Notes under the pieces: generated by a model
The model's database searches: none
What the model was told of the DNA's origin: nothing
What the model saw: only the letters and a program-made list of their open reading frames with translations
DNA from: Sphingobacteriia bacterium
GTDB lineage: Bacteria; Bacteroidota; Bacteroidia; Chitinophagales; Chitinophagaceae
Direction: 5' to 3'
Assembly: GCA_947456855.1 (NCBI GenBank)
Contig: CANGTR010000001.1
Location: 13,318-77,317, forward strand
Length of the DNA: 64,000 nucleotides
Part shown: in pieces, positions 1 through 64,000 of the stretch
How the letters are laid out: each line of letters begins with the position of its first letter
How positions within the stretch are numbered: the first letter of the stretch is position 1
Translations under genes and position numbers: made by a program

Positions 1-2
1 TA

Positions 3-2129
3 TCGGATATTACAGTGTCTTCTACCAGCCGGAATAAATCAGCCAAAGCAGCCACTCTTGAAACGCCATTAAGTGTTCAAAAACTTACCACCGAAGAAAT
101 TAAATCGAACCCTGGAGGCAATTTTGATATTTCTAGGGTAATACAAGCCTTACCGGGTGTTGGTGGAACAGCTGCCACAGCAGGCTTTAGAAACGATATT
201 ATTATTAGAGGTGGTGCCCCCAATGAAAACGTGTATTATTTAGATGGAATCGAAATTCCCGTAATCAATCACTTTTCTACTCAAGGAAGTGCAGGAGGAC
301 CTGCAGGAATACTCAACGTGAGCTTTATTGAAGAAGTAAAACTAAGCTCATCGGCTTTTGATGCCCGTTACGACAATGCGCTCTCATCGGTTTTTGAATT
401 CAAACAGAAAAAAGGGAATAGCAATCAATTACAAGGAAATATTCGTTTAAGTGGAACGGAATTTGCCACTACTTTTGATGGCCCACTTTCTAAAGACAGA
501 AGAACTACTTTTTTAGCTTCGGCTAGAAGAAGCTATTTGCAATTATTATTCCAAGCAATTGATTTACCAATCAGACCAAACTATTGGGATTTTCAATATA
601 AAATTAGTCATCAAATCAATAAAAAAACATCCATCACTTTCTTGGGTGTTGCTGCAATAGATGAATTTAGTTTTGCAGCGCCCAAAGAAGCTACACCAGA
701 AAAATTGTATGCACTCAACAGCAACCCATCAATCAACCAATGGAATTATACAGTTGGAGCAAGCATCAAGCATTTATTGAACAATGGTTACTGGAATTTG
801 GCTATTAGCAGAAACGAATTCGACAACCAATTGGAAAAATATGAAAACAATTTAGGGCCAGTTAAAGGATTAAGAACATTGTATTTTCAATCTCGTGAAA
901 CCGAAAACAAACTTCGTTTTGATGTTAATAAAACCTATGCTGGGTGGAAAATAAGTTATGGTGGGGTTGCCCAATTGGTCTCTCAAACCAATACTACTCA
1001 ACAAATAATTAAAGCAGCAGTAACCAATAATAGTGGCAATATTATTATTCCTGCAGTTGTAAATAATTTTGCTGGTTCAATCAGCATGGGACGTTTCGGT
1101 GCTTTCACTCAAATTGGAAAGCGATTTATGAATAATCAATTAGGCATTAGTGGAGGTTTAAGATTCGACCAAAATACCTTTACAACAACTGGCATGAATC
1201 CATTAAAAACCTTGTCTCCTCGAATTGCATTAAGCTATGTACTAACAGATAAATGGACAGTTAACGCTTCAGTAGGATCCTATTACAAAATTCTCCCTTA
1301 TACAGCTTTAGGTTTTAAAGACAATGCCGGCAATTATGTAAACAAAGATGGCGATTATACCCGCAGCACACATTATGTTGCAGGAGTAGAATTCCTTCCT
1401 TCAAGTGCCACAAGGTTTACATTTGAAACTTTTTACAAAGGCTACAACAATGTACCTATAAGTGTAAGAAATGGTATCAGCTTATCCAATCAAGGAGCAG
1501 ATTTTAACGTACTTGGAAATGAAGATATAAATACGAATGGCAGAGGAAGGGCTTATGGCTTTGAATTTTTTGCTCAACAGAAATTAAGTAAAAGGTTCTT
1601 TGGAGTTTTAAGCTATACTTACTTCAATAGCCAATACACCAATGCCAATTTAAACTATACAGCAAGTTCATGGGACAATCGCCATTTATTGTCATTATTG
1701 GGTGGTTATAAATTCAATCGTAATTGGGAATTGGGATTGAAATTTCGATTTCAAGGTGGAGTTCCTTTCACCCCTTATGATATGCTAGCAAGTAGAACCA
1801 ACTATTTAACTTTAGGAACTGGCGTATTAGACTTTTCTCAAATCAATAATCAACGCTTGAATAACTTTAATAGCAGTGATATCCGCATTGATAAAAAATG
1901 GTATTTCAAAAAAATAACTTTGGATTTTTTCATTGATGTACAAAACTGGTACATGGCGAGAAGTACTGCTCCAGACATTTATACGTTTAAAAGAACAGAC
2001 GACAATACTGCTTTCCAAACAACCAATGGTCTTCCGATTCAACAGAATGGAAGCAACGCAATACCATTTTTATTAAATAATACGGATAATAATTTCACAC
2101 CAACCTTGGGCTTTATTATTGAGTTTTAA
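3..2129 (+). CDS. TonB-dependent outer membrane receptor (5' truncated by window)
   Basis: Plug motifs (GGNFDISRVIQALPGV, IIIRGGAPNENVYYLDGIEIP), beta-barrel and C-terminal aromatic residue (IIEF); frame is open back to position 3. Confidence 0.9.
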   Translation, partial: SDITVSSTSRNKSAKAATLETPLSVQKLTTEEIKSNPGGNFDISRVIQALPGVGGTAATAGFRNDIIIRGGAPNENVYYLDGIEIPVINHFSTQGSAGGPAGILNVSFIEEVKLSSSAFDARYDNALSSVFEFKQKKGNSNQLQGNIRLSGTEFATTFDGPLSKDRRTTFLASARRSYLQLLFQAIDLPIRPNYWDFQYKISHQINKKTSITFLGVAAIDEFSFAAPKEATPEKLYALNSNPSINQWNYTVGASIKHLLNNGYWNLAISRNEFDNQLEKYENNLGPVKGLRTLYFQSRETENKLRFDVNKTYAGWKISYGGVAQLVSQTNTTQQIIKAAVTNNSGNIIIPAVVNNFAGSISMGRFGAFTQIGKRFMNNQLGISGGLRFDQNTFTTTGMNPLKTLSPRIALSYVLTDKWTVNASVGSYYKILPYTALGFKDNAGNYVNKDGDYTRSTHYVAGVEFLPSSATRFTFETFYKGYNNVPISVRNGISLSNQGADFNVLGNEDINTNGRGRAYGFEFFAQQKLSKRFFGVLSYTYFNSQYTNANLNYTASSWDNRHLLSLLGGYKFNRNWELGLKFRFQGGVPFTPYDMLASRTNYLTLGTGVLDFSQINNQRLNNFNSSDIRIDKKWYFKKITLDFFIDVQNWYMARSTAPDIYTFKRTDDNTAFQTTNGLPIQQNGSNAIPFLLNNTDNNFTPTLGFIIEF

Positions 2130-2998
2130 TTTCGTTTACCAATAACTACCCTTGCCATTTGTAAAATAACGGACAACAAAATCAATCCAACTCCATAATA
2201 AAAGCTAGCATCTAATTGTTCATTTTCATGAAATAATAAGAAAGCCAATGTTATTGCATATACTGGCTCTAAGTTTAAACTTAGGTTTTGTGTAAATGCA
2301 GAAACCTTTTGCAATGCTTCTAGCATTAGCTTCATTGCTACAATGGTACAAACCCAACTTAAAACAAGTAACCAACCCCAATCTGACAGACTGGGCAGAA
2401 GAGATTTGGCAGGAAAAAAATACAAATAAATTGGCATCAATAAGGTCAAGAGCAATAAGCCTCCACTTAATTCATACAACATGATTACTTGTGGAGTAGT
2501 TATGGCAATATTTTTTTTATTCAGCACAGAAAATAAAGCTGCCAATGCTGCAGAAATCACCCCAACTAGAATACCAGTTTGATATCGAGCATCGAAATGG
2601 AAAATCAAGTAAATACCAGCAAGACTTAATAAGCCCAACAAAACTTCTACCCATCGTATTTTCTTAGTAATAATCAATGGCTCTAGCAAAGAGGTAAATA
2701 AACCAGTTGCAGAAAAGCAAACCAATCCGATTGAAACATTAGACAGTTTGATGCTTCCGTAAAAACAGACCCAATGCAATGCTATAATTGCTCCGAAGAA
2801 AAATAATTTGATGATAGTTGCTTTTGGCAGTAAAGTCAATTTTCCTGAAAAAAATAAAAGAACAAGTAAACTAATAACAGTAATAAAGATTCGGTACCAA
2901 ACCAACAACATTTCGTTAAGACTAATCAATACACCCAAAATTCCCGTAAAGCCCACTAAGATTACGGCAATATGCAGCTTGATTAAGGCAGATTTCAT
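2126..2998 (-). CDS. DMT/EamA family transporter
   Basis: About 10 hydrophobic helices in two EamA repeats; LEPL and NLEPVYAITLAFL motifs. Confidence 0.9.
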   Translation of the reverse strand: MKSALIKLHIAVILVGFTGILGVLISLNEMLLVWYRIFITVISLLVLLFFSGKLTLLPKATIIKLFFFGAIIALHWVCFYGSIKLSNVSIGLVCFSATGLFTSLLEPLIITKKIRWVEVLLGLLSLAGIYLIFHFDARYQTGILVGVISAALAALFSVLNKKNIAITTPQVIMLYELSGGLLLLTLLMPIYLYFFPAKSLLPSLSDWGWLLVLSWVCTIVAMKLMLEALQKVSAFTQNLSLNLEPVYAITLAFLLFHENEQLDASFYYGVGLILLSVILQMARVVIGKRN

Positions 2999-3140
2999 GC
3001 AGCTAAACTACTGATTCTTTTCGGGCTGTTGCTGTTGGTATTGAATATATTTTGAGGCGAGTAACTGAAATTTAAGATTTCATAAAATGATTCAAAATCT
3101 AAGCAGTTTTATATATATTTATCCATATTATCTGATACCA

Positions 3141-3911
3141 ATGGAACCAATTATAGAACTCAAAGGAGTATTTAAAAACTACGGAGAAAAGCCAGTACTT
3201 AAAGGAATCAATCTCTCGATTGATGCAGGGCAAGTAATAGGTTATATCGGGCCAAATGGAGCTGGCAAAAGCACCACTGTAAAAATACTATGTGGCTTGA
3301 TTTCAGACTATGATGGAAAAGTAACAGTAGCAGGTATCGATTTAAAAGAAGATCCTGTTGCAGTAAAACGCAAAATAGGTTATGTTCCAGAATTAGCCGA
3401 GCTATACGATGTACTTACCCCTGTTGAATTCTTAGGATTGATGGCAGAATTATACGATATTCCGAAAATAGTGGCAACGGAAAGAATTCATAAAATGCTT
3501 ACTGCATTTGGGTTGGAAGCCAATATGAACAATCGAATGGACACCTTCAGCAAGGGTATGAAGCAAAAAGTATTGATAACTTCTGGCCTATTGCACAATC
3601 CCGATATCATTATTTTAGATGAACCATTGAGCGGCCTGGATGCCAATAGCGTAATTATAGTAAAAGACCTTATTAGTAAACTAGCAAAAGATGGGAAAAC
3701 CATTTTTTATTGCAGCCATATGATGGATGTGGTAGAAAAAGTAAGTGATCGAATTATTTTAATTAATGAAGGACAAGTAATTGCTGATGGAAGCTTTACA
3801 GAATTACAAGCACAGCAGGGCAATGAAAGTTTAGAGAAAATTTTTGCGCATTTAACTGCAACATCTTCTTTAGGCGAAGCTGCAAATGATTTAATGAAAG
3901 CATTCGATTAA
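3141..3911 (+). CDS. ABC transporter ATP-binding protein
   Basis: Walker A GPNGAGKST, signature FSKGMKQ, Walker B IIILDEP; ATG 3141 (MEPIIELK) preferred over track start 3087. Confidence 0.95.
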   Translation: MEPIIELKGVFKNYGEKPVLKGINLSIDAGQVIGYIGPNGAGKSTTVKILCGLISDYDGKVTVAGIDLKEDPVAVKRKIGYVPELAELYDVLTPVEFLGLMAELYDIPKIVATERIHKMLTAFGLEANMNNRMDTFSKGMKQKVLITSGLLHNPDIIILDEPLSGLDANSVIIVKDLISKLAKDGKTIFYCSHMMDVVEKVSDRIILINEGQVIADGSFTELQAQQGNESLEKIFAHLTATSSLGEAANDLMKAFD

Positions 3912-3920
3912 ATTCCCCCC

Positions 3921-5630
3921 ATGTTTATTAATAACTTTTTTCTCTTTTTATTACTATTACCCAAATCTATCTATGAAAAGATGGGGGTAAATACCCATCA
4001 TTTAAAAGCCATTTTAACAACCAAGTTAATGATGGACGAAAGAAGACCGCCAAGTATTCAACAAAGACAGAAAAAAAAGAACGCCAAACCCATTAAATGG
4101 GCAACGCTTGGCACCATGATCATGAGTGCTTTACTAGGTTTATTTTTTATCATTTCCTTTTTTATTTCAAATGATACAGTTACACAGTTTTTTTTATTTT
4201 TTACCTTCTTTATTTTCTTATTAGCTTCTACGCTCATCACAGACTTTACCAATGTATTAATTGATATTCGAGACAATGCCATCATACTTCCAAAGCCCAT
4301 CAACGATAAAACATTCTTACTAGCGCGTTTATTTCATATTATCATCCATGTTTCTAAATTGGTATTGCCAATGACTTTACCTAGTTTAATTACAGTAGGA
4401 ATTAAATATGGAAGCTGGGGTGTTGTAACATTGATTTTATTGATTCCGCCAGTTACCCTTTTCACTATTTTTCTAATCAATGCTTTATACATATTGATTC
4501 TAAAAGTATCTACCCCTGAAAAATTCAAAAACATCATTAGTTATTTTCAAATAGTTTTTGCCATTGTTATATATGGAAGTTATCAGATTGTTCCAAGAAT
4601 GATCAATATGTCGGTATTGGAAAATTATCGTTTCCCTCAGACCAGTATTTCTTTACTTGCCCCACCGTTTTGGTTTGCAGGAAGTTGGGAGTTTCTATAT
4701 CACCACAATTATTCCATTATCATTATTTGTGCATTTATATTAAGCATAATTATGCCTGCATTATCTATATGGATAGTGATTAAATATTTTGCTCCTTCAT
4801 TTAACCAAAAGCTGGCTATGATTTCGGGAAGCGATACAGCAGAAAGCGTCAATCAATCAAAAGCAATTGCCTCCAGTACTAAGAAAACATTTGCCGAAAT
4901 TCTTGCCAATCTATTTACCAAAAAAGGAGCCGAAAGAATGGGGTTTTTACATGCTTGGTATATCACTGCAAGAAGCAGGGATTTTAAAATGAGGGTCTAC
5001 CCTGCCATTGGCTATTTATTGGTTTATATGGTTATTATGATTCTTCGGTCGAGAAAAGACATGCTCCAGGAATTACAAAATCAAACCACGTCGGGAAAGT
5101 TTTTATTTTTAGGGGGGATTTATTTTATCAGCTTTGTTATCATGCAAGCACTATCGCAAATTAAATATTCTGATAAATACAAAGCATCATTCTTATTTTA
5201 CACAACACCTATTTCAGTTCCAGGACAAGTAATCAGTGGTGCTGTTAAATCTTCCATTATTAAATTTTATTTGCCATTAGCAGTTTTGATATCTTTATTT
5301 GGCATACTATTCATGGGTATCCAAATTTTGCCCAACTTGTTATTAGGCATGAGTAATCAATTGTGCATTTGCTTTTTAATTGCCTATGTTGGTTTTGTAG
5401 AAATGCCATTTAGTAGAACAGAATCCATAACAGTTAAGTCGGGAGGTTTTATCAGAGGATTGATAAGTATGTTGATTCCTTTTATTCTAGCTACAGTTCA
5501 CTATTTGATCTTTGACTATACTGTTGCCGTATTAATTTTATTGGCACTTTCTATGATTGCTGTGTGGTTGGTTGCGGGTAGCGTGTATAATAAAAACTGG
5601 ACAGACCTGAAAGTGGGCTATCAAGATTAA
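3921..5630 (+). CDS. ABC exporter permease (multi-pass membrane protein)
   Basis: 569 aa with two bundles of TM helices, 9 bp downstream of the ABC ATPase. Confidence 0.75.
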   Translation: MFINNFFLFLLLLPKSIYEKMGVNTHHLKAILTTKLMMDERRPPSIQQRQKKKNAKPIKWATLGTMIMSALLGLFFIISFFISNDTVTQFFLFFTFFIFLLASTLITDFTNVLIDIRDNAIILPKPINDKTFLLARLFHIIIHVSKLVLPMTLPSLITVGIKYGSWGVVTLILLIPPVTLFTIFLINALYILILKVSTPEKFKNIISYFQIVFAIVIYGSYQIVPRMINMSVLENYRFPQTSISLLAPPFWFAGSWEFLYHHNYSIIIICAFILSIIMPALSIWIVIKYFAPSFNQKLAMISGSDTAESVNQSKAIASSTKKTFAEILANLFTKKGAERMGFLHAWYITARSRDFKMRVYPAIGYLLVYMVIMILRSRKDMLQELQNQTTSGKFLFLGGIYFISFVIMQALSQIKYSDKYKASFLFYTTPISVPGQVISGAVKSSIIKFYLPLAVLISLFGILFMGIQILPNLLLGMSNQLCICFLIAYVGFVEMPFSRTESITVKSGGFIRGLISMLIPFILATVHYLIFDYTVAVLILLALSMIAVWLVAGSVYNKNWTDLKVGYQD

Positions 5631-6376
5631 GCTTCACAACTTTTAACTTGATTGCGATAATTTTGAAATAGGCTTTTCCATTGAATTTTAATTACACCTA
5701 ATACGCCTTCTTTGATAATGCCTTTGCTCATTTTACTCACTCCAATTTTTCTATCCCTAAAAATAATGGGCACTTCTTTAATTGTAAAACCCAATTTCCA
5801 AGCAGCAAATTTCATTTCAATTTGAAAAGCATATCCTACAAATGAAATCATATCAAAATTAATAGCTTCTAAAACAGCTCTTGTATAACATACAAAACCA
5901 GCTGTTGGGTCTTGAATGGGCATCCAAGTAAGCAATTTTGTATAAATAGCTCCACCTCGAGAATACAATTGACGATCAAGTGGCCAGTTTTCAGTTTGCC
6001 CACCTTTTACATACCTGCTACCAATAGACATATCTGCTCCATCGATTTTACAAGCATTGTATAAGTGCTCTAAATCATTGGGATCGTGGGAAAAGTCTGC
6101 ATCCATTTCAAAAATAAATTGATACCCTTTTTGTAAACTCCATTTAAAACCATGAATATAAGCAGTACCCAATCCTAATTTTCCAGAACGTTCCTCCAAA
6201 AACAATTGATCAGGAAATTGATGCATCAATGCTTTTACCAAATTAGCAGTTCCATCAGGTGATCCGTCATCAATTACTAAAATATGATAACCCTTATTCA
6301 AATTAAAAACAGCTTGAATAATAGCTACTATATTTTCGCTCTCATTAAATGTTGGTATGATGACTATTTTTTCCAA
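5627..6376 (-). CDS. Polyprenol monophosphomannose synthase (GT2, Dpm1-like)
   Basis: IIPTFNE, VIDDGSPDGT, FEMDADFSHDP, YAFQIEM motifs; likely TTG start at 6376. Confidence 0.9.
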   Translation of the reverse strand: MEKIVIIPTFNESENIVAIIQAVFNLNKGYHILVIDDGSPDGTANLVKALMHQFPDQLFLEERSGKLGLGTAYIHGFKWSLQKGYQFIFEMDADFSHDPNDLEHLYNACKIDGADMSIGSRYVKGGQTENWPLDRQLYSRGGAIYTKLLTWMPIQDPTAGFVCYTRAVLEAINFDMISFVGYAFQIEMKFAAWKLGFTIKEVPIIFRDRKIGVSKMSKGIIKEGVLGVIKIQWKSLFQNYRNQVKSCEA

Positions 6377-6502
6377 AAAATTGAAATAAATTAATTGAAG
6401 GTACAATAATGATCAATGAAATGGGCTATTTGAATGAATCTTAACTAAAAATATTGATTTTTTAATTCGCAATCGATTGCAGAAAAAGGATGAACGGGTG
6501 AA

Positions 6503-7273
6503 CTATTGCTTATTAATTAAAGCACGATTCAGCATTTCTGTTAATTTTTGCTTGGTATTCATTGGAAAATCTCCTTTCATCATCCAATCGTAGTATTGTG
6601 GCTCTTCTTTTAGCACTTGAGTAACAGGTTTACCCTTGTGCTTGCCAAAATTAAAAATTTCAATGCCGTTTTCTTTAACGAATCTGCGTGCAAAATCTAC
6701 TATATCATCTTCTCCAGTAAACTTAACTATTTGTTCTACTGAATTTCCAATTTGAGGGTATCGTTCTATTTGAGCTTCCAATACTTCCCAAGTTGCTGTT
6801 GCATCTACTTCAGCACCATGAGCTCCTTCTAATATTTTATTGCAATAAAATTTATAGGCTGCACTAAGGGTTCGTTGTTCCATCATGTGAAATACTTTTT
6901 GAACATCTACCAATTTTCTTTCGTCGGTAGAAAATTCAATCCCTGCTCTTAAAAATTCTTCGATTAACATGGGAATATCAAAACGATTGCTATTGTACCC
7001 GCCCAAATCGCAATTATCCATGAACTGTTTAATCTCATTGGCAATTTGCTTAAAACTTGGCGCGTCTTTTACCATTTCATCAGTAATTCCATGCACTTCA
7101 CTTGATCCTGGAGGAATTGGCATCTGAGGATTAACGAGTTTACGTTTAACTGTTTTGGTTCCATCTATTGCAATTCTAACAATGGCAATTTCCACAATTC
7201 GATCTATGCTGACATTAACTCCAGTTGTTTCTAAATCAATAAATGCGATGGGTTTGGTTAATTGTAAATTCAT
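6503..7273 (-). CDS. DEDDh 3'-5' exonuclease (DNA polymerase III epsilon-like)
   Basis: ExoI IAFIDLETTG, ExoII YNSNRFD, ExoIII HGAEVD; C-terminal FNFGKHKG domain. Confidence 0.9.
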   Translation of the reverse strand: MNLQLTKPIAFIDLETTGVNVSIDRIVEIAIVRIAIDGTKTVKRKLVNPQMPIPPGSSEVHGITDEMVKDAPSFKQIANEIKQFMDNCDLGGYNSNRFDIPMLIEEFLRAGIEFSTDERKLVDVQKVFHMMEQRTLSAAYKFYCNKILEGAHGAEVDATATWEVLEAQIERYPQIGNSVEQIVKFTGEDDIVDFARRFVKENGIEIFNFGKHKGKPVTQVLKEEPQYYDWMMKGDFPMNTKQKLTEMLNRALINKQ

Positions 7274-7288
7274 TGTACCATTTAAAAA

Positions 7289-8650
7289 TTAAGGTTGTGT
7301 AATTGCTTTTGCAAACGAAAATATGTCTAATCCATCATAATTACCACTACTCATCAAGAGAATATTGGAATTACTGAAATCCTGTTCAGATAACCATTCT
7401 GCTAATTTTTTAGCATCATTAATTACAATCAATCCTTTTTTATCAAATCCATCAATTACTTTTTCAGCTGGCAAATCCGGCATCCTTTTTAATGCTAAAG
7501 CATGTTTGGAGTAAAAAACAACCCCAACATCTAATTGATCTAATGCACCTTTATATTGATCCATAAAATCAGCATTTAAACTGCTGTATGTATGCAATTC
7601 TAAAATGCCGAATAATTGTCTATCAGGATATTGCATTTTCACAGCATCCACAGTGGCTTTTACCTTACTTGGTGCGTGGGCAAAATCTCGGTACACATTG
7701 ATACTTGCATTGGAAGCGAGTAACTCCAAACGTTTTGATGCTCCAGTAAAATGATTCATCACCCTAACAAAATCGGTTGCCTGAATACCCAATTCCTTAC
7801 AAGCATAAAAAGCCGCTTGCATATTCATCAAATTATGATTGCCAAAAACATTCAATACTCCTTTCGCATCATTGATTGTTACTGTAGTAACTCCATTGTT
7901 TATTTCGTGACTTGGAACACCATAGGGCTGATACCTGATATCCAATCGTTTATGTTCGTTTACCAATTGATTGAGAACAGGATCTGTTTCATTATAAATT
8001 AGGATTCCTCCTTTCTCTATCCGATTCATAAAAATCACAAACTGTTCTAAGTAAAATTCGAAAGTGGGAAACACATTAATATGGTCCCAGGCAATACCTG
8101 TGAGTATAGCAACATGTGGATATAAAAAATGAAATTTGGGTTTTTTCTCAATGGCACTAGCAGGGTATTCATCGCCCTCACAAACAATGACTGGGGCATC
8201 GGATATATTTACAGATTGATCAAAACCATTCAATTTGGCTCCCACTAAATAGTCGAAGTTTTGATTCAATTCTTTAAGTGCATGCATGATCATACTGGTT
8301 GTAGTAGTTTTTCCATGACTACCGCCAACTACAATCCTTTTTTTCTGTTTACTTTCTTGATAAATATATTCAGGAAAACTATAGATAGCCAATCCTAACT
8401 CCTTGGCTTTCAGCAATTCAGGATTATCGTCTTTTGCATGCATTCCTAAAATAACTGCATCCAAATCGGGTCTAATCATGGCCGAATTCCAACCAATTTG
8501 GGCCGGCAAAAGCCCTTCTTTTGCCAGATTTCCGGCAGCTGGTTCAAATATTTCATCGTCGGTTCCTGAAACAGAATAGCCCTTTTTGTGTAAAGCAATA
8601 GCCAATTGATGCATTATGCTACCCCCTATTGAAATAAAATGAACTCGCAT
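7289..8650 (-). CDS. mpl: Murein peptide ligase (Mpl/MurC family)
   Basis: HFISIGGSIM, GSHGKTTT P-loop, CEGDEY, RDFAHAP and MSSGNY motifs. Confidence 0.85.
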   Translation of the reverse strand: MRVHFISIGGSIMHQLAIALHKKGYSVSGTDDEIFEPAAGNLAKEGLLPAQIGWNSAMIRPDLDAVILGMHAKDDNPELLKAKELGLAIYSFPEYIYQESKQKKRIVVGGSHGKTTTTSMIMHALKELNQNFDYLVGAKLNGFDQSVNISDAPVIVCEGDEYPASAIEKKPKFHFLYPHVAILTGIAWDHINVFPTFEFYLEQFVIFMNRIEKGGILIYNETDPVLNQLVNEHKRLDIRYQPYGVPSHEINNGVTTVTINDAKGVLNVFGNHNLMNMQAAFYACKELGIQATDFVRVMNHFTGASKRLELLASNASINVYRDFAHAPSKVKATVDAVKMQYPDRQLFGILELHTYSSLNADFMDQYKGALDQLDVGVVFYSKHALALKRMPDLPAEKVIDGFDKKGLIVINDAKKLAEWLSEQDFSNSNILLMSSGNYDGLDIFSFAKAITQP

Positions 8651-8722
8651 ACGTTATAGATTACTAGATAGATTATTAACATTTTCAATGATTTACAGGA
8701 AGCTGGATTTACCTTTAAAGCA

Positions 8723-8730
8723 TATATTTG
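8723..8730 (+). promoter_or_regulatory. Bacteroidota -7 box TATATTTG upstream of small lipoprotein ORF
   Basis: Exact TAnnTTTG match 44 nt before ATG 8775. Confidence 0.55.
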
Positions 8731-8774
8731 TTTAGATGCAAAATACACGCATATCCTACAAAAAATCAAATTGT

Positions 8775-8894
8775 ATGAAAAAGATTGTTTTATTCTTATT
8801 GATCACTGGTTTTGCAACAATGCTATTCAGTTCTTGTGCCTCAGAAAAAGGCAGAGGATGCCCCACTACCAACCCTCGTTATTTCAGGGGCTAA
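8775..8894 (+). CDS. Small lipoprotein, 39 aa (not in ORF track): MKKIVLFLLITGFATMLFSSCASEKGRGCPTTNPRYFRG
   Basis: Manual translation: MKK n-region, hydrophobic core, FSS-C lipobox at Cys21, own -7 box. Confidence 0.8.
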   Translation: MKKIVLFLLITGFATMLFSSCASEKGRGCPTTNPRYFRG

Positions 8895-8919
8895 ATTGCT
8901 AAGACTAATCTAAATGGAG

Positions 8920-8927
8920 TAATTTTG
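8920..8927 (+). promoter_or_regulatory. -7 box TAATTTTG for ytxJ
   Basis: Exact TAnnTTTG match 13 nt before ATG 8941. Confidence 0.55.
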
Positions 8928-8940
8928 TATAAATATTTAT

Positions 8941-9276
8941 ATGAATTGGATTCCACTTACATCCATCGAGCAATTGGATGTTATTAAAGCTAAATCTACT
9001 CTTAACCCACAAGTTATTTTTAAACACAGTACTCGTTGCAGCATAAGTTCAATGGCATTGAATAGATTGGAGAGAGAAAAAGCACCCGAACATGCCGATT
9101 TCTACTTTCTTGATTTAATACAACATCGCCAACTATCCAATGCGGTTGCAGAAGTATTTGATGTACACCACGAATCTCCTCAAATTCTTTTAATCAAGAA
9201 CAATACATGTGTTTATGACGAAAGTCACCAGGGAATTAATATGCAAGAATTAATAGAACAAGTTTCTTCTAATTAA
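8941..9276 (+). CDS. ytxJ: Bacillithiol system redox-active protein YtxJ family
   Basis: FKHSTRCSIS monothiol motif and VHHESPQILL. Confidence 0.9.
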   Translation: MNWIPLTSIEQLDVIKAKSTLNPQVIFKHSTRCSISSMALNRLEREKAPEHADFYFLDLIQHRQLSNAVAEVFDVHHESPQILLIKNNTCVYDESHQGINMQELIEQVSSN

Positions 9277-9285
9277 AGTATTAAG

Positions 9286-9924
9286 ATGCACATAACCGTA
9301 TTTGGAGCAACCGAACAAGTAGGCAAAAGAGTAGTACAACAAGCACTTAATCGAGGCTATACTGTAACTGCATTTGGCAGAAATGTAGATAGTTTAATTG
9401 ATGCAGATAACCGCAATGAAAAACTTATTGCACAAAAAGGGTATGTTTTTGACGCAAAAGATGTTTTCAATGCTTTAAATGGCGCAGATGCAGTGGTTTC
9501 TGTTTTAGGTGGAGCATTTGATGGTGCTGATAAAAGCAGAAGTTTAGGAATAAAAAACATTATCACTCAAATGGAAGCCAAAGGCATAAAGCGACTTATT
9601 GCATTAGGCGAATTAGGCATACTCAACGAAAATGAAGAAACCCTCTTGATTGATAGCGAAAACTATCCAGAAGAATACAAGCCCTTAGGAATGGAGCACT
9701 TGAAAGCTTTTGAATTTTTACAAGCATCCTCCCTGGATTGGACTTTTTATTGTCCATCCAATATAATTGATGCAGATGAAACAGGATTATTTATAACAAG
9801 TATCAATATTGCACCAGAACCCAATTCTTTTAAAATCAATGCAGGAGATCTAGCATTATCAATGTTGAATGCAATTGAGAAAAAGGAATTTATCAGAGAA
9901 AAAATAGGCATTGCTGGATTATGA
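9286..9924 (+). CDS. NAD(P)H-binding oxidoreductase (atypical SDR, biliverdin reductase B-like)
   Basis: N-terminal Rossmann VFGATEQVG (degenerate GxxGxxG), LDWTFYCP. Confidence 0.8.
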   Translation: MHITVFGATEQVGKRVVQQALNRGYTVTAFGRNVDSLIDADNRNEKLIAQKGYVFDAKDVFNALNGADAVVSVLGGAFDGADKSRSLGIKNIITQMEAKGIKRLIALGELGILNENEETLLIDSENYPEEYKPLGMEHLKAFEFLQASSLDWTFYCPSNIIDADETGLFITSINIAPEPNSFKINAGDLALSMLNAIEKKEFIREKIGIAGL

Positions 9925-9938
9925 GATGAGAGAGATAA
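9925..9938 (+). repeat. Short heptamer tract (GATGAGA GAGATAA) right after stop codon
   Basis: Only two units; same family as the longer tracts. Confidence 0.35.
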
Positions 9939-9959
9939 GCTAAAAAATGTAAGAATAAA

Positions 9960-10757
9960 ATGATGGTAGAAATTTTTGGATATTGCGTTGCACTGTTAAT
10001 TGGTCTTTCTTTGGGATTGATTGGCGGAGGCGGCTCTATTTTAACCATCCCTGTGTTGGTTTACTTATTTAAAATGGATCCATTAGACGCTACAGGATAT
10101 TCATTGTTTATTGTTGGTGTAAGCAGTTTATTGGGAGCATATATGAAATTTCGAAAAAACGAAATTGATATAAAAGCAGCCGGCTATTTCGGTATTACTT
10201 CTATAATAACAGTGGTGTTGGTTAGAAAATATTTATTACCTGCAATCCCAATCCATTTGTTTAACATAGGAAATTTTGAATTTACGAAATCAATCGCAAC
10301 CCTTTTATTGTTTGCGTTTGTAATGATAATTGCTTCTATCAATATGATCAACAGAAAGGCAAATCAATCAATTGAACCCAAAAAACTCAATGCGAATGCG
10401 GCACTTATAAGAGGGATTGAAGTTGGGGTTCTGACTGGATTTATAGGCGCTGGAGGGGGATTTGTAATTATTCCAGTTTTATTATTCTCCTTTCAATTAC
10501 CTATGAAAAAAGCCATTGGCACTTCTTTATTAATCATTGCCGCTAATTCTTTATTTGGGTTTGCCGGCGATCTATTCATCAATCATTTTGAATGGCCCTT
10601 GCTTTTGTTGATTACTTTTATTAGTTGCATTGGTATATTAATCGGAAATAAATTGAGCAATACCATTTCAGGAAATAAATTGAAACGCGGATTCGGTTTT
10701 TTCGTACTTTCAGTAGGTTGTTTTATTATCATTCATGAAATCATCAAATTATTTTAA
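9960..10757 (+). CDS. Sulfite exporter TauE/SafE family
   Basis: LGLIGGGGSILTIP and GFIGAGGGFVIIP repeats, KKAIGTSL. Confidence 0.92.
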   Translation: MMVEIFGYCVALLIGLSLGLIGGGGSILTIPVLVYLFKMDPLDATGYSLFIVGVSSLLGAYMKFRKNEIDIKAAGYFGITSIITVVLVRKYLLPAIPIHLFNIGNFEFTKSIATLLLFAFVMIIASINMINRKANQSIEPKKLNANAALIRGIEVGVLTGFIGAGGGFVIIPVLLFSFQLPMKKAIGTSLLIIAANSLFGFAGDLFINHFEWPLLLLITFISCIGILIGNKLSNTISGNKLKRGFGFFVLSVGCFIIIHEIIKLF

Positions 10758-11700
10758 TTGGGGCAAAAAATTTCTTCTTTTTGCTTTTGCTGTATTGATC
10801 ATTATCAACTTTTTCAAACAGATTTCTACTAGCAATAAGCAGCACCAATTAGCCTTTAAATATACCGACACCAGTTGCTGGGTTGGTGCTGGTATTTATG
10901 AAATTCCTGATAACATTCATGGAGACTCTATCCGATATGGAAGAGATTTAATTGCACATACAGCTAAATATTTTGGGCCAAAGGGAAGCGTCAAACCCAT
11001 AACCAATGGAATGAATTGTCAAAATTGTCATTTGGATGCTGGCACTAAACCATGGGGCAATAATTATGGAGCTGTGGCAGCAAATTATCCTTTGTTTAGA
11101 GATCGATCCGGTTCAATTGAAAGCATTGAAAAAAGAATCAATGATTGTTTGGAGAGAAGTTTAAATGGCAGCCCCATTGATGAAGCTGGTTTAGAAATGA
11201 AAGCCATGGTAGCTTATATTAAATGGTTGGGCAAGGATGTTCCTATAAATACTAAACCAAAAGGAACTGGGATATAACAACTGGTTTATTTAAATAGAGC
11301 AGCAGATCCAGAAAAAGGCAATACTGTTTTTATCAATCATTGCGAAAGATGTCATGGCAAAAATGGCGAAGGAAAAATGGATTCAACCAATGTTGAATAT
11401 ACCTATCCTCCAGTTTGGGGAAAATACAGCTATAATGAATCTGCGGGTTTATTCAGGCTATCAAGCTTTGCAGGATTTGTAAAAAACAATATGCCCAATA
11501 CAGTAAACTATCTACATCCTGAACTGAGTGATGAAGAAGCCTGGGATGTAGCAGCATTTGTAAATTCACAGCCAAGACCGAATAAAAAATTCAAAGCCGA
11601 TTGGCCCAATGTCAGCAAAAAACCAAAGGATTACCCATTTGGCCCCTATACCGATTCACTAACCGAAAGTCAACATAAATATGGCCCTTGGAAAAAATAG
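10735..11700 (+). pseudogene. tsdA: TsdA-like diheme c-type cytochrome (thiosulfate dehydrogenase family) interrupted by one in-frame TAA at 11275-11277
   Basis: Heme 1 CQNCH, RINDCLERS Cys ligand; frame continues past TAA as QLVYLNRAADPEKGNTVFINHCERCHGKNGEG into the 11377-11700 ORF with NNMP Met ligand. Confidence 0.8.
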
Positions 11701-11731
11701 GTAACTAAAGAAAGTATCCTTCCGTCAAATT

Positions 11732-12916
11732 TTACACCGATTCAATTACCATTGCACTTGCACCACCACCTCCATTGCAAATACCAGCCCCACCAATTTT
11801 ACCATTGTGTTGCTTCAATACATGAATTAATGTTACGATAATTCTTGCACCACTACAGCCCAGCGGATGACCAAGAGATACTGCACCACCATGAACATTT
11901 ACGATAGCTGGATTGAGATTCATTTTTTGAGTATTGGCAATTCCAACTACAGAAAAAGCTTCATTTAATTCTACAAAATCCAAGTCAGCCATTTTCAATC
12001 CTGCTTTGGCTATGGCTTTTGGCAATGCCAACGATGGTGAAGTAGTAAACCATTCAGGTGCTTGTTCGGCATCTGCATAACTACGAATAATTGCCAAAGG
12101 CTTAATGCCCAATTCATCGGCTTTTTCTTTACTCATTAAAACAACTGCTGCTGCACCATCATTCATTGTACTTGCATTTGCAGCAGTAACTGTTCCATCT
12201 TTAATGAATGCGCCTTTTAGTTCAGGAATTTTATCGAACTTAACATTAAAAGCTTCTTCGTCTTTTGAAAATAAAATGGGATCACCCTTTCTTTGCGCTA
12301 TAGCAATGGGAATAATTTCATTTGTAAAAAATCCACTATTGATTGCATGTTGACTTTTGGTATAACTATCCACTGCAAATGCATCTTGATCGGCCCTCGA
12401 AATATTGCAATCCTTAGCGCAAAGTTCGGCAGCATTGCCCATTGCATAATTATGGTATACATCTGTTAAACCATCTTTAACTAACCCATCAATCAAAGAA
12501 ACATTGCCATACTTATTTCCCCATCGCATGTTGGGAGAATAGAATGGAACATTGCTCATGCTTTCCATACCACCTGCAACCACTATATCAGCATCCCCTA
12601 ATAAAATAGACTGTGCTCCTTGAGCAATGGCCTTCATTCCACTGGCACAAACTTTATTTACTGTGGTAGCAATAACCGAATCAGGCAATCCAGCAAATTT
12701 AGCCGCTTGACGTGCAGGAGCCTGCCCAGTATTGGCTTGAATCACACAGCCCATCAATACTTCGTTTACCAATGCAGGATCAATACCAGCTTTCTCAACT
12801 GCCCCTTTAATAGCAATGGCACCTAATTGAGGAGCCGAAAAATCTTTTAAACTACCACCAAAACTTCCGATAGGCGTACGAACTGCCGAAACGATATAAA
12901 CTGTTTTACTAGACAT
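11732..12916 (-). CDS. Acetyl-CoA C-acyltransferase (thiolase)
   Basis: VNKVCASG, NEAF, GHPLGCSG and GICNGGG catalytic motifs. Confidence 0.96.
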   Translation of the reverse strand: MSSKTVYIVSAVRTPIGSFGGSLKDFSAPQLGAIAIKGAVEKAGIDPALVNEVLMGCVIQANTGQAPARQAAKFAGLPDSVIATTVNKVCASGMKAIAQGAQSILLGDADIVVAGGMESMSNVPFYSPNMRWGNKYGNVSLIDGLVKDGLTDVYHNYAMGNAAELCAKDCNISRADQDAFAVDSYTKSQHAINSGFFTNEIIPIAIAQRKGDPILFSKDEEAFNVKFDKIPELKGAFIKDGTVTAANASTMNDGAAAVVLMSKEKADELGIKPLAIIRSYADAEQAPEWFTTSPSLALPKAIAKAGLKMADLDFVELNEAFSVVGIANTQKMNLNPAIVNVHGGAVSLGHPLGCSGARIIVTLIHVLKQHNGKIGGAGICNGGGGASAMVIESV

Positions 12917-12971
12917 GATTTAAAATTATGTTGCGAAATTAAGGAAAAAACTAACAAGTGTTAGGGTTGAG

Positions 12972-13006
12972 GAACTAAGAATTAAGAAATATGAATTATG
13001 AAATTG
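12972..13006 (+). repeat. Heptamer tract (GAACTAA GAATTAA GAAATAT GAATTAT GAAATTG)
   Basis: Five in-register 7-mers on the 5' side of thiolase. Confidence 0.6.
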
Positions 13007-13210
13007 GTATCCATTTTTTGAGTATCCTTCTGCGTATTTAATATTTATCAATTTGCTCCAATTGGTGCAAATTTTGAAATCCTATGGCTTCCATAATTAT
13101 GTTGTTTTCTTTCTTCCTCTTTTTATTTTTAAGTAGAAGATTAAAATTGATTTTAAATGCCCATAATTATGCATAGTGGTTATGAGATAGAACAATCATC
13201 TCATATTACA

Positions 13211-13636
13211 TTAATCAATCAATTTCATTCCATAATGGCCCAAAAGCGTAAATAAAGCACAACGCGTAACCACCCCTATACAGCACCACATCAATAATTT
13301 AGGTATCGCTACATTTAATCCAGTACCAACCCCAATACTTACAGGAGCGCCAACAGTCATGGTTCCAAAAAAACCCAACCCAATAACACCATATTTATTC
13401 CATATTTTATAAATCAGTTTGTTATTATCGGCTTCCTTTTTGGGTTTTCTAAATTTATTTAAATAAAGCTGAATTTTTTCTCCTAAAAATGCAGCAAAGA
13501 ATACACCTATTAGTCCGCCGATAACTGTTGTTAAAAAAATGAGCCAAGAGGGTATGTTCATAGCAAAGCCTGCCGGTATGGCTGCATAAATTTCAAAAGT
13601 TGCTAATCCGCCTACAGTAAGTATTTTAAAAAACAT
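13211..13636 (-). CDS. Small multi-drug export family membrane protein (COG2426-like)
   Basis: EIYAAIPAG motif, 4 TM helices, KYGVIGLG; ATG 13636 preferred over 13669. Confidence 0.7.
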   Translation of the reverse strand: MFFKILTVGGLATFEIYAAIPAGFAMNIPSWLIFLTTVIGGLIGVFFAAFLGEKIQLYLNKFRKPKKEADNNKLIYKIWNKYGVIGLGFFGTMTVGAPVSIGVGTGLNVAIPKLLMWCCIGVVTRCALFTLLGHYGMKLID

Positions 13637-13763
13637 ATCGTAATTAATAATTAAGAATGAAGTAAACATAAGAAATCCAATTAACTAAAAATGATAAGGG
13701 CAGAATATTTAACAATTGATATACATAGGCAACAATTTCATTGAATAATTGTTAACTAAATGA

Positions 13764-14480
13764 ATGAATAAGACCTTTTTATCTGCAAATTGGGAACATT
13801 TAATTATGGCCAACTATGCAGTAAACCCATCACTACTTGAACCATATCTTCCGAATGGGGTTGAATTGGATTATTTTAACAATCAAACATATGTGAGCCT
13901 TGTTGGATTCTTATTTAAAAATACTCGCTTATTTAATATACCAATCCCTATGTTGGGAACATTCGAAGAAATCAATCTTCGCTTCTATGTTAAACGAACA
14001 GAAGGCAAATCTGTTAAAAGAGGAGTTGTTTTTATTAATGAAACTGTACCTTATAAAATTGTTGCATTCATTGCCAATAAATTATACAAAGAACATTATA
14101 CTGCCATCCCAACAAAAAATACCATTTCAATTGACGGCTGCAATAAAAAAGTGAACTATGAATGGAAAATAAATAAATCCTGGAATCATTTATCGGTAGA
14201 AGCTGCTATTGAAAGAAAAGAAATGTTAACGGGAAGTATGGAAGAATTTATTTTCGAACATTATTATGGTTACACAAAAATAAGTGAGCTGGCTACGCAA
14301 GAATATAAAGTGAATCATCCAAGATGGCTGGTAAATGAAATACAAGATTATTCAATAAACTGCGATTTTAGATCGATGTATGGAGATAAATTTGATTACC
14401 TAAAAAATGAAAAACCACATTCAGTTATAATAGCAGAAGGATCATCGGTAAATGTTGACTGGAATAGAACAAAATTTTAA
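13764..14480 (+). CDS. YqjF/DUF2071 family protein
   Basis: FLSANWEHLIMANY, FEEINLRFYV, FIFEHYYGY, YKVNHPRW. Confidence 0.88.
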   Translation: MNKTFLSANWEHLIMANYAVNPSLLEPYLPNGVELDYFNNQTYVSLVGFLFKNTRLFNIPIPMLGTFEEINLRFYVKRTEGKSVKRGVVFINETVPYKIVAFIANKLYKEHYTAIPTKNTISIDGCNKKVNYEWKINKSWNHLSVEAAIERKEMLTGSMEEFIFEHYYGYTKISELATQEYKVNHPRWLVNEIQDYSINCDFRSMYGDKFDYLKNEKPHSVIIAEGSSVNVDWNRTKF

Positions 14481-14490
14481 ATCACTCATC

Positions 14491-14760
14491 ATGGAACAAA
14501 AAGATATTGATAGAATAATCGAAATGGCATGGGAAGATAGAACCCCATTTGAGGCTATCCTTTTTCAATTTGGTTTTTCGGAAGCAGCTGTAATTGAATT
14601 AATGAGAAAGCATTTAAAGCGAAGTAGTTTTAATTTATGGAGAAAGAGAGTAAACAGCGGGATAAGTCAAAAACATTTAATGAAAAGAAACCCTGAAATA
14701 AGTAGATTTAAGTGTAGCCTCCAAAAATCCATTTCGATGAATAAAATAAGCAAGCGATAA
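14491..14760 (+). CDS. TIGR03643 (DUF2805) family protein
   Basis: IDRIIEMAWEDRTPFEAI, FNLWRKRV; ATG 14491. Confidence 0.9.
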   Translation: MEQKDIDRIIEMAWEDRTPFEAILFQFGFSEAAVIELMRKHLKRSSFNLWRKRVNSGISQKHLMKRNPEISRFKCSLQKSISMNKISKR

Positions 14761-15858
14761 ATGAAGATTGATTTCCCTACCGACCATGAAAGTATTATTA
14801 ATAGAATAGCAACTATCGATCCATTACAATATGGGAAAACAAGAAATTTCATCAACGGATGTGTAACCTACTTATCACCGTATATCTCAAGAGGAGTTAT
14901 AAGCACCAAACAAGTACTCGAATCGGTATTAAGAAATGGATTTACAATTAGCGAAATTGAATCGTTCGTTAAAGAATTGTGTTGGAGAGATTATTTTCAG
15001 CGTGTTGGGCAAGCGAAAAATCTAGACCATGATATCAAACAAGCGCAATCCCCAATTTCGAATAATGCAATTCCAATAAACATTGTAAATGGCTCAACAG
15101 GCATAGAAGGGATAGACAATGCTATCGAAACTTTGAAAGACAAGGGTTATATGCATAACCATTGCAGAATGTACACTGCATCATTGGTTTGCAATATTGC
15201 TCAATCGCACTGGAAACAACCAGCTCAATGGATGTATTATCATTTATTAGACGGAGATTTCGCAAGTAATATATGCAGTTGGCAATGGGTTGCTGGCGCC
15301 AACAGCAATAAAAAATACTATGCCAACCAAGAAAATATCAATAAGTATACTTTCACCAATCAACAAAAAACTTTTTTAGATACCTCCTATGAAGAGTTAG
15401 TAAATTCGACTATCCCAAAAGAATTATCAGAAACTACCATTTTCAAAGAAACAACCAAATTGCCTGAACCCAATTTGATTGTTTTCGATAGCGCCCTCCC
15501 TACTTTTATTTATAATTACTACAACCTCGATCCATTATGGCATCAATCTGAGAAAGCTAACCGAATATTATTATTAGATCCAGATTTCTTTGGCGCTTAC
15601 CCAATTAGCTCAAAATGCGTTGACTTTATGTTGGCATTAAGCAAAAATATTACTGGCATTCAAGTATATATTGGTTCTTTTAAATCATTCGCTGAACAGT
15701 TTGAGTGTAAATCAATTTGCTTTAAAGAGCATCCGTTGAATATTGGATACATTGGTGTAGAAGAAAGTAGAGATTGGATTTCACCAGTTATTACAGGATA
15801 CTACCCTTCTTTTTTTGCTTATTGGAAAAAAATGGAGCAACAAATCAAAAAACAATAA
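14761..15858 (+). CDS. Photolyase-family protein with N-terminal FAD domain and C-terminal antenna-like domain (inverted order)
   Basis: LSPYISRG, ELCWRDYF, GYMHNHCRM, LLDGDFASN, WQWVAG all in the first ~185 aa. Confidence 0.85.
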   Translation: MKIDFPTDHESIINRIATIDPLQYGKTRNFINGCVTYLSPYISRGVISTKQVLESVLRNGFTISEIESFVKELCWRDYFQRVGQAKNLDHDIKQAQSPISNNAIPINIVNGSTGIEGIDNAIETLKDKGYMHNHCRMYTASLVCNIAQSHWKQPAQWMYYHLLDGDFASNICSWQWVAGANSNKKYYANQENINKYTFTNQQKTFLDTSYEELVNSTIPKELSETTIFKETTKLPEPNLIVFDSALPTFIYNYYNLDPLWHQSEKANRILLLDPDFFGAYPISSKCVDFMLALSKNITGIQVYIGSFKSFAEQFECKSICFKEHPLNIGYIGVEESRDWISPVITGYYPSFFAYWKKMEQQIKKQ

Positions 15859-15860
15859 AA

Positions 15861-16469
15861 ATGATTTTAACAAAAAACGATATTGTAGAATTAGAGCAAC
15901 GTTACAGAACTGCTTTTATTAATTCATTGGCTGGTTTTAGGCAAGCAGTTTTAGTTGGAACAAAATCTGCAGAAGGCAATTCAAACCTTGCCATTTTCAA
16001 TTCCCTTATTCACCTTGGTGCCAATCCTGCATTATTTGGGCTGATTAACCGACCTGACAGTGTTCAAAGAGATACACTGCAAAATATTAAAGACACCAAA
16101 GAATATACCTTAAATTTTATTAAAGCATCTGAATATAAAAAAGCACATCAAACTTCCGCTCGTTACGATAAAGGTGTTTCTGAATTTAACAAAGTGGGCT
16201 TCACAGAAAGGTATAAAACCAATTTTATTGCACCTTTCGTATCGGAGGCAATTGTGCAAATAGCTATGAAATTAGAGGAAATAATACCTATTGCCATCAA
16301 TGGAACTATTTTAATAATAGGAAGTATTCAATCAGTGGAGATGAATGATGAATTGGCTGGAAAAGACGGTTTCGTTAATTTATCATCTGAAGAAATACTA
16401 ATCAGCCAGGGTTTAGATGCCTATTTTACAGCTTCCTTGATTGGAAGACTGGATTATGCAAAACCATAA
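15861..16469 (+). CDS. Flavin reductase-like protein (DIM6/NTAB family)
   Basis: INSLAGFR, NLAIFNSLIHLGANP, RDTLQNI; ATG 15861. Confidence 0.85.
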   Translation: MILTKNDIVELEQRYRTAFINSLAGFRQAVLVGTKSAEGNSNLAIFNSLIHLGANPALFGLINRPDSVQRDTLQNIKDTKEYTLNFIKASEYKKAHQTSARYDKGVSEFNKVGFTERYKTNFIAPFVSEAIVQIAMKLEEIIPIAINGTILIIGSIQSVEMNDELAGKDGFVNLSSEEILISQGLDAYFTASLIGRLDYAKP

Positions 16470-16471
16470 AT

Positions 16472-17956
16472 ATGATGAACAAAATGAAGCAAGTAGGTAT
16501 TGTATTTCCACACCAATTATTCGAAAATTCTTTATTGATTTCGAAATGCGATACCATATACATAGTTGAGGAATGGTTGTTTTTTAAACAATATCCTTTT
16601 CATCAACAAAAAATAGCTTTTCACAGAGCTACAATGCAATTTTATCAAAGTTATCTAATACAAAAAGGCATCCATGTTGTATATGTTCATTCACAAGAAG
16701 CCATTTCAGAAATACAAACATTAATTGCCCATTTAAAGTCAATAGGCATAGAAACGATTGAATATATCGACACAATTGACAATTGGCTAGAAAAAAGAAT
16801 TACTACAACTTGCGCAAAGTATTTTATAAAAACAATAAAAAACACATCCCCATTATTCATTAATACTCCAGAAGAAATCAATACTTATTTTTCTACTAAG
16901 AAAAAACTATTTCAAACAGATTTTTACAAACACCAACGTTTAAAGCTGAATATTTTAATGGAGCAAAACAAACCTGTTGGAGATAAATTAAGTTTTGATG
17001 AAGAGAATCGGCAGAAATATCCAAAAGGGAAAACACCTCCTGCAGTTCACCTTTTTCCAATGAATGAATATTATGCTGAGAGTTTTCAATATACAAAGCA
17101 ACATTTTTCTGATAATTATGGCAACCTTAATAGTTCATTCATTTACCCCTCTAATTTTCAAGAAAGTAAAATATGGCTAAATGATTTCTTTAAGTACCGT
17201 TTCTCAGAGTTTGGTGCATATGAAGACGCAATTGTTACTGATCAACTAATCTTGCACCACAGCATCTTGTCGCCTCTACTTAACATAGGCATGCTTACCC
17301 CTCAATACATTATAGACGAATCATTGAGTTATGCACGCACACATTCAATACCACTCAATTCGTTAGAAGGATTTATAAGACAAATAATTGGTTGGAGAGA
17401 ATTCATAAGAGCTGTTTATCAGCTGAAAGGAACCGAAGAGCGCAATAAAAACTATTGGAAATTTACTAGAAAAATACCTTCTTCATTTTGGGATGGCACA
17501 ACAGGAATTGAACCAATTGACAATACCATTAAAAAAGTGTTAGCCACAGGATATTGCCATCATATTGAACGACTAATGGTACTGGGCAATTTTATGCTCC
17601 TTTGTGAATTTGACCCCAATGAAGTATACCGATGGTTTATGGAACTCTTTATTGATGCATATGACTGGGTAATGGTTCCCAATGTATATGGAATGAGCCA
17701 GTTTGCAGATGGTGGCATTATGGCTACTAAACCTTATATAAGCGGGAGCAATTACCTCATGAAAATGAGTGATTACAAAAAGGGTAATTGGCAAGAAACC
17801 TGGGATGGACTTTTCTGGAGATTCATGCATGAACACCGAGATTTCTTTTTGCAAAACCCTCGATTGGGAATGCTTATAAGAACATTTGATAAAATGAGTG
17901 AGGAAAAACAACAAATACATTTAAGCAATGCGGAAAAATATTTAGCTTCTTTGTAA
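16472..17956 (+). CDS. Cryptochrome/photolyase family, PhrB/CryB-related (6-4) photolyase
   Basis: FPHQLF N-terminus, FGAYEDA, HSILSPLLNIG, RQIIGWREF, CHHIERLM, YDWVMVPNV, KPYISGSNY. Confidence 0.92.
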   Translation: MMNKMKQVGIVFPHQLFENSLLISKCDTIYIVEEWLFFKQYPFHQQKIAFHRATMQFYQSYLIQKGIHVVYVHSQEAISEIQTLIAHLKSIGIETIEYIDTIDNWLEKRITTTCAKYFIKTIKNTSPLFINTPEEINTYFSTKKKLFQTDFYKHQRLKLNILMEQNKPVGDKLSFDEENRQKYPKGKTPPAVHLFPMNEYYAESFQYTKQHFSDNYGNLNSSFIYPSNFQESKIWLNDFFKYRFSEFGAYEDAIVTDQLILHHSILSPLLNIGMLTPQYIIDESLSYARTHSIPLNSLEGFIRQIIGWREFIRAVYQLKGTEERNKNYWKFTRKIPSSFWDGTTGIEPIDNTIKKVLATGYCHHIERLMVLGNFMLLCEFDPNEVYRWFMELFIDAYDWVMVPNVYGMSQFADGGIMATKPYISGSNYLMKMSDYKKGNWQETWDGLFWRFMHEHRDFFLQNPRLGMLIRTFDKMSEEKQQIHLSNAEKYLASL

Positions 17957-17966
17957 TCCTACCAAT

Positions 17967-18803
17967 TTACTTGACCAATTCAATTCCTGTTTTGGTAAAA
18001 TTAATCAGCTTTTGCTTGTACAAATTCCCTGTTGTCATTTTAAATGTTTTCTTACTCATTCCAAAGAAGGCATAAATTTCTTCGGGGTTAGATTTATCGT
18101 AATAAGGCAAATACCCATCATTTTCCTTGAGTAATCGAAGAATTTTTTCACCTTCATCTTCTACTTTGGTAAAACCTGGTTTACCCAATACCAAATCAAT
18201 TTTATTATCAGGGCGAATCTTTTTAATAAAGCCTTTTACCTTATCGCCAATTTCTAATTTTTGAAAAATTTCATTACCATGTAAAATACCAATATGTTTA
18301 TTGTTGATGATCATTACATATCCCAACTCTGATGTTCGATATGCTAATAAATCAACCAAGTCCATCTCTTTAACGGTTAAATCATCGTTGCTCATGGAGC
18401 TTTCGATCTTTTCAGTTGCTGCTACCCTACCGGTCATTTCATCGATATACAATTTAACCAGGTACTCGCCACCCAATCGCATACCAGACACTTGCTTAGA
18501 AGCTGGCACAAATAAATCCTTCATCAAACCCCAATCCAAAAAAGCGCCTTGTTTGGTTACAGATAAAACTTTGAGTTTAGCAATTTCTCCAACAACAGCA
18601 TTGGCCCTTTGTGTTGTTGCAATTAATCGATTATCGGAATCATGGTAAACAAATACTTCTAATTCATCCCCAATTTTAAGACCCTTTGGAACGAATCTTT
18701 TTGGCAATAAGATGCCTTCACCCCCATCATCGAGATAAAAACCAAAATCTACTTTACGGCTAACTTTTAATGTATTGTAATTACCTACTTGAACGGGTTC
18801 CAT
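17967..18803 (-). CDS. cvfB: S1-domain RNA-binding protein CvfB/YitL family
   Basis: GFYLDDGGEGILLP, GAFLDWGLMKDLFVP, C-terminal winged helix MSKKTFK. Confidence 0.9.
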   Translation of the reverse strand: MEPVQVGNYNTLKVSRKVDFGFYLDDGGEGILLPKRFVPKGLKIGDELEVFVYHDSDNRLIATTQRANAVVGEIAKLKVLSVTKQGAFLDWGLMKDLFVPASKQVSGMRLGGEYLVKLYIDEMTGRVAATEKIESSMSNDDLTVKEMDLVDLLAYRTSELGYVMIINNKHIGILHGNEIFQKLEIGDKVKGFIKKIRPDNKIDLVLGKPGFTKVEDEGEKILRLLKENDGYLPYYDKSNPEEIYAFFGMSKKTFKMTTGNLYKQKLINFTKTGIELVK

Positions 18804-18812
18804 TTTTATATT

Positions 18813-21323
18813 TTAAAATAATTCGGGGGCAGTATCTTTTTGCACTGCTTGCTCCCATTCCATTTCAATGGTTTTACTGAAGTCGGTTAATTTGGCTCCT
18901 ACAGCCTTCCAACCCATTACTTCAACCATTTTAGCCACTTTAAACTTAGCCTTTCTTACTTGTTGACCTCTACCGGTTTGTACTACTAAGATAGGTTGAT
19001 CCTCGGTTGAAATAGCCATTAAATAATTACCAGCTCCCTCTTTGATGAAACTAAACTGTGTTTTGAGCGTAGAAGTCTCAATTTTAAAGCGCTTGATATT
19101 GTATTGCGATTTATCTTGATCGAGATATACTGCGGTGATAATCTTTTCAGGATTAAATTGCTCAATCAATTTGATTTTATCGGCTTCAAATCGTTGGGTT
19201 ATTTCTGTATCTGTTAACTCGTAAGTACCATCTGTATAGAACACCACAATTTTTTCATCTTCAAAACTGCCCAAGTATTTACCTTTTTCCTCTGTATTTA
19301 ACCTGCCAAATTTATCGTCGAACCATAATTTTCTGCCGGCCAAAGTACTCTTACCAGCTTCCTTCATCTTCACCGTTTTGATAGGATACTTAGTTACTTG
19401 GTTACCCATGCTGCTCCTTCCTTTGATCTCTAATTCTTCAAAGAAGAAATCAAGTTCTTTAATGCGAGCAGTACAATTAGGGCTTAAAATAATTTTAACC
19501 GATTCTGCTTCTCCATTTGGATTGGCTGAAAAATAATGTACCCTGCTTTTTTCTGACCCTTTGGTTAAGTCGTATTCTTTTTCTCTGGTAATTCCTGTAA
19601 CATTAAAACGTTTGCCGTAACTTACTCCAGATTTACCATCAACATAAATCATGTTATAGGTAGTGCGTTCATCATTTTTCTCAAAAACGGCTGCGTAGAT
19701 AATGTCTTTACCAATAAATACTTTATCGGACACTTTCACAACTTTCATGATACCCGATTTGGTAAACGCAATGATATCATCATAATCGGAACACTCACAC
19801 ATGAACTCATCTTTCTTTAAACCAGTGCCGATAAATCCTTCAGCTCTATTTAAGTAAATTTTGGTGTTGGCAATGGCAACCTGCTTTACCTGGATGGTAT
19901 CAAATTCTTTGATTTCCGTTTTGCGCTCTCTACCTTTACCATATTTCTTTTGCAGATTCTCATAGTAAGCTACCGCAAAATCAGTCAAGTGTTCTAAATC
20001 ATAATTCACTTGCTTAATCTCCGCCTCAATGTTTTTGATCTGCTCATTGAGTTCGTTAATATCTAAACGATAAATTCTCCTTACTGGCTTTTCAGTAAGT
20101 TTTACAATATCCTCTCGCTCGATTGGGCGTTTTAATTTTTTCTTAAAAGGGGTAAATGCTTTGTCGATGGCTTCCAAAACCTTCTCCCAATTCTCATGTT
20201 TCTGCTCTAATTCCTTGTAAATTTTTTCTTCAAAGAATATTTTTTCCAAAGAAGTATAGTGCCATTTGTCTTCCAGTTCGCCCAAACGAATTTCTAGCTC
20301 TTTCTTTAATAACGCTTTGGTATTTTCTACCGATGCTTTTAATAGTTCTTGAACAGTTAAAAACATTGGCTTATGATCAGCAATTACACAGGCATTGGGA
20401 GAAATACTCACTTCGCAATCTGTGAATGCATACAATGCATCGATGGTGATATCTGGTGAAATACCAGCAGCTAAATCAATTTGAATTTCTACTTCCTGAG
20501 CAGTTACATCTATTACTTTCTTGATTTTGATTTTACCTTGTTCATTGGCCTTTGTAATGCTTTCCATCAACTGAGTAGTAGTTACTCCATATGGCACATC
20601 ACGGATAACCAAGGTTTTTTTATCGAGTTCTTCTACATGCGCTCTTACCCTTACCTTACCACCTCTTTTACCATCGTTGTAGTTGGCCACATCAATCATT
20701 CCCTTTGTTTGAAAATCTGGGAATAATTCAAATTTTCTGCCACGTAAATGTTTGATAGAAGCATCAATGAGTTCACAAAAATTATGTGGAAGTATTTTGG
20801 TTGATAACCCTACAGCAATACCATCAGCTCCTTGTACGAGCAATAATGGAAATTTCATTGGCAAATTGATGGGCTCATTTTTTCTGCCATCATAACTTAA
20901 TTGCCATTGAGTAGTTTTAGCATTGAAAGCTACTTCTAAAGCAAACTTAGATAATCGCGCTTCAATATACCTAGATGCGGCAGCATCGTCACCAGTTCTT
21001 ACATCACCCCAGTTACCCTGTGTTTCAATCAATAAATCTTTCTGACCAAGATTAACCAAAGCATCACCAATACTTGCATCTCCATGCGGATGGTATTGCA
21101 TACTCTGACCAATAATATTGGCCACTTTATTGAACCTTCCATCATCCATTTCTTTCATGGAGTGTAAAATTCTTCTATGTACCGGCTTTAACCCATCCTC
21201 AATTGCAGGCACAGCTCTTTCGAGGATAACATAGGAAGCATAATCCAAGAACCAATTTTTATATTGACCTTGTACACCTCTTTCATTGTCAAAAACCCTA
21301 TTTTCCCTTTTCTCTTTCGCCAT
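18813..21323 (-). CDS. parC: DNA topoisomerase IV subunit A
   Basis: DGLKPVHRRIL, YHPHGDAS, catalytic AAASRYIEARL; Bacteroidota ParC type. Confidence 0.95.
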   Translation of the reverse strand: MAKEKRENRVFDNERGVQGQYKNWFLDYASYVILERAVPAIEDGLKPVHRRILHSMKEMDDGRFNKVANIIGQSMQYHPHGDASIGDALVNLGQKDLLIETQGNWGDVRTGDDAAASRYIEARLSKFALEVAFNAKTTQWQLSYDGRKNEPINLPMKFPLLLVQGADGIAVGLSTKILPHNFCELIDASIKHLRGRKFELFPDFQTKGMIDVANYNDGKRGGKVRVRAHVEELDKKTLVIRDVPYGVTTTQLMESITKANEQGKIKIKKVIDVTAQEVEIQIDLAAGISPDITIDALYAFTDCEVSISPNACVIADHKPMFLTVQELLKASVENTKALLKKELEIRLGELEDKWHYTSLEKIFFEEKIYKELEQKHENWEKVLEAIDKAFTPFKKKLKRPIEREDIVKLTEKPVRRIYRLDINELNEQIKNIEAEIKQVNYDLEHLTDFAVAYYENLQKKYGKGRERKTEIKEFDTIQVKQVAIANTKIYLNRAEGFIGTGLKKDEFMCECSDYDDIIAFTKSGIMKVVKVSDKVFIGKDIIYAAVFEKNDERTTYNMIYVDGKSGVSYGKRFNVTGITREKEYDLTKGSEKSRVHYFSANPNGEAESVKIILSPNCTARIKELDFFFEELEIKGRSSMGNQVTKYPIKTVKMKEAGKSTLAGRKLWFDDKFGRLNTEEKGKYLGSFEDEKIVVFYTDGTYELTDTEITQRFEADKIKLIEQFNPEKIITAVYLDQDKSQYNIKRFKIETSTLKTQFSFIKEGAGNYLMAISTEDQPILVVQTGRGQQVRKAKFKVAKMVEVMGWKAVGAKLTDFSKTIEMEWEQAVQKDTAPELF

Positions 21324-21357
21324 ATTAATATTCTTTTCTCAACCAATAACTTATTAC

Positions 21358-21723
21358 TTATAACTTAAACGTATCCAGTTTAGCATCTTCCAATCCATTC
21401 AATTCAAACACAATAATATCTGTTGTAGCTTCTACAAGATGCCAAGCCCAAGGATCTATTTCTACCATTGCAGGAGCCACTATATGCGCTACACCTTGCT
21501 TATCCGACCTCACATCTTTCCAATTCAACAAAGCATTTCCACTCATTATGATGATGCGTTCTGGATTTTTTTTGGAAGATAAGCCCTTGTGATAATGATC
21601 CCCACTTTTAGAACCTGCTTTTCTATATGCTACAATGAATTGACCAGTTCTATTGGTATTAAAATAATGGGTAGCCCCACGTTCGTCTTCGCCAATTTTA
21701 TCCAAGGGTATTACTCTAACCAT
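21358..21723 (-). CDS. Small cupin-fold protein
   Basis: DERG, GDHYH..E and PWAWH cupin metal motifs. Confidence 0.65.
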   Translation of the reverse strand: MVRVIPLDKIGEDERGATHYFNTNRTGQFIVAYRKAGSKSGDHYHKGLSSKKNPERIIIMSGNALLNWKDVRSDKQGVAHIVAPAMVEIDPWAWHLVEATTDIIVFELNGLEDAKLDTFKL

Positions 21724-21736
21724 TACTCTGTTTTAT

Positions 21737-22543
21737 TTAATTTGCCAATTGAACCGTTATTTCTTTCCAACCTTTATTCCAGTCGCCAGAAAGTGCAACC
21801 TTTCCAGCAGCGGCCAATTCTTTTAGTCGCCAAACTAAAAAAGCGTCTCCTGTTTGTACGGGCATTTTATTTAAAGTCCCTGTAATTATTTTATTCAGTT
21901 TCTGTGAATCACCCGAAACCTGATTGAGCAAATGCTTGTCGTAAAATGACACTTCTTTGGCAACAATTTTTTTACCCCCTTCTAAAAAACGTATCAATGA
22001 ATTATCTGAGGCAATTTTTTTCCATTCATCAGGATCTATTTCAAATTCAGATAACGTAATGGGTCTTGCTAATTTTTTGGCTTTCAAAAATTCTTTTGGC
22101 TGAATTTCATACAAATGCGTTGGATAAAAAATATTACCCTTTTCATTAAAGAAAGGAAGGTTGTTTAAATACAACACCTGTAACCTACCTGCGAAATCTT
22201 TGAGCTGACTCATTAACCAGTAATAACCACATACATCATGGGCATTTTGGCCCATCCAAATCCATGCTTCAAGAGACTCGTCTTCATTGAGTTGCTGAAT
22301 TAACTGGTGAACAGCTAATTTATCATCCGCTATATCCAATTGGTCTCCGTAAGGAGAGTTGATTAAAACATCTTTCCACCAATCCCTACGCTGCTGATAC
22401 CCTTCTGTTTCATAAATATCCATTAAAGGACCTACAGCGTAATCATCTTTAATTTCAATTACTTTTCCTTGTAAACTTTCATCCATCTCAATGGCAGTTT
22501 CCAAGGATTTTATATTTGCATTTTCAAAAACAATATGAATCAT
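21737..22543 (-). CDS. DUF1835 domain protein
   Basis: DDYAVGPL, RRDWW, WIWMGQNAHDVCG, GDAFLVWRL. Confidence 0.8.
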   Translation of the reverse strand: MIHIVFENANIKSLETAIEMDESLQGKVIEIKDDYAVGPLMDIYETEGYQQRRDWWKDVLINSPYGDQLDIADDKLAVHQLIQQLNEDESLEAWIWMGQNAHDVCGYYWLMSQLKDFAGRLQVLYLNNLPFFNEKGNIFYPTHLYEIQPKEFLKAKKLARPITLSEFEIDPDEWKKIASDNSLIRFLEGGKKIVAKEVSFYDKHLLNQVSGDSQKLNKIITGTLNKMPVQTGDAFLVWRLKELAAAGKVALSGDWNKGWKEITVQLAN

Positions 22544-22570
22544 AAATCTATTTACAATTAAAACATTAAA

Positions 22571-24454
22571 TTAACTAGTTACTATATCCAACTCTACCCG
22601 AAGGTTATTGATAATAAATTCTTGTCTTTCCATGGTATTCTTTCCCATATAATACTCCAGTAAATCCTGTATATGATCACCTTGCTCTAATATAACAGGA
22701 TCCAATCGCATATCTCTACCAATAAATCTTCCAAATTCTTCTGGAGATATTTCACCCAAACCCTTAAATCGGGTAATCTCCGGTTTACTGCCCAACTTCT
22801 TTACGGCTTCTTGCTTTTCTGTTTCGTCGTAGCAATAAATAGTTTCTTGTTTATTTCTAACCCTAAACAAAGGTGTTTGTAAAATATATACATGCCCTTT
22901 TTTAACAAGATCAGGGAAGAATTGCAAAAAGAAAGTCATCAATAACAAACGAATATGCATCCCATCCACATCGGCATCTGTTGCAATTACAATATTATTA
23001 TAACGCAATCCTTCTAAACCTTCTTCTATATTCAAAGCATGTTGCAATAAATTAAACTCTTCGTTTTGATAAACCACTTTTTTGGTTTCTCCAAAAGAGT
23101 TCAAGGGCTTACCGCGCAAACTAAATACTGCTTGTGTATCTACATTTCTTGATTTGGTAATACTACCACTCGCACTATCCCCTTCGGTAATAAAAATGGT
23201 GGTATTGTTTTGAACAGCAATAAAAGCTTCTTTATTTTTTGCAGGAAGTTCATCATTAAGATGTGCTCTACAGTCACGTAATTTTTTATTGTGTAGATTG
23301 GCTTTCTTGGCTCTTTCGTTGGCTAATTTTTTAATGCCCGCCAATTCTTTACGCTCTCTTTCGTTCTGCTCAATTCTTTTCTTTAATGCATCAGCTGTTG
23401 TTGGATTTCTATGCAAGAAATTATCCAATTCTTTCGATAAAAACTCTTGCACAAAATTCTTCATACTAGGACCACCATCAGCAACATTCTGAGAACCTAA
23501 TTTTGTTTTTGTCTGACTCTCAAAAACGGGCTCTTGCACCCTAACTGATACAGCTGCAACAATGCTTGTTCTTATATCAGAAGCATCATAATCTTTCTTA
23601 AAAAAATCACGAACTACCTTTACATAAGCTTCCCTAAATGCTTGTTGATGGGTACCCCCCTGTGTAGTGTACTGCCCATTTACAAAAGAGAATATATCTT
23701 CGCCATAGTCATTGTTGTGGCTAATGGCCACCTCAATATCATTCCCTTTTAAATGTATGATGGGATAACGCAACTCGTCTGGATTGGTTTTTCGTTGCAA
23801 CAAATCGAGCAAGCCATTTTTACTAACGTATTTCTTGTTATTAAATTGAATTACTAAACCGGCATTCAAATAACAATAATTCCATAATTGGTTTTCGAGG
23901 TATTCGTAGATGTAATGAAAATTCCTAAAGATTGTTTCATCAGGTGTAAATACTACCAATGTTCCATTTGGCTCAGTGGTTTTTTCTTCTTTATGCTCAT
24001 TTACTAAAAACCCTTTTTCAAATTCGGCAGTTTTCTGTTTGCCTTCTCTAAATGCAGTTACCAAAAAACGTTCACTCAATGCATTCACTGCCTTTGTACC
24101 TACACCATTCAAACCCACACTTTTTTGAAATGCTTTGCTATCGTATTTTGCCCCTGTGTTTATTTTACTAACTACATCTACTACTTTACCCAAAGGAATT
24201 CCTCTTCCAAAATCTCTAACAGTTACCGTTTTGCCTTCAATAGACAATTCAATTTGTTTACCGTAACCCATGGTATATTCATCGATACAATTATCTATTA
24301 CTTCTTTAATAAGTACATAAATTCCATCATCAGCTGCCGACCCATCCCCTAATTTACCAATATACATCCCTGGTCTTAGGCGAATATGTTCTTTCCAATC
24401 GAGCGATTTTATCGAGTCTTCATCATACTGAACCAAATTTTTATCATCTGCCAT
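22571..24454 (-). CDS. parE: DNA topoisomerase IV subunit B
   Basis: [54 protein letters not shown]. Confidence 0.95.
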
Positions 24455-24486
24455 AGTTCCGTTTTTGTTGCATTTTTTGCCAACGG

Positions 24487-24494
24487 CAAATCTA
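24487..24494 (-). promoter_or_regulatory. -7 box TAGATTTG for parE
   Basis: Exact TAnnTTTG on minus strand 32 nt before the start. Confidence 0.6.
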
Positions 24495-24588
24495 ACTCCC
24501 TCAAATTCAACCCCAATTATACTTTTCTACAAATGGGGTTTAACTGTGGATAAATGATGGTTTTTGATAGATTTTTAATCCCCAATAC

Positions 24589-24596
24589 TACCTTTG
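24589..24596 (+). promoter_or_regulatory. -7 box TACCTTTG for first YkgJ gene
   Basis: Exact TAnnTTTG 8 nt before ATG 24605. Confidence 0.55.
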
Positions 24597-24604
24597 GGGC
24601 AATT

Positions 24605-25123
24605 ATGGAGCCATTTCAACCCATTACCGATCTAGACTACCTAAAAACCTATGCTCAATCGAAAGAGCAGGAAAACGATCGATTTAAGGATTTTCTGAAG
24701 CAAATCAATAGTGAAGAAGTAGACGAGCTGGTTCAGGAATTGGATAGAATGGTTAGCCCTAGTATTAATTGCACCGATTGTGGCAACTGCTGTAAATCAT
24801 TAATGGTCTGCTTAAATGAATCAGAAGCTGATCGTTTAGCGGGTCATTTAAATCAATCAAGGGAAAAATTTGATACCACCTATTTAGAAAAGGGAAGCAA
24901 TGGAATGATGATCATGAATCAGATGCCATGCCATTTTTTAAGCGATAATAAATGTACTATTTACGAATATCGATTTGAAGGATGTAGAGAATTTCCTGCT
25001 TTACATTTACCCAATTTTAGCAGGAGATTATTTACCACTTTTATGCACTACGACAGATGCCCGATTATTTTTAATGTGGTAGAACAAATGAAAGATCGAA
25101 TGCAATTTGAAAAAGACCTTTAA
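24605..25123 (+). CDS. YkgJ family cysteine cluster protein (copy 1)
   Basis: CTDCGNCC ... CHFL...CTIY...C motif; ATG 24605. Confidence 0.9.
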   Translation: MEPFQPITDLDYLKTYAQSKEQENDRFKDFLKQINSEEVDELVQELDRMVSPSINCTDCGNCCKSLMVCLNESEADRLAGHLNQSREKFDTTYLEKGSNGMMIMNQMPCHFLSDNKCTIYEYRFEGCREFPALHLPNFSRRLFTTFMHYDRCPIIFNVVEQMKDRMQFEKDL

Positions 25124-25131
25124 TCATTACC

Positions 25132-26301
25132 ATGAATGTATATTTTGGAATAGATCAATTATTAACAAGCCACCCTTCATGGAAGCAATATCCTATTGGA
25201 ATGGTTACCAATGAAGCAGCTAAAACATACAATGGGATCGCTTCCAGAAAAGCATTACAAGATGCAGGATTTAAATTGGTGAAATTATTTTCTCCTGAAC
25301 ATGGTTTGTCTGTCAAAGGAGCTGATGGAGCAGCTATGCATGATGGTGTTGATGAATTGACAGATTTACCTATAATCAGTTTGTATGGAAATAAATTAGC
25401 TCCAACAAAAGAAGATTTGGCCGAATTAGAAATTATTTTGTTTGATGTACCCGATGCTGGTGTTCGATTTTATACTTATCTCTGGACATTGACCTATTTA
25501 ATGGAAACATGTGCAACTTCAAAGAAAAAAATAATTGTACTAGATCGTCCCAATCCTATTTCAGGAATTTTAACATTAGCAGAAGGCCCTTTTTTAGAAC
25601 CATCCTGTAGTTCTTTTATTGGAAGATGGCCAATTCCTATTAGACATAGTTGCAGCCTAGGTGAATTAGCGCGCTTTTTTAATGAAACACAACACATCAA
25701 AACTTCTTTGGAAATAATTGCTTGTACCAATTGGAATAGAAACAATTTTCAACCAGATTGGACTATCCCATTTGTGGGCACATCGCCAGCTATTCAAAGT
25801 TTTGAGAGTATGTTACTGTATCCAGGGCTTTGCTTTTTAGAAGCTACGAATTTGCATGAAGGCAGAGGAACCGAAAAAGCTTTTCAAATAGTTGGAGCAC
25901 CTTGGCTAAAAAATGATGCAGTTTGTGCTCAGATAAATAACATATTGGAAGATGAAATCCATGCAACACCCATTGCATATATGTCAAAAGAGAACAAATA
26001 CATAGGTGAAAAATGCAATGGGATTCATTTTAAAGTAAAAGACCAGGCAATATTTAGGCCTATTTTTTTTGGTTTGATGTTGATTAAACTCATCAAAGAG
26101 TTACACCCTGTTGATTTTGCATGGGCAACTTATCCTACCAATGTAAACCCCAATGGAACCAACCATCTAGATAAATTATTGGGCATACCTAATAGTGAAT
26201 CATTGTTTGATTTGCCTTTTGCAAGTTTTTTACAATGGGCTACAAAATTAACATCAAGTAAAGATTGGGAGAAAATGATGGAGCCTTATTTATTGTATTA
26301 A
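25132..26301 (+). CDS. namZ: Exo-beta-N-acetylmuramidase NamZ / DUF1343 family
   Basis: FSPEHG, ISLYG, DAGVRFYTY, VLDRPNP, PIRHSCSLGELA, EGRGT. Confidence 0.88.
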   Translation: MNVYFGIDQLLTSHPSWKQYPIGMVTNEAAKTYNGIASRKALQDAGFKLVKLFSPEHGLSVKGADGAAMHDGVDELTDLPIISLYGNKLAPTKEDLAELEIILFDVPDAGVRFYTYLWTLTYLMETCATSKKKIIVLDRPNPISGILTLAEGPFLEPSCSSFIGRWPIPIRHSCSLGELARFFNETQHIKTSLEIIACTNWNRNNFQPDWTIPFVGTSPAIQSFESMLLYPGLCFLEATNLHEGRGTEKAFQIVGAPWLKNDAVCAQINNILEDEIHATPIAYMSKENKYIGEKCNGIHFKVKDQAIFRPIFFGLMLIKLIKELHPVDFAWATYPTNVNPNGTNHLDKLLGIPNSESLFDLPFASFLQWATKLTSSKDWEKMMEPYLLY

Positions 26302-27026
26302 ACTTCTTGCTTCATCAACCCCCTCACCACCACACTTGCAGTCATACAACCAAAAATAGCAGGCATATAAGAAATGGTTCCGATGATGGATTTTTTAGGA
26401 AAAGCCTTTTCAGTTTCAATGATACGAGATTGATCTACTTTTTCTGCACTGAATACCACTGTAAGTCCTTTGTAAATGCCTAATGAATGTAATTTCTTGC
26501 GAACATATGCTGCTAAATTACATTGATAGGTTTTAGATATATCCGTAATGATTACTTGTGAAGGGTCTACTTTTCCTCCAGCACCAAGAGAACTAACGAT
26601 GGGAATTTTTCTATCTAAACAAGCTTTTATAAAAAACACTTTGGGAGATAAGGTATCAATACAATCTACTGCGTAATCATAGTTTGCTTCATCCAATAAT
26701 TGCTGGGTAAGTTCTTCTTTTATATAAATTGATTTCACAATCAATTCAATATTTGGGTTGATGTCTTTCAAGCGTTCGGCCATTACTTCCGACTTTAGCT
26801 TGCCAGCTGTAGAATGCAATGCAGGAATCTGACGGTTGGTATTACTCAAATCAACTGTATCAGCATCTACAATGGTCATCTTTCCTACACCTGCCCTTGC
26901 GATCATTTCAGCACAAATACCTCCTACTCCGCCTAAGCCAACTACCAATACATGTTTTTGCATTAAAGTTTCTATGGGTTCATCTCCAAGCAATAATTGA
27001 GTGCGACTCATCCAGTATGGAATCAT
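26298..27026 (-). CDS. tcdA: tRNA threonylcarbamoyladenosine dehydratase (ThiF/E1-like)
   Basis: VGLGGVG, DADTVDLSNTNRQ, SSLGAGGK, ISYMPAIFG. Confidence 0.9.
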   Translation of the reverse strand: MIPYWMSRTQLLLGDEPIETLMQKHVLVVGLGGVGGICAEMIARAGVGKMTIVDADTVDLSNTNRQIPALHSTAGKLKSEVMAERLKDINPNIELIVKSIYIKEELTQQLLDEANYDYAVDCIDTLSPKVFFIKACLDRKIPIVSSLGAGGKVDPSQVIITDISKTYQCNLAAYVRKKLHSLGIYKGLTVVFSAEKVDQSRIIETEKAFPKKSIIGTISYMPAIFGCMTASVVVRGLMKQEV

Positions 27027-27033
27027 TAAATAA

Positions 27034-27110
27034 GAATTATGAATTAAGAGATATGAATTATGAGATACATTTTAAAAGATAAGAATTATGAGTTAATAAT
27101 TATGAGACAC
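27034..27110 (+). repeat. Heptamer tract, 11 in-register units (GAATTAT/GAGATAT family, one degenerate)
   Basis: Begins 7 nt upstream of the tcdA start codon. Confidence 0.8.
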
Positions 27111-27162
27111 ATATTTTCAGATATGAGTCAATAAATCTTAACTTCATTGCAAAAGTGTATAC

Positions 27163-28263
27163 ATGTTTTTGAATAATAAAATATTTCTCTGTTTATTAGG
27201 TATTATTTTAACCTGCACCGCAATAGCGCAAATAAAGCCAACAATTGAAATACTCGAGCAAGGCCGGAAAACCAGCCTAAGAGGCATGAGTGTGGTAAAC
27301 AACAACGTGATTTGGGTAAGTGGAAGTGGTGGTTCTGTGGGCAAATCTTTGGATGGAGGAAAAACCTGGAATTGGAATACAGTTGCTGGTTATGAGAAAA
27401 GCGATTTCAGGGATATTGAAGCATTTGATGATAAAACTGCATTCATAATGGGCATCACTCAACCAGCAGTAATCCTGAAAACAAAAGATGGCGGCATTAA
27501 CTGGATGAAAGTTTTTGAGGATACAGCTAAAGCGGCATTTTTTGATGCGATAGCATTCGATGTATCTCACAATGATACTGTAGGCGTGCTTATAGGCGAT
27601 CCAATAAAAAAGCTGCAATACATTGCTATGACTTTTTTTGAAAATGAAGAAATGGAATGGAAAGTACCAGACGCCGTTTATGACACTGGTTTTGATAAGT
27701 TTGAAGAGCAGTTTGCCGTTAAAAAAGGGGAAGCATTTTTTGCTTCAAGTGGCACAAATATAAGCTTTATAAATTTCGAGGAAATGCTTCCGCTGCTTGG
27801 ATTTGTAGTTTCAGGTGGATTGAAAACATCCTTAATTCATTATCCAATTGGTTATAAATATGATATCCCCATGATAAGTGGAAAAACATCAACAGGAGCC
27901 AACTCCATTGCAATCTTAAGAGACAAAAATAAGGGGGTAATTGTTGGAGGTGATTTTGCCAACGATACTTTAAGAGAGGGGAATATGGTACTGTTTAACT
28001 ATTCAAAAAAAGATTATTCGCCAACATTTACCAAACCGACAATCCCTCCTTTCGGCTATCGCTCATGCGTTATATACATCGATGAAAATAATTTAATCAC
28101 TTGTGGAACTTCGGGAGTAGATATTTCAAAAGACGGTGGAATGAATTGGGAACTCATTTCCAATGAAAGCTTTCATGTTGTTCAAAAAGCAAAAAATGGC
28201 AATGCAGTTTATCTTGCAGGCAAAGGAGGAAGAATTGCAAAATTCAACCCCACAACCCAATAA
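27163..28263 (+). CDS. Secreted BNR/YCF48-like beta-propeller protein
   Basis: Signal peptide; SLDGGKTW, TKDGGINW, SKDGGMNW Asp-box repeats. Confidence 0.85.
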   Translation: MFLNNKIFLCLLGIILTCTAIAQIKPTIEILEQGRKTSLRGMSVVNNNVIWVSGSGGSVGKSLDGGKTWNWNTVAGYEKSDFRDIEAFDDKTAFIMGITQPAVILKTKDGGINWMKVFEDTAKAAFFDAIAFDVSHNDTVGVLIGDPIKKLQYIAMTFFENEEMEWKVPDAVYDTGFDKFEEQFAVKKGEAFFASSGTNISFINFEEMLPLLGFVVSGGLKTSLIHYPIGYKYDIPMISGKTSTGANSIAILRDKNKGVIVGGDFANDTLREGNMVLFNYSKKDYSPTFTKPTIPPFGYRSCVIYIDENNLITCGTSGVDISKDGGMNWELISNESFHVVQKAKNGNAVYLAGKGGRIAKFNPTTQ

Positions 28264-28310
28264 CTTAATTAATCAATCACTTATTTAACCAATCACTTTT
28301 AACTAGTAAC

Positions 28311-28805
28311 TTATAACTGACTTTGCATTTTTTCCACCATCTTATACGTTGCAGGGCAGTATGAAATATTTTGTTGATGTACATGAATGTATTCCACCAT
28401 TTTCTTTTTCTTCAAATGCGGGAAACCAGCACAATCATCCGGACGAACTTCATAGATACTACACATATTGTTTTTTAAATTCAAAAACTGACATGGTTGT
28501 GATGTATTCATCCAATCCTTATCTTTTTTATCGAAGAACAACCATTTTTCTTTGAACTCATTAGGCGTGATTTCAAAATGAGCAGCAATGCGTTTAATAT
28601 CTTTATTTGTAAAAGTTGGGCTCATTGATTTGCAGCAATTGGCACAAGACAAACAATCTACTTCTTTCCAAACTTCAGCATCAATTTTTTCGGCTAGTTT
28701 ATCCAATCCTTTTGGAGGATTCTTTTCAATTTTTCCTAAAAAACGTTTCATTGATTTTTGATGATGACGTACTTTCTGTTTGAACGATCTTAAATTTACT
28801 TGCAT
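28311..28805 (-). CDS. YkgJ family cysteine cluster protein (copy 2)
   Basis: CLSCANCC ... CQFL....CSIYEVRPDDC. Confidence 0.9.
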   Translation of the reverse strand: MQVNLRSFKQKVRHHQKSMKRFLGKIEKNPPKGLDKLAEKIDAEVWKEVDCLSCANCCKSMSPTFTNKDIKRIAAHFEITPNEFKEKWLFFDKKDKDWMNTSQPCQFLNLKNNMCSIYEVRPDDCAGFPHLKKKKMVEYIHVHQQNISYCPATYKMVEKMQSQL

Positions 28806-28912
28806 GAGGTCGATTCGATTTTTGACTAAAAGCGAATGTACGTAATATTGGTCAATGGTTATAAGTCATGTTCAAATCCAACAACTTAATTCGTAACTTC
28901 ATTGCTTAACTA

Positions 28913-28947
28913 ATATCTCTTATCTCTTAATTCATATCTCTTAACTC
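28913..28947 (+). repeat. Heptamer tract, 5 units (ATATCTC TTATCTC TTAATTC ATATCTC TTAACTC)
   Basis: Ends 3 nt before the xerD ATG. Confidence 0.8.
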
Positions 28948-28950
28948 CTC

Positions 28951-29850
28951 ATGTGGGAAGCATATAAAAAAGGATACAAAGCCTACCTCCGTTTAGAAAG
29001 ATCTATGAGCGACAACTCTGTAGAAGCCTATCTGCGCGATGTTTCCAAGCTTACCGATTATTTACAAATCACTGAGCAACTGAAGAACCCCGCTGATATC
29101 GAATTAAAAGACTTACAAGCATTCGTAAAATGGGTGGGAGAATTGGGCATGACAGCAACATCACAGAGTAGAATGATTTCAGGCATACGTAGTTTTTATA
29201 AATATTGTTTGATAGAGCAAATCTGCACTATTGACCCTTCCGTATTACTCGATGCTCCCAAAACAAAAAGAGCATTACCAGATACATTAAGCTTTGAAGA
29301 GATCGAAAGCATGATCGCTCAAATTGATTTGAGCAGCGCAGAAGGTGGTAGAAACAAAGCAATCATTGAAACCATGTATAGCTGCGGATTAAGGGTAAGC
29401 GAAGTAGTGAATTTAACTATTTCGGGGCTTTACCTTGATGTAGGGTTTATAAGAGTAATCGGAAAAGGTGATAAGGAAAGATTGATCCCAATAGGATCAG
29501 ATGCCATCAAATACATTAGCTTATATAAAGAAACCATTCGCAGCCATCAAAACATTCAACCTGGCTTTGAAGACATTTTATTCCTCAATAGAAGAGGCAA
29601 AAATTTAACCAGGGTAATGATCTTTTATATCATTAAAGATTTAGCATACAAGGCAGGCATCTCTAAAACCATATCTCCACATACCCTAAGACATTCTTTT
29701 GCCACTCATTTGGTGGAAGGCGGTGCTGATCTAAGGGCTGTTCAGGAGATGTTAGGGCATGAAAGCATAACTACTACAGAGATATACACCCATTTAGATC
29801 GCGACTTTTTAAGGGATACACTCCAAAGATTCCATCCCGGGTTCAAATAA
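28951..29850 (+). CDS. xerD: Site-specific tyrosine recombinase XerD
   Basis: CGLRVSE, GKGDKER, SPHTLRHSFATHL, MLGHESITTTEIY catalytic residues. Confidence 0.93.
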   Translation: MWEAYKKGYKAYLRLERSMSDNSVEAYLRDVSKLTDYLQITEQLKNPADIELKDLQAFVKWVGELGMTATSQSRMISGIRSFYKYCLIEQICTIDPSVLLDAPKTKRALPDTLSFEEIESMIAQIDLSSAEGGRNKAIIETMYSCGLRVSEVVNLTISGLYLDVGFIRVIGKGDKERLIPIGSDAIKYISLYKETIRSHQNIQPGFEDILFLNRRGKNLTRVMIFYIIKDLAYKAGISKTISPHTLRHSFATHLVEGGADLRAVQEMLGHESITTTEIYTHLDRDFLRDTLQRFHPGFK

Positions 29851-29906
29851 GATTGTTGAGCATAAACTTCACTTAAAAATATTCCCTTATTACGAAGCCA
29901 AAAACG

Positions 29907-29914
29907 TAGGTTTG
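29907..29914 (+). promoter_or_regulatory. -7 box TAGGTTTG for DUF2911 gene
   Basis: Exact TAnnTTTG 14 nt before ATG 29929. Confidence 0.55.
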
Positions 29915-29928
29915 CTTTATAAAAAACA

Positions 29929-30777
29929 ATGAATATGAAAAAAATAATGATTGCTGCTTCCTTAATCTGCAGCTTATCGGGCATAGCACAAATTAAAATG
30001 CCAGCACCAAGCACAACCCAAAAGATTACACAAGATTTTGGAATGGGTAAAATTGAATTGACTTATTCGCGCCCAAATTCAAAAGGAAGAGTAATGATGA
30101 AAGACAATAGTGAATTGGCTCCCCTTGGTCAATTATGGAGAACTGGCGCCAATGCAGCAACCAAACTGTATTTTTCTGATAAAGTAACAATGGGTGGAAA
30201 GTCTTTGGACACAGGTTCTTATGTTTTGTATACTATTCCTGGTAAAGAAACTTGGGAAATTGTAATCAACAAAGGATTAAATAACTGGGGAACGGATGGT
30301 TATAAAGAAAGTGAAGATGTTGTTCGCTTCAAAGTAAAGTCTATGAAAATGGCAATGACTGCAGAAACTTTTACGCTGCAATTTGCCAATATTCAACCTG
30401 AAAGCTGTGAGTTACATATTATGTGGGGAAACACGGCCGTGAGTGTTCCTATTAGCACCAACGTTAAAGATAGAATTCGTGCACAGGTAGAAAAAGCATT
30501 GAGCGCAGATCCTGTAAACCCATCAGCCTATGGTGCAGCCGCCACTTTTTATGCAGAGTGGGATAACAACAATGCTAAAGCATTAGAGAATATTAACAAA
30601 GCAACTGCAGCCAATCCTAAAGCATTTTGGTTGTTCTTACAAACTGCCAAAATTCAACAAGCAATGGGCGATAAAGTAGCCGCAAAAGCTAGTGCTGAAA
30701 AATGCATAGCAGTTGCTACTGAAGCCAAGAACGCAGATTATGTTAGGATGGCTAAAGAGTTGATTGCCAAGTTATAA
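29929..30777 (+). CDS. DUF2911 domain secreted protein with TPR-like C-terminus
   Basis: Signal peptide; PAPS, YSRP..KGR, WRTGANAAT motifs. Confidence 0.88.
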   Translation: MNMKKIMIAASLICSLSGIAQIKMPAPSTTQKITQDFGMGKIELTYSRPNSKGRVMMKDNSELAPLGQLWRTGANAATKLYFSDKVTMGGKSLDTGSYVLYTIPGKETWEIVINKGLNNWGTDGYKESEDVVRFKVKSMKMAMTAETFTLQFANIQPESCELHIMWGNTAVSVPISTNVKDRIRAQVEKALSADPVNPSAYGAAATFYAEWDNNNAKALENINKATAANPKAFWLFLQTAKIQQAMGDKVAAKASAEKCIAVATEAKNADYVRMAKELIAKL

Positions 30778-30790
30778 TACAAGTTTATTC

Positions 30791-30827
30791 AATAAAAAAA
30801 GCGATGAAATTCATCGCTTTTTTTATT
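30791..30827. terminator. Bidirectional intrinsic terminator
   Basis: Perfect inverted repeat AATAAAAAAAGCGATGAA / TTCATCGCTTTTTTTATT between convergent genes. Confidence 0.9.
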
Positions 30828-30830
30828 ACT

Positions 30831-30921
30831 GTATCTCTTATCTTTTATCTCTTCTCTCTTATCTCTTATCTCTTATCTCTTCTCTCTTATCTCTTCTCTC
30901 TTATCTCTTCTCTTTTATCTC
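30831..30921 (+). repeat. Heptamer tract, 13 units (TTATCTC/TTCTCTC/TTATCTT)
   Basis: Abuts the stop codon of the minus-strand PLP acyltransferase. Confidence 0.92.
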
Positions 30922-32181
30922 TTAATTAGCATCTGCCATATCCGGTATCGCTTCCACCTTATAAGCACCAGCATCTAATTTGGCTTTGGTTTCGCTAAAT
31001 GCCACTAATGTTTCTTGAATATCTGCATCAGTATGCGCAGCTGATGGAATCAATCGGAATATGATATGTCCTTTAGGAATTACCGGATAAATAACAATTG
31101 ATGCGAATACATGATAATTCTCTCTTAAGTCCATCACCATTGCAGTAGCTTCTTCTACTCCACCAGTCATATAAACTGGAGTAACCGGGCTATCGGTTTT
31201 GCCAATATCAAATCCACGCTCTTTTAAGCCAGATTGTAATTTCAATGCATTGCTCCATAATTTTTCTTTTAACTCAGGCATGGTTCGCAACATATCCAAA
31301 CGCTTAAGATTTCCCAATACAATTGGCATTGGTAAACTCTTAGCAAAAATTTGGCTTCTGATATTGTAACGAATAAAATCAATAATGGCTTTATCACCAG
31401 CTAAAAAAGCACCAATTGAAGCCATGCTTTTAGCAAAAGTGGAAAAATACAAATCGATGGCATCTTGACAGCCTTGTGCTTCACCAGCACCTGCACCAGT
31501 TTTGCCCAATGTTCCAAATCCATGCGCATCGTCTACCAATAGCCTGAATTGGTATTTATCTTTTAGTGCAGCAATTTCCTTTAGTTTGCCCTGATCTCCT
31601 GCCATGCCAAATACCCCTTCGGTAATTACTAAAATGCCACCTGTTTTTTGCTTCTCAATCAACTGGGTTGCTCTAGCTAATTGTTTTTCGCAATCTTCAA
31701 CATCATTGTGTTTGAATACATAACGATGTCCTGGATGTAAACGCAATCCATCGATAATACATGCATGACTTTCTGCATCGTATACAATTACATCATGTCT
31801 GCCACAAATCGCATCGATGGTACTCATGATACCTTGGTATCCAAAATTGAGCAAAATAGCATCTTGCTTGCTTTCAAAAGCAGCCAATTCTTTTTCTAAT
31901 TGTTCGTGATAATTAGAGTTACCACTCATCATTCTAGCACCCATTGGGTAAGCCATACCAAATTCTTTGGCAGCTTCTGCATCTACTTTTCTAATTTCAG
32001 GATGATTGGCCAAACCTAAATAGTTATTTAAGCTCCAAACAATCATGTCTTTTCCACGAAACTTCATTCTACTACTAATCTCACCTTCCAACTTAGGAAA
32101 AGAAAAATAACCATGTGCTCTTTCGCGGTGCTGACCCAAGGGTCCAGCATTTTTTAACATTTTTTCAAATATATCTGCCAT
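30922..32181 (-). CDS. Alpha-oxoamine synthase family; likely cysteate acyl-ACP transferase (SulA/CapB, sulfonolipid synthesis)
   Basis: NNYLGL, PLP Lys251 (TFAKS), SQIFAKSLP with Lys281 where BioF/SPT have Ser/Thr. Confidence 0.75.
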   Translation of the reverse strand: MADIFEKMLKNAGPLGQHRERAHGYFSFPKLEGEISSRMKFRGKDMIVWSLNNYLGLANHPEIRKVDAEAAKEFGMAYPMGARMMSGNSNYHEQLEKELAAFESKQDAILLNFGYQGIMSTIDAICGRHDVIVYDAESHACIIDGLRLHPGHRYVFKHNDVEDCEKQLARATQLIEKQKTGGILVITEGVFGMAGDQGKLKEIAALKDKYQFRLLVDDAHGFGTLGKTGAGAGEAQGCQDAIDLYFSTFAKSMASIGAFLAGDKAIIDFIRYNIRSQIFAKSLPMPIVLGNLKRLDMLRTMPELKEKLWSNALKLQSGLKERGFDIGKTDSPVTPVYMTGGVEEATAMVMDLRENYHVFASIVIYPVIPKGHIIFRLIPSAAHTDADIQETLVAFSETKAKLDAGAYKVEAIPDMADAN

Positions 32182-32213
32182 ATTAATAAATTATCATATT
32201 CTTAAAACTGCTG

Positions 32214-32221
32214 CAAAATTA
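32214..32221 (-). promoter_or_regulatory. -7 box TAATTTTG for the PLP acyltransferase
   Basis: Exact TAnnTTTG on minus strand 32 nt before the start. Confidence 0.6.
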
Positions 32222-32290
32222 ACCAATAAGTAGGAAAGTGCAAACGGTTTTATATATGCAAACCTTACCTTTAGCCTCTAATTAACGAAA

Positions 32291-33982
32291 ATGAAATCAA
32301 TTAGCATTGAAAAAGCCTTTAAAATAGGTGTTTTTACTCCCTTAATGGTGTTAGTAATTATTGTTGGCAATAGCAGTTTTTTGCTTGCTCAAAAATCGGT
32401 TAAGCAACCTGTAAATGCATCTGCCCCTAAGCTAGTAGTTGGCATTGTGATTGATCAAATGAGGTGGGATTATCTCTATCGTTTTGCCCCTTTGTTTAAG
32501 GCCAATGGTGGTTTCAAAAGAATGATGAATAATGGATTTAGTTGCGATAATACCCAAATTGGCTACACCCCTTCTGTAACTGCTTGTGGTCATACAGGTA
32601 TATACACAGGTTCTGTTCCTGCAATTCATGGAATTACTGGCAATGCCTGGTATGATGGGCAGTTAAAAAGATCGGTGTATTGCAGTGAAGATAAAACTGT
32701 AGATGGCGTTGGAACTAAAGGCGCAAGCGATGGGCAGATGAGTCCTCGCAATATGTTAACCACTTCTATTTGCGATGAGTTGAGATTGGCCACCAATTTT
32801 AAAAGTAAAGTAATTGGTGTAGCATTAAAAGATAGAGGCTCTATCTTGCCAGCAGGTCATAGTGCCAATGGGGCATATTGGTTCGATTCAAAAAGTGGTT
32901 ATTTTATAACCAGCACATATTACATGAATCAATTACCAGAATGGGTGAATAATTTCAACAAAAGAAATTTACCAGATTCATTGATGAAATTGGGTTGGAC
33001 CAAAAAATTAAAAGATGAAGAATACTTAAACTATGCAACGGCTGATGAAAAATCATACGAAAATCAACCTTTTGGCAAAGAGCAAACCAAAATGCCTTAT
33101 ACCTTAACCAGAACAGCAACTGAAGGATTTGGAAAACTTTCATCATCACCACATGGCAATACTTTAACTGCAGAAATGGCCAAAGCAGCTGTGATTGCAG
33201 AAGAATTGGGCAAAGATGCTATTACCGATTTCTTGGCTGTTAGTTTTTCTTCGCCTGATTATATTGGTCATGCATTTGGTCCCAATTCTTGGGAAAATCT
33301 AGACGACTATATTCGGTTGGATGAAGAGCTGGGAAAACTTTTTGACTTTTTAGATGCCACTGTTGGAAAAGGCACCTATACATCATTCTTAAGTGCCGAT
33401 CATGCGGTTGCCCATGTTCCAGCATTTATGAAAGAAAACAAATTGCCTGGCGGAGTAATCAGTGATAGCAAAGTATCTGCTGATCTCAATGGAAAAATTA
33501 AAGAAAAGTTTGGAATTGACAATGCTATTGTAAGCATGTATAATTATCAAGTTCATTTTAACCGCTCTAAAGTAGATAGCTTAAACATTAATAAAACACA
33601 ATTGAATGATTTTGTAATTCAATATTTGTTGAAATTAGAACAAGTTTCCAATGCATTTCCAACCGCATCTATTCTTAGTGCCCCAATGCCACAGGTTTTA
33701 AGAGAAAAATTGGCCAATGGATTTTTCTACAACAGAAGTGGCGATATACAAATAGTGTTAAAGCCTGGTTATATTGATGGTAATGACAAAGGCACTACCC
33801 ATGGTTTATGGTATCCATATGATGCCCATATTCCTCTATTGTGGTATGGATTTGGCATTAAACAAGGAAAATCAAATAGGGAAGTATATATGCATGATAT
33901 TGCTTCTACCATTGCTGCGCTTTTGCATATTCAAATGCCAAGTGGAAATATTGGAAAACCCATTGAAGAAGTGTTGAAATAA
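32291..33982 (+). CDS. pafA: Alkaline phosphatase PafA family
   Basis: GIVIDQMRWDY, TACGH (Thr nucleophile), SPDYIGH, SADHA, GTTHG. Confidence 0.9.
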   Translation: MKSISIEKAFKIGVFTPLMVLVIIVGNSSFLLAQKSVKQPVNASAPKLVVGIVIDQMRWDYLYRFAPLFKANGGFKRMMNNGFSCDNTQIGYTPSVTACGHTGIYTGSVPAIHGITGNAWYDGQLKRSVYCSEDKTVDGVGTKGASDGQMSPRNMLTTSICDELRLATNFKSKVIGVALKDRGSILPAGHSANGAYWFDSKSGYFITSTYYMNQLPEWVNNFNKRNLPDSLMKLGWTKKLKDEEYLNYATADEKSYENQPFGKEQTKMPYTLTRTATEGFGKLSSSPHGNTLTAEMAKAAVIAEELGKDAITDFLAVSFSSPDYIGHAFGPNSWENLDDYIRLDEELGKLFDFLDATVGKGTYTSFLSADHAVAHVPAFMKENKLPGGVISDSKVSADLNGKIKEKFGIDNAIVSMYNYQVHFNRSKVDSLNINKTQLNDFVIQYLLKLEQVSNAFPTASILSAPMPQVLREKLANGFFYNRSGDIQIVLKPGYIDGNDKGTTHGLWYPYDAHIPLLWYGFGIKQGKSNREVYMHDIASTIAALLHIQMPSGNIGKPIEEVLK

Positions 33983-34068
33983 CCAAAAGAAAAAGATTAT
34001 AGCCATAAGCTATAAATCAATGCCTACATTTTTCAAATTCAATAATATATTGCACAAAACAATCCTCC

Positions 34069-36879
34069 ATGAAAAAACAAATTCAACTGATTTTATTGGG
34101 AATTTTGGTGGTATTCAGCACCAATGCTCAATTAAATTTATCCGACAAAATTCCATTTGATTCAAAAGTAAAAATGGGCAAACTCTCCAACGGATTAACT
34201 TATTATATAAGGGCCAACCAAAAGCCTGAGAAAAAAGTAGAATTGCGATTGGTAGTAAATGCAGGTTCTATTTTAGAAGACGATGATCAGCAAGGTTTGG
34301 CGCATTTTACCGAACACATGTCTTTTAACGGCACAAAGAACTTCAAAAAAAATGAGTTGGTTAGTTTTTTACAAAGTATTGGAGTAGACTTTGGCGCTGA
34401 CTTAAATGCTTATACCAGTTTTAATGAAACGGTGTATATTCTTCCAATTCCATTAAGCGATCCGAATAATTTTAAGAAGGGTTTGCTTGTTTTACAAGAT
34501 TGGGCTTCTGCTGTAACATTCGACAATAAACAAATTGATGATGAACGCGGCATTGTTTTAGAAGAAAGCAGATCCGGCAAAGGAGCAGACGACAGAATGG
34601 GAAGAAAAGTTTATACCAAACAATATGAAGGATCTAAATACGCAGAAAGATTACCGATTGGCAAAGACAGTATTTTAAAATCATTTAAATACGATGCCAT
34701 CAAGCGTTTTTATCGCGACTGGTATCGCCCTAATTTAATGGCAGTTGTTGTTGTTGGAGATATTGATGTTGCAGAAACAGAAAAAATGATTCAAACAATG
34801 TTTGGCGGATTAAAAAATCCAGCTAACCCGCGTCCTAGAATTTTACCAACACTTCCAGTTAGAACAAAAAATGAATCATTGGTAATTACAGACAAAGAAG
34901 CCACCAATTTTAGAATTCAGTTGAACTATGGAGCAGTTCCTTCAAAAACAGAACTTACCATTGGCGATTATAGAAAAGAAACGTTGATTAAAAACATGTT
35001 TACTTCCATGCTCAACCAACGCATGAGCGAATTGGCCCAAAGCGCCAATCCTCCTTTCATTGGAGCAGGTGCTGGCTTTGGTTCTGAAGCTAGAGGTTAT
35101 GAAGGATTTATAAATGTTGCCATCCCGGGTAAAAAAGGAATTGATACAGCACTCAATGCATTGATCACAGAAGTAGAAAGAGTAAAGAAATTTGGGTTCA
35201 CGCAAGGTGAATTAGAAAGAGCCAAAAAATCTGAATTGGCCTCCATTGAAAGAAGCTATAACAACAGAGACAAAACAGCATCTGAGCAAATTGTTGAAGA
35301 GTATATTCGTCATTTTTTAGAACAGGAACCTGCTCCAGGAATAGAAACAGAATATAAATATGCTCAGGAGCTTTTGCCTGCTATTCAGTTACAAGAAGTA
35401 AATGCCATTGCCAATGAATTAAAGCAAACTCAACAGTTTTTTGCCAGTGTTCAAGGCCCAGAAAAATCCGAAACACCTATCCCTACTGGCGCTTCTTTGC
35501 TTGCTGCTATCGAAAATATTAGTAAGGCCCCTATAAAAGCCTATGAAGAAAAATCGATTGCAACCAGTTTGTTAAAGACAAAACCAACCCCAGGTAACTT
35601 AGTAAAAGAAACCAAGAATGAAACTTTAGGAATCACTGAATTACAGTACAGCAACGGAACAAAGGTTATTCTGAAGCCTACCAATTTTAAGCAAGACGAA
35701 ATTATCATGACCGGATTTAAAAAAGGCGGAATTAATACTTATAGTCTTGAAGATAAATACAGCGCAGAAAATGCAAGCACTATTATTCAACAAATGGGTA
35801 TTGGAGATTTTACTCCAGTAGATCTTCGTAAATTTTTAGCTGGGAAAATAGCAGCTGCAAGTGTAGGCCTTAGTGCTATCAATGTAAGTGCTGGTGGCAG
35901 AAGTTCTATCAAAGACGTTGAAACCATGTTTCAATTACTCTACTTGAATTTTACCAATACTAGAAAAGATGAAGCACTTTTCACTGCTTGGAAAGAGAAA
36001 CAGAAAACACAAATGCAATTCATGACTGCAGATCCGCAATTTGCTTTCTTAGATTCTGTATACAAGGTTTTATACGATGGAAACCCACTTGCACCTACAC
36101 AAATTCCAAAACCTGGTAATTACGATAAAATAAATTTAGACAGATCACTAGCTATCTACAAAGAGCTAACTTCTGACGCAAATGATTTCACCTTCATCAT
36201 GGTGGGCAATATTGATGTTGAAGCAATCAAGCCATTATTAGCTACCTACATAGCAAGTTTACCATCAAAAGGTGGTATTGGAAAAATTGGAGACAATGGG
36301 GTAAGGGTAAAAAAAGGAGTAAAGGATTTTACTGTTTACAAGGGCAAGGAACAAAAGAGTTTTATATTAAATATTTATTCAGGAGAAGTTCCTTATTCCG
36401 AAGATTTGGCATTTAAAGCAGAAATGTTGGCTGAAATTTTAAATATTAAAATCATAGAAGATTTAAGAGAAAAAATTGGCGGAATTTATAGCGGCGGAAT
36501 TAATGGCACAGTTCAAAAATACCCTTACAACAGTTATATATTTGGGCTTCAATTACCTTGTGGGCCTGAAAACGTAGATAAATTAAAGAAAGCTGCTGCT
36601 GAAGAAATTGAGAAAATAAAAACCAATGGCCCCGAACAAAAAGACCTAGACAAAGTGAAGAAATCATTGATGGAAAAATACACCGTGAATATGAAAGAAA
36701 ATAATTTCTGGACTGGCGTTTTACAAGGAATTTATTTCAGTGACAAAGACCCTCAAAGGACATTAAATTATGAAAAAGTAGTTGCTGATATAACTGTAGC
36801 TGATATTAAAAAAGCGGCCAACCTATTATTTGATGGAAAAAATATCATTGGTGGTATATTGCTTCCTGAGAAACAATAA
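34069..36879 (+). CDS. M16 family zinc protease (insulinase/PqqL-like)
   Basis: Signal peptide; inverted zinc motif HFTEH; NAYTSF; tandem M16 domains. Confidence 0.93.
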   Translation: MKKQIQLILLGILVVFSTNAQLNLSDKIPFDSKVKMGKLSNGLTYYIRANQKPEKKVELRLVVNAGSILEDDDQQGLAHFTEHMSFNGTKNFKKNELVSFLQSIGVDFGADLNAYTSFNETVYILPIPLSDPNNFKKGLLVLQDWASAVTFDNKQIDDERGIVLEESRSGKGADDRMGRKVYTKQYEGSKYAERLPIGKDSILKSFKYDAIKRFYRDWYRPNLMAVVVVGDIDVAETEKMIQTMFGGLKNPANPRPRILPTLPVRTKNESLVITDKEATNFRIQLNYGAVPSKTELTIGDYRKETLIKNMFTSMLNQRMSELAQSANPPFIGAGAGFGSEARGYEGFINVAIPGKKGIDTALNALITEVERVKKFGFTQGELERAKKSELASIERSYNNRDKTASEQIVEEYIRHFLEQEPAPGIETEYKYAQELLPAIQLQEVNAIANELKQTQQFFASVQGPEKSETPIPTGASLLAAIENISKAPIKAYEEKSIATSLLKTKPTPGNLVKETKNETLGITELQYSNGTKVILKPTNFKQDEIIMTGFKKGGINTYSLEDKYSAENASTIIQQMGIGDFTPVDLRKFLAGKIAAASVGLSAINVSAGGRSSIKDVETMFQLLYLNFTNTRKDEALFTAWKEKQKTQMQFMTADPQFAFLDSVYKVLYDGNPLAPTQIPKPGNYDKINLDRSLAIYKELTSDANDFTFIMVGNIDVEAIKPLLATYIASLPSKGGIGKIGDNGVRVKKGVKDFTVYKGKEQKSFILNIYSGEVPYSEDLAFKAEMLAEILNIKIIEDLREKIGGIYSGGINGTVQKYPYNSYIFGLQLPCGPENVDKLKKAAAEEIEKIKTNGPEQKDLDKVKKSLMEKYTVNMKENNFWTGVLQGIYFSDKDPQRTLNYEKVVADITVADIKKAANLLFDGKNIIGGILLPEKQ

Positions 36880-36919
36880 CACATGATCATGCTATAATCA
36901 AAAAGGACCCGTTCTAGAT

Positions 36920-36958
36920 TGCCCCCAAAAAGTTAGCCACTTAATGGGGGCATTTTTT
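36920..36958 (+). terminator. Repeated hairpin TGCCCCCAAAAAGTTAGCCACTTAATGGGGGCA plus T-run (copy 1)
   Basis: 8-bp outer stem, AAGT/ACTT inner stem, T tail; 40 nt after the M16 stop. Confidence 0.75.
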
Positions 36959-36991
36959 ATTTACTATATTTACGCATACAGCATTCAATCA

Positions 36992-37789
36992 TTGAAAAAG
37001 AGAATCAAAAAAATAGTTAAAAGTTCAAATTCAAGGAATTGGCTGAGCGAAATACATTTTCGAACACAACAAGCAACCCATCTAATTAAGAATACATTTT
37101 TTAGAATTAAGCATCCTGAATTAGCCATTCCAACAGACCGAGATTTATTTGAAACATTTCAACTTGATTATGCCCTGTATTTTTCAGATGGGCAATTGGC
37201 TGCAAATGAGTTGATTGAATGGAGTAAGCCCTATTTATTAAATGATGCATTGCATATACTCGATTGGGGATCTGGCGTTGGGAGAATCATTCAGCATATT
37301 CCTGCTATATTACCAAAAGCGATTTGCTATGGCGCAGACATCAATCAACAAAGAATCAGTTGGTGCAGAAAGCACATAGATGATGTACTATTTGATTCTA
37401 TAGAAGATCAGCAACTACCCTATCCTTCCGAATTATTTGATCTTGTTATTGGCATATCCGTATTTACACATATTCAAGGCAATGATCAAGCATTTTGGTT
37501 GAAAGAATTGCATAGAATTACTAAACCAGGAGCTGTTGTTGTTGTTTCTACGCATGGATCTTTTTTTGAGAAAAACATGAATACAGCTGAATTGAGCACT
37601 TACCAATTAAAAGGCTGGCAAAGCAATAACTATCAAGAAAAAGGGCATCGCTTATTAAGCACTTATAACAAGGCTTCCCATTTCAAAGAATTAGCAGGGC
37701 CCTATTTTAATGTCCAAAAGCATTATGATGGAAAAAGCCACCCAGAAAAACTGGGTGGCCAAGATATTTGGATATTAATAAATCAATAA
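36992..37789 (+). CDS. Class I SAM-dependent methyltransferase
   Basis: ILDWGSGVGR motif I, FDLVIGISVFTH; TTG 36992 preferred because track start 36944 lies inside the terminator. Confidence 0.85.
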   Translation: MKKRIKKIVKSSNSRNWLSEIHFRTQQATHLIKNTFFRIKHPELAIPTDRDLFETFQLDYALYFSDGQLAANELIEWSKPYLLNDALHILDWGSGVGRIIQHIPAILPKAICYGADINQQRISWCRKHIDDVLFDSIEDQQLPYPSELFDLVIGISVFTHIQGNDQAFWLKELHRITKPGAVVVVSTHGSFFEKNMNTAELSTYQLKGWQSNNYQEKGHRLLSTYNKASHFKELAGPYFNVQKHYDGKSHPEKLGGQDIWILINQ

Positions 37790-37835
37790 GTGAACTTTAT
37801 TCCGCCTTATTCTCCTTCTGATATATCTATCTTAC

Positions 37836-40355
37836 TCATTTTGAAGTAGTCGTTTTATTTTTCATAGTTGCTTTACGCAAGTCATCTAATTTAGCGATGT
37901 AGATACTTCTTCCGTGTGTGCCTAAAACAATTTCATTGTCACGTGGGTGAATAACAAGATCATGCACCGGAACACTATAAGGCAACCCTTTGTTCCACAT
38001 CATACTGGTAGCTCCTCCATCAATACTTACATACAATCCACCATCGGTTCCAACATATATAATGTCCTGGTCTACTAAGTCTTCTTTCACAACATTTACT
38101 GGCTCAGCGGGCAAATCTTTGGCAATCTGTTTCCAGTTAGCACCATAATCGTCACTCACGTATACATAGGCATTGAAATGATCATTTCTATATCCATTTA
38201 AAGATAAATAAACCCTACCCTCTTTAAATGCACTAGCAGAAACCCTACTTACATATAATCCTTTAGGCAATTGTTTATTATTCAATAAAGTCCATGTATA
38301 TCCTCCATCCTTGGTAACATGAATATTTCCATCATCTGTTCCTGTATAAATTAAACCAAAACGCAAAGGGCTTTCACTCATGGTACAAATTGTTCCGAAC
38401 GGCACATCACCTTGATCAGGATTGGTACTTAAATCTCCACTCATTGTAACGGTGCTATCTCCTTTATTGAATGATCGATGAAACTTGTTGCTTCCATAAT
38501 AAAAAACGTCTTGATTATGTCTGCTAATTAAGATAGGTGTTTGCCAATTGTAACGCAATGGTGTTTCCCCTAAATCCCTTGATGGTCTAACAGATTTACC
38601 CCTTTGAAAACCAGTTGATGGTGCCCCTAATACTTGTCTGGAATAGGCTCCAAATTGAGACCCACTGTACACTGTTTTATTATCTCTCCAATCTACTTGA
38701 ACCTGCATCCCATCTCCACCATTAATACCTTTATAAGGATTCTCTCCATTATCAGTCCAGTCTAAATTCATTACCGATTTGCTAGATCCGTACCAAGTTC
38801 CATTGTCTTGCAAACCTCCATAAACATTATAAGGAGTAGCCATGTCAACAGCAATATTGTAGAACTGCCCAACAGCTGGAGTATTGGCTTTAAACCAATG
38901 TGCTCCATTGTCATAAGTAATATTGGCACCTCCATCATTTCCATTGATCATATGGGTTTCTTTATTTGGGTTGATCCACATTACATGATGATCTGAATGA
39001 ACATTTTCTCCACCAATAGTCTTGAACGTTTTTCCAGCATCTAAACTCATTTGTAATCCAACACCCGTTAAAACAATTTTGTTTTCGTTAGAAGGGCTTA
39101 GAAATACTTTTCCAAAATAATATCCATAAGTACTGTAGATTCCAATCGGATCTTTATGGGTTTTTACCCATGTTTTTCCAGCATCATCACTGCGATACAA
39201 TTCACAGCCGATGATTGGTGTTTCAAACAAAGCGGTATTGGCATCAAAAAGAAAATCGTAAATAGCTGTAGCAGCTAGTTTATCTGCCTGAACCATTTCT
39301 TTTAAATTAGTAGCAGTGTATTTTGCAGGAATGCCATTTCTGGGAGACTTTATAAAAGCATTGAGTTTTTTATCGTCTAAAGCAGCAAATTGCTCTTTAG
39401 TAAGCGCTTTAAAATCTGCCAATACATATCGAGTAGAATCTGCAGTTAAAGTAGTTGTAGTTGCTGATTTTCTAAAATTATTATCCACCACAGCATATAC
39501 AATATTGGGCTTTGCTGGATAAACAGCCAAGCCAATTCTTCCTACCCCATCACCGGAAGGAAATCCACTTGCTGCAGTTGAAACCAACTCCCAATTCTCA
39601 CCTCCATTGGTACTTTTATAAATACCACTTGTTTTACCGCTTTCTTCAAAATTCCAAGCCCTTCTGGTTTTATACCACATGGCAGCATATACTTCATTGG
39701 GATTTACCGGATTGATATCTAAGTCTACACATCCAGTATTTTCATCTACATACAATGTTTGTTTCCAGCTTGCACCACCATCGGTTGTTTTATAAACACC
39801 ACGTTCTTTATTGGCTGAATACAAATGCCCTAAAGCAGCAACCCAAGCAGTATTGGGGTCAGAAGGATGTAACTGAATTTTACCGATATGATGACTCTCA
39901 GGTAGGCCTATCCATTGCCAATTTTTGCCATTATCCGAAGACTTATATACGCCCAGTCCGGCATAGGTTGATCTACTGGCATTAACTTCTCCAGTTCCTA
40001 CCCAAATTATTTTATTGGCCCAGTTTACCGCAATATCACCAATAGTAAGAATATCTGTTGAATCGAATACTGGAACAAAACTTTGTCCATTGTTGTTGGT
40101 ATGCCAAAGACCACCAGTGGCATAAGCAACATAAAACTCAGTGGGATCAACTGGATTTACATCCAAGTCTACTACCCTTCCACTCATTACATTGGGTCCA
40201 ACATTTCGGAATCCGGTAGCATTGGCTATTGAATTTTGTTGAAGTGCTTTACGTTGATCGATCGTTTTTAATCGGTCATTGGCGTTTGTTGGTTTTACTT
40301 GGGCTAATAATTGGCTACAAGCAATAATTAACAGTAAAGAAAAGATTTTTCTCAT
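37836..40355 (-). CDS. VPS10/sortilin-like BNR-repeat beta-propeller (often annotated glycosyl hydrolase)
   Basis: VGPNVMSGRV, many S/TxDxGxxW Asp-boxes, GGLQDNG; ATG 40355 gives a signal peptide. Confidence 0.88.
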   Translation of the reverse strand: MRKIFSLLLIIACSQLLAQVKPTNANDRLKTIDQRKALQQNSIANATGFRNVGPNVMSGRVVDLDVNPVDPTEFYVAYATGGLWHTNNNGQSFVPVFDSTDILTIGDIAVNWANKIIWVGTGEVNASRSTYAGLGVYKSSDNGKNWQWIGLPESHHIGKIQLHPSDPNTAWVAALGHLYSANKERGVYKTTDGGASWKQTLYVDENTGCVDLDINPVNPNEVYAAMWYKTRRAWNFEESGKTSGIYKSTNGGENWELVSTAASGFPSGDGVGRIGLAVYPAKPNIVYAVVDNNFRKSATTTTLTADSTRYVLADFKALTKEQFAALDDKKLNAFIKSPRNGIPAKYTATNLKEMVQADKLAATAIYDFLFDANTALFETPIIGCELYRSDDAGKTWVKTHKDPIGIYSTYGYYFGKVFLSPSNENKIVLTGVGLQMSLDAGKTFKTIGGENVHSDHHVMWINPNKETHMINGNDGGANITYDNGAHWFKANTPAVGQFYNIAVDMATPYNVYGGLQDNGTWYGSSKSVMNLDWTDNGENPYKGINGGDGMQVQVDWRDNKTVYSGSQFGAYSRQVLGAPSTGFQRGKSVRPSRDLGETPLRYNWQTPILISRHNQDVFYYGSNKFHRSFNKGDSTVTMSGDLSTNPDQGDVPFGTICTMSESPLRFGLIYTGTDDGNIHVTKDGGYTWTLLNNKQLPKGLYVSRVSASAFKEGRVYLSLNGYRNDHFNAYVYVSDDYGANWKQIAKDLPAEPVNVVKEDLVDQDIIYVGTDGGLYVSIDGGATSMMWNKGLPYSVPVHDLVIHPRDNEIVLGTHGRSIYIAKLDDLRKATMKNKTTTSK

Positions 40356-40392
40356 GGCAGTTATGTATTTTCGGAAACCGAATGTAAGTAAT

Positions 40393-41085
40393 ATGCGCTT
40401 TCTTTTGCTATTCATCCTCGTTTTTTTCTGCCTTGATACATTTAGTCAGTGTAAAACATTCCAATTGTCATCCAAAGGAGATACCCTTAATTGTACCGAC
40501 ATGAAAGGCTTAAAACAGGGAAAATGGATTAATAGATACCCTAAACTTAGGGGTGAACCAGGTTATGATGAGGAAGGGGTATATAAAAATGATCGAAAAG
40601 AAGGCATGTGGAGAACCTATAATTTGATGGGCGACATGCTGGCACAAGAAAACTTTAAATGGGGTAACAAAAATGCCAAATGCTACTATTTTACCATTGT
40701 GGGATTAGAGCATGAAGAAAGTTGGAGAGCAGTGAACCCCGATAAAGGGTTTGACACCATTGATGTTCAAGACTTAAAAGATCCCAATAAATACGAAAAA
40801 ACAATTGTAAAAACCGATGGAAAGTCTTTAAAGCATGGTATTTGGAAATATTATATTCCTGGCACAGGCAATGTGATTGAAACCCAGGAATATTTTATGG
40901 ATAAATTAATAGATCCAGCAGATGAGTCAAATGCTTTAATAGAAGATGCAAAAATTGCAGTACCCAGTAAAACAGATAGTATTGTACCCAAAAATACCAA
41001 GCCCAAAGAAGTACTGGAATTTGAAAAGAAAAATCCAAAGAAAACAAAGCCAAAATCTGGCAAAACAATTCCAGACCATATTTAA
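40393..41085 (+). CDS. Secreted MORN-variant repeat (YwqK-like) hypothetical protein
   Basis: Signal peptide from ATG 40393; repeats KQGKW, RKEGMW, KHGIWKYY. Confidence 0.65.
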   Translation: MRFLLLFILVFFCLDTFSQCKTFQLSSKGDTLNCTDMKGLKQGKWINRYPKLRGEPGYDEEGVYKNDRKEGMWRTYNLMGDMLAQENFKWGNKNAKCYYFTIVGLEHEESWRAVNPDKGFDTIDVQDLKDPNKYEKTIVKTDGKSLKHGIWKYYIPGTGNVIETQEYFMDKLIDPADESNALIEDAKIAVPSKTDSIVPKNTKPKEVLEFEKKNPKKTKPKSGKTIPDHI

Positions 41086-42065
41086 AGGTCGGTAATTTTG
41101 ATTCCTAAAGGAGCAATTAATGCATTGACCTTTTTCATTATTCCAGTTGATTTTTTTATTTTTCTAGCATAAAAACAAGGAATTGAATTGAATCGATCAT
41201 ATCCGTTACTGATAACCAATTGACGGTATTCATTTAATATTTGCTGAAGTAAAGGCAGACTAGCTAAATCAAATCGATTTTGATGTCTTGATAGTACGGC
41301 AGGATGCTCAAACGAATAGCCACTGATATGTAAAAAAAGCAACGGAAATTCATTGTTTACCATATATTGTTCATCAACCTTGCTGATGAATCTTTCATGT
41401 AAATTCCAATAAGCCAGATTTGCACCTGGGTTTAAAAAAATGCCAACGCCCTTAAAAAAAGAGGGCACCAGATTCAACCATAATTGATCTACCCCCATTC
41501 CTTCTGCAAAATTATAATAACATTCATCTTGCATATGTTTCATCCACCAATCAAAGAAGGCAAATACATTTTTCCCTGGCTTAAAAGCTAAAAACCCCCC
41601 ATTATAAATGCCAGAACGTAGCATATCTCTTTCCTTTGGCAAAAAAACATCATTGGGATAAGGTTTATCAATGTGCGGAGTTAATAAGATATCTTGAGTA
41701 TTTAATTCGGTTTCAATTGATTCAAATGAGTGAAATATTTGCATATCCGAATCTAAATAGATCAACAAGTCTGGCTGATAATGTAAAAGAATATGGTTAC
41801 CCACAAAGGCTTTCATGGCACAATTCAACTCAATCACAGTATATTTTTCAGCCATTTCCGCAAAAGATGGGATGGACAAATCCGATACTTCTAAAATTGT
41901 ATATGGTTCAAAGTCAGCAACAACAAATTGATTGTTTATTTTATCTGTCAACCCAATAATTACTTGATAGCTTGGATTAAACTGAATAAATGAATCAGCC
42001 ATTGTTTTACAATGAGCTAAGTGATTAACTGAACATACTGTATAAAGAATTTTTTTTAAGAACAT
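41082..42065 (-). CDS. Putative GT-A fold glycosyltransferase
   Basis: YLDSD DxD motif, YNGGF, DQLWLN. Confidence 0.7.
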   Translation of the reverse strand: MFLKKILYTVCSVNHLAHCKTMADSFIQFNPSYQVIIGLTDKINNQFVVADFEPYTILEVSDLSIPSFAEMAEKYTVIELNCAMKAFVGNHILLHYQPDLLIYLDSDMQIFHSFESIETELNTQDILLTPHIDKPYPNDVFLPKERDMLRSGIYNGGFLAFKPGKNVFAFFDWWMKHMQDECYYNFAEGMGVDQLWLNLVPSFFKGVGIFLNPGANLAYWNLHERFISKVDEQYMVNNEFPLLFLHISGYSFEHPAVLSRHQNRFDLASLPLLQQILNEYRQLVISNGYDRFNSIPCFYARKIKKSTGIMKKVNALIAPLGIKITDL

Positions 42066-42766
42066 TTTTGGGCAACAATAATGGTGTTTAAATAAAAATG
42101 ATCCGATTTGGGCAAAATAGGTTCAACGATAGAAAATAAGATATTCATACTTGGAACAACTATTTGTCTTATTATTTTTTTAAAAAAATTAAATCTAGAA
42201 AAAAAGAACACACGGTCTATCCAATGATCGTTGATATACAAGACAAATAATTGATGCAAGGCACTCAAAAAATGTCCATTCTTATCGGTTACAACAACCT
42301 TAAAGCCATTTTTCTCCAGCATATCTTTTAATGCAAATTGGGTATATCGGGCAAAATCAATTGGCGCTTCGTGCTCTTCCCAAGCAAAAGGACAAGTGAT
42401 TAAAATTTTACCCCCAATTTTGAGCACCCTGTTTAACTCAGGAAGAATATTTGGCAAGGTAAAAACATGTTCAAATACTTCACTTGTAAAAATCGAATCG
42501 AAATGAGCTGCTTCGAAAGGTATAGTAACTCCATCATAATAAACGTCGATACTTTCATTGGTATGACTATGGCCTTCACTATCATAATCTAATCCAGTAT
42601 AAGTGTTAACACCAGTAAAAAGAGATTGGTAAGGCTTTTCCCCACATCCAAAATCGAGTAAATCCCCGCTCAATTGTGGGGCATATAAACTAATTTTGCG
42701 GTACAACCCTTTTCGGATGTAGTACAAAGGATGCGCAATCGGCGGGTTAAAATTGACTGGAACCAT
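42056..42766 (-). CDS. Class I SAM-dependent methyltransferase (type 11)
   Basis: LLDFGCGEKPY, EVFEHV, LKIGG; ATG 42766. Confidence 0.88.
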   Translation of the reverse strand: MVPVNFNPPIAHPLYYIRKGLYRKISLYAPQLSGDLLDFGCGEKPYQSLFTGVNTYTGLDYDSEGHSHTNESIDVYYDGVTIPFEAAHFDSIFTSEVFEHVFTLPNILPELNRVLKIGGKILITCPFAWEEHEAPIDFARYTQFALKDMLEKNGFKVVVTDKNGHFLSALHQLFVLYINDHWIDRVFFFSRFNFFKKIIRQIVVPSMNILFSIVEPILPKSDHFYLNTIIVAQKCS

Positions 42767-42856
42767 AATGTATAATAAACAGCTTCTAGGTAGCAAGATA
42801 AAGCGTTTGTAGCATTATGATCCGAAAAAAATCATTTTTCTAAATAACATCGGAGT

Positions 42857-43954
42857 ATGACCATTCGATACGATTATCAAATTTTTTGTAAGCAACAATT
42901 TGGCGGAATTTCAAGGTATTATTATGAGTTGATCAAAGGATTGGAAGCCAGTGCCGAAACGACCATTCAATTGGATTTACTTTTTGCTGATAATCGATAC
43001 TTTCAAACACTTAGAGGAAATAACTCGGCTTGGAGTAAGCTGCATTTTAAAGGGAAAAAAGATTTTACTTACTTATTTGCAAAATTCTATGACGCATGTC
43101 AATTGAAGCATAAAACTTTTGATATTTTTCATCCTACCTATTACAACAGATCTTCTTTAGAAAGAACCAAGGGCAAGCCAATGGTGGTAACCATTCACGA
43201 TCTAATTGATGAAAAGTTTTTTATTGAAAATGATGGATTGCATGATCGACTTGAAGCCAGAAAAGCGCATATCGAAAAAGCTGCAAAAATCATTGCAGTT
43301 TCAGAAAGTACAAAAAAAGATTTGATCGATATTTACCATGTAGCACCTGAAAAAATTCAAGTGATTTATCATGGAAATAGTTTTACAAGATCTTTACCTC
43401 GTTTTTCTTTAGAAGCCAAATTACCTTCTCCTTATTTATTCTATTTGGGAAGACGGGATGGATACAAAAATTTTATTCCATTCATCAAAGCAGTAAAATC
43501 TTGTTTGCTGAACGATCATTCATTGAGTATGGTTTGTGCAGGTGGAGGTGATTTTACCAAAGAAGAATTGACCGTATTTGATGAGCTAGGAATTAGAAAA
43601 CAAGTCAAATTGGTACCCATCCTTTCAGATATGGAATTAGCCAGCTTTTACAACAATGCTGAATTGTTTATTTATCCAAGCTTGTATGAAGGTTTTGGAC
43701 TCCCCATTATAGAAGCCTTTCAATGTGGATGTCCGGTAATAACTTCCAATTGCTCTAGCATGATTGAAATTGGCGCCAATGCAGCTACTTATTTTGATCC
43801 TAAAGACGAGATATCCATTTTACAAACTGTTCAGCAAATGCTTTATAACAAACCTGATCAACAAAAAATGGTAGATATGGGTTACTCACGTGCTCAAGAT
43901 TTCAATTGGCCATCAACGGTTAATAAAACGCTTCAATTATACCATTCAATTTAA
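42857..43954 (+). CDS. Glycosyltransferase family 4
   Basis: FGGISRY, TIHD, YPSLYEGFGLPIIEA. Confidence 0.93.
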   Translation: MTIRYDYQIFCKQQFGGISRYYYELIKGLEASAETTIQLDLLFADNRYFQTLRGNNSAWSKLHFKGKKDFTYLFAKFYDACQLKHKTFDIFHPTYYNRSSLERTKGKPMVVTIHDLIDEKFFIENDGLHDRLEARKAHIEKAAKIIAVSESTKKDLIDIYHVAPEKIQVIYHGNSFTRSLPRFSLEAKLPSPYLFYLGRRDGYKNFIPFIKAVKSCLLNDHSLSMVCAGGGDFTKEELTVFDELGIRKQVKLVPILSDMELASFYNNAELFIYPSLYEGFGLPIIEAFQCGCPVITSNCSSMIEIGANAATYFDPKDEISILQTVQQMLYNKPDQQKMVDMGYSRAQDFNWPSTVNKTLQLYHSI

Positions 43955-43985
43955 TTAAAGTAGTTTCGCAAAACAAATAAAAAAC

Positions 43986-44732
43986 ATGAAGATCAAACCC
44001 ATAAAAGCATTTCGTGCACTTCTTGGTTTAGATGAAAACAAATCGACTTTTCCTGATGATTTTGAAGAAATACATCGGATAATCATTCAGAAAGTTAGAC
44101 CATATACAATGACAAGTGAGGAGCGCTTATTTGGGCTAATCGAGAGTGTAAAATATGTTATCCATAATAATATCCCAGGAGATTTTGTTGAATGTGGTGT
44201 ATGGAAAGGAGGAAGCATGATGACCATTGCAGAAACCTTAAAATATTTAAATGTAAGCAATAGACATTTGTATTTATACGACACATTTGCTGGAATGACC
44301 GCACCTACCGATGATGATGTAGATCAATTAAATAGAGACGCTGCATCTCAATTAAACCAAGACATCAACCAAAAAACAGAAAGTGTTGTTTGGGCCTATT
44401 CTGGATTAGAAGAGGTAAAAAAGAACATTGCCCGAACCAATTATCCTCCAGAATTCATTCACTTTATAGAAGGCGATATTCTAAAAACCATTCCTGCAAC
44501 CATTCCCAAACAGATAGCTTTACTTCGATTAGATACAGACTGGTATGCCTCTACTAAGCACGAGATGGAGCATTTGTTTCCGATTTTGGCACCCAAAGGA
44601 ATAATCATTGTAGATGATTATGGTTTTTGGAAAGGTTCGAGAAAAGCTGTTGACGAATACTTGAGTCAGCATGGAATTGCATTAATGCTACATAGAATGG
44701 ATGCAACAGGAAGATCGGCGGTGAAGTTATAA
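43986..44732 (+). CDS. TylF/MycF/NovP family O-methyltransferase
   Basis: GDFVECGVWKGGS, DTFAGM, LRLDTDWYAST, IVDDYG. Confidence 0.93.
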   Translation: MKIKPIKAFRALLGLDENKSTFPDDFEEIHRIIIQKVRPYTMTSEERLFGLIESVKYVIHNNIPGDFVECGVWKGGSMMTIAETLKYLNVSNRHLYLYDTFAGMTAPTDDDVDQLNRDAASQLNQDINQKTESVVWAYSGLEEVKKNIARTNYPPEFIHFIEGDILKTIPATIPKQIALLRLDTDWYASTKHEMEHLFPILAPKGIIIVDDYGFWKGSRKAVDEYLSQHGIALMLHRMDATGRSAVKL

Positions 44733-45515
44733 TTAGGCGTTTGCTAAACCCAAGTTTTTTTTGATTGCAAACAACCATTTACCCAAACTGGTACGGAGTA
44801 ATAAATGCAAAATTCTTAATCGGAATTGCCAAATTCTACACAGTATTGAAAACCCAAAATAAGATTCATAGATCTGGATATTTTCTTTCAATGAATCAAG
44901 ATATTGATTGGTACTGATACCCGAATCATCAAATACAGCAAGGGTTTCATTGATATACCCGTAGGGCTCATCTTTTAATCGGCACATTAAATCGTAATCC
45001 ATTCCAATTTTCAAATGGAGTTTAAAAGGGCCTACCCTATTGTACACTTCTTTTTTAACAAACCATGTTGGATGAGCAACAGATCGCATTCCCCGATACA
45101 ATTTATGTTTATCAAATGGCTTTCCAATAATGATTGGTGCACCTCCCCTGATAACTTGTATATTTCCACTAATCCAATTCACTTGCGGGTGCAAATTAAA
45201 ATAATCAGTTACCTTTTCAATCACTTGATTAGATCCATAAATATCTCCAGCATGCAATAAATGGGTAATAGAAAATTTTGCCAATTGAATGCCTTTATTA
45301 AATGCATCTGAAATACCTCTATCCCTTTCATTGATCCATTTTCGATAAGAAGGCTGTGGTGTAGTTAAAAGCCAGTTTGCAATATCCGAATTACTTGATC
45401 CATTAATAATCAGATGCTCTTGTGGAAGAACCGTTTGGTCATCAACAGACTTGCAGGTTCTTTGTAAATCTGCAAGATTATTGAAACAAATACTAATAAC
45501 AGAAACATCCAACAT
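44733..45515 (-). CDS. Glycosyltransferase family 2
   Basis: SVISICFN, DRGISDAFNKG, LHAGD, HPTWF, MDYDL. Confidence 0.88.
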   Translation of the reverse strand: MLDVSVISICFNNLADLQRTCKSVDDQTVLPQEHLIINGSSNSDIANWLLTTPQPSYRKWINERDRGISDAFNKGIQLAKFSITHLLHAGDIYGSNQVIEKVTDYFNLHPQVNWISGNIQVIRGGAPIIIGKPFDKHKLYRGMRSVAHPTWFVKKEVYNRVGPFKLHLKIGMDYDLMCRLKDEPYGYINETLAVFDDSGISTNQYLDSLKENIQIYESYFGFSILCRIWQFRLRILHLLLRTSLGKWLFAIKKNLGLANA

Positions 45516-45527
45516 AGGTATTTATGC

Positions 45528-46274
45528 TTATAAAGGTTTTGACAATTTTTCTAAAAACAATGCCAACCCTTTGCGTTTGGCTTCGTTTAATTCATAACTC
45601 AAATTAGTAGAATAGTAATAACGCATATCGTAATTATCAAATTGAACCGTTTTTAATACTTCATCCAAATGATTCACCCCATAAGCATTGGCCCTATTAA
45701 AAGCATCAATAAAATCCGGATCAACAGGTTTATTAGCCACCCATGCTGCAAATACAAATGGCAAACCAGTTAATGCCTTCCAAGCACTGCCTAAATCATA
45801 GGCAAATCGAGAAATTTTCCGCTGTTCAAAAGCCCGATCACCAATCACAATTCCAGCCGTTTTCCCTTTTATTTTATCTCTAAAATCGACACCTCCTTCT
45901 ACCAACTCTATGTGTTTTCCCCAATATTCTTTTAATAAAATCTTTACCAAATTAACAGAAGTTCTACTCTGATAATCTAGCAGTAAAGTATCCGCATCTT
46001 CTAATGGAACTTCGCTAAATAAAGCAACTGAAGCCACTTCCCCCTCTGTTCCAATACAATAATCAGTGATGATATAAGACTCCTCTAATTGGGGAATGAG
46101 GGCCACTGGAATCAACCCTATATCAATACTGCCGTTTAGTAACTTTTCGCCAATACTGGCAGGATGGTCTTCGATTAGGGATATTCGATCCATCAGCCCC
46201 GATTGCTTGACCCCATATAACAGCGGACGGGTATTCAAATAACTTACCGCTCCAACCCTTAAACTCTTGTTCAA
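45528..46274 (-). CDS. mqnA: Chorismate dehydratase MqnA (futalosine menaquinone pathway)
   Basis: VGAVSYLNTRPL, SRTSVNL, VIGDRA, DLGSAWKALTGLPFVFAAW. Confidence 0.88.
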   Translation of the reverse strand: MNKSLRVGAVSYLNTRPLLYGVKQSGLMDRISLIEDHPASIGEKLLNGSIDIGLIPVALIPQLEESYIITDYCIGTEGEVASVALFSEVPLEDADTLLLDYQSRTSVNLVKILLKEYWGKHIELVEGGVDFRDKIKGKTAGIVIGDRAFEQRKISRFAYDLGSAWKALTGLPFVFAAWVANKPVDPDFIDAFNRANAYGVNHLDEVLKTVQFDNYDMRYYYSTNLSYELNEAKRKGLALFLEKLSKPL

Positions 46275-46313
46275 TTCAGCTACTTTTGCACAAAGAAACG
46301 AATATATATCAAC

Positions 46314-47660
46314 ATGGAGCTAACCAACCTAACAGCAATTTCGCCTATCGACGGAAGATACCGTAAAAAAGTGAATCATTTAGACGAATATTTTTCAGAA
46401 TATGCCCTGATTAAATACAGGGTTTTAGTGGAGATTGAATACTTTTTCTTTTTAGCCGATCAACGATTTTTTAAACTTCCAACCAAAGCACGATTGCAGC
46501 TTAAAAAAGTATTGGATGAATTTAGTTTGGACGATGCCAGGCAAATCAAACAATTAGAAGCGGTTACCAATCATGATGTAAAAGCTGTTGAATATTTTTT
46601 AAAGGAACAAGCAGACAAAGCAGGCATTGGTCATTTAAAAGAGTGGATTCACTTCGGACTTACTTCACAAGATATTAATAATACCGCAATTCCATTAAGC
46701 TGGAAGCACGCTATGGAACATGAGTATCTACCCTCAATTATTAATTTACAGAATACTATTTATCAATTAGCTGCAAAATGGAAGGACGTTCCAATGCTGG
46801 CACGTACCCATGGGCAAGCAGCATCTCCTACCCGATTAGGCAAAGAATTAATGGTTTATGTAGAACGATTAAACAATCAGATAGAATTGTTTAGCAGCAT
46901 ACCCTATGCGGCAAAATTTGGTGGTGCTACCGGAAACTTCAATGCACATCAAATTGCATTTCCAAAAAGAAAATGGGTAGATTTAGGCAATGCTTTTGTA
47001 GAAGACACATTAGGTCTTCAAAGAATGCAGTTTACCACGCAAATAGAACATTACGATTCATTGGCTGCACAGTTTGATGCAATTAAAAGAATCAACACTA
47101 TTTTAATTGATTTGTGCAGAGATATTTGGACTTATATTAGTATGGATTATTTTAAACAACAAACCAAAAAAGGTGAAGTTGGTTCTTCTGCAATGCCACA
47201 TAAAGTAAATCCCATAGATTTTGAAAATGCAGAAGGCAATTTAGGAATTGCCAATAGTTTACTAGAACACCTAAGTGCCAAATTGCCAACCAGCAGACTG
47301 CAAAGAGATTTAACAGATTCAACCGTTCTAAGAAATATAGGAGTTCCTATCGCTCATATCAGTATATCTGTCAATTCATTGCAAAATGGTTTATCAAAAC
47401 TCATTTTGAATGACATAGCCATTAAAGCAGACTTAGAAAACAACTGGGCTGTTGTAGCTGAAGCAATTCAAACAATATTAAGAAGAGAACAATATCCAAA
47501 CCCTTATGAAGCCTTAAAAGAGCTCACGAGAGGTAAGGCTAAAATCGACAAAACCTCCATTCATGCTTTTATCAACTCACTAAAAATAAGTGCCGCACTT
47601 AAAAAGGAATTAAAATCAATAAGCCCTAGTAATTATTTTGGTGTAAATCCCACTTTCTAG
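46314..47660 (+). CDS. purB: Adenylosuccinate lyase
   Basis: ISPIDGRY, TNHDVKAVEY, RTHGQ, GSSAMPHKVNPIDFEN. Confidence 0.97.
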   Translation: MELTNLTAISPIDGRYRKKVNHLDEYFSEYALIKYRVLVEIEYFFFLADQRFFKLPTKARLQLKKVLDEFSLDDARQIKQLEAVTNHDVKAVEYFLKEQADKAGIGHLKEWIHFGLTSQDINNTAIPLSWKHAMEHEYLPSIINLQNTIYQLAAKWKDVPMLARTHGQAASPTRLGKELMVYVERLNNQIELFSSIPYAAKFGGATGNFNAHQIAFPKRKWVDLGNAFVEDTLGLQRMQFTTQIEHYDSLAAQFDAIKRINTILIDLCRDIWTYISMDYFKQQTKKGEVGSSAMPHKVNPIDFENAEGNLGIANSLLEHLSAKLPTSRLQRDLTDSTVLRNIGVPIAHISISVNSLQNGLSKLILNDIAIKADLENNWAVVAEAIQTILRREQYPNPYEALKELTRGKAKIDKTSIHAFINSLKISAALKKELKSISPSNYFGVNPTF

Positions 47661-47739
47661 TAATGAGAAGCAACCAATTTAATAGTTTGGTATTGTATTT
47701 GATTTGACAACCAATTATTAATGCTCAAATAATATTTGA

Positions 47740-50700
47740 CTGAAGAGATTCTTAACCATATTAAGCAGAACCATTTTAATTTTAATAGCAATTATCTTGC
47801 TATTATTAATTGCCATTCAAACAAATTATGTTCAAAATAGAATGGTGAATTTTGCAACCAACAAGTTATCTGTAGAGCTTGGGACGGAAGTAAAAATCAA
47901 AAATGTAAGTATTTCTTTATTCAATAAACTGAATATGGAAGGCATCTTAATTCGCGATAAACAAAAAGATACAATCTTATATGCCGGACAATTCAGGGTT
48001 AGGATTACAGATTGGTTCTTTCTTAAAAATAAAGCAGAGTTAAAATACATAGGCTTAGAAGATGCTGTGGTGAAATTACAGAGAAAAGACTCCATTTGGA
48101 ACTATCAATTTCTAGCAGATTATTTCTCTTCTCCATCCCCGAAAAAAAAGAAAAAAACAACATTTGAATTAAACTTGAAAAAAGTTGATTTGAAAAACAT
48201 ACGCTTCATCCAAAATGATTTATGGACTGGCGAAATTACCAATGTTCAATTAGCGGGTTTAAGCATGGAATCCGAAAAAATTGATATTGCTAAAAAAAGA
48301 TTTCTTATCAATAATATCATTCTAAACAAACCATCAGTTGTACTTCAGAGTGTAGACGGGTTAAGGCCATTAAAAAAAGCATCTTCCGAAAAAACAATAC
48401 CTGATACTGGACTATATTTTAATGAAGCAGGTTTGGATATTAAATTAGCACAATTACAAATCATCAATGGCAGTTTATTCATTGAAGGAAACTTAGATAA
48501 AGCCGACCCTGGTTTCGACGGCTCACATATTGAATTAAATAAATTAACTGGCACCATTAACAAACTTAAATTTCAAAAAGATACACTTACTGCATCTGTG
48601 AATCTTGCTGTGAAAGATAGAAGTGGGTTAGAAATTAAAAAACTTAAAACCAATTTCAGACTCACTCCTCAAATAATGGAATTAGCCCAACTTGACTTGC
48701 AAACCAACAAAAGCAGATTGGGCAATTATTACGCCATGAAATTCAAGGATTTCAACAAGGACTTTAACGATTATGAAGAAAAGGTAGTGATGGATGCAAA
48801 ATTCACTAACGCAAAAGTACATAGTGATGATATTGCTTATTTTGCTCCTGAGTTAAAATCATGGAAGAAAGAAGCAATCATCTCAGGTAAATTTTTAGGA
48901 ACAGTTGCTGATTTTAAAGTAAATCAATTCAATGCCAGAATAGGTTCTACAACATCTATAAATGGTTCATTGAGCATGAAGGGGCTGCCAGATATAGACA
49001 ATACATTTATTGGCTTTAACAATGGCACTGTATTTTCCAATGCCAATGACATCAGTGTGATAATACCTGACTTAAAAAAAATGACCAATCCAGACATTGG
49101 TTCCTTAGGGCAAATCATTTATAGAGGCAATTTTAATGGCAGTATTCATGATTTTAAAACTGCAGGCGTATTTTCTAGCAATTTAGGCGGTTTAAATACC
49201 AATATAAGCATGAAACTTCCGCTTAAAGGAGAACCATCCTATGAAGGGTTTTTGGAATCAGAAAAATTTAACATCGGTAAATTTCTGGCTATTTCAGAGT
49301 TAGGCATGATAAATTTTAAAGGGAAAATTGCTGGAACCAGTTTTTATTTAGACAAACTAAAAACAAAGTTTGTGGGTGAAGTAAAAGCAATAAACTATAA
49401 TGGCTACGAATACACCAATATAGAAACCAACGGCACCATTCAGAAAAAATATTTCAATGGTGATTTAAAAATAAATGACCCTAACCTTTCATTTACTTCT
49501 AATGTAGAAATTGATTACAGTAAAGATCAACCATTGTTTAACATCGTAGGGGATCTTTCTAAGTCGGACTTAAAAGCGCTCAATCTTTACAAAGACAAAA
49601 TTGAAATTGTTGGCTTATTGGATGTAAATTTCATAGGAAAAGACATTGATAAATTTATTGGTACAGCAAAATTTTTAAACGCAGTTGTTAAAAGTGAAAA
49701 CACAACAGTTCGCTTCGACTCATTAAACTTAACATCAAGCTATAAAGACTCCATAAAATCATTACATATAGGCAGCAATGATTTCAATGCATCGATTAAT
49801 GGTAAATTTAGTATTCTAGAATTGCCAGCAAGTTTTCAATCATTTTTATACAATTATTATCCGGCTTATATAAAACCCATCAAGACTGTTCCAAGGAACC
49901 AGCAATTTAACTTTATAATCAATACTCAATATTTTCAACCATACATAAGATTAATTCAAAAAGATGTTACTGGATTCAACGACTTAACTTTAAAAGGAAC
50001 CATAGATACAAAAAACAATTTATTAAATCTAGACGCTTTTGTTCCTTACGCTAAATATAAAAAATATTCATTGATTGGATTTTCTCTTATCGGAAAAGGA
50101 AACTATGACTCTTTAACGCTATCAACCAATATTAGCAATATCGAAATCGGAGATAGTTTAACACTCCCTAACTCAATAATCACCATTTCTTCTCAGAAAG
50201 ATCATTCCGTTGTTGGAATTAAAACCAAAACATTAAACAAACAAAATAGTGCAGATATCTTAGCAGATGTATATACCCTTACCGATGGAGTGCGAATTCA
50301 ATTTAGGCCATCTGCATTTACATTGAACGAAAAAGAATGGATAATTGAAAAAGCAGGAGAACTAGAAATTAGAAAAAACTATATCAATGCCAAGAATGTT
50401 AAGCTTACTCAAGGGTTTCAAGAATTAACAATAGAACCAAGTACCGACTTAAAAGGCAATAAAAATAGCCTAGAAGTTAAATTAAAAAGCATCATTCTTG
50501 GAGATATCACCTCCTTATTTCTCAAAAAAGAACGTTTAGAAGGGCTTGCTAGCGGAAGCATTAAACTAAATGATTTTTATGGGGACTTTAATGCAAGTAC
50601 AGCTATTAAGGTAGAAGAATTCAGGTACGACAAAGATTCCATAGGATTGGTAAATATCAATGCAGGTTTTAGAAACAGTACTGGCCTTATACCATTTAGC

Positions 50701-52515
50701 ATCAGTTCTCCCAACGAGGGATATAATTTCTCCGCTGAAGGTTCGTATAATATTAATGACACAACAGGAACTTCATTTAATACCAATATTGATTTAAAAA
50801 AATCTCAAATAGGCATTATTCAGCAGTTTTTAGCTGGTTTGTTTTCCGATCTATCTGGCGAAGCAACTGGCAAACTAAATATTAGCGGAGATTTAAACGC
50901 TCCTAATTTAATAGGCAAAATACACTTGAAGCATGCAGGAATGAAAGTAAACTATACACAAGTATATTACTCAATCGATTCTGCTACTATTCAATTTAAA
51001 GAAGATGGCATTGATTTTGGGAAATTCTCTATTAGAGATAAGTACAACAATATGGGAGTTGTATCAGGAAAACTATTGGAGAAGCAATTCAAAAACATGG
51101 CTTTTGATTTTGACCTATCTACTGAAAAGCTTTTATTAATCGACACAAAATCAACAGACAATCAACAGTTTTACGGTAAAGCTATTGGCAAAGCTACATT
51201 GAGTTTTAAAGGACCAGAAACTGCTTGTAAAATGACCATTGTGGCCGAATCGAACGATAGTTCTCATATTGTAATTCCAAATTCCATTAGCAAAGAGAGT
51301 GGTGCAGCAGATTTTATTGTTTTTAAAGAATATGGAACCGAAATGGCGGAATTAAAAGAAAAAAGCAATTTTAATTTGTTGGTAGATTTAGATATTACAG
51401 CCAACAATAAAGTGGCTATTGATGTGATTATGGATGACCTCACTGGCGATGTAATCAAAGCAGTTGGAAATGGCCGATTGAGGATTAAAGCAGGAACCAT
51501 TGAACCTTTAACAATTAAAGGAAAATACAATATTGAAAGAGGAAACTACGATTTTAGTTTTCAATCTATTCTAAAAAAACCATTTGCATTATTACCCAAT
51601 GCTGGAAATTTTATCGAATGGAATGGCGATCCATTTAAAGCAGAATTACACATTGATGCACAGTATACCGCAGAAAGAGTTTCTTTAACAGATCTTATTG
51701 GGAACAACACATTTAGCGGCACTGTTAAAGGATATAGAGGTGATGTATATGTTATTGCTTCTATCAGAAATGAATTAAGTAAACCAGACATAAAGTTCAG
51801 ATTGGATTTTCCACAAGGAAGCCCTATCAAAAATGACAATGAGTTTGCACAATTTTTAGCAAAAATTCAAAGAGATGAAAATGAAATGTTGAAACAAGTT
51901 TCATTTTTAATTGTGTTTAATTCATTTGCGCCACCAGGGCAAACAAGTGGTTCTTCATCTGGAATAAATCCATATTCAATTAGCTCAATTGGTATTAATA
52001 GCTTGTCTCAACTTTTAACAAAAGAGGTAAACAAAGCTGTTTCTGATCTTTTATATAAAATCACCAAAGACAAGAGTTTAAGATTCGACTTAGGGGCAAC
52101 TGTTTATAGTAGTTCGAGCTTAATTGGAACGAATGGTAGCACATTGCAAAGCGACAATAGATTAGATAGATCAAGAGTTAGTGCAAAATTGGGAAAAGCA
52201 TTTTACAACAATAATGTAATTGTATCTTTTGGAGGAGACTTAGACTTTAATTTAGGTTCGAGCTCCTCCGTTCAGGCAGGTAACTTACAATGGTTACCAG
52301 ATATTACCATAGAGTTTGTTTTAACAACAGATAGAAAATTGAGGGCTGTTATTTTTAGCAAAAACAGTTTAGATATTAGTGGATCGAATTTTGGAAGAAG
52401 AAATAGACAAGGAGCCAGTATTTCTTACCGTCAAGATTTTGAAAAACTATTTGGCACAAAAAAAGAACCAATCAAAGTTCCGCCTCCAAAAGCAGATTCT
52501 ACAATTAGGCAATAA
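47740..52515 (+). CDS. tamB: Translocation/assembly module TamB (AsmA-like) protein
   Basis: About 1590 aa of repetitive beta structure with C-terminal DUF490-like region; frame opens at CTG 47740 giving an N-terminal anchor (track start TTG 47797). Confidence 0.82.
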   Translation: MKRFLTILSRTILILIAIILLLLIAIQTNYVQNRMVNFATNKLSVELGTEVKIKNVSISLFNKLNMEGILIRDKQKDTILYAGQFRVRITDWFFLKNKAELKYIGLEDAVVKLQRKDSIWNYQFLADYFSSPSPKKKKKTTFELNLKKVDLKNIRFIQNDLWTGEITNVQLAGLSMESEKIDIAKKRFLINNIILNKPSVVLQSVDGLRPLKKASSEKTIPDTGLYFNEAGLDIKLAQLQIINGSLFIEGNLDKADPGFDGSHIELNKLTGTINKLKFQKDTLTASVNLAVKDRSGLEIKKLKTNFRLTPQIMELAQLDLQTNKSRLGNYYAMKFKDFNKDFNDYEEKVVMDAKFTNAKVHSDDIAYFAPELKSWKKEAIISGKFLGTVADFKVNQFNARIGSTTSINGSLSMKGLPDIDNTFIGFNNGTVFSNANDISVIIPDLKKMTNPDIGSLGQIIYRGNFNGSIHDFKTAGVFSSNLGGLNTNISMKLPLKGEPSYEGFLESEKFNIGKFLAISELGMINFKGKIAGTSFYLDKLKTKFVGEVKAINYNGYEYTNIETNGTIQKKYFNGDLKINDPNLSFTSNVEIDYSKDQPLFNIVGDLSKSDLKALNLYKDKIEIVGLLDVNFIGKDIDKFIGTAKFLNAVVKSENTTVRFDSLNLTSSYKDSIKSLHIGSNDFNASINGKFSILELPASFQSFLYNYYPAYIKPIKTVPRNQQFNFIINTQYFQPYIRLIQKDVTGFNDLTLKGTIDTKNNLLNLDAFVPYAKYKKYSLIGFSLIGKGNYDSLTLSTNISNIEIGDSLTLPNSIITISSQKDHSVVGIKTKTLNKQNSADILADVYTLTDGVRIQFRPSAFTLNEKEWIIEKAGELEIRKNYINAKNVKLTQGFQELTIEPSTDLKGNKNSLEVKLKSIILGDITSLFLKKERLEGLASGSIKLNDFYGDFNASTAIKVEEFRYDKDSIGLVNINAGFRNSTGLIPFSISSPNEGYNFSAEGSYNINDTTGTSFNTNIDLKKSQIGIIQQFLAGLFSDLSGEATGKLNISGDLNAPNLIGKIHLKHAGMKVNYTQVYYSIDSATIQFKEDGIDFGKFSIRDKYNNMGVVSGKLLEKQFKNMAFDFDLSTEKLLLIDTKSTDNQQFYGKAIGKATLSFKGPETACKMTIVAESNDSSHIVIPNSISKESGAADFIVFKEYGTEMAELKEKSNFNLLVDLDITANNKVAIDVIMDDLTGDVIKAVGNGRLRIKAGTIEPLTIKGKYNIERGNYDFSFQSILKKPFALLPNAGNFIEWNGDPFKAELHIDAQYTAERVSLTDLIGNNTFSGTVKGYRGDVYVIASIRNELSKPDIKFRLDFPQGSPIKNDNEFAQFLAKIQRDENEMLKQVSFLIVFNSFAPPGQTSGSSSGINPYSISSIGINSLSQLLTKEVNKAVSDLLYKITKDKSLRFDLGATVYSSSSLIGTNGSTLQSDNRLDRSRVSAKLGKAFYNNNVIVSFGGDLDFNLGSSSSVQAGNLQWLPDITIEFVLTTDRKLRAVIFSKNSLDISGSNFGRRNRQGASISYRQDFEKLFGTKKEPIKVPPPKADSTIRQ

Positions 52516-52518
52516 TTG

Positions 52519-54072
52519 TTATCTAGTTAATATTGATGGTGGAATTAGTTTGCAGCTTTTTAGTCGATATACATTAAAGTACCTAATATTTGCTCCACTC
52601 CTTACTTGATTAATTACAATTGGTTTTTCAATTTCACTATAATATTTCCCATAAATTAAGTTAGGGTCTGTGGGTAAATTAGATGGAACTATGCAATATG
52701 CATCATCTCCTAATTGTATTTGCTTTCTTTCTTCATTAAGCCAAGCGAATTTGTGCAAGTTGGGTAAAGTTCCTATACCTATTAACGAAATTCCAAATGG
52801 CTTAGTTACATAGAACTCTAAATGTCCTGCAGGGAACCACTTATCTACAATAATTGGAGCTCCTTTTTTCATTTTATTTGTAGCGATATCATTTTCAACC
52901 AATTGATTAAATGCAATACCAAATTTTTTCCAACCAGAAAGGTCTAGTGTTGGGCAATACTCTCCGTAATTCGCCAAATCCTGACTTCCAAAATTCCTTG
53001 GAGCTAATTGAACCAACCCTACTCCAATAACAAGCACAAATCCAACTAAAAAAAAGGCAGCTTTAAGCAGGTTGGGAAATACAGCGAAAGTTTTGTTTTG
53101 AAGATACAAAGCTGCAATAAAAAAAAGCGGTATAAATGCAGGGCCCGACCAATGGGGCAATGTTGGATTGAATAATGATACTGCCCAAAACACCATAAGC
53201 ATTGGAATGCTCATAAAGCATAACCAAATAGTAATTCTTTTTTGTTTGAATTTGATTCTTTTCGAAAACAAAGCAATGATAGAAAGTATAAACAGCATAA
53301 ACAATATAGGATTTTGGTAAGCCATCTCACCGCCCAATTCCTGGGCAAATGACTTCCAAAGCAATCCGGTATGCGTTACTCTTTCAGAATGAAATTTATA
53401 GGTAATAAAATCGTATTGGATATTCCAAAAAACAATTGGCAATAGGCATAGTAAAGTAATCAGTACACCAATGTAGAGCCTCCAATTTAGCAACCAAGCA
53501 ATTCTTTTGAACAAGATAAACAATCCAAATCCAAACCATAAAAACAAACCATGCACTTTACATAAAGCAGCTAACCCAATCATTAATCCTAATAAAATCC
53601 AGTTAATCAGTTGATTATTCTCATTTCTATAAATCAACAAATGAGCCATGATGTACAAAGCACCAATCCAGAAAGGCATTTGAGGGGAATCTGGTAAAAT
53701 AAAAAAGCCAGCTAAGAATCCAGTATATACACTTGCAGAATAAATAAGCGCAGCCAACCAGCCAAGCCTTTCGCCATCCAACAACTTACCCAATTTAAAA
53801 ACAAACCAAGTAGCCAATGCTGCAGAAAAAATACTACCCAACCTTAAAGACAATTCATTGGCCCATTGCAAATTGAAGGTTGTAAGCCTAATGAGTAACC
53901 CTATTATTGGTGGGTGATCGAAATGATTCCAATCTGGTTGCAAGGCATAGGTCCAATAATATACTTCATCATTACCCAACTCAAAAAAAGGGGCAACAAC
54001 CATTTTAAGAAAAGCCATTATCCCAATAAGATAAAGGGTTCTTTTTGTGTATGATTTATGATTGGTTAACAT
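52519..54072 (-). CDS. GT39 / ArnT-PMT family membrane glycosyltransferase
   Basis: GNDEVYYW, FDHPP, ILPDSP, LCKVHG, multiple TM helices. Confidence 0.88.
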   Translation of the reverse strand: MLTNHKSYTKRTLYLIGIMAFLKMVVAPFFELGNDEVYYWTYALQPDWNHFDHPPIIGLLIRLTTFNLQWANELSLRLGSIFSAALATWFVFKLGKLLDGERLGWLAALIYSASVYTGFLAGFFILPDSPQMPFWIGALYIMAHLLIYRNENNQLINWILLGLMIGLAALCKVHGLFLWFGFGLFILFKRIAWLLNWRLYIGVLITLLCLLPIVFWNIQYDFITYKFHSERVTHTGLLWKSFAQELGGEMAYQNPILFMLFILSIIALFSKRIKFKQKRITIWLCFMSIPMLMVFWAVSLFNPTLPHWSGPAFIPLFFIAALYLQNKTFAVFPNLLKAAFFLVGFVLVIGVGLVQLAPRNFGSQDLANYGEYCPTLDLSGWKKFGIAFNQLVENDIATNKMKKGAPIIVDKWFPAGHLEFYVTKPFGISLIGIGTLPNLHKFAWLNEERKQIQLGDDAYCIVPSNLPTDPNLIYGKYYSEIEKPIVINQVRSGANIRYFNVYRLKSCKLIPPSILTR

Positions 54073-54109
54073 TTATACAAAGGGAGGTATATGCATATAA
54101 AGAAGCTAC

Positions 54110-54535
54110 TTATCGAGTTTGATCAATCAACCATCTAACAGCTAATTCATAACCCATCAAACCAAGCCCAATAATACTTCCATTTACCACTGCAGACACA
54201 TAAGAGTGTTTTCTAAATTCTTCCCGGCTATGTAGATTACTTATATGTACTTCAACAACAGATGCTTTAACTGCTGCTATAGCATCTCCTATAGCAATAG
54301 ATGTATGAGTGTATGCAGCAGGGTTTATAACTATTCCATCTACCGAAAAACCATATTGTTGAATTGCATTAACCAGCTCTCCTTCTACATTCGATTGAAA
54401 ATATACAAATTCAACAGATGAAAAATTGACTTTTAATTTTTCTAGGCAAGAATCAAATGACTCATTGCCATAAATGCCAGGTTCTCTTTTTCCTAACAAA
54501 TTAAGATTCGGCCCGTTGATAATGGCTATTTTCAT
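54110..54535 (-). CDS. aroQ: Type II 3-dehydroquinate dehydratase
   Basis: INGPNLNLLGKREPGIYG, QSNVEG, VEVHISN..REEFR. Confidence 0.97.
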   Translation of the reverse strand: MKIAIINGPNLNLLGKREPGIYGNESFDSCLEKLKVNFSSVEFVYFQSNVEGELVNAIQQYGFSVDGIVINPAAYTHTSIAIGDAIAAVKASVVEVHISNLHSREEFRKHSYVSAVVNGSIIGLGLMGYELAVRWLIDQTR

Positions 54536-54544
54536 AGTATAAAT

Positions 54545-55648
54545 TTACTGCATCATTTCCACAAAGCGATCAAATAAGTACCTGCTATCGTGAGGGCCGG
54601 GTGTACTTTCTGGGTGATATTGTACACTAAATGCAGGGCGATCTTTTAAACGGATCCCCTCGATAGAGTTGTCGTTTAAATTTAAATGGGTTACTTCCAC
54701 ATTATTGTGTTTTCTTACAGCTTCAGGATCTACCCCAAATCCATGATTTTGTGTAGTTATTTCGCATTGCCCAGTAATGATGTTTTTTACTGGATGATTC
54801 AATCCCCTATGGCCATGATGCATTTTAAAAGTAGGAATATCATTGGCAAGGGCAAGTAATTGATGACCTAGACAAATACCAAATACAGGCTTTTTCTCAT
54901 TCAGAATTTCTTTAACAGTGCTCACTGCATAAGGCATTGCTGATGGATCACCAGGTCCATTGGAAATAAAGTATCCTTTTGGATTGAATGCTTTTAAACG
55001 TTCGAAACTTGTTTTAGCAGGATGAACTCTTACATGAGCACCTCTAGAAACCATGCACTCCAGAATATGTTGCTTAATACCAAAATCTAAAACGGATATT
55101 TTAGTGGGTGAGTTAACATCTCCTAATTCATATTCTTGGTTTGTACTTACCGTACTAGCTAATTCCAATCCATCCATATTGGGTACGGATTTCAAAAGTT
55201 CTTTAAGCTTTGTAATATCCATTTCATCAGAAGAAATTATACAATTCATGGCGCCTTTTGTGCGAATATGAGCAACCAATGCGCGCGTATCAATTCCTTC
55301 AATTGCTACTATATTATTTTGTTCCAAATAACTATTTAGATCACCATTTGCCAGTTTTCTACTGAATTGTTCTTCTAAATTTCTGGCAATCAAACCATGA
55401 ATTTTTACAGAACTGCTTTCTACATCAGCTTCTTTTACACCATAATTACCTATGTGTACATTATTCATAATTAATACCTGCCCTGTATAGCTTGGATCTG
55501 TAAATACTTCCTGGTAACCAGTCATTCCTGTATTGAAACAAATTTCTCCGGTTGCCTTTCCAATTTTTCCAAAGGCTTGGCCATAGAACACATGACCATC
55601 GGCTAGGATTAACACTGCAGGTTTGTTGTTTGATGTTGAATTTGGCAT
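54545..55648 (-). CDS. carA: Carbamoyl-phosphate synthase small subunit
   Basis: FNTGMTGYQE, SNGPGDP, GICLGHQL, QYHPE. Confidence 0.97.
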   Translation of the reverse strand: MPNSTSNNKPAVLILADGHVFYGQAFGKIGKATGEICFNTGMTGYQEVFTDPSYTGQVLIMNNVHIGNYGVKEADVESSSVKIHGLIARNLEEQFSRKLANGDLNSYLEQNNIVAIEGIDTRALVAHIRTKGAMNCIISSDEMDITKLKELLKSVPNMDGLELASTVSTNQEYELGDVNSPTKISVLDFGIKQHILECMVSRGAHVRVHPAKTSFERLKAFNPKGYFISNGPGDPSAMPYAVSTVKEILNEKKPVFGICLGHQLLALANDIPTFKMHHGHRGLNHPVKNIITGQCEITTQNHGFGVDPEAVRKHNNVEVTHLNLNDNSIEGIRLKDRPAFSVQYHPESTPGPHDSRYLFDRFVEMMQ

Positions 55649-55720
55649 AGTTCAATTTCTTATTGCAAAAGAAAATCAATTTTTGCAAAAAATAGGTTTA
55701 AGTTTCTCACAATAGTATCC

Positions 55721-55757
55721 ATAAAAAAAGGCATCCCGTTTAAAACGGAATGCCTTT
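55721..55757 (-). terminator. Intrinsic terminator of the infA-rplQ operon
   Basis: Stem AAAGGCATTCCGTTT/AAACGGGATGCCTTT with one G-U pair on the minus strand, followed by a U-run; 20 nt after the rplQ stop. Confidence 0.9.
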
Positions 55758-55777
55758 ATGGTTAAAACAGTTGCATA

Positions 55778-56326
55778 TTAATCAGCTGCTTTTTCTTCTG
55801 TTGATGTTGTGGCGGGTGTTTCAGTTTCAGCGGCTTCAACTGCTGGAGCTTCAGCTACAGCTTCAGTTGCAACTTCAGCTTTCTTAGGTGCACGACCACG
55901 ACGTGTTTTCTTTGCTGGCTCTTCTGCTTTTTCAATGCCTTTACCATAGATCTCATTGAAATCTACTAGTTCAATCATTGCTTTTTCAGCATTATCTCCA
56001 GGACGAATACCTAATTTTAAAATACGGGTATATCCACCAGGACGAGTTGCTACTTTAGGACCAACTACTGTAAATAATTCTTTAACAGCGGCTTTGTCTT
56101 GCAATTCAGCAAAAACCAAACGATGGTTATGACTGATTTGAGCAGCCGACTCATTCTTCTTGGTTTTTGTAATCATTGGCTCTACATAAGCTCTTAAAGC
56201 TTTTGCTTTTGCCAAAGTTGTTACAATACGCTTGTGTGTAATTAACTGACTAGCCAAATTTTGCAATAAGGCAACTCTGTGTGCCTTCTTACGGCCTAGG
56301 TTGTTGATTTTGTCTCCGTGACGCAT
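55778..56326 (-). CDS. rplQ: 50S ribosomal protein L17 with Ala/Glu-rich C-terminal extension
   Basis: [27 protein letters not shown]. Confidence 0.98.
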
Positions 56327-56372
56327 GACATTTAAGTTTTAACTCCACACCGTGTCAGGATATGTGGAGGGC

Positions 56373-56455
56373 ACCCCCCGTCCCCCTAAAGGGGGAGTTG
56401 GAAAGTAAGGTTATTTAAAAAGTTCCCTTCAGCCCCCTTTAGGGGGTTGGGGGGT
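56373..56455. repeat. REP-like nested palindrome pair (CCCCCTAAAGGGGG ... CCCCCTTTAGGGGG)
   Basis: Two inverted copies, each internally palindromic, abutting the rpoA stop. Confidence 0.8.
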
Positions 56456-57457
56456 TTAGTTATCTAAATTATCTAAACCCAATTTAGCTAGATCCATACC
56501 AAAGCTCAATCCTCTTTCAGTTAATACTTGCTCAATCTCAGAAAGAGATTTTTGACCAAAGTTTCTAAACTTCATCAAGTCTTCTTGCTCGTATTGTACC
56601 AATTCGCTTAAGCTATTGATTTTTGCAGCTTTCAAGCAATTGAATGCTCTAACAGAAAGATCTAAATCTTCTAAAGGAGTTTTCAATACTTTACGCAATT
56701 GCAAAATATGCTCATCAACTACATCTTCTTTCTTATCTTCTTTATTATCAAAAGTGATGTTTTCATCAGTAATGATCATCAAGTGTTGAATAAGAATACG
56801 AGAAGCTTGTTTTACTGCATCTTCGGGATGAATAGTGCCATCTGTTACTACATCCAAAATTAGTTTCTCATAGTCGGTTCTTTGTTCTACACGATAGTTT
56901 TCTATAGCGTATTTAACATTCTTGATGGGTGTATGAATAGAATCGATTGCAATGTATCCGAATGGAGCATCTTTTAATTTATTCTCTTCAGCAGGAATAT
57001 ATCCTCTACCTCTTCCGATGGTTAATTCAATATCCATTTTAGCAGATGTATCCATTGTGCAAAGCAACAATTCTGGATTCATCACTTGAAAGCTTTGTGA
57101 TAATTCCCCAATCATTCCAGCAGTAAATTCAGTTTTTCCTTTGATAGAAAGATTGATTTTTTCTGTTGCAATTTCATGATCAACATGTTTCTTAAAACGA
57201 ACCTGCTTTAAATTCAGGATGATTTCAGTAACATCTTCAGTAATTCCTTTGATGGTTGCAAACTCATGGTCTACACCTTCAATTTTGATGCCTATAATAG
57301 CATAACCCTCTAATGAACTCAACAAAACTCTGCGAAGTGCATTACCGATTGTTAAACCATAACCCGGCTCAAGCGGGCGAAATTCAAATTGTCCAGCAAA
57401 CTCATTGGCTTTCTGTAAAACAATTTTGTCTGGTTTTTGGAAGCTTAATATTGCCAT
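56456..57457 (-). CDS. rpoA: RNA polymerase alpha subunit
   Basis: PLEPGYGLTIGNALRRVLLSS, alpha-CTD LSVRAFNCL, NFGQKSL. Confidence 0.98.
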   Translation of the reverse strand: MAILSFQKPDKIVLQKANEFAGQFEFRPLEPGYGLTIGNALRRVLLSSLEGYAIIGIKIEGVDHEFATIKGITEDVTEIILNLKQVRFKKHVDHEIATEKINLSIKGKTEFTAGMIGELSQSFQVMNPELLLCTMDTSAKMDIELTIGRGRGYIPAEENKLKDAPFGYIAIDSIHTPIKNVKYAIENYRVEQRTDYEKLILDVVTDGTIHPEDAVKQASRILIQHLMIITDENITFDNKEDKKEDVVDEHILQLRKVLKTPLEDLDLSVRAFNCLKAAKINSLSELVQYEQEDLMKFRNFGQKSLSEIEQVLTERGLSFGMDLAKLGLDNLDN

Positions 57458-57498
57458 ATTAGAACTTTGTTTTTTACTTATTTGGGTGAATAATGGAA

Positions 57499-58104
57499 TT
57501 ATTTAGAATACAATTCTACAATGAGTTGCTCCTTAATGTTTTCAGGAACGTTTTCGCGCTCTGGCATAGTAATGAAAGTACCTTTCTTCTCTCCTTCGTT
57601 CCAATCTAACCAACCGAACTTAGGATTCTTACCACGAGTTTTGCTAACTATACTTGAATTATCTGCACTTTTTGGCCTGTAGGCAATCACATCACCTGGC
57701 TTACAAGTGTAAGAAGGAACGTTCATTGTTTCACCATTTACAGTAATATGCTTATGATTAACCAATTGACGTGCTTCAGGACGGCTAGCAGTTAAACCCA
57801 AACGGAAAACTGTATTGTCTAAGCGAGATTCTAATAATTTGATAAGATTTTCACCGGTAACACCTTTTAAGCGTTGAGCTTCTTCAAAAGTTTTACGGAA
57901 CTGGCGCTCAAGTACACCATAAGTGTATTTAGCCTTTTGCTTTTCTCTTAACTGTAAAGCGTATTCACCCAAAGTTTTACGCTTACGAGCAGCACCATGC
58001 TGTCCGGGAGGGTTAGAATTTTTACCTAACCACTTGGCATTACCTAAAATAGGTTCGCCGAAAATTCTGGAGATTTTGGTCTTAGGACCTGTGTAACGTG
58101 CCAT
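57499..58104 (-). CDS. rpsD: 30S ribosomal protein S4
   Basis: MARYTGP, PPGQHG, LESRLDN, ARQLVNHKH, IVELYSK. Confidence 0.98.
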   Translation of the reverse strand: MARYTGPKTKISRIFGEPILGNAKWLGKNSNPPGQHGAARKRKTLGEYALQLREKQKAKYTYGVLERQFRKTFEEAQRLKGVTGENLIKLLESRLDNTVFRLGLTASRPEARQLVNHKHITVNGETMNVPSYTCKPGDVIAYRPKSADNSSIVSKTRGKNPKFGWLDWNEGEKKGTFITMPERENVPENIKEQLIVELYSK

Positions 58105-58245
58105 AGTTTTTTTTCATTTCGATTTTTTTAGAATTCGTTGCTCCGATCGGTTAAAAATCGTAAAAAATAAATCGGGCAACCTTTTAATAAATGAAACCTT
58201 GAGGCTCAATATGTAATCCACTACCTCTATTGAGGCTTAGGATGG

Positions 58246-58656
58246 TTATACTCTTCTTTGTTTAGGAGGACGACAACCGTTGTGAGGCATAGGAGTTACA
58301 TCTTTGATAGAAGTAACTTCAACACCAGACTGAGCGATTGAACGAATTGCACCTTCACGGCCAGATCCAGGTCCTTTTACAAATACATCAACACGCTTCA
58401 AACCAGCATCTGCAGCAACTTTTGCAGCATCTGCAGCAGCCATTTGGGCAGCATATGGAGTATTTTTCTTAGAACCTTTAAAACCCATTTTACCAGCACT
58501 GCTCCAGCTAATTACTTGGCCAGCTTTGTTGGTAAAACTGATGATGATGTTGTTGAATGTTGCAGAAATACGCACTTCACCAGCGGCATCTACTTTTACA
58601 ACTCTTTTCTTGGCAGCAGCTTTTGCACTGTTCTGCGCTTTTTGTGGTTTAGCCAT
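58246..58656 (-). CDS. rpsK: 30S ribosomal protein S11
   Basis: [38 protein letters not shown]. Confidence 0.98.
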
Positions 58657-58818
58657 TTTACTTTTTTAGGTAGTCTTCCCTTTTTATCGGGATGGTTAAT
58701 TAATAATCCTGAAAAACTCAGGAACCCAGATTTCTCCTTCCAACATATGCAGGATATCCAAAACCAAGGATTTTATAGCAAAAAGTCATGAGCCTTTTCA
58801 GGCCATGACTTTAACTAA

Positions 58819-59199
58819 TTATTTCTTAGCAACTTTTTTCTTACCAGCAACTGTTTTACGCTTACCTTTTCTGGTACGGCTATTGGTTTTAGTTCTTTGT
58901 CCACGTACAGGCAATCCTTTACGGTGACGAAGTCCTCTGTAACAAGCAATATCCAATAAACGCTTAATGCTCATAGATACTTCACTACGTAAAGCACCTT
59001 CCACCTTAAATTCATTGTTAATTACATTACGAATAGCAGTTTGTTCATCATCATTCCACTGATTCACTTTCTTATCATAGCTGATACCAGCTTTATCTAA
59101 GATATACTGAGCTGTAGAACGACCAATACCAAAAATGTAGGTCAACCCAATTTCGCCTCTTTTGTTTTTTGGTAAATCTATACCGGCAATACGAGCCAT
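58819..59199 (-). CDS. rpsM: 30S ribosomal protein S13
   Basis: [30 protein letters not shown]. Confidence 0.98.
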
Positions 59200-59233
59200 A
59201 TTTATTGTTTTATACTTTTAGATGATGATTCAA

Positions 59234-59350
59234 TTATCCTTGACGTTGCTTAAAGCGAGGATTCTTTTTGTTGATTACAAATAATTTTCCTTTACGCTTC
59301 ACGATCTTACAATCGGCACTACGTTTTTTAATGGAAGCTCTTACTTTCAT
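59234..59350 (-). CDS. rpmJ: 50S ribosomal protein L36, zinc-free type (38 aa, not in ORF track)
   Basis: Manual translation [38 protein letters not shown]; canonical position between infA and rpsM. Confidence 0.97.
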
Positions 59351-59397
59351 TGTTTGGTTATTTAACTGTTATATTCTATTACTAATTACCGAATCTC

Positions 59398-59502
59398 TTA
59401 TCTCTTCTCTCTTCTCTTTTCTCTTTTATCTTTTATCTCTTATCTTTTATCTCTTATCTTTTATCTCTTATCTTTTATCTCTTATCTTTTATCTCTTCTC
59501 TC
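59398..59502 (+). repeat. Heptamer tract, 15 units (TTATCTC/TTATCTT alternating)
   Basis: Between infA and rpmJ, 9 nt from the infA stop. Confidence 0.93.
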
Positions 59503-59511
59503 TTCCTACTT

Positions 59512-59730
59512 CTATTTATACCTAAATATGATTCTTCCCCTACTCAAATCATATGGGCTCATTTCAACTCCCACTTTATCACCTGGCAATATTCGGATAT
59601 AGTGCATCCTCATTTTACCTGAAATAGTAGCCAATATTTCATGACCATTTTCTAACTTCACTCTGAACATAGCATTGCTTAATGCTTCCAGAATTACTCC
59701 ATCTTGTTTAATCAGTGGTTGTTTCGACAT
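59512..59730 (-). CDS. infA: Translation initiation factor IF-1
   Basis: [40 protein letters not shown]. Confidence 0.98.
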
Positions 59731-59746
59731 ACTATTTTTGGGGCTG

Positions 59747-59754
59747 CAAAGATA
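59747..59754 (-). promoter_or_regulatory. -7 box TATCTTTG (followed by CAGCCC) heading the infA operon
   Basis: Exact TAnnTTTG 16 nt before the infA start. Confidence 0.75.
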
Positions 59755-59964
59755 TTAGAATACAACCGAAATATGAAAAATTAGTGGAAAAAACTCCTTA
59801 AAATGTGGAAAAAAAGTTGGATTTAGTCTAAAAAAGCGTCGTTTGATCGCAAAGATTGCAACAAATCAATCAAACATATTGATTATTTAGCATATGATTG
59901 ATTGAAAAATTGATCTTTTAAGCAAATAATTAGAGACCGATATAGATGACGCTTAACCAAATAC

Positions 59965-60369
59965 TCACATCGGATCTTTGGTAAGATACACTTTAGTCAT
60001 ATCATGGTATTGATTTTGCAATTGGTGCACAAAATGAACTTTGGGATGATGGCGTTTATCTTCGCGATACCACATTTCAATAGATGAAAAATCTCCTGCT
60101 TTGGGAGAAACTATTCTAAACGGGCCTTTTGAATATTTTACAGAACCATCATCATTGGGCTGTTTGGTGAATTGTAGATTCAACAAGGCTTCCTCATTTA
60201 GTGCAATAGCATGTAAATGATCAGTAGAAAACCAAAATTCCTGCACTTCTGTTTGCAAACAAACCTGCTGTTCATCTCCATTTAATCGGGTTACTTCCCC
60301 CTCCCATTTTTTTCCTTCAAACTCGCCAAATAGGTAGTCTCCAATTTGGATGTCGCTATATTTTACCAT
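59965..60369 (-). CDS. Hypothetical protein (SH3-like N-terminus, VHQLQN C-terminal motif)
   Basis: 134-aa ORF filling the space between hmgA and infA; no catalytic motif recognised. Confidence 0.7.
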   Translation of the reverse strand: MVKYSDIQIGDYLFGEFEGKKWEGEVTRLNGDEQQVCLQTEVQEFWFSTDHLHAIALNEEALLNLQFTKQPNDDGSVKYSKGPFRIVSPKAGDFSSIEMWYREDKRHHPKVHFVHQLQNQYHDMTKVYLTKDPM

Positions 60370-60471
60370 AAAATAAGTGTTGAGCGTTAATAAATAGTTT
60401 GAAGGGATAAGTTAATCATTTTTATTGAAAACTCAATAACCCCAACTAGAATTATGAATAACCATCAACTC

Positions 60472-60527
60472 ATATCTCTTATCTTATATCTCTTATCTCT
60501 TATCTCTTATCTCTTATCTCTTAATTC
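60472..60527 (+). repeat. Heptamer tract, 8 units (ATATCTC/TTATCTC/TTAATTC)
   Basis: 5 nt from the hmgA stop. Confidence 0.9.
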
Positions 60528-60532
60528 ATCTT

Positions 60533-61690
60533 TCACTCAGCCCAACTCATCGTATATCCTTGATTCTCGATAGCCAGCGCCTCTTCGGTTAATTGCAAAG
60601 GATGAAAAGTATCTACCATCACTGCCAATTCCAAAGTTTCTTTTTTACCAATGCTTTTTTCTACAGCTCCTGGATGAGGTCCATGCGGTATGCCAGCCGG
60701 GTGCAAGGTTATCATCCCTCGGGTAACATTTTTTCTACTCATAAAATCTCCAGCAACATAATACAATACTTCATCACTATCTATATTGCTATGGTTATAA
60801 GGAGCAGGAATTGCATTGGGATGGTAATCATACAATCGAGGACAAAAACTACATACCACAAAATTATGCGCATCGAAGGTTTGATGTACCGGAGGCGGTT
60901 GATGCACCCTACCTGTTATTGGTTCAAAATCATGAATACTAAATACATAGGGATAACAATATCCATCCCATCCTACTACATCAAATGGATGAGTTCCATA
61001 ATGTAATCCATATAAAACTCCTTTCTTTTTTGTTTGAATTAAAAAATCACCCTTCTCATCAAAAGTTTGCAGGTTTTGTGGCCCACGAATATCTCTTTCG
61101 CAAAATGGGGCATGCTCTAACAATTGGCCATTTTTACTAGTATACCTTTTAGGATATCGAATCGGGCTAAAACTTTCTACTATAAACAATCTATTTAAAG
61201 GAGTATCAAAATGTATTTGGTAAATAGTACCTCTAGGAATAATTACATAATCGCCATAGCCAAAAACCAGTTCGCCATATTGAGTTAATAATTTGCCGCT
61301 TCCTTCGTGAATAAAAATAAGCTCATCGGCATCAGCATTTTTGTAGAAATAATTGGTAGTACTTTGTTGTGGAGCCGCTAAAACAATATGACAATCATTA
61401 TTTACTAAAACAGGCTTTCGACTTTTTAAATAATCTGCTTCTGGCGCAATTTGAAAACCCTCGAAACTTCTATGTTTGAGCATTTTCTCTTCTGCCACTT
61501 TTGGCATCACAGAAATAGGTTCATCGGTATGTATTATTTGTGTAGGTGGATGGTTGTGGTACAATAAAGAATAATCATTGCTAAACCCTTCTGTTGAAAA
61601 AAGTTGTTCCGAATACAAAGAACCATCGGGCTTTCTAAACTGCGTATGTCGTTTGTGCGGAATATTACCTAAAGAATAATAATGGGGCAT
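60533..61690 (-). CDS. hmgA: Homogentisate 1,2-dioxygenase
   Basis: NADADELIFIHEG, HPFDVVGWDG, YNHSNIDSDE, TLHPAGIPHGPHPG. Confidence 0.93.
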   Translation of the reverse strand: MPHYYSLGNIPHKRHTQFRKPDGSLYSEQLFSTEGFSNDYSLLYHNHPPTQIIHTDEPISVMPKVAEEKMLKHRSFEGFQIAPEADYLKSRKPVLVNNDCHIVLAAPQQSTTNYFYKNADADELIFIHEGSGKLLTQYGELVFGYGDYVIIPRGTIYQIHFDTPLNRLFIVESFSPIRYPKRYTSKNGQLLEHAPFCERDIRGPQNLQTFDEKGDFLIQTKKKGVLYGLHYGTHPFDVVGWDGYCYPYVFSIHDFEPITGRVHQPPPVHQTFDAHNFVVCSFCPRLYDYHPNAIPAPYNHSNIDSDEVLYYVAGDFMSRKNVTRGMITLHPAGIPHGPHPGAVEKSIGKKETLELAVMVDTFHPLQLTEEALAIENQGYTMSWAE

Positions 61691-61697
61691 GTGGGAG

Positions 61698-61739
61698 AAT
61701 TAAGAATTATGAGATATGAATTATGAGATATGAATTATT
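61698..61739 (+). repeat. Heptamer tract, 6 units (GAATTAT/GAGATAT)
   Basis: 7 nt upstream of the hmgA start codon. Confidence 0.85.
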
Positions 61740-61852
61740 GGGTTATTGGTTTTAATAGATCGTAAAGTAAAAATAGCCTGTTTATAATTTAAAATTAATG
61801 AAGTTGGAGTCATTTAAGAAATAATGTATCTTTTGCAATTAAAACCGTTTAT

Positions 61853-62986
61853 ATGGCGAAATCAGTAAACCGCAGGGATTGGTTAAAATACAGTTCTTTG
61901 GCCACTCTTGGATTGGGATTTAGATTACCAGTAATGGGCAATGAAGAAGGTATTCTTAAAAGCTATGGGGCAGAAAAAGGATTGATTAATTTGAGTTCTA
62001 ATGAAAATCCATATGGAATTTCTCCAAAAGCAAAAGAAGCCGTAATGCAATTAATTGGGGAAGCGCATAGATATCAATACAATATTGCATCGCTTCAATC
62101 TTTTAAAAAACAATTGGCAACAAAATATGGGGTTGAAGAAAACCAAGTTTTATTAACTCCTGGTTCTGGAGAAGCTTTAGGATTATTGCCAAGGGTTTAT
62201 AATAAGGGAAATTTAGTAACAGCTTATCCCACTTTTGGCATTTTGCCATCAGCAGCAAAAAAGATTGGCACCAAAGTGATAGAAGTGCCACTTAACGCTT
62301 CAAAGGCACACGACTTAAATGCAATGCTTAAAGCGGTAAGCACCGAAACTTCATTGGTATATATATGCAATCCCGCTAATCCTTCAAGCACAATTGTATC
62401 TCCTGCTGCATTAAAAAATTTCTGCATAGAAGCATCAAAGAATGCTGTAGTGGCTGTAGATGAAGCATATATAGATTATTTAGACACCCCCGATAACGAA
62501 TCAATGATAGGATTGATCGAAAAAAATCCAAACGTTATGGTCATTGGCACTTTCTCAAAAATTCACGCAATGGCTGGCTTGAGAATTGGATTTATAATTG
62601 CAAGTGCTGCGCATATTAAAACCATGAGTGATAATTATTTTGTTAGAACACAGTTTGCCATGAGTGTATTGTCGATGACCGCTGCCCAAGCAAGTTTAAA
62701 CGATTCAGAGCACCATAAAATCAGCAAACAAAAAAATGAAATAGCCAGAAAATACGGGTATGACGAACTGAGAAAGCTGAACATAGAATGTATCCCATCT
62801 TATACCAACTTTCTATTTTTCCCTTTGGGAAATTATCCAGGCAATTTTTCAGAAAACATGTTGAAGCAAAATATTTTCTTAAGATCAGATACCTACAACG
62901 GAGAAAAATGGGCACGAGCTAGTGTAGGCACTTTAGATGAAATGAAACAATTTATTGCCGTTATGAAAAGAGAATGGAAATCGTAA
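61853..62986 (+). CDS. HisC-like class I/II PLP aminotransferase with twin-arginine signal
   Basis: NRRDWLK Tat-like motif; LSSNENPYG, YICNPANP, VDEAY, TFSKIHAMAGLRIG. Confidence 0.85.
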   Translation: MAKSVNRRDWLKYSSLATLGLGFRLPVMGNEEGILKSYGAEKGLINLSSNENPYGISPKAKEAVMQLIGEAHRYQYNIASLQSFKKQLATKYGVEENQVLLTPGSGEALGLLPRVYNKGNLVTAYPTFGILPSAAKKIGTKVIEVPLNASKAHDLNAMLKAVSTETSLVYICNPANPSSTIVSPAALKNFCIEASKNAVVAVDEAYIDYLDTPDNESMIGLIEKNPNVMVIGTFSKIHAMAGLRIGFIIASAAHIKTMSDNYFVRTQFAMSVLSMTAAQASLNDSEHHKISKQKNEIARKYGYDELRKLNIECIPSYTNFLFFPLGNYPGNFSENMLKQNIFLRSDTYNGEKWARASVGTLDEMKQFIAVMKREWKS

Positions 62987-63005
62987 AATAGCCCCGCGAA
63001 TTTAT

Positions 63006-63046
63006 AATGCCCCAAAAAAGTTAGACACTTGATTGGGGCATTTTTA
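63006..63046 (+). terminator. Repeated hairpin AATGCCCCAAAAAAGTTAGACACTTGATTGGGGCATT plus T-run (copy 2)
   Basis: 10-bp outer stem, AAGT/ACTT inner stem; 19 nt after the aminotransferase stop. Confidence 0.75.
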
Positions 63047-63076
63047 TTTTGAGTTTCTTACATTTAAATAGGCAAC

Positions 63077-63547
63077 TTACATTCCAGGAAAATAAGGCCT
63101 CCCAACTATTTCTCTGAACTGCCAAGGCACTCCTGCTAATATTAGTAATAAAGCAACCAGGAAGTACATGAATGCTTTTTTGTATTTAATCTCATCAGTT
63201 ACTTGCTTTTTTGACATACCATAACCAAGGGTAATAAATACAATTGCCAAAATCATGGTTGTAGGATGCTCCAGCCAATAAAAACGGTAGAATTTATCTT
63301 TCATCATCGACATTCCTTCTGGCAAGGTAGTTACAAAAAACCCATATCGTCCAAACATTACTTGGTACAACCCTAACAACAAAGTTGTATGAGCAGCTAT
63401 CATGGTAAACAACCAGGTCTTTTTATCTCCAGCTTTAAACGCTTTCTTTCCTGTCCAACCAGCATAAGCTTGTAAAACAGATAGCACCAGCAATATCAAA
63501 ATAATCCAGCGCAATAAATTATGTAAGTGCATTAATCCTGTTTGCAT
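63077..63547 (-). CDS. Four-TM membrane protein with several His residues (possible heme b binder)
   Basis: HLHN, AAHT and LEHP in or near TM helices; ATG 63547 preferred since track start 63565 lies in a TAGATTTG -7 box (63563-63570). Confidence 0.7.
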   Translation of the reverse strand: MQTGLMHLHNLLRWIILILLVLSVLQAYAGWTGKKAFKAGDKKTWLFTMIAAHTTLLLGLYQVMFGRYGFFVTTLPEGMSMMKDKFYRFYWLEHPTTMILAIVFITLGYGMSKKQVTDEIKYKKAFMYFLVALLLILAGVPWQFREIVGRPYFPGM

Positions 63548-63619
63548 AATCAAAATTTTAAACAAATCTAACTTAATAATTGAATAAGTCTACAATCAAT
63601 GTATTTCATCTTCAATCTC

Positions 63620-63693
63620 TTAATTCATATCTCTTCTCTCATATCTCTTATCTCATATCTCTTATCTCTTATCTCTTATCTCTTATCTCTTAA
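63620..63693 (+). repeat. Heptamer tract, 10-11 units (TTATCTC/ATATCTC)
   Basis: Runs into the stop codon of the PD40 gene. Confidence 0.92.
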
Positions 63694-64000
63694 TTAGTCT
63701 ATCCAATCTGCAACAAACAAATTCGTATCCCTAGTGCCCCCATTATTTCTATTAGAGGCAAAGATAATTTTTTTACCATCGGGGCTAATCATTGGAAACG
63801 CATCAAATCCTTTATCCCTACTAATTTTTTCCATGTTTTTACCATCTAGGTCTACCATATACATATTAAAGGGGAATCCTCTTTTGTACTCGTGGTTACT
63901 ACAAATAATGATTTTCTTACTATCATGTGTGAAATTGGGCGCCCAATTGGCCTGCCCCCAATTGGTAATTTGTTTTGCATCAGATCCGTCTGCATTAGCA
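63694..64000 (-). CDS. TolB-like PD40-repeat protein, C-terminal part (5' end outside window; not in ORF track)
   Basis: Manual translation ...NWAPNFTHDSKKII...FDAFPMISPDGKKIIFASNRNNGGTRDTNLFVADWID*. Confidence 0.88.
   Translation of the reverse strand, partial: ANADGSDAKQITNWGQANWAPNFTHDSKKIIICSNHEYKRGFPFNMYMVDLDGKNMEKISRDKGFDAFPMISPDGKKIIFASNRNNGGTRDTNLFVADWID

Follow-up and report, generated by a model that had tools for sequence, protein, structure and literature searches.

Among the long simple repeats of bacterial genomes, tandem heptamers are the most common, and we know of no accepted function for them since the short tandemly repeated repetitive (STRR) sequences of cyanobacteria were described. 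These STRR heptamers, reported for heterocystous cyanobacteria by Mazel and colleagues in 1990, are said to be dispersed and intergenic and to lie often in operons. Among other repeats, the REP/BIME elements of Enterobacteria are dispersed, transcribed and intergenic, and cluster after stop codons with a copy number that varies between strains.

The closest described systems were both published in 2015. A gene-relative polarity was reported for the G-rich repeats GGGAATC, in Xanthomonas campestris and X. citri, and GGGGA(C/T)T, in Nostoc PCC 7120 (Rehm et al. 2015, PLoS One, PMC4692102): these repeats are mostly intergenic, lie near an ORF on its 5' side whatever the orientation of that ORF, and occur in inverted pairs; their locations are conserved between related species and most of them are transcribed. 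TAACTGA direct repeats were described in Beggiatoaceae, Cyanobacteria and five Bacteroidetes (MacGregor 2015, Front Microbiol, PMC4679880). The TAACTGA arrays lie 'forward' directly upstream of starts, with one Flexibacter litoralis array reversed directly after a stop, and are found in ribosomal-protein operons; assemblies break at them, and 'other heptamer direct repeats' are listed for Gramella, Aequorivita and Elizabethkingia. That study states no general polarity rule and counts as a partial case.

The genome analysed here is a draft, Sediminibacterium-like Chitinophagaceae MAG of 2.48 Mb in 132 contigs, whose genes we called with a crude ORF caller of our own. It carries a family of about 120–130 tandem heptamer arrays: 118 chains of at least 4 units were counted, against 0 in a Markov shuffle of the whole genome, and this is an undercount because many contigs end inside arrays. 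Arrays of this kind break short-read assemblies. All but one of the counted arrays (117/118) are intergenic; the tandem 7-nt units are detected by TRF with periods of 7, 14, 21 or 28, and arrays reach 25 units. The repertoire includes TTATCTC, ATATCTC, TTATCTT, ATAATTC and CAATAAC, among others, in which G is isolated at most and the G-quadruplex-forming runs of at least 3 G are absent. About 80% of the arrays are on the stop side of a gene, and only about 3% of genes carry one.

The preliminary description had stated the polarity in two parts, one for gene ends and one for gene starts. These reduce to a single rule: the G-free strand, read 5' to 3', runs into the adjacent gene, and its end falls within a few bases of that gene's stop or start codon. 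In an ORF-agnostic test of the whole genome, 63 arrays meet an ORF boundary with the 3' end of their G-free strand and 4 with the other end (p = 1e-14); a generic TRF-based test gave 79 versus 6 (p = 2e-17). Random orientation was thus not seen, and the claim that orientation follows the adjacent gene held genome-wide. None of the 4 opposing arrays is a clean exception and one of them, C2:20561, has its correct end next to the tmRNA gene, on the 5' side of that gene, which extends the rule to an RNA gene. All adjacent array pairs are in purine-arm to pyrimidine-arm order. Local base composition does not predict the polarity of the 3' arrays: at array-free gene ends (608 sites with a G/C difference) C exceeded G in 346, opposite to the arrays.

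The polarity rule had already been published in 2015 for other bacteria, and the arrays described here are an AT-rich example of that repeat class. Like the repeats of PMC4692102, they are intergenic 7-nt tandem units with a gene-relative polarity and with conserved locations (8 of 9 window sites in a sister species, G018). In spite of these similarities, the two differ as follows: (i) the units here are AT-rich, have no G runs and belong to the phylum Bacteroidota; since they lack G runs, formation of G-quadruplexes or i-motifs cannot cause the polarity. (ii) Arrays here run to many more units than the four preferred in Rehm et al. 2015. (iii) Unit classes differ between the 5' and the 3' arrays. 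(iv) A link to a PF05635 cassette, described below, is absent from PMC4692102. What is new is thus a rule that holds without G-quadruplex potential and with different units in 5' and 3' arrays. With the TAACTGA repeats (PMC4679880) they share directional heptamer arrays at starts and the occurrence in a ribosomal-protein operon; the unit TAACTGA was not found in this genome, where the nearest is TAACTCA, as in the array (TAACTCA)n at C13:22331-22473, and most of the arrays are stop-side. STRR sequences are likewise dispersed intergenic tandem heptanucleotides, in a different taxon and with different unit sequences. Unlike REP/BIME, the arrays have no conserved palindromic unit, and a solo array cannot form a hairpin.

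The window, a stretch of 64,000 nt, had been described as holding nine tracts of one degenerate 7-mer family. TRF and reading of the sequence place all nine where they had been described, and add two arrays (21346-21367 and 28262-28318) which also obey the polarity rule. Strands below are those of the G-poor units; base counts refer to the gene strand.

9925-9945, minus: t1, a weak array, GAGATGA/GAGAGAT in about 2.5 units, immediately behind the stop of 9286-9924(+); C1/G6. The orthologous site in G018 has (GTTATTG)x3 right behind the stop.
12972-13006, minus: t2, 5'-side array of ATAATTC/TTAATTC, 56 nt upstream of the ATG of a thiolase gene, 11732-12916(-); G1/C6.
21346-21367, plus: additional array, (ATAACTT)x3, overlapping the stop of 21358-21723(-).
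27030-27107, minus: t3, 5'-side array abutting, at about 4-7 nt, the ATG (27026) of a ThiF-family gene, 26298-27026(-); G1/C13; conserved in G018.
28262-28318, plus: additional heptamer-like, G-poor array, which takes up the 47-nt spacer separating the stops of two convergent genes, 27163-28263(+) and 28311-28805(-).
28905-28947, plus: t4, 5'-side array that stops 3 nt short of the ATG of a XerD-like recombinase gene, 28951-29850(+); G0/C11. G018 has an array with another unit mix at this site.
30797-30825, unstranded: canonical bidirectional hairpin with T/A runs between convergent genes, just past the inner end of t5; conserved in G018.
30831-30921, plus: t5, 3'-side array of 13 units TTATCTC/TTCTCTC running into the stop (TTAATTA) of an aminotransferase gene, 30922-32181(-); C1/G28. 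G018 has about 6 units of TTCTTTC type.
59391-59504, plus: t6, array of 16 units in a ribosomal-protein operon, starting 7-9 nt after the stop of infA, 59512-59730(-); C1/G29.
60465-60527, plus: t7, 3'-side array 5 nt after the stop of a homogentisate-dioxygenase-like gene, 60533-61690(-); C0/G17.
61697-61738, minus: t8, 5'-side array of ATAATTC/ATATCTC, 6-7 nt upstream of the ATG of the same gene, 60533-61690(-); G0/C8. CAATAAC-type units follow, and G018 has (CAATAAC)n at the same place.
63601-63693, plus: t9, 3'-side array running into the stop (TTAATTA) of a PD40/Tricorn-like gene, 63694 onwards(-); C1/G25. The site in G018 has (CAATAAC)n.

These rows bear out the composition that had been claimed for both sides: the five 3' tracts are almost C-free in the mRNA (0-1 C per tract) and lie 0-9 nt from the stop, t1 being weak, and the four 5' tracts are almost G-free (0-1 G), three of them within 3-7 nt of the ATG. 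No window tract has a partner arm or an enclosed PF05635/TIGR02436 ORF. The far end of t6 lies 40 nt before the ATG of rpmJ, 59235-59351(-). The infA-rpmJ spacer measures 160 nt here and ranges from 119 to 182 nt in conspecific strains, compared with 44 nt in congeners that have no array; the 22 nt adjoining the ATG are conserved, and the array is on the stop side. In summary, the window tracts belong to the genome-wide family and are very probably copies of one dispersed, fast-changing, strand-asymmetric heptamer family that sits on gene boundaries and obeys the rule.

Comparison of orthologous spacers, which the preliminary description had proposed, shows how these arrays change. Conspecific contigs with identical flanks differ in copy number only: t6 measures 119, 182 and 168 nt against 160 nt here, t7 177, 142 and 177 nt against 163 nt, and an arm downstream of a ROK gene varies from 3 to about 20 units. 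At the 8 of 9 window sites with an array in G018 the orientation is the same and the unit is often different; the length differences are internal to the arrays, and both ends are common to G018. Arrays thus expand and contract in place, and the position at the boundary outlasts the unit sequence across species. The polarity holds, with different heptamers, in four other Chitinophagales genomes (56:3 in total; G018 26:3, G027 10:0, G034 5:0 and G028 15:0), and for the HgmA-like gene of 80 Chitinophagaceae species, 36/36 arrays follow the rule: 25 are G-poor and precede the ATG by at most 15 nt, and 11 are C-poor and follow the stop by at most 11 nt.

Start-side and stop-side arrays differ in more than orientation. 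Median length is 42 nt at 5' sides versus 84 nt at 3' sides (p = 5e-4) and A content 30% versus 19% (p = 2e-6), with C also lower in the 5' arrays. As oriented, the 5' arrays contain 3 start codons in 667 nt; inverted, they would contain 45. In 59/70 of the 3' arrays, each of the three frames of the sense strand reaches a stop within 42 nt; about half of the stop-side cases have the stop codon inside the array, and several genes end in an array-supplied stop preceded by 1-4 array-encoded residues. Start- and stop-side composition differs as expected if translation start and stop constrain the arrays, and arrays that add or replace C-terminal codons are of relevance for annotation. Solo arrays have no hairpin and so do not show the GC-rich hairpin and T run of an intrinsic terminator; a canonical terminator lies within 90 nt behind only 3/65 stop-side arrays versus 256/2042 control genes.

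The same heptamer repeats also form the inverted arms of a PF05635/TIGR02436 hairpin cassette. The preliminary description had stated that heptamer arms flank TIGR02436 genes in Bacteroidota, and this proved right: the sole four-helix-bundle gene of this type in the genome (C51:3819-4181) lies in a complete purine-arm/ORF/pyrimidine-arm element at C51:3653-4266, with a purine arm of GAGATAT/GAGTTAT and a pyrimidine arm of TTATCTC/TTATCTT, the unit family and geometry of the solo arrays. In relatives, a period-7 array flanks 26/30 TIGR02436 genes on one or both sides, and 12/14 heptamer pairs at such genes have left and right units that are reverse complements of each other at 6-7 of 7 positions; pairing between the cassette arms is predicted, with duplex z-scores from -5 to -12. 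A C-rich array sits directly behind the PF05635 gene's own stop. The element resembles the ORF-bearing 23S rRNA intervening sequences, PF05635 being named '23S rRNA-intervening sequence protein', in that the ORF, here and in relatives, lies in the loop of a long stem of inverted flanks. In contrast to them, it lies between protein-coding genes and its arms are tandem heptamer arrays, and the window tracts are solo and ORF-less.

How the polarity is maintained can be viewed in several ways. We tentatively prefer, as plausible if short of probable, that it is kept by selection on what the transcript tolerates. The arrays would be part of the adjacent gene's transcript, as leader or as trailer; a G-free, A-rich leader lacking ATG, GTG and TTG would suit Shine-Dalgarno-less initiation, and a C-free trailer, with its many stop codons, would be unable to load Rho. 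Inversion would create upstream start codons or a C-rich, G-free Rho-loading stretch, and loss of unneeded spacer DNA, which we assume, would then draw the array up to the ORF. The observed composition, with leaders start-codon-free and A-rich and trailers C-free and stop-rich, fits such UTR modules, and the position of t6 inside an operon spacer agrees with transcript compatibility. Orientation selection alone leaves the 0-10 nt between stop and 3' array unexplained. Moreover, its Rho part cannot be universal, because Nostoc shows the same rule and cyanobacteria, to our knowledge, have no Rho, and neither can the stop-codon argument, because GGGAATC arrays are free of stop codons; these are also missing from some trailers of G018, (GAAAGAA)n for one. 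The PF05635 gene, for its part, tolerates the C-rich array behind its stop. That arrays stay so long at one boundary suggests a positive function rather than mere tolerance. One such function, which we consider doubtful, is directional insulation: inbound transcripts would read the C-containing, G-free strand and load Rho, and outbound ones the C-free strand, so that antisense and read-in transcription is stopped and operon read-through left intact. A rut site, which causes Rho-dependent termination, is a C-rich, G-poor, unstructured RNA of about 60-90 nt, and the G-free strand, with about 26% C and 1% G over a median of 84 nt, comes close to that size. One geometric rule would cover stop-side arrays, start-side arrays and the tmRNA gene; composition is conserved and sequence is not; rho is present in the genome, array positions are long-lived, and the rarity of canonical terminators behind stop-side arrays points the same way. 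Against insulation, Nostoc follows the rule without Rho, as far as we know, the 5' arrays would place a rut site in the gene's own leader, few genes carry an array, and free copy-number variation between strains is odd for a tuned signal.

We favour orientation-selective tolerance over the idea, raised in the preliminary description, that solo arrays are orphan arms of a mobile PF05635/TIGR02436 cassette that inserted between genes and later lost its ORF and one arm. The matching units and geometry of the C51 arms, the complementary arms in relatives, the predicted pairing of arms and the invariant purine-then-pyrimidine order of adjacent pairs all speak for such footprints, as does the co-occurrence of gene and arrays: array-rich genomes carry TIGR02436, two sampled congeners free of it are almost without period-7 arrays, and the HgmA-like gene has arrays in 22/40 genomes with a strong TIGR02436 match versus 1/10 without (Fisher p = 0.014), statistics that are confounded by phylogeny. 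Direct support was not forthcoming, and we judge the footprint origin unlikely: 118 arrays stand against one cassette, solo arrays occupy the same boundaries in G018, and the C51 cassette has the same site in G018 and all conspecific contigs, a comparison that revealed no filled versus empty site and no presence/absence polymorphism. An element inserted into a spacer would not have the outer ends of its arms precisely at ORF boundaries. In addition, gene-less pairs in one spacer, in this genome and in G028, often have non-complementary units, A-type by stops and B-type by starts, and the genome G040 has 6 cassettes and few solo arrays in the sample. Very unlikely, in our opinion, is a polarity set when the arrays are created, by synthesis of G-containing repeats onto DNA 3' ends pointing away from the gene (break repair, fold-back synthesis or templated addition, for example). 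The same polarity with unrelated units in several lineages, last codons abutted or replaced as if the spacer had been resected back to the ORF, and the fixed order of pairs would suit it; however, no RVT_1 reverse transcriptase was found in the array-rich genomes G000 (this MAG), G018 and G028, differences between G000 and G018 and between strains are interior with shared ends, which agrees with slippage rather than terminal addition, and blind synthesis would not give start and stop boundaries the different unit classes that they have.

A broader proposal, which we regard as speculative and rather improbable, is that the arrays belong to a single system with the PF05635 four-helix-bundle genes (Avd-like, 23S-IVS-type), with the arrays as directional gene-boundary insulators and the protein as a trans-acting partner that binds, processes or helps to maintain or spread arrays of its own word. 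If true, this would account for the scarcity of arrays in protein-free genomes and for the co-varying arm units within a cassette. Taken together, these results show that the polarity holds for AT-rich units, survives full turnover of the unit and covers an RNA gene as well as protein genes, and they lead to three hypotheses open to test, namely a tolerance that selects for orientation, a directional insulation by Rho and a partner protein.

All nine heptamer tracts (t1 to t9) of the preliminary description are present in the window at the positions it gave, as judged by TRF and by a reading of each of them. Its compositional claims also hold when each tract is read on the strand of the gene it abuts: the tracts at gene 3' ends are almost C-free (one C and 28 G in t5, one and 29 in t6, none and 17 in t7, one and 25 in t9) and those at 5' ends almost G-free (no G in t4 and t8, one in t2 and t3). 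Three of the 5' tracts, t3, t4 and t8, do lie 3–7 nt from the ATG; t2 lies at 56 nt. With about 2.5 units, t1 (9925-9945) is doubtful taken alone, and the sister species G018 has (GTTATTG)x3 at this position. The two-part rule can be restated without reference to transcription. If Y is the G-free strand of an array and R its complement, the gene adjoining every tract in the window is touched by the 3' end of Y, and the boundary touched is either the ATG of a gene on the same strand or the stop of a gene on the opposite strand. Two further arrays, previously unlisted, obey the same rule:

21346-21367, small G-poor array overlapping the stop of 21358-21723 (-)
28262-28318, small G-poor array filling an entire 47-nt convergent-stop spacer

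The genes adjoining the tracts are ordinary housekeeping genes, encoding a thiolase, a ThiF-family protein, a XerD-like recombinase, an aminotransferase, infA/rpmJ, a homogentisate-dioxygenase-like (HgmA-like) protein and a PD40 protein. They belong to G000, a Sediminibacterium-like Chitinophagaceae MAG that comprises 132 contigs and 2.48 Mb; the window has 35% G+C.

The arrays form one repeat family with a strict geometry. A chain finder requiring at least four core pentamers at 7-nt spacing recovered 118 arrays in the genome, 117 of them intergenic, versus none in a Markov shuffle. Orientation relative to gene boundaries, for which a genome-wide tabulation had been proposed, is non-random: when, independently of gene calls, an ORF of at least 70 aa had to start or end between -24 and +16 nt of an array end, 63 arrays met a boundary with the outer end (the 3' end of Y) only and 4 with the inner end only (binomial p=1e-14); 20 did so with both ends and 31 with neither. 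Among the four apparent exceptions are two arrays truncated at contig ends and one half of a double array; the remaining array adjoins the tmRNA gene, its outer end facing the gene's 5' end, so an RNA gene obeys the rule as well:

C2:20561-20597, array with its outer end 4 nt from the tmRNA gene C2:20187-20556 (-)

A generic test, which took in all G/C-asymmetric period-7 arrays from TRF, gave 79 versus 6 (p=2e-17). Stop-side arrays outnumber start-side ones by 70 to 13 (p=1e-10), and spacers that hold two arrays invariably have R before Y, inner ends facing. Array-free gene ends of the same genome show slightly more C than G downstream of stops, which rules out, for the stop side, a polarity inherited from local base composition. 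Contigs often start or stop inside arrays, among others at the following places, so that the arrays evidently break short-read assembly and their real number exceeds that counted:

C1:1-112, array at contig end
C2:3-156, array at contig end
C10:71-231, array at contig end
C12:1-92, array at contig end
C27:112-293, array at contig end
C45:44-155, array at contig end
C80:5-132, array at contig end
C127:5-123, array at contig end

A further contig end, C85:21-253, carries about six copies of a higher-order 41-nt repeat that is itself built of heptamers (AGGTATCTCATAATTCATATCTCTTATCTCTTATCTACATG).

Composition is specific to context. Stop-side arrays (median 84 nt) consist chiefly of TTATCTC, ATATCTC, TTATCTT and CTATCTC, whereas start-side arrays (median 42 nt; p=5e-4) consist chiefly of ATAATTC, ATATCTC and TTAATTC; the Y strand is richer in A on the start side (30% versus 19%, p=2e-6) and richer in C on the stop side (26% versus 21%, p=1e-3). 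The 667 nt of start-side arrays contain three start codons as oriented and would contain 45 if inverted, and 59 of the 70 stop-side arrays have stops in all three frames of the sense strand within 42 nt. We also considered the arrays as spacers between a stop and a canonical terminator. This holds for t5 and was rejected genome-wide: a hairpin and T run lie within 90 nt after just 3 of 65 stop-side arrays, as against 256 of 2042 control genes.

The arrays change by slippage in place. As the preliminary description had suggested doing, we compared spacers between strains, using metagenome contigs that encode an identical HgmA-like protein, and found that array lengths differ between identical flanks: t6 measures 119, 182 and 168 nt (160 in G000), t7 177, 142 and 177 (163 in G000) and t9 146, 153 and 167 (128 in G000), while t8 is constant in length and shows unit swaps. 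Downstream of a ROK kinase gene, strains have an R arm of anything between 3 and about 20 units; in conspecific contigs L284-L289 (2497-2700), this spacer holds a gene-less R/Y pair, and a small hairpin, GAGATA-CAATAAAT-TATCTC, is conserved in the centre between its arms. For t7, G000 and G018 agree at both ends and differ in the interior, which points to slippage in place and not to growth from the ends. The infA-rpmJ spacer measures 160 nt in G000 versus 44 nt in array-free congeners; the 22 nt beside the rpmJ start codon are conserved, and it is the first few bases behind the infA stop that the array takes up. Array-adjacent genes mostly share the position of their final residue with array-free orthologues, and several end in 1–4 array-encoded residues and a stop supplied by the array.

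Positions persist despite the turnover of units. Of 25 congeners, only G000 and G018 have arrays of the TTATCTC type. The window is syntenic with G018, which has an array in the same orientation at eight of the nine tract sites; copy number differs and so, often, does the unit (TTCTTTC at t5 and t6, GTTATTG at t1, CAATAAC at t8 and t9). In 400-kb samples, outer-to-inner counts were 26:3 in G018, 10:0 in G027, 5:0 in G034 and 15:0 in G028, and the heptamers of the sampled genomes are unrelated (e.g. TAATTCC, ACTTCCG, CAACTGT, ACTTACG). Among 80 Chitinophagaceae species, the HgmA-like gene (window 60533-61690 (-), between t7 and t8) has a G-poor array within 15 nt upstream of its ATG in 25 and a C-poor array within 11 nt past its stop in 11; all 36 arrays obey the rule, with units that vary widely between species. 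On the protein tree, at least 13 changes are needed to account for which species have the 5' array, versus about 21 with shuffled labels, so the site is both heritable and often reset. The array-bearing spacer upstream of this gene (61690-61853) coincides with a rearrangement junction: the neighbour is a divergent aminotransferase gene in G000 and G018, and in the array-free G019 and G010 (L055, L056) a co-directional membrane-protein gene ending 30–40 nt before the ATG. In the array-free congener G017 (L058), the niche of the heptamer arrays on both flanks of the HgmA-like gene is taken by another dispersed intergenic element, copies of a palindromic, GC-rich repeat (GTCATCCCGAGCGAAGCCGAGGGACC ... 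CTCGCTCAGGATGAC).

Heptamer arms had been said to flank four-helix-bundle (TIGR02436) genes in Bacteroidota, and the single such gene of G000 (C51:3819-4181; 76 bits, PF05635 63 bits) indeed sits between R and Y arms, which provides the complete purine-arm/ORF/pyrimidine-arm element for which a search had been proposed:

C51:3653-3736, R arm of the cassette, overlapping the stop of the upstream gene
C51:4178-4266, Y arm of the cassette, overlapping the stop of the converging gene

The family is present in 18 of 41 genomes (G000 and 40 relatives). Period-7 arrays flank 26 of 30 loci, in 15 cases on both sides and otherwise on one, with a G-rich left arm and a C-rich right arm. In 12 of 14 heptamer pairs, left and right units are reverse complements at 6–7 of 7 positions, even though units vary from copy to copy; pairing of the arms is predicted, with duplex z-scores of -5 to -12. 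This architecture is that of ORF-bearing 23S rRNA intervening sequences. In a full-text literature search, no paper turned up that connects TIGR02436/PF05635 with heptamer repeats. The only other gene seen in a short-range 'cargo' position is a purE-like gene (C41:1622-2137 (-)) between the inner ends of R and Y arrays (C41:1536-2303).

The sampled congeners devoid of TIGR02436 (G017, G012) have almost no period-7 arrays, and of the five sampled genomes that have it, all but G040 are rich in arrays. Of 40 genomes with a strong TIGR02436 match, 22 have arrays at the HgmA-like gene, versus 1 of 10 without (Fisher p=0.014), a correlation that is a lead only, since the ten negatives belong mostly to one clade and phylogeny confounds it. 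G018 and all conspecific contigs carry the cassette at one and the same site; the G018 copy (L015) is orthologous to that on C51 and is therefore uninformative on gain or loss. Around the C51 cassette and one gene-less pair, the metagenome contigs of conspecific strains showed copy-number variation only and no filled-versus-empty polymorphism; an apparent loss in L296 was a run of N. G041, whose HgmA-like protein (L204) is 100% identical to that of the window, has five TIGR02436 genes versus one in G000, which suggests rapid cassette gain or loss.

The rule has precedents. Rehm et al. 2015 (PMC4692102) described repeats of GGGAATC in two Xanthomonas species and of GGGGA(C/T)T in Nostoc PCC 7120 that lie, when intergenic, almost exclusively nearer the 5' neighbouring ORF, whatever its orientation: at 0–50 bp on the non-coding strand upstream of ORFs, and 0–50 bp from the stop on the coding strand downstream, stop overlaps included. 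The repeats keep their locations from one species to another, and the majority are transcribed. The G000 arrays follow the same rule. MacGregor 2015 (PMC4679880) reported TAACTGA arrays directly upstream of starts, one reverse-orientation array just past a stop, in Flexibacter litoralis, and other heptamer repeats in Flavobacteriia.

What sets the polarity? The observation of the preliminary description stands, strengthened, and its interpretation, untranslated-region modules or arms left by a mobile cassette, is supported in part. Judging from operon context, the arrays would be transcribed as leader or trailer of the abutting gene; t6 lies inside the infA-rpmJ operon, where transcription is hard to avoid. 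The most likely reading, which we hold tentatively, is that transcribed arrays are tolerated in only one orientation at each place. A G-free leader would make ATG, GTG and TTG impossible and would be A-rich; the Shine-Dalgarno-less initiation regions of Bacteroidota are A-rich. A C-free trailer would be stop-rich and could not load Rho, whose gene is present in the genome, whereas the inverted trailer would present a C-rich, G-free stretch of rut-like length. Such tolerance accounts only in part for arrays lying so close to stops, and its Rho component cannot hold in cyanobacteria, which are not known to have Rho.

Arrays and cassette arms have units and geometry in common; that the arrays are footprints of mobile cassettes seems unlikely to us. 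A positive function for the arrays, as directional Rho insulators, we judge quite improbable, and a polarity fixed when the arrays were synthesised very improbable: variation is interior and not terminal, and no reverse transcriptase (RVT_1) is found in G000, G018 or G028, an absence on which we also rejected a telomerase-like or reverse-transcriptase-templated origin. The arrays of G000 are a new, AT-rich and G-quadruplex-independent case of a published class of repeats.
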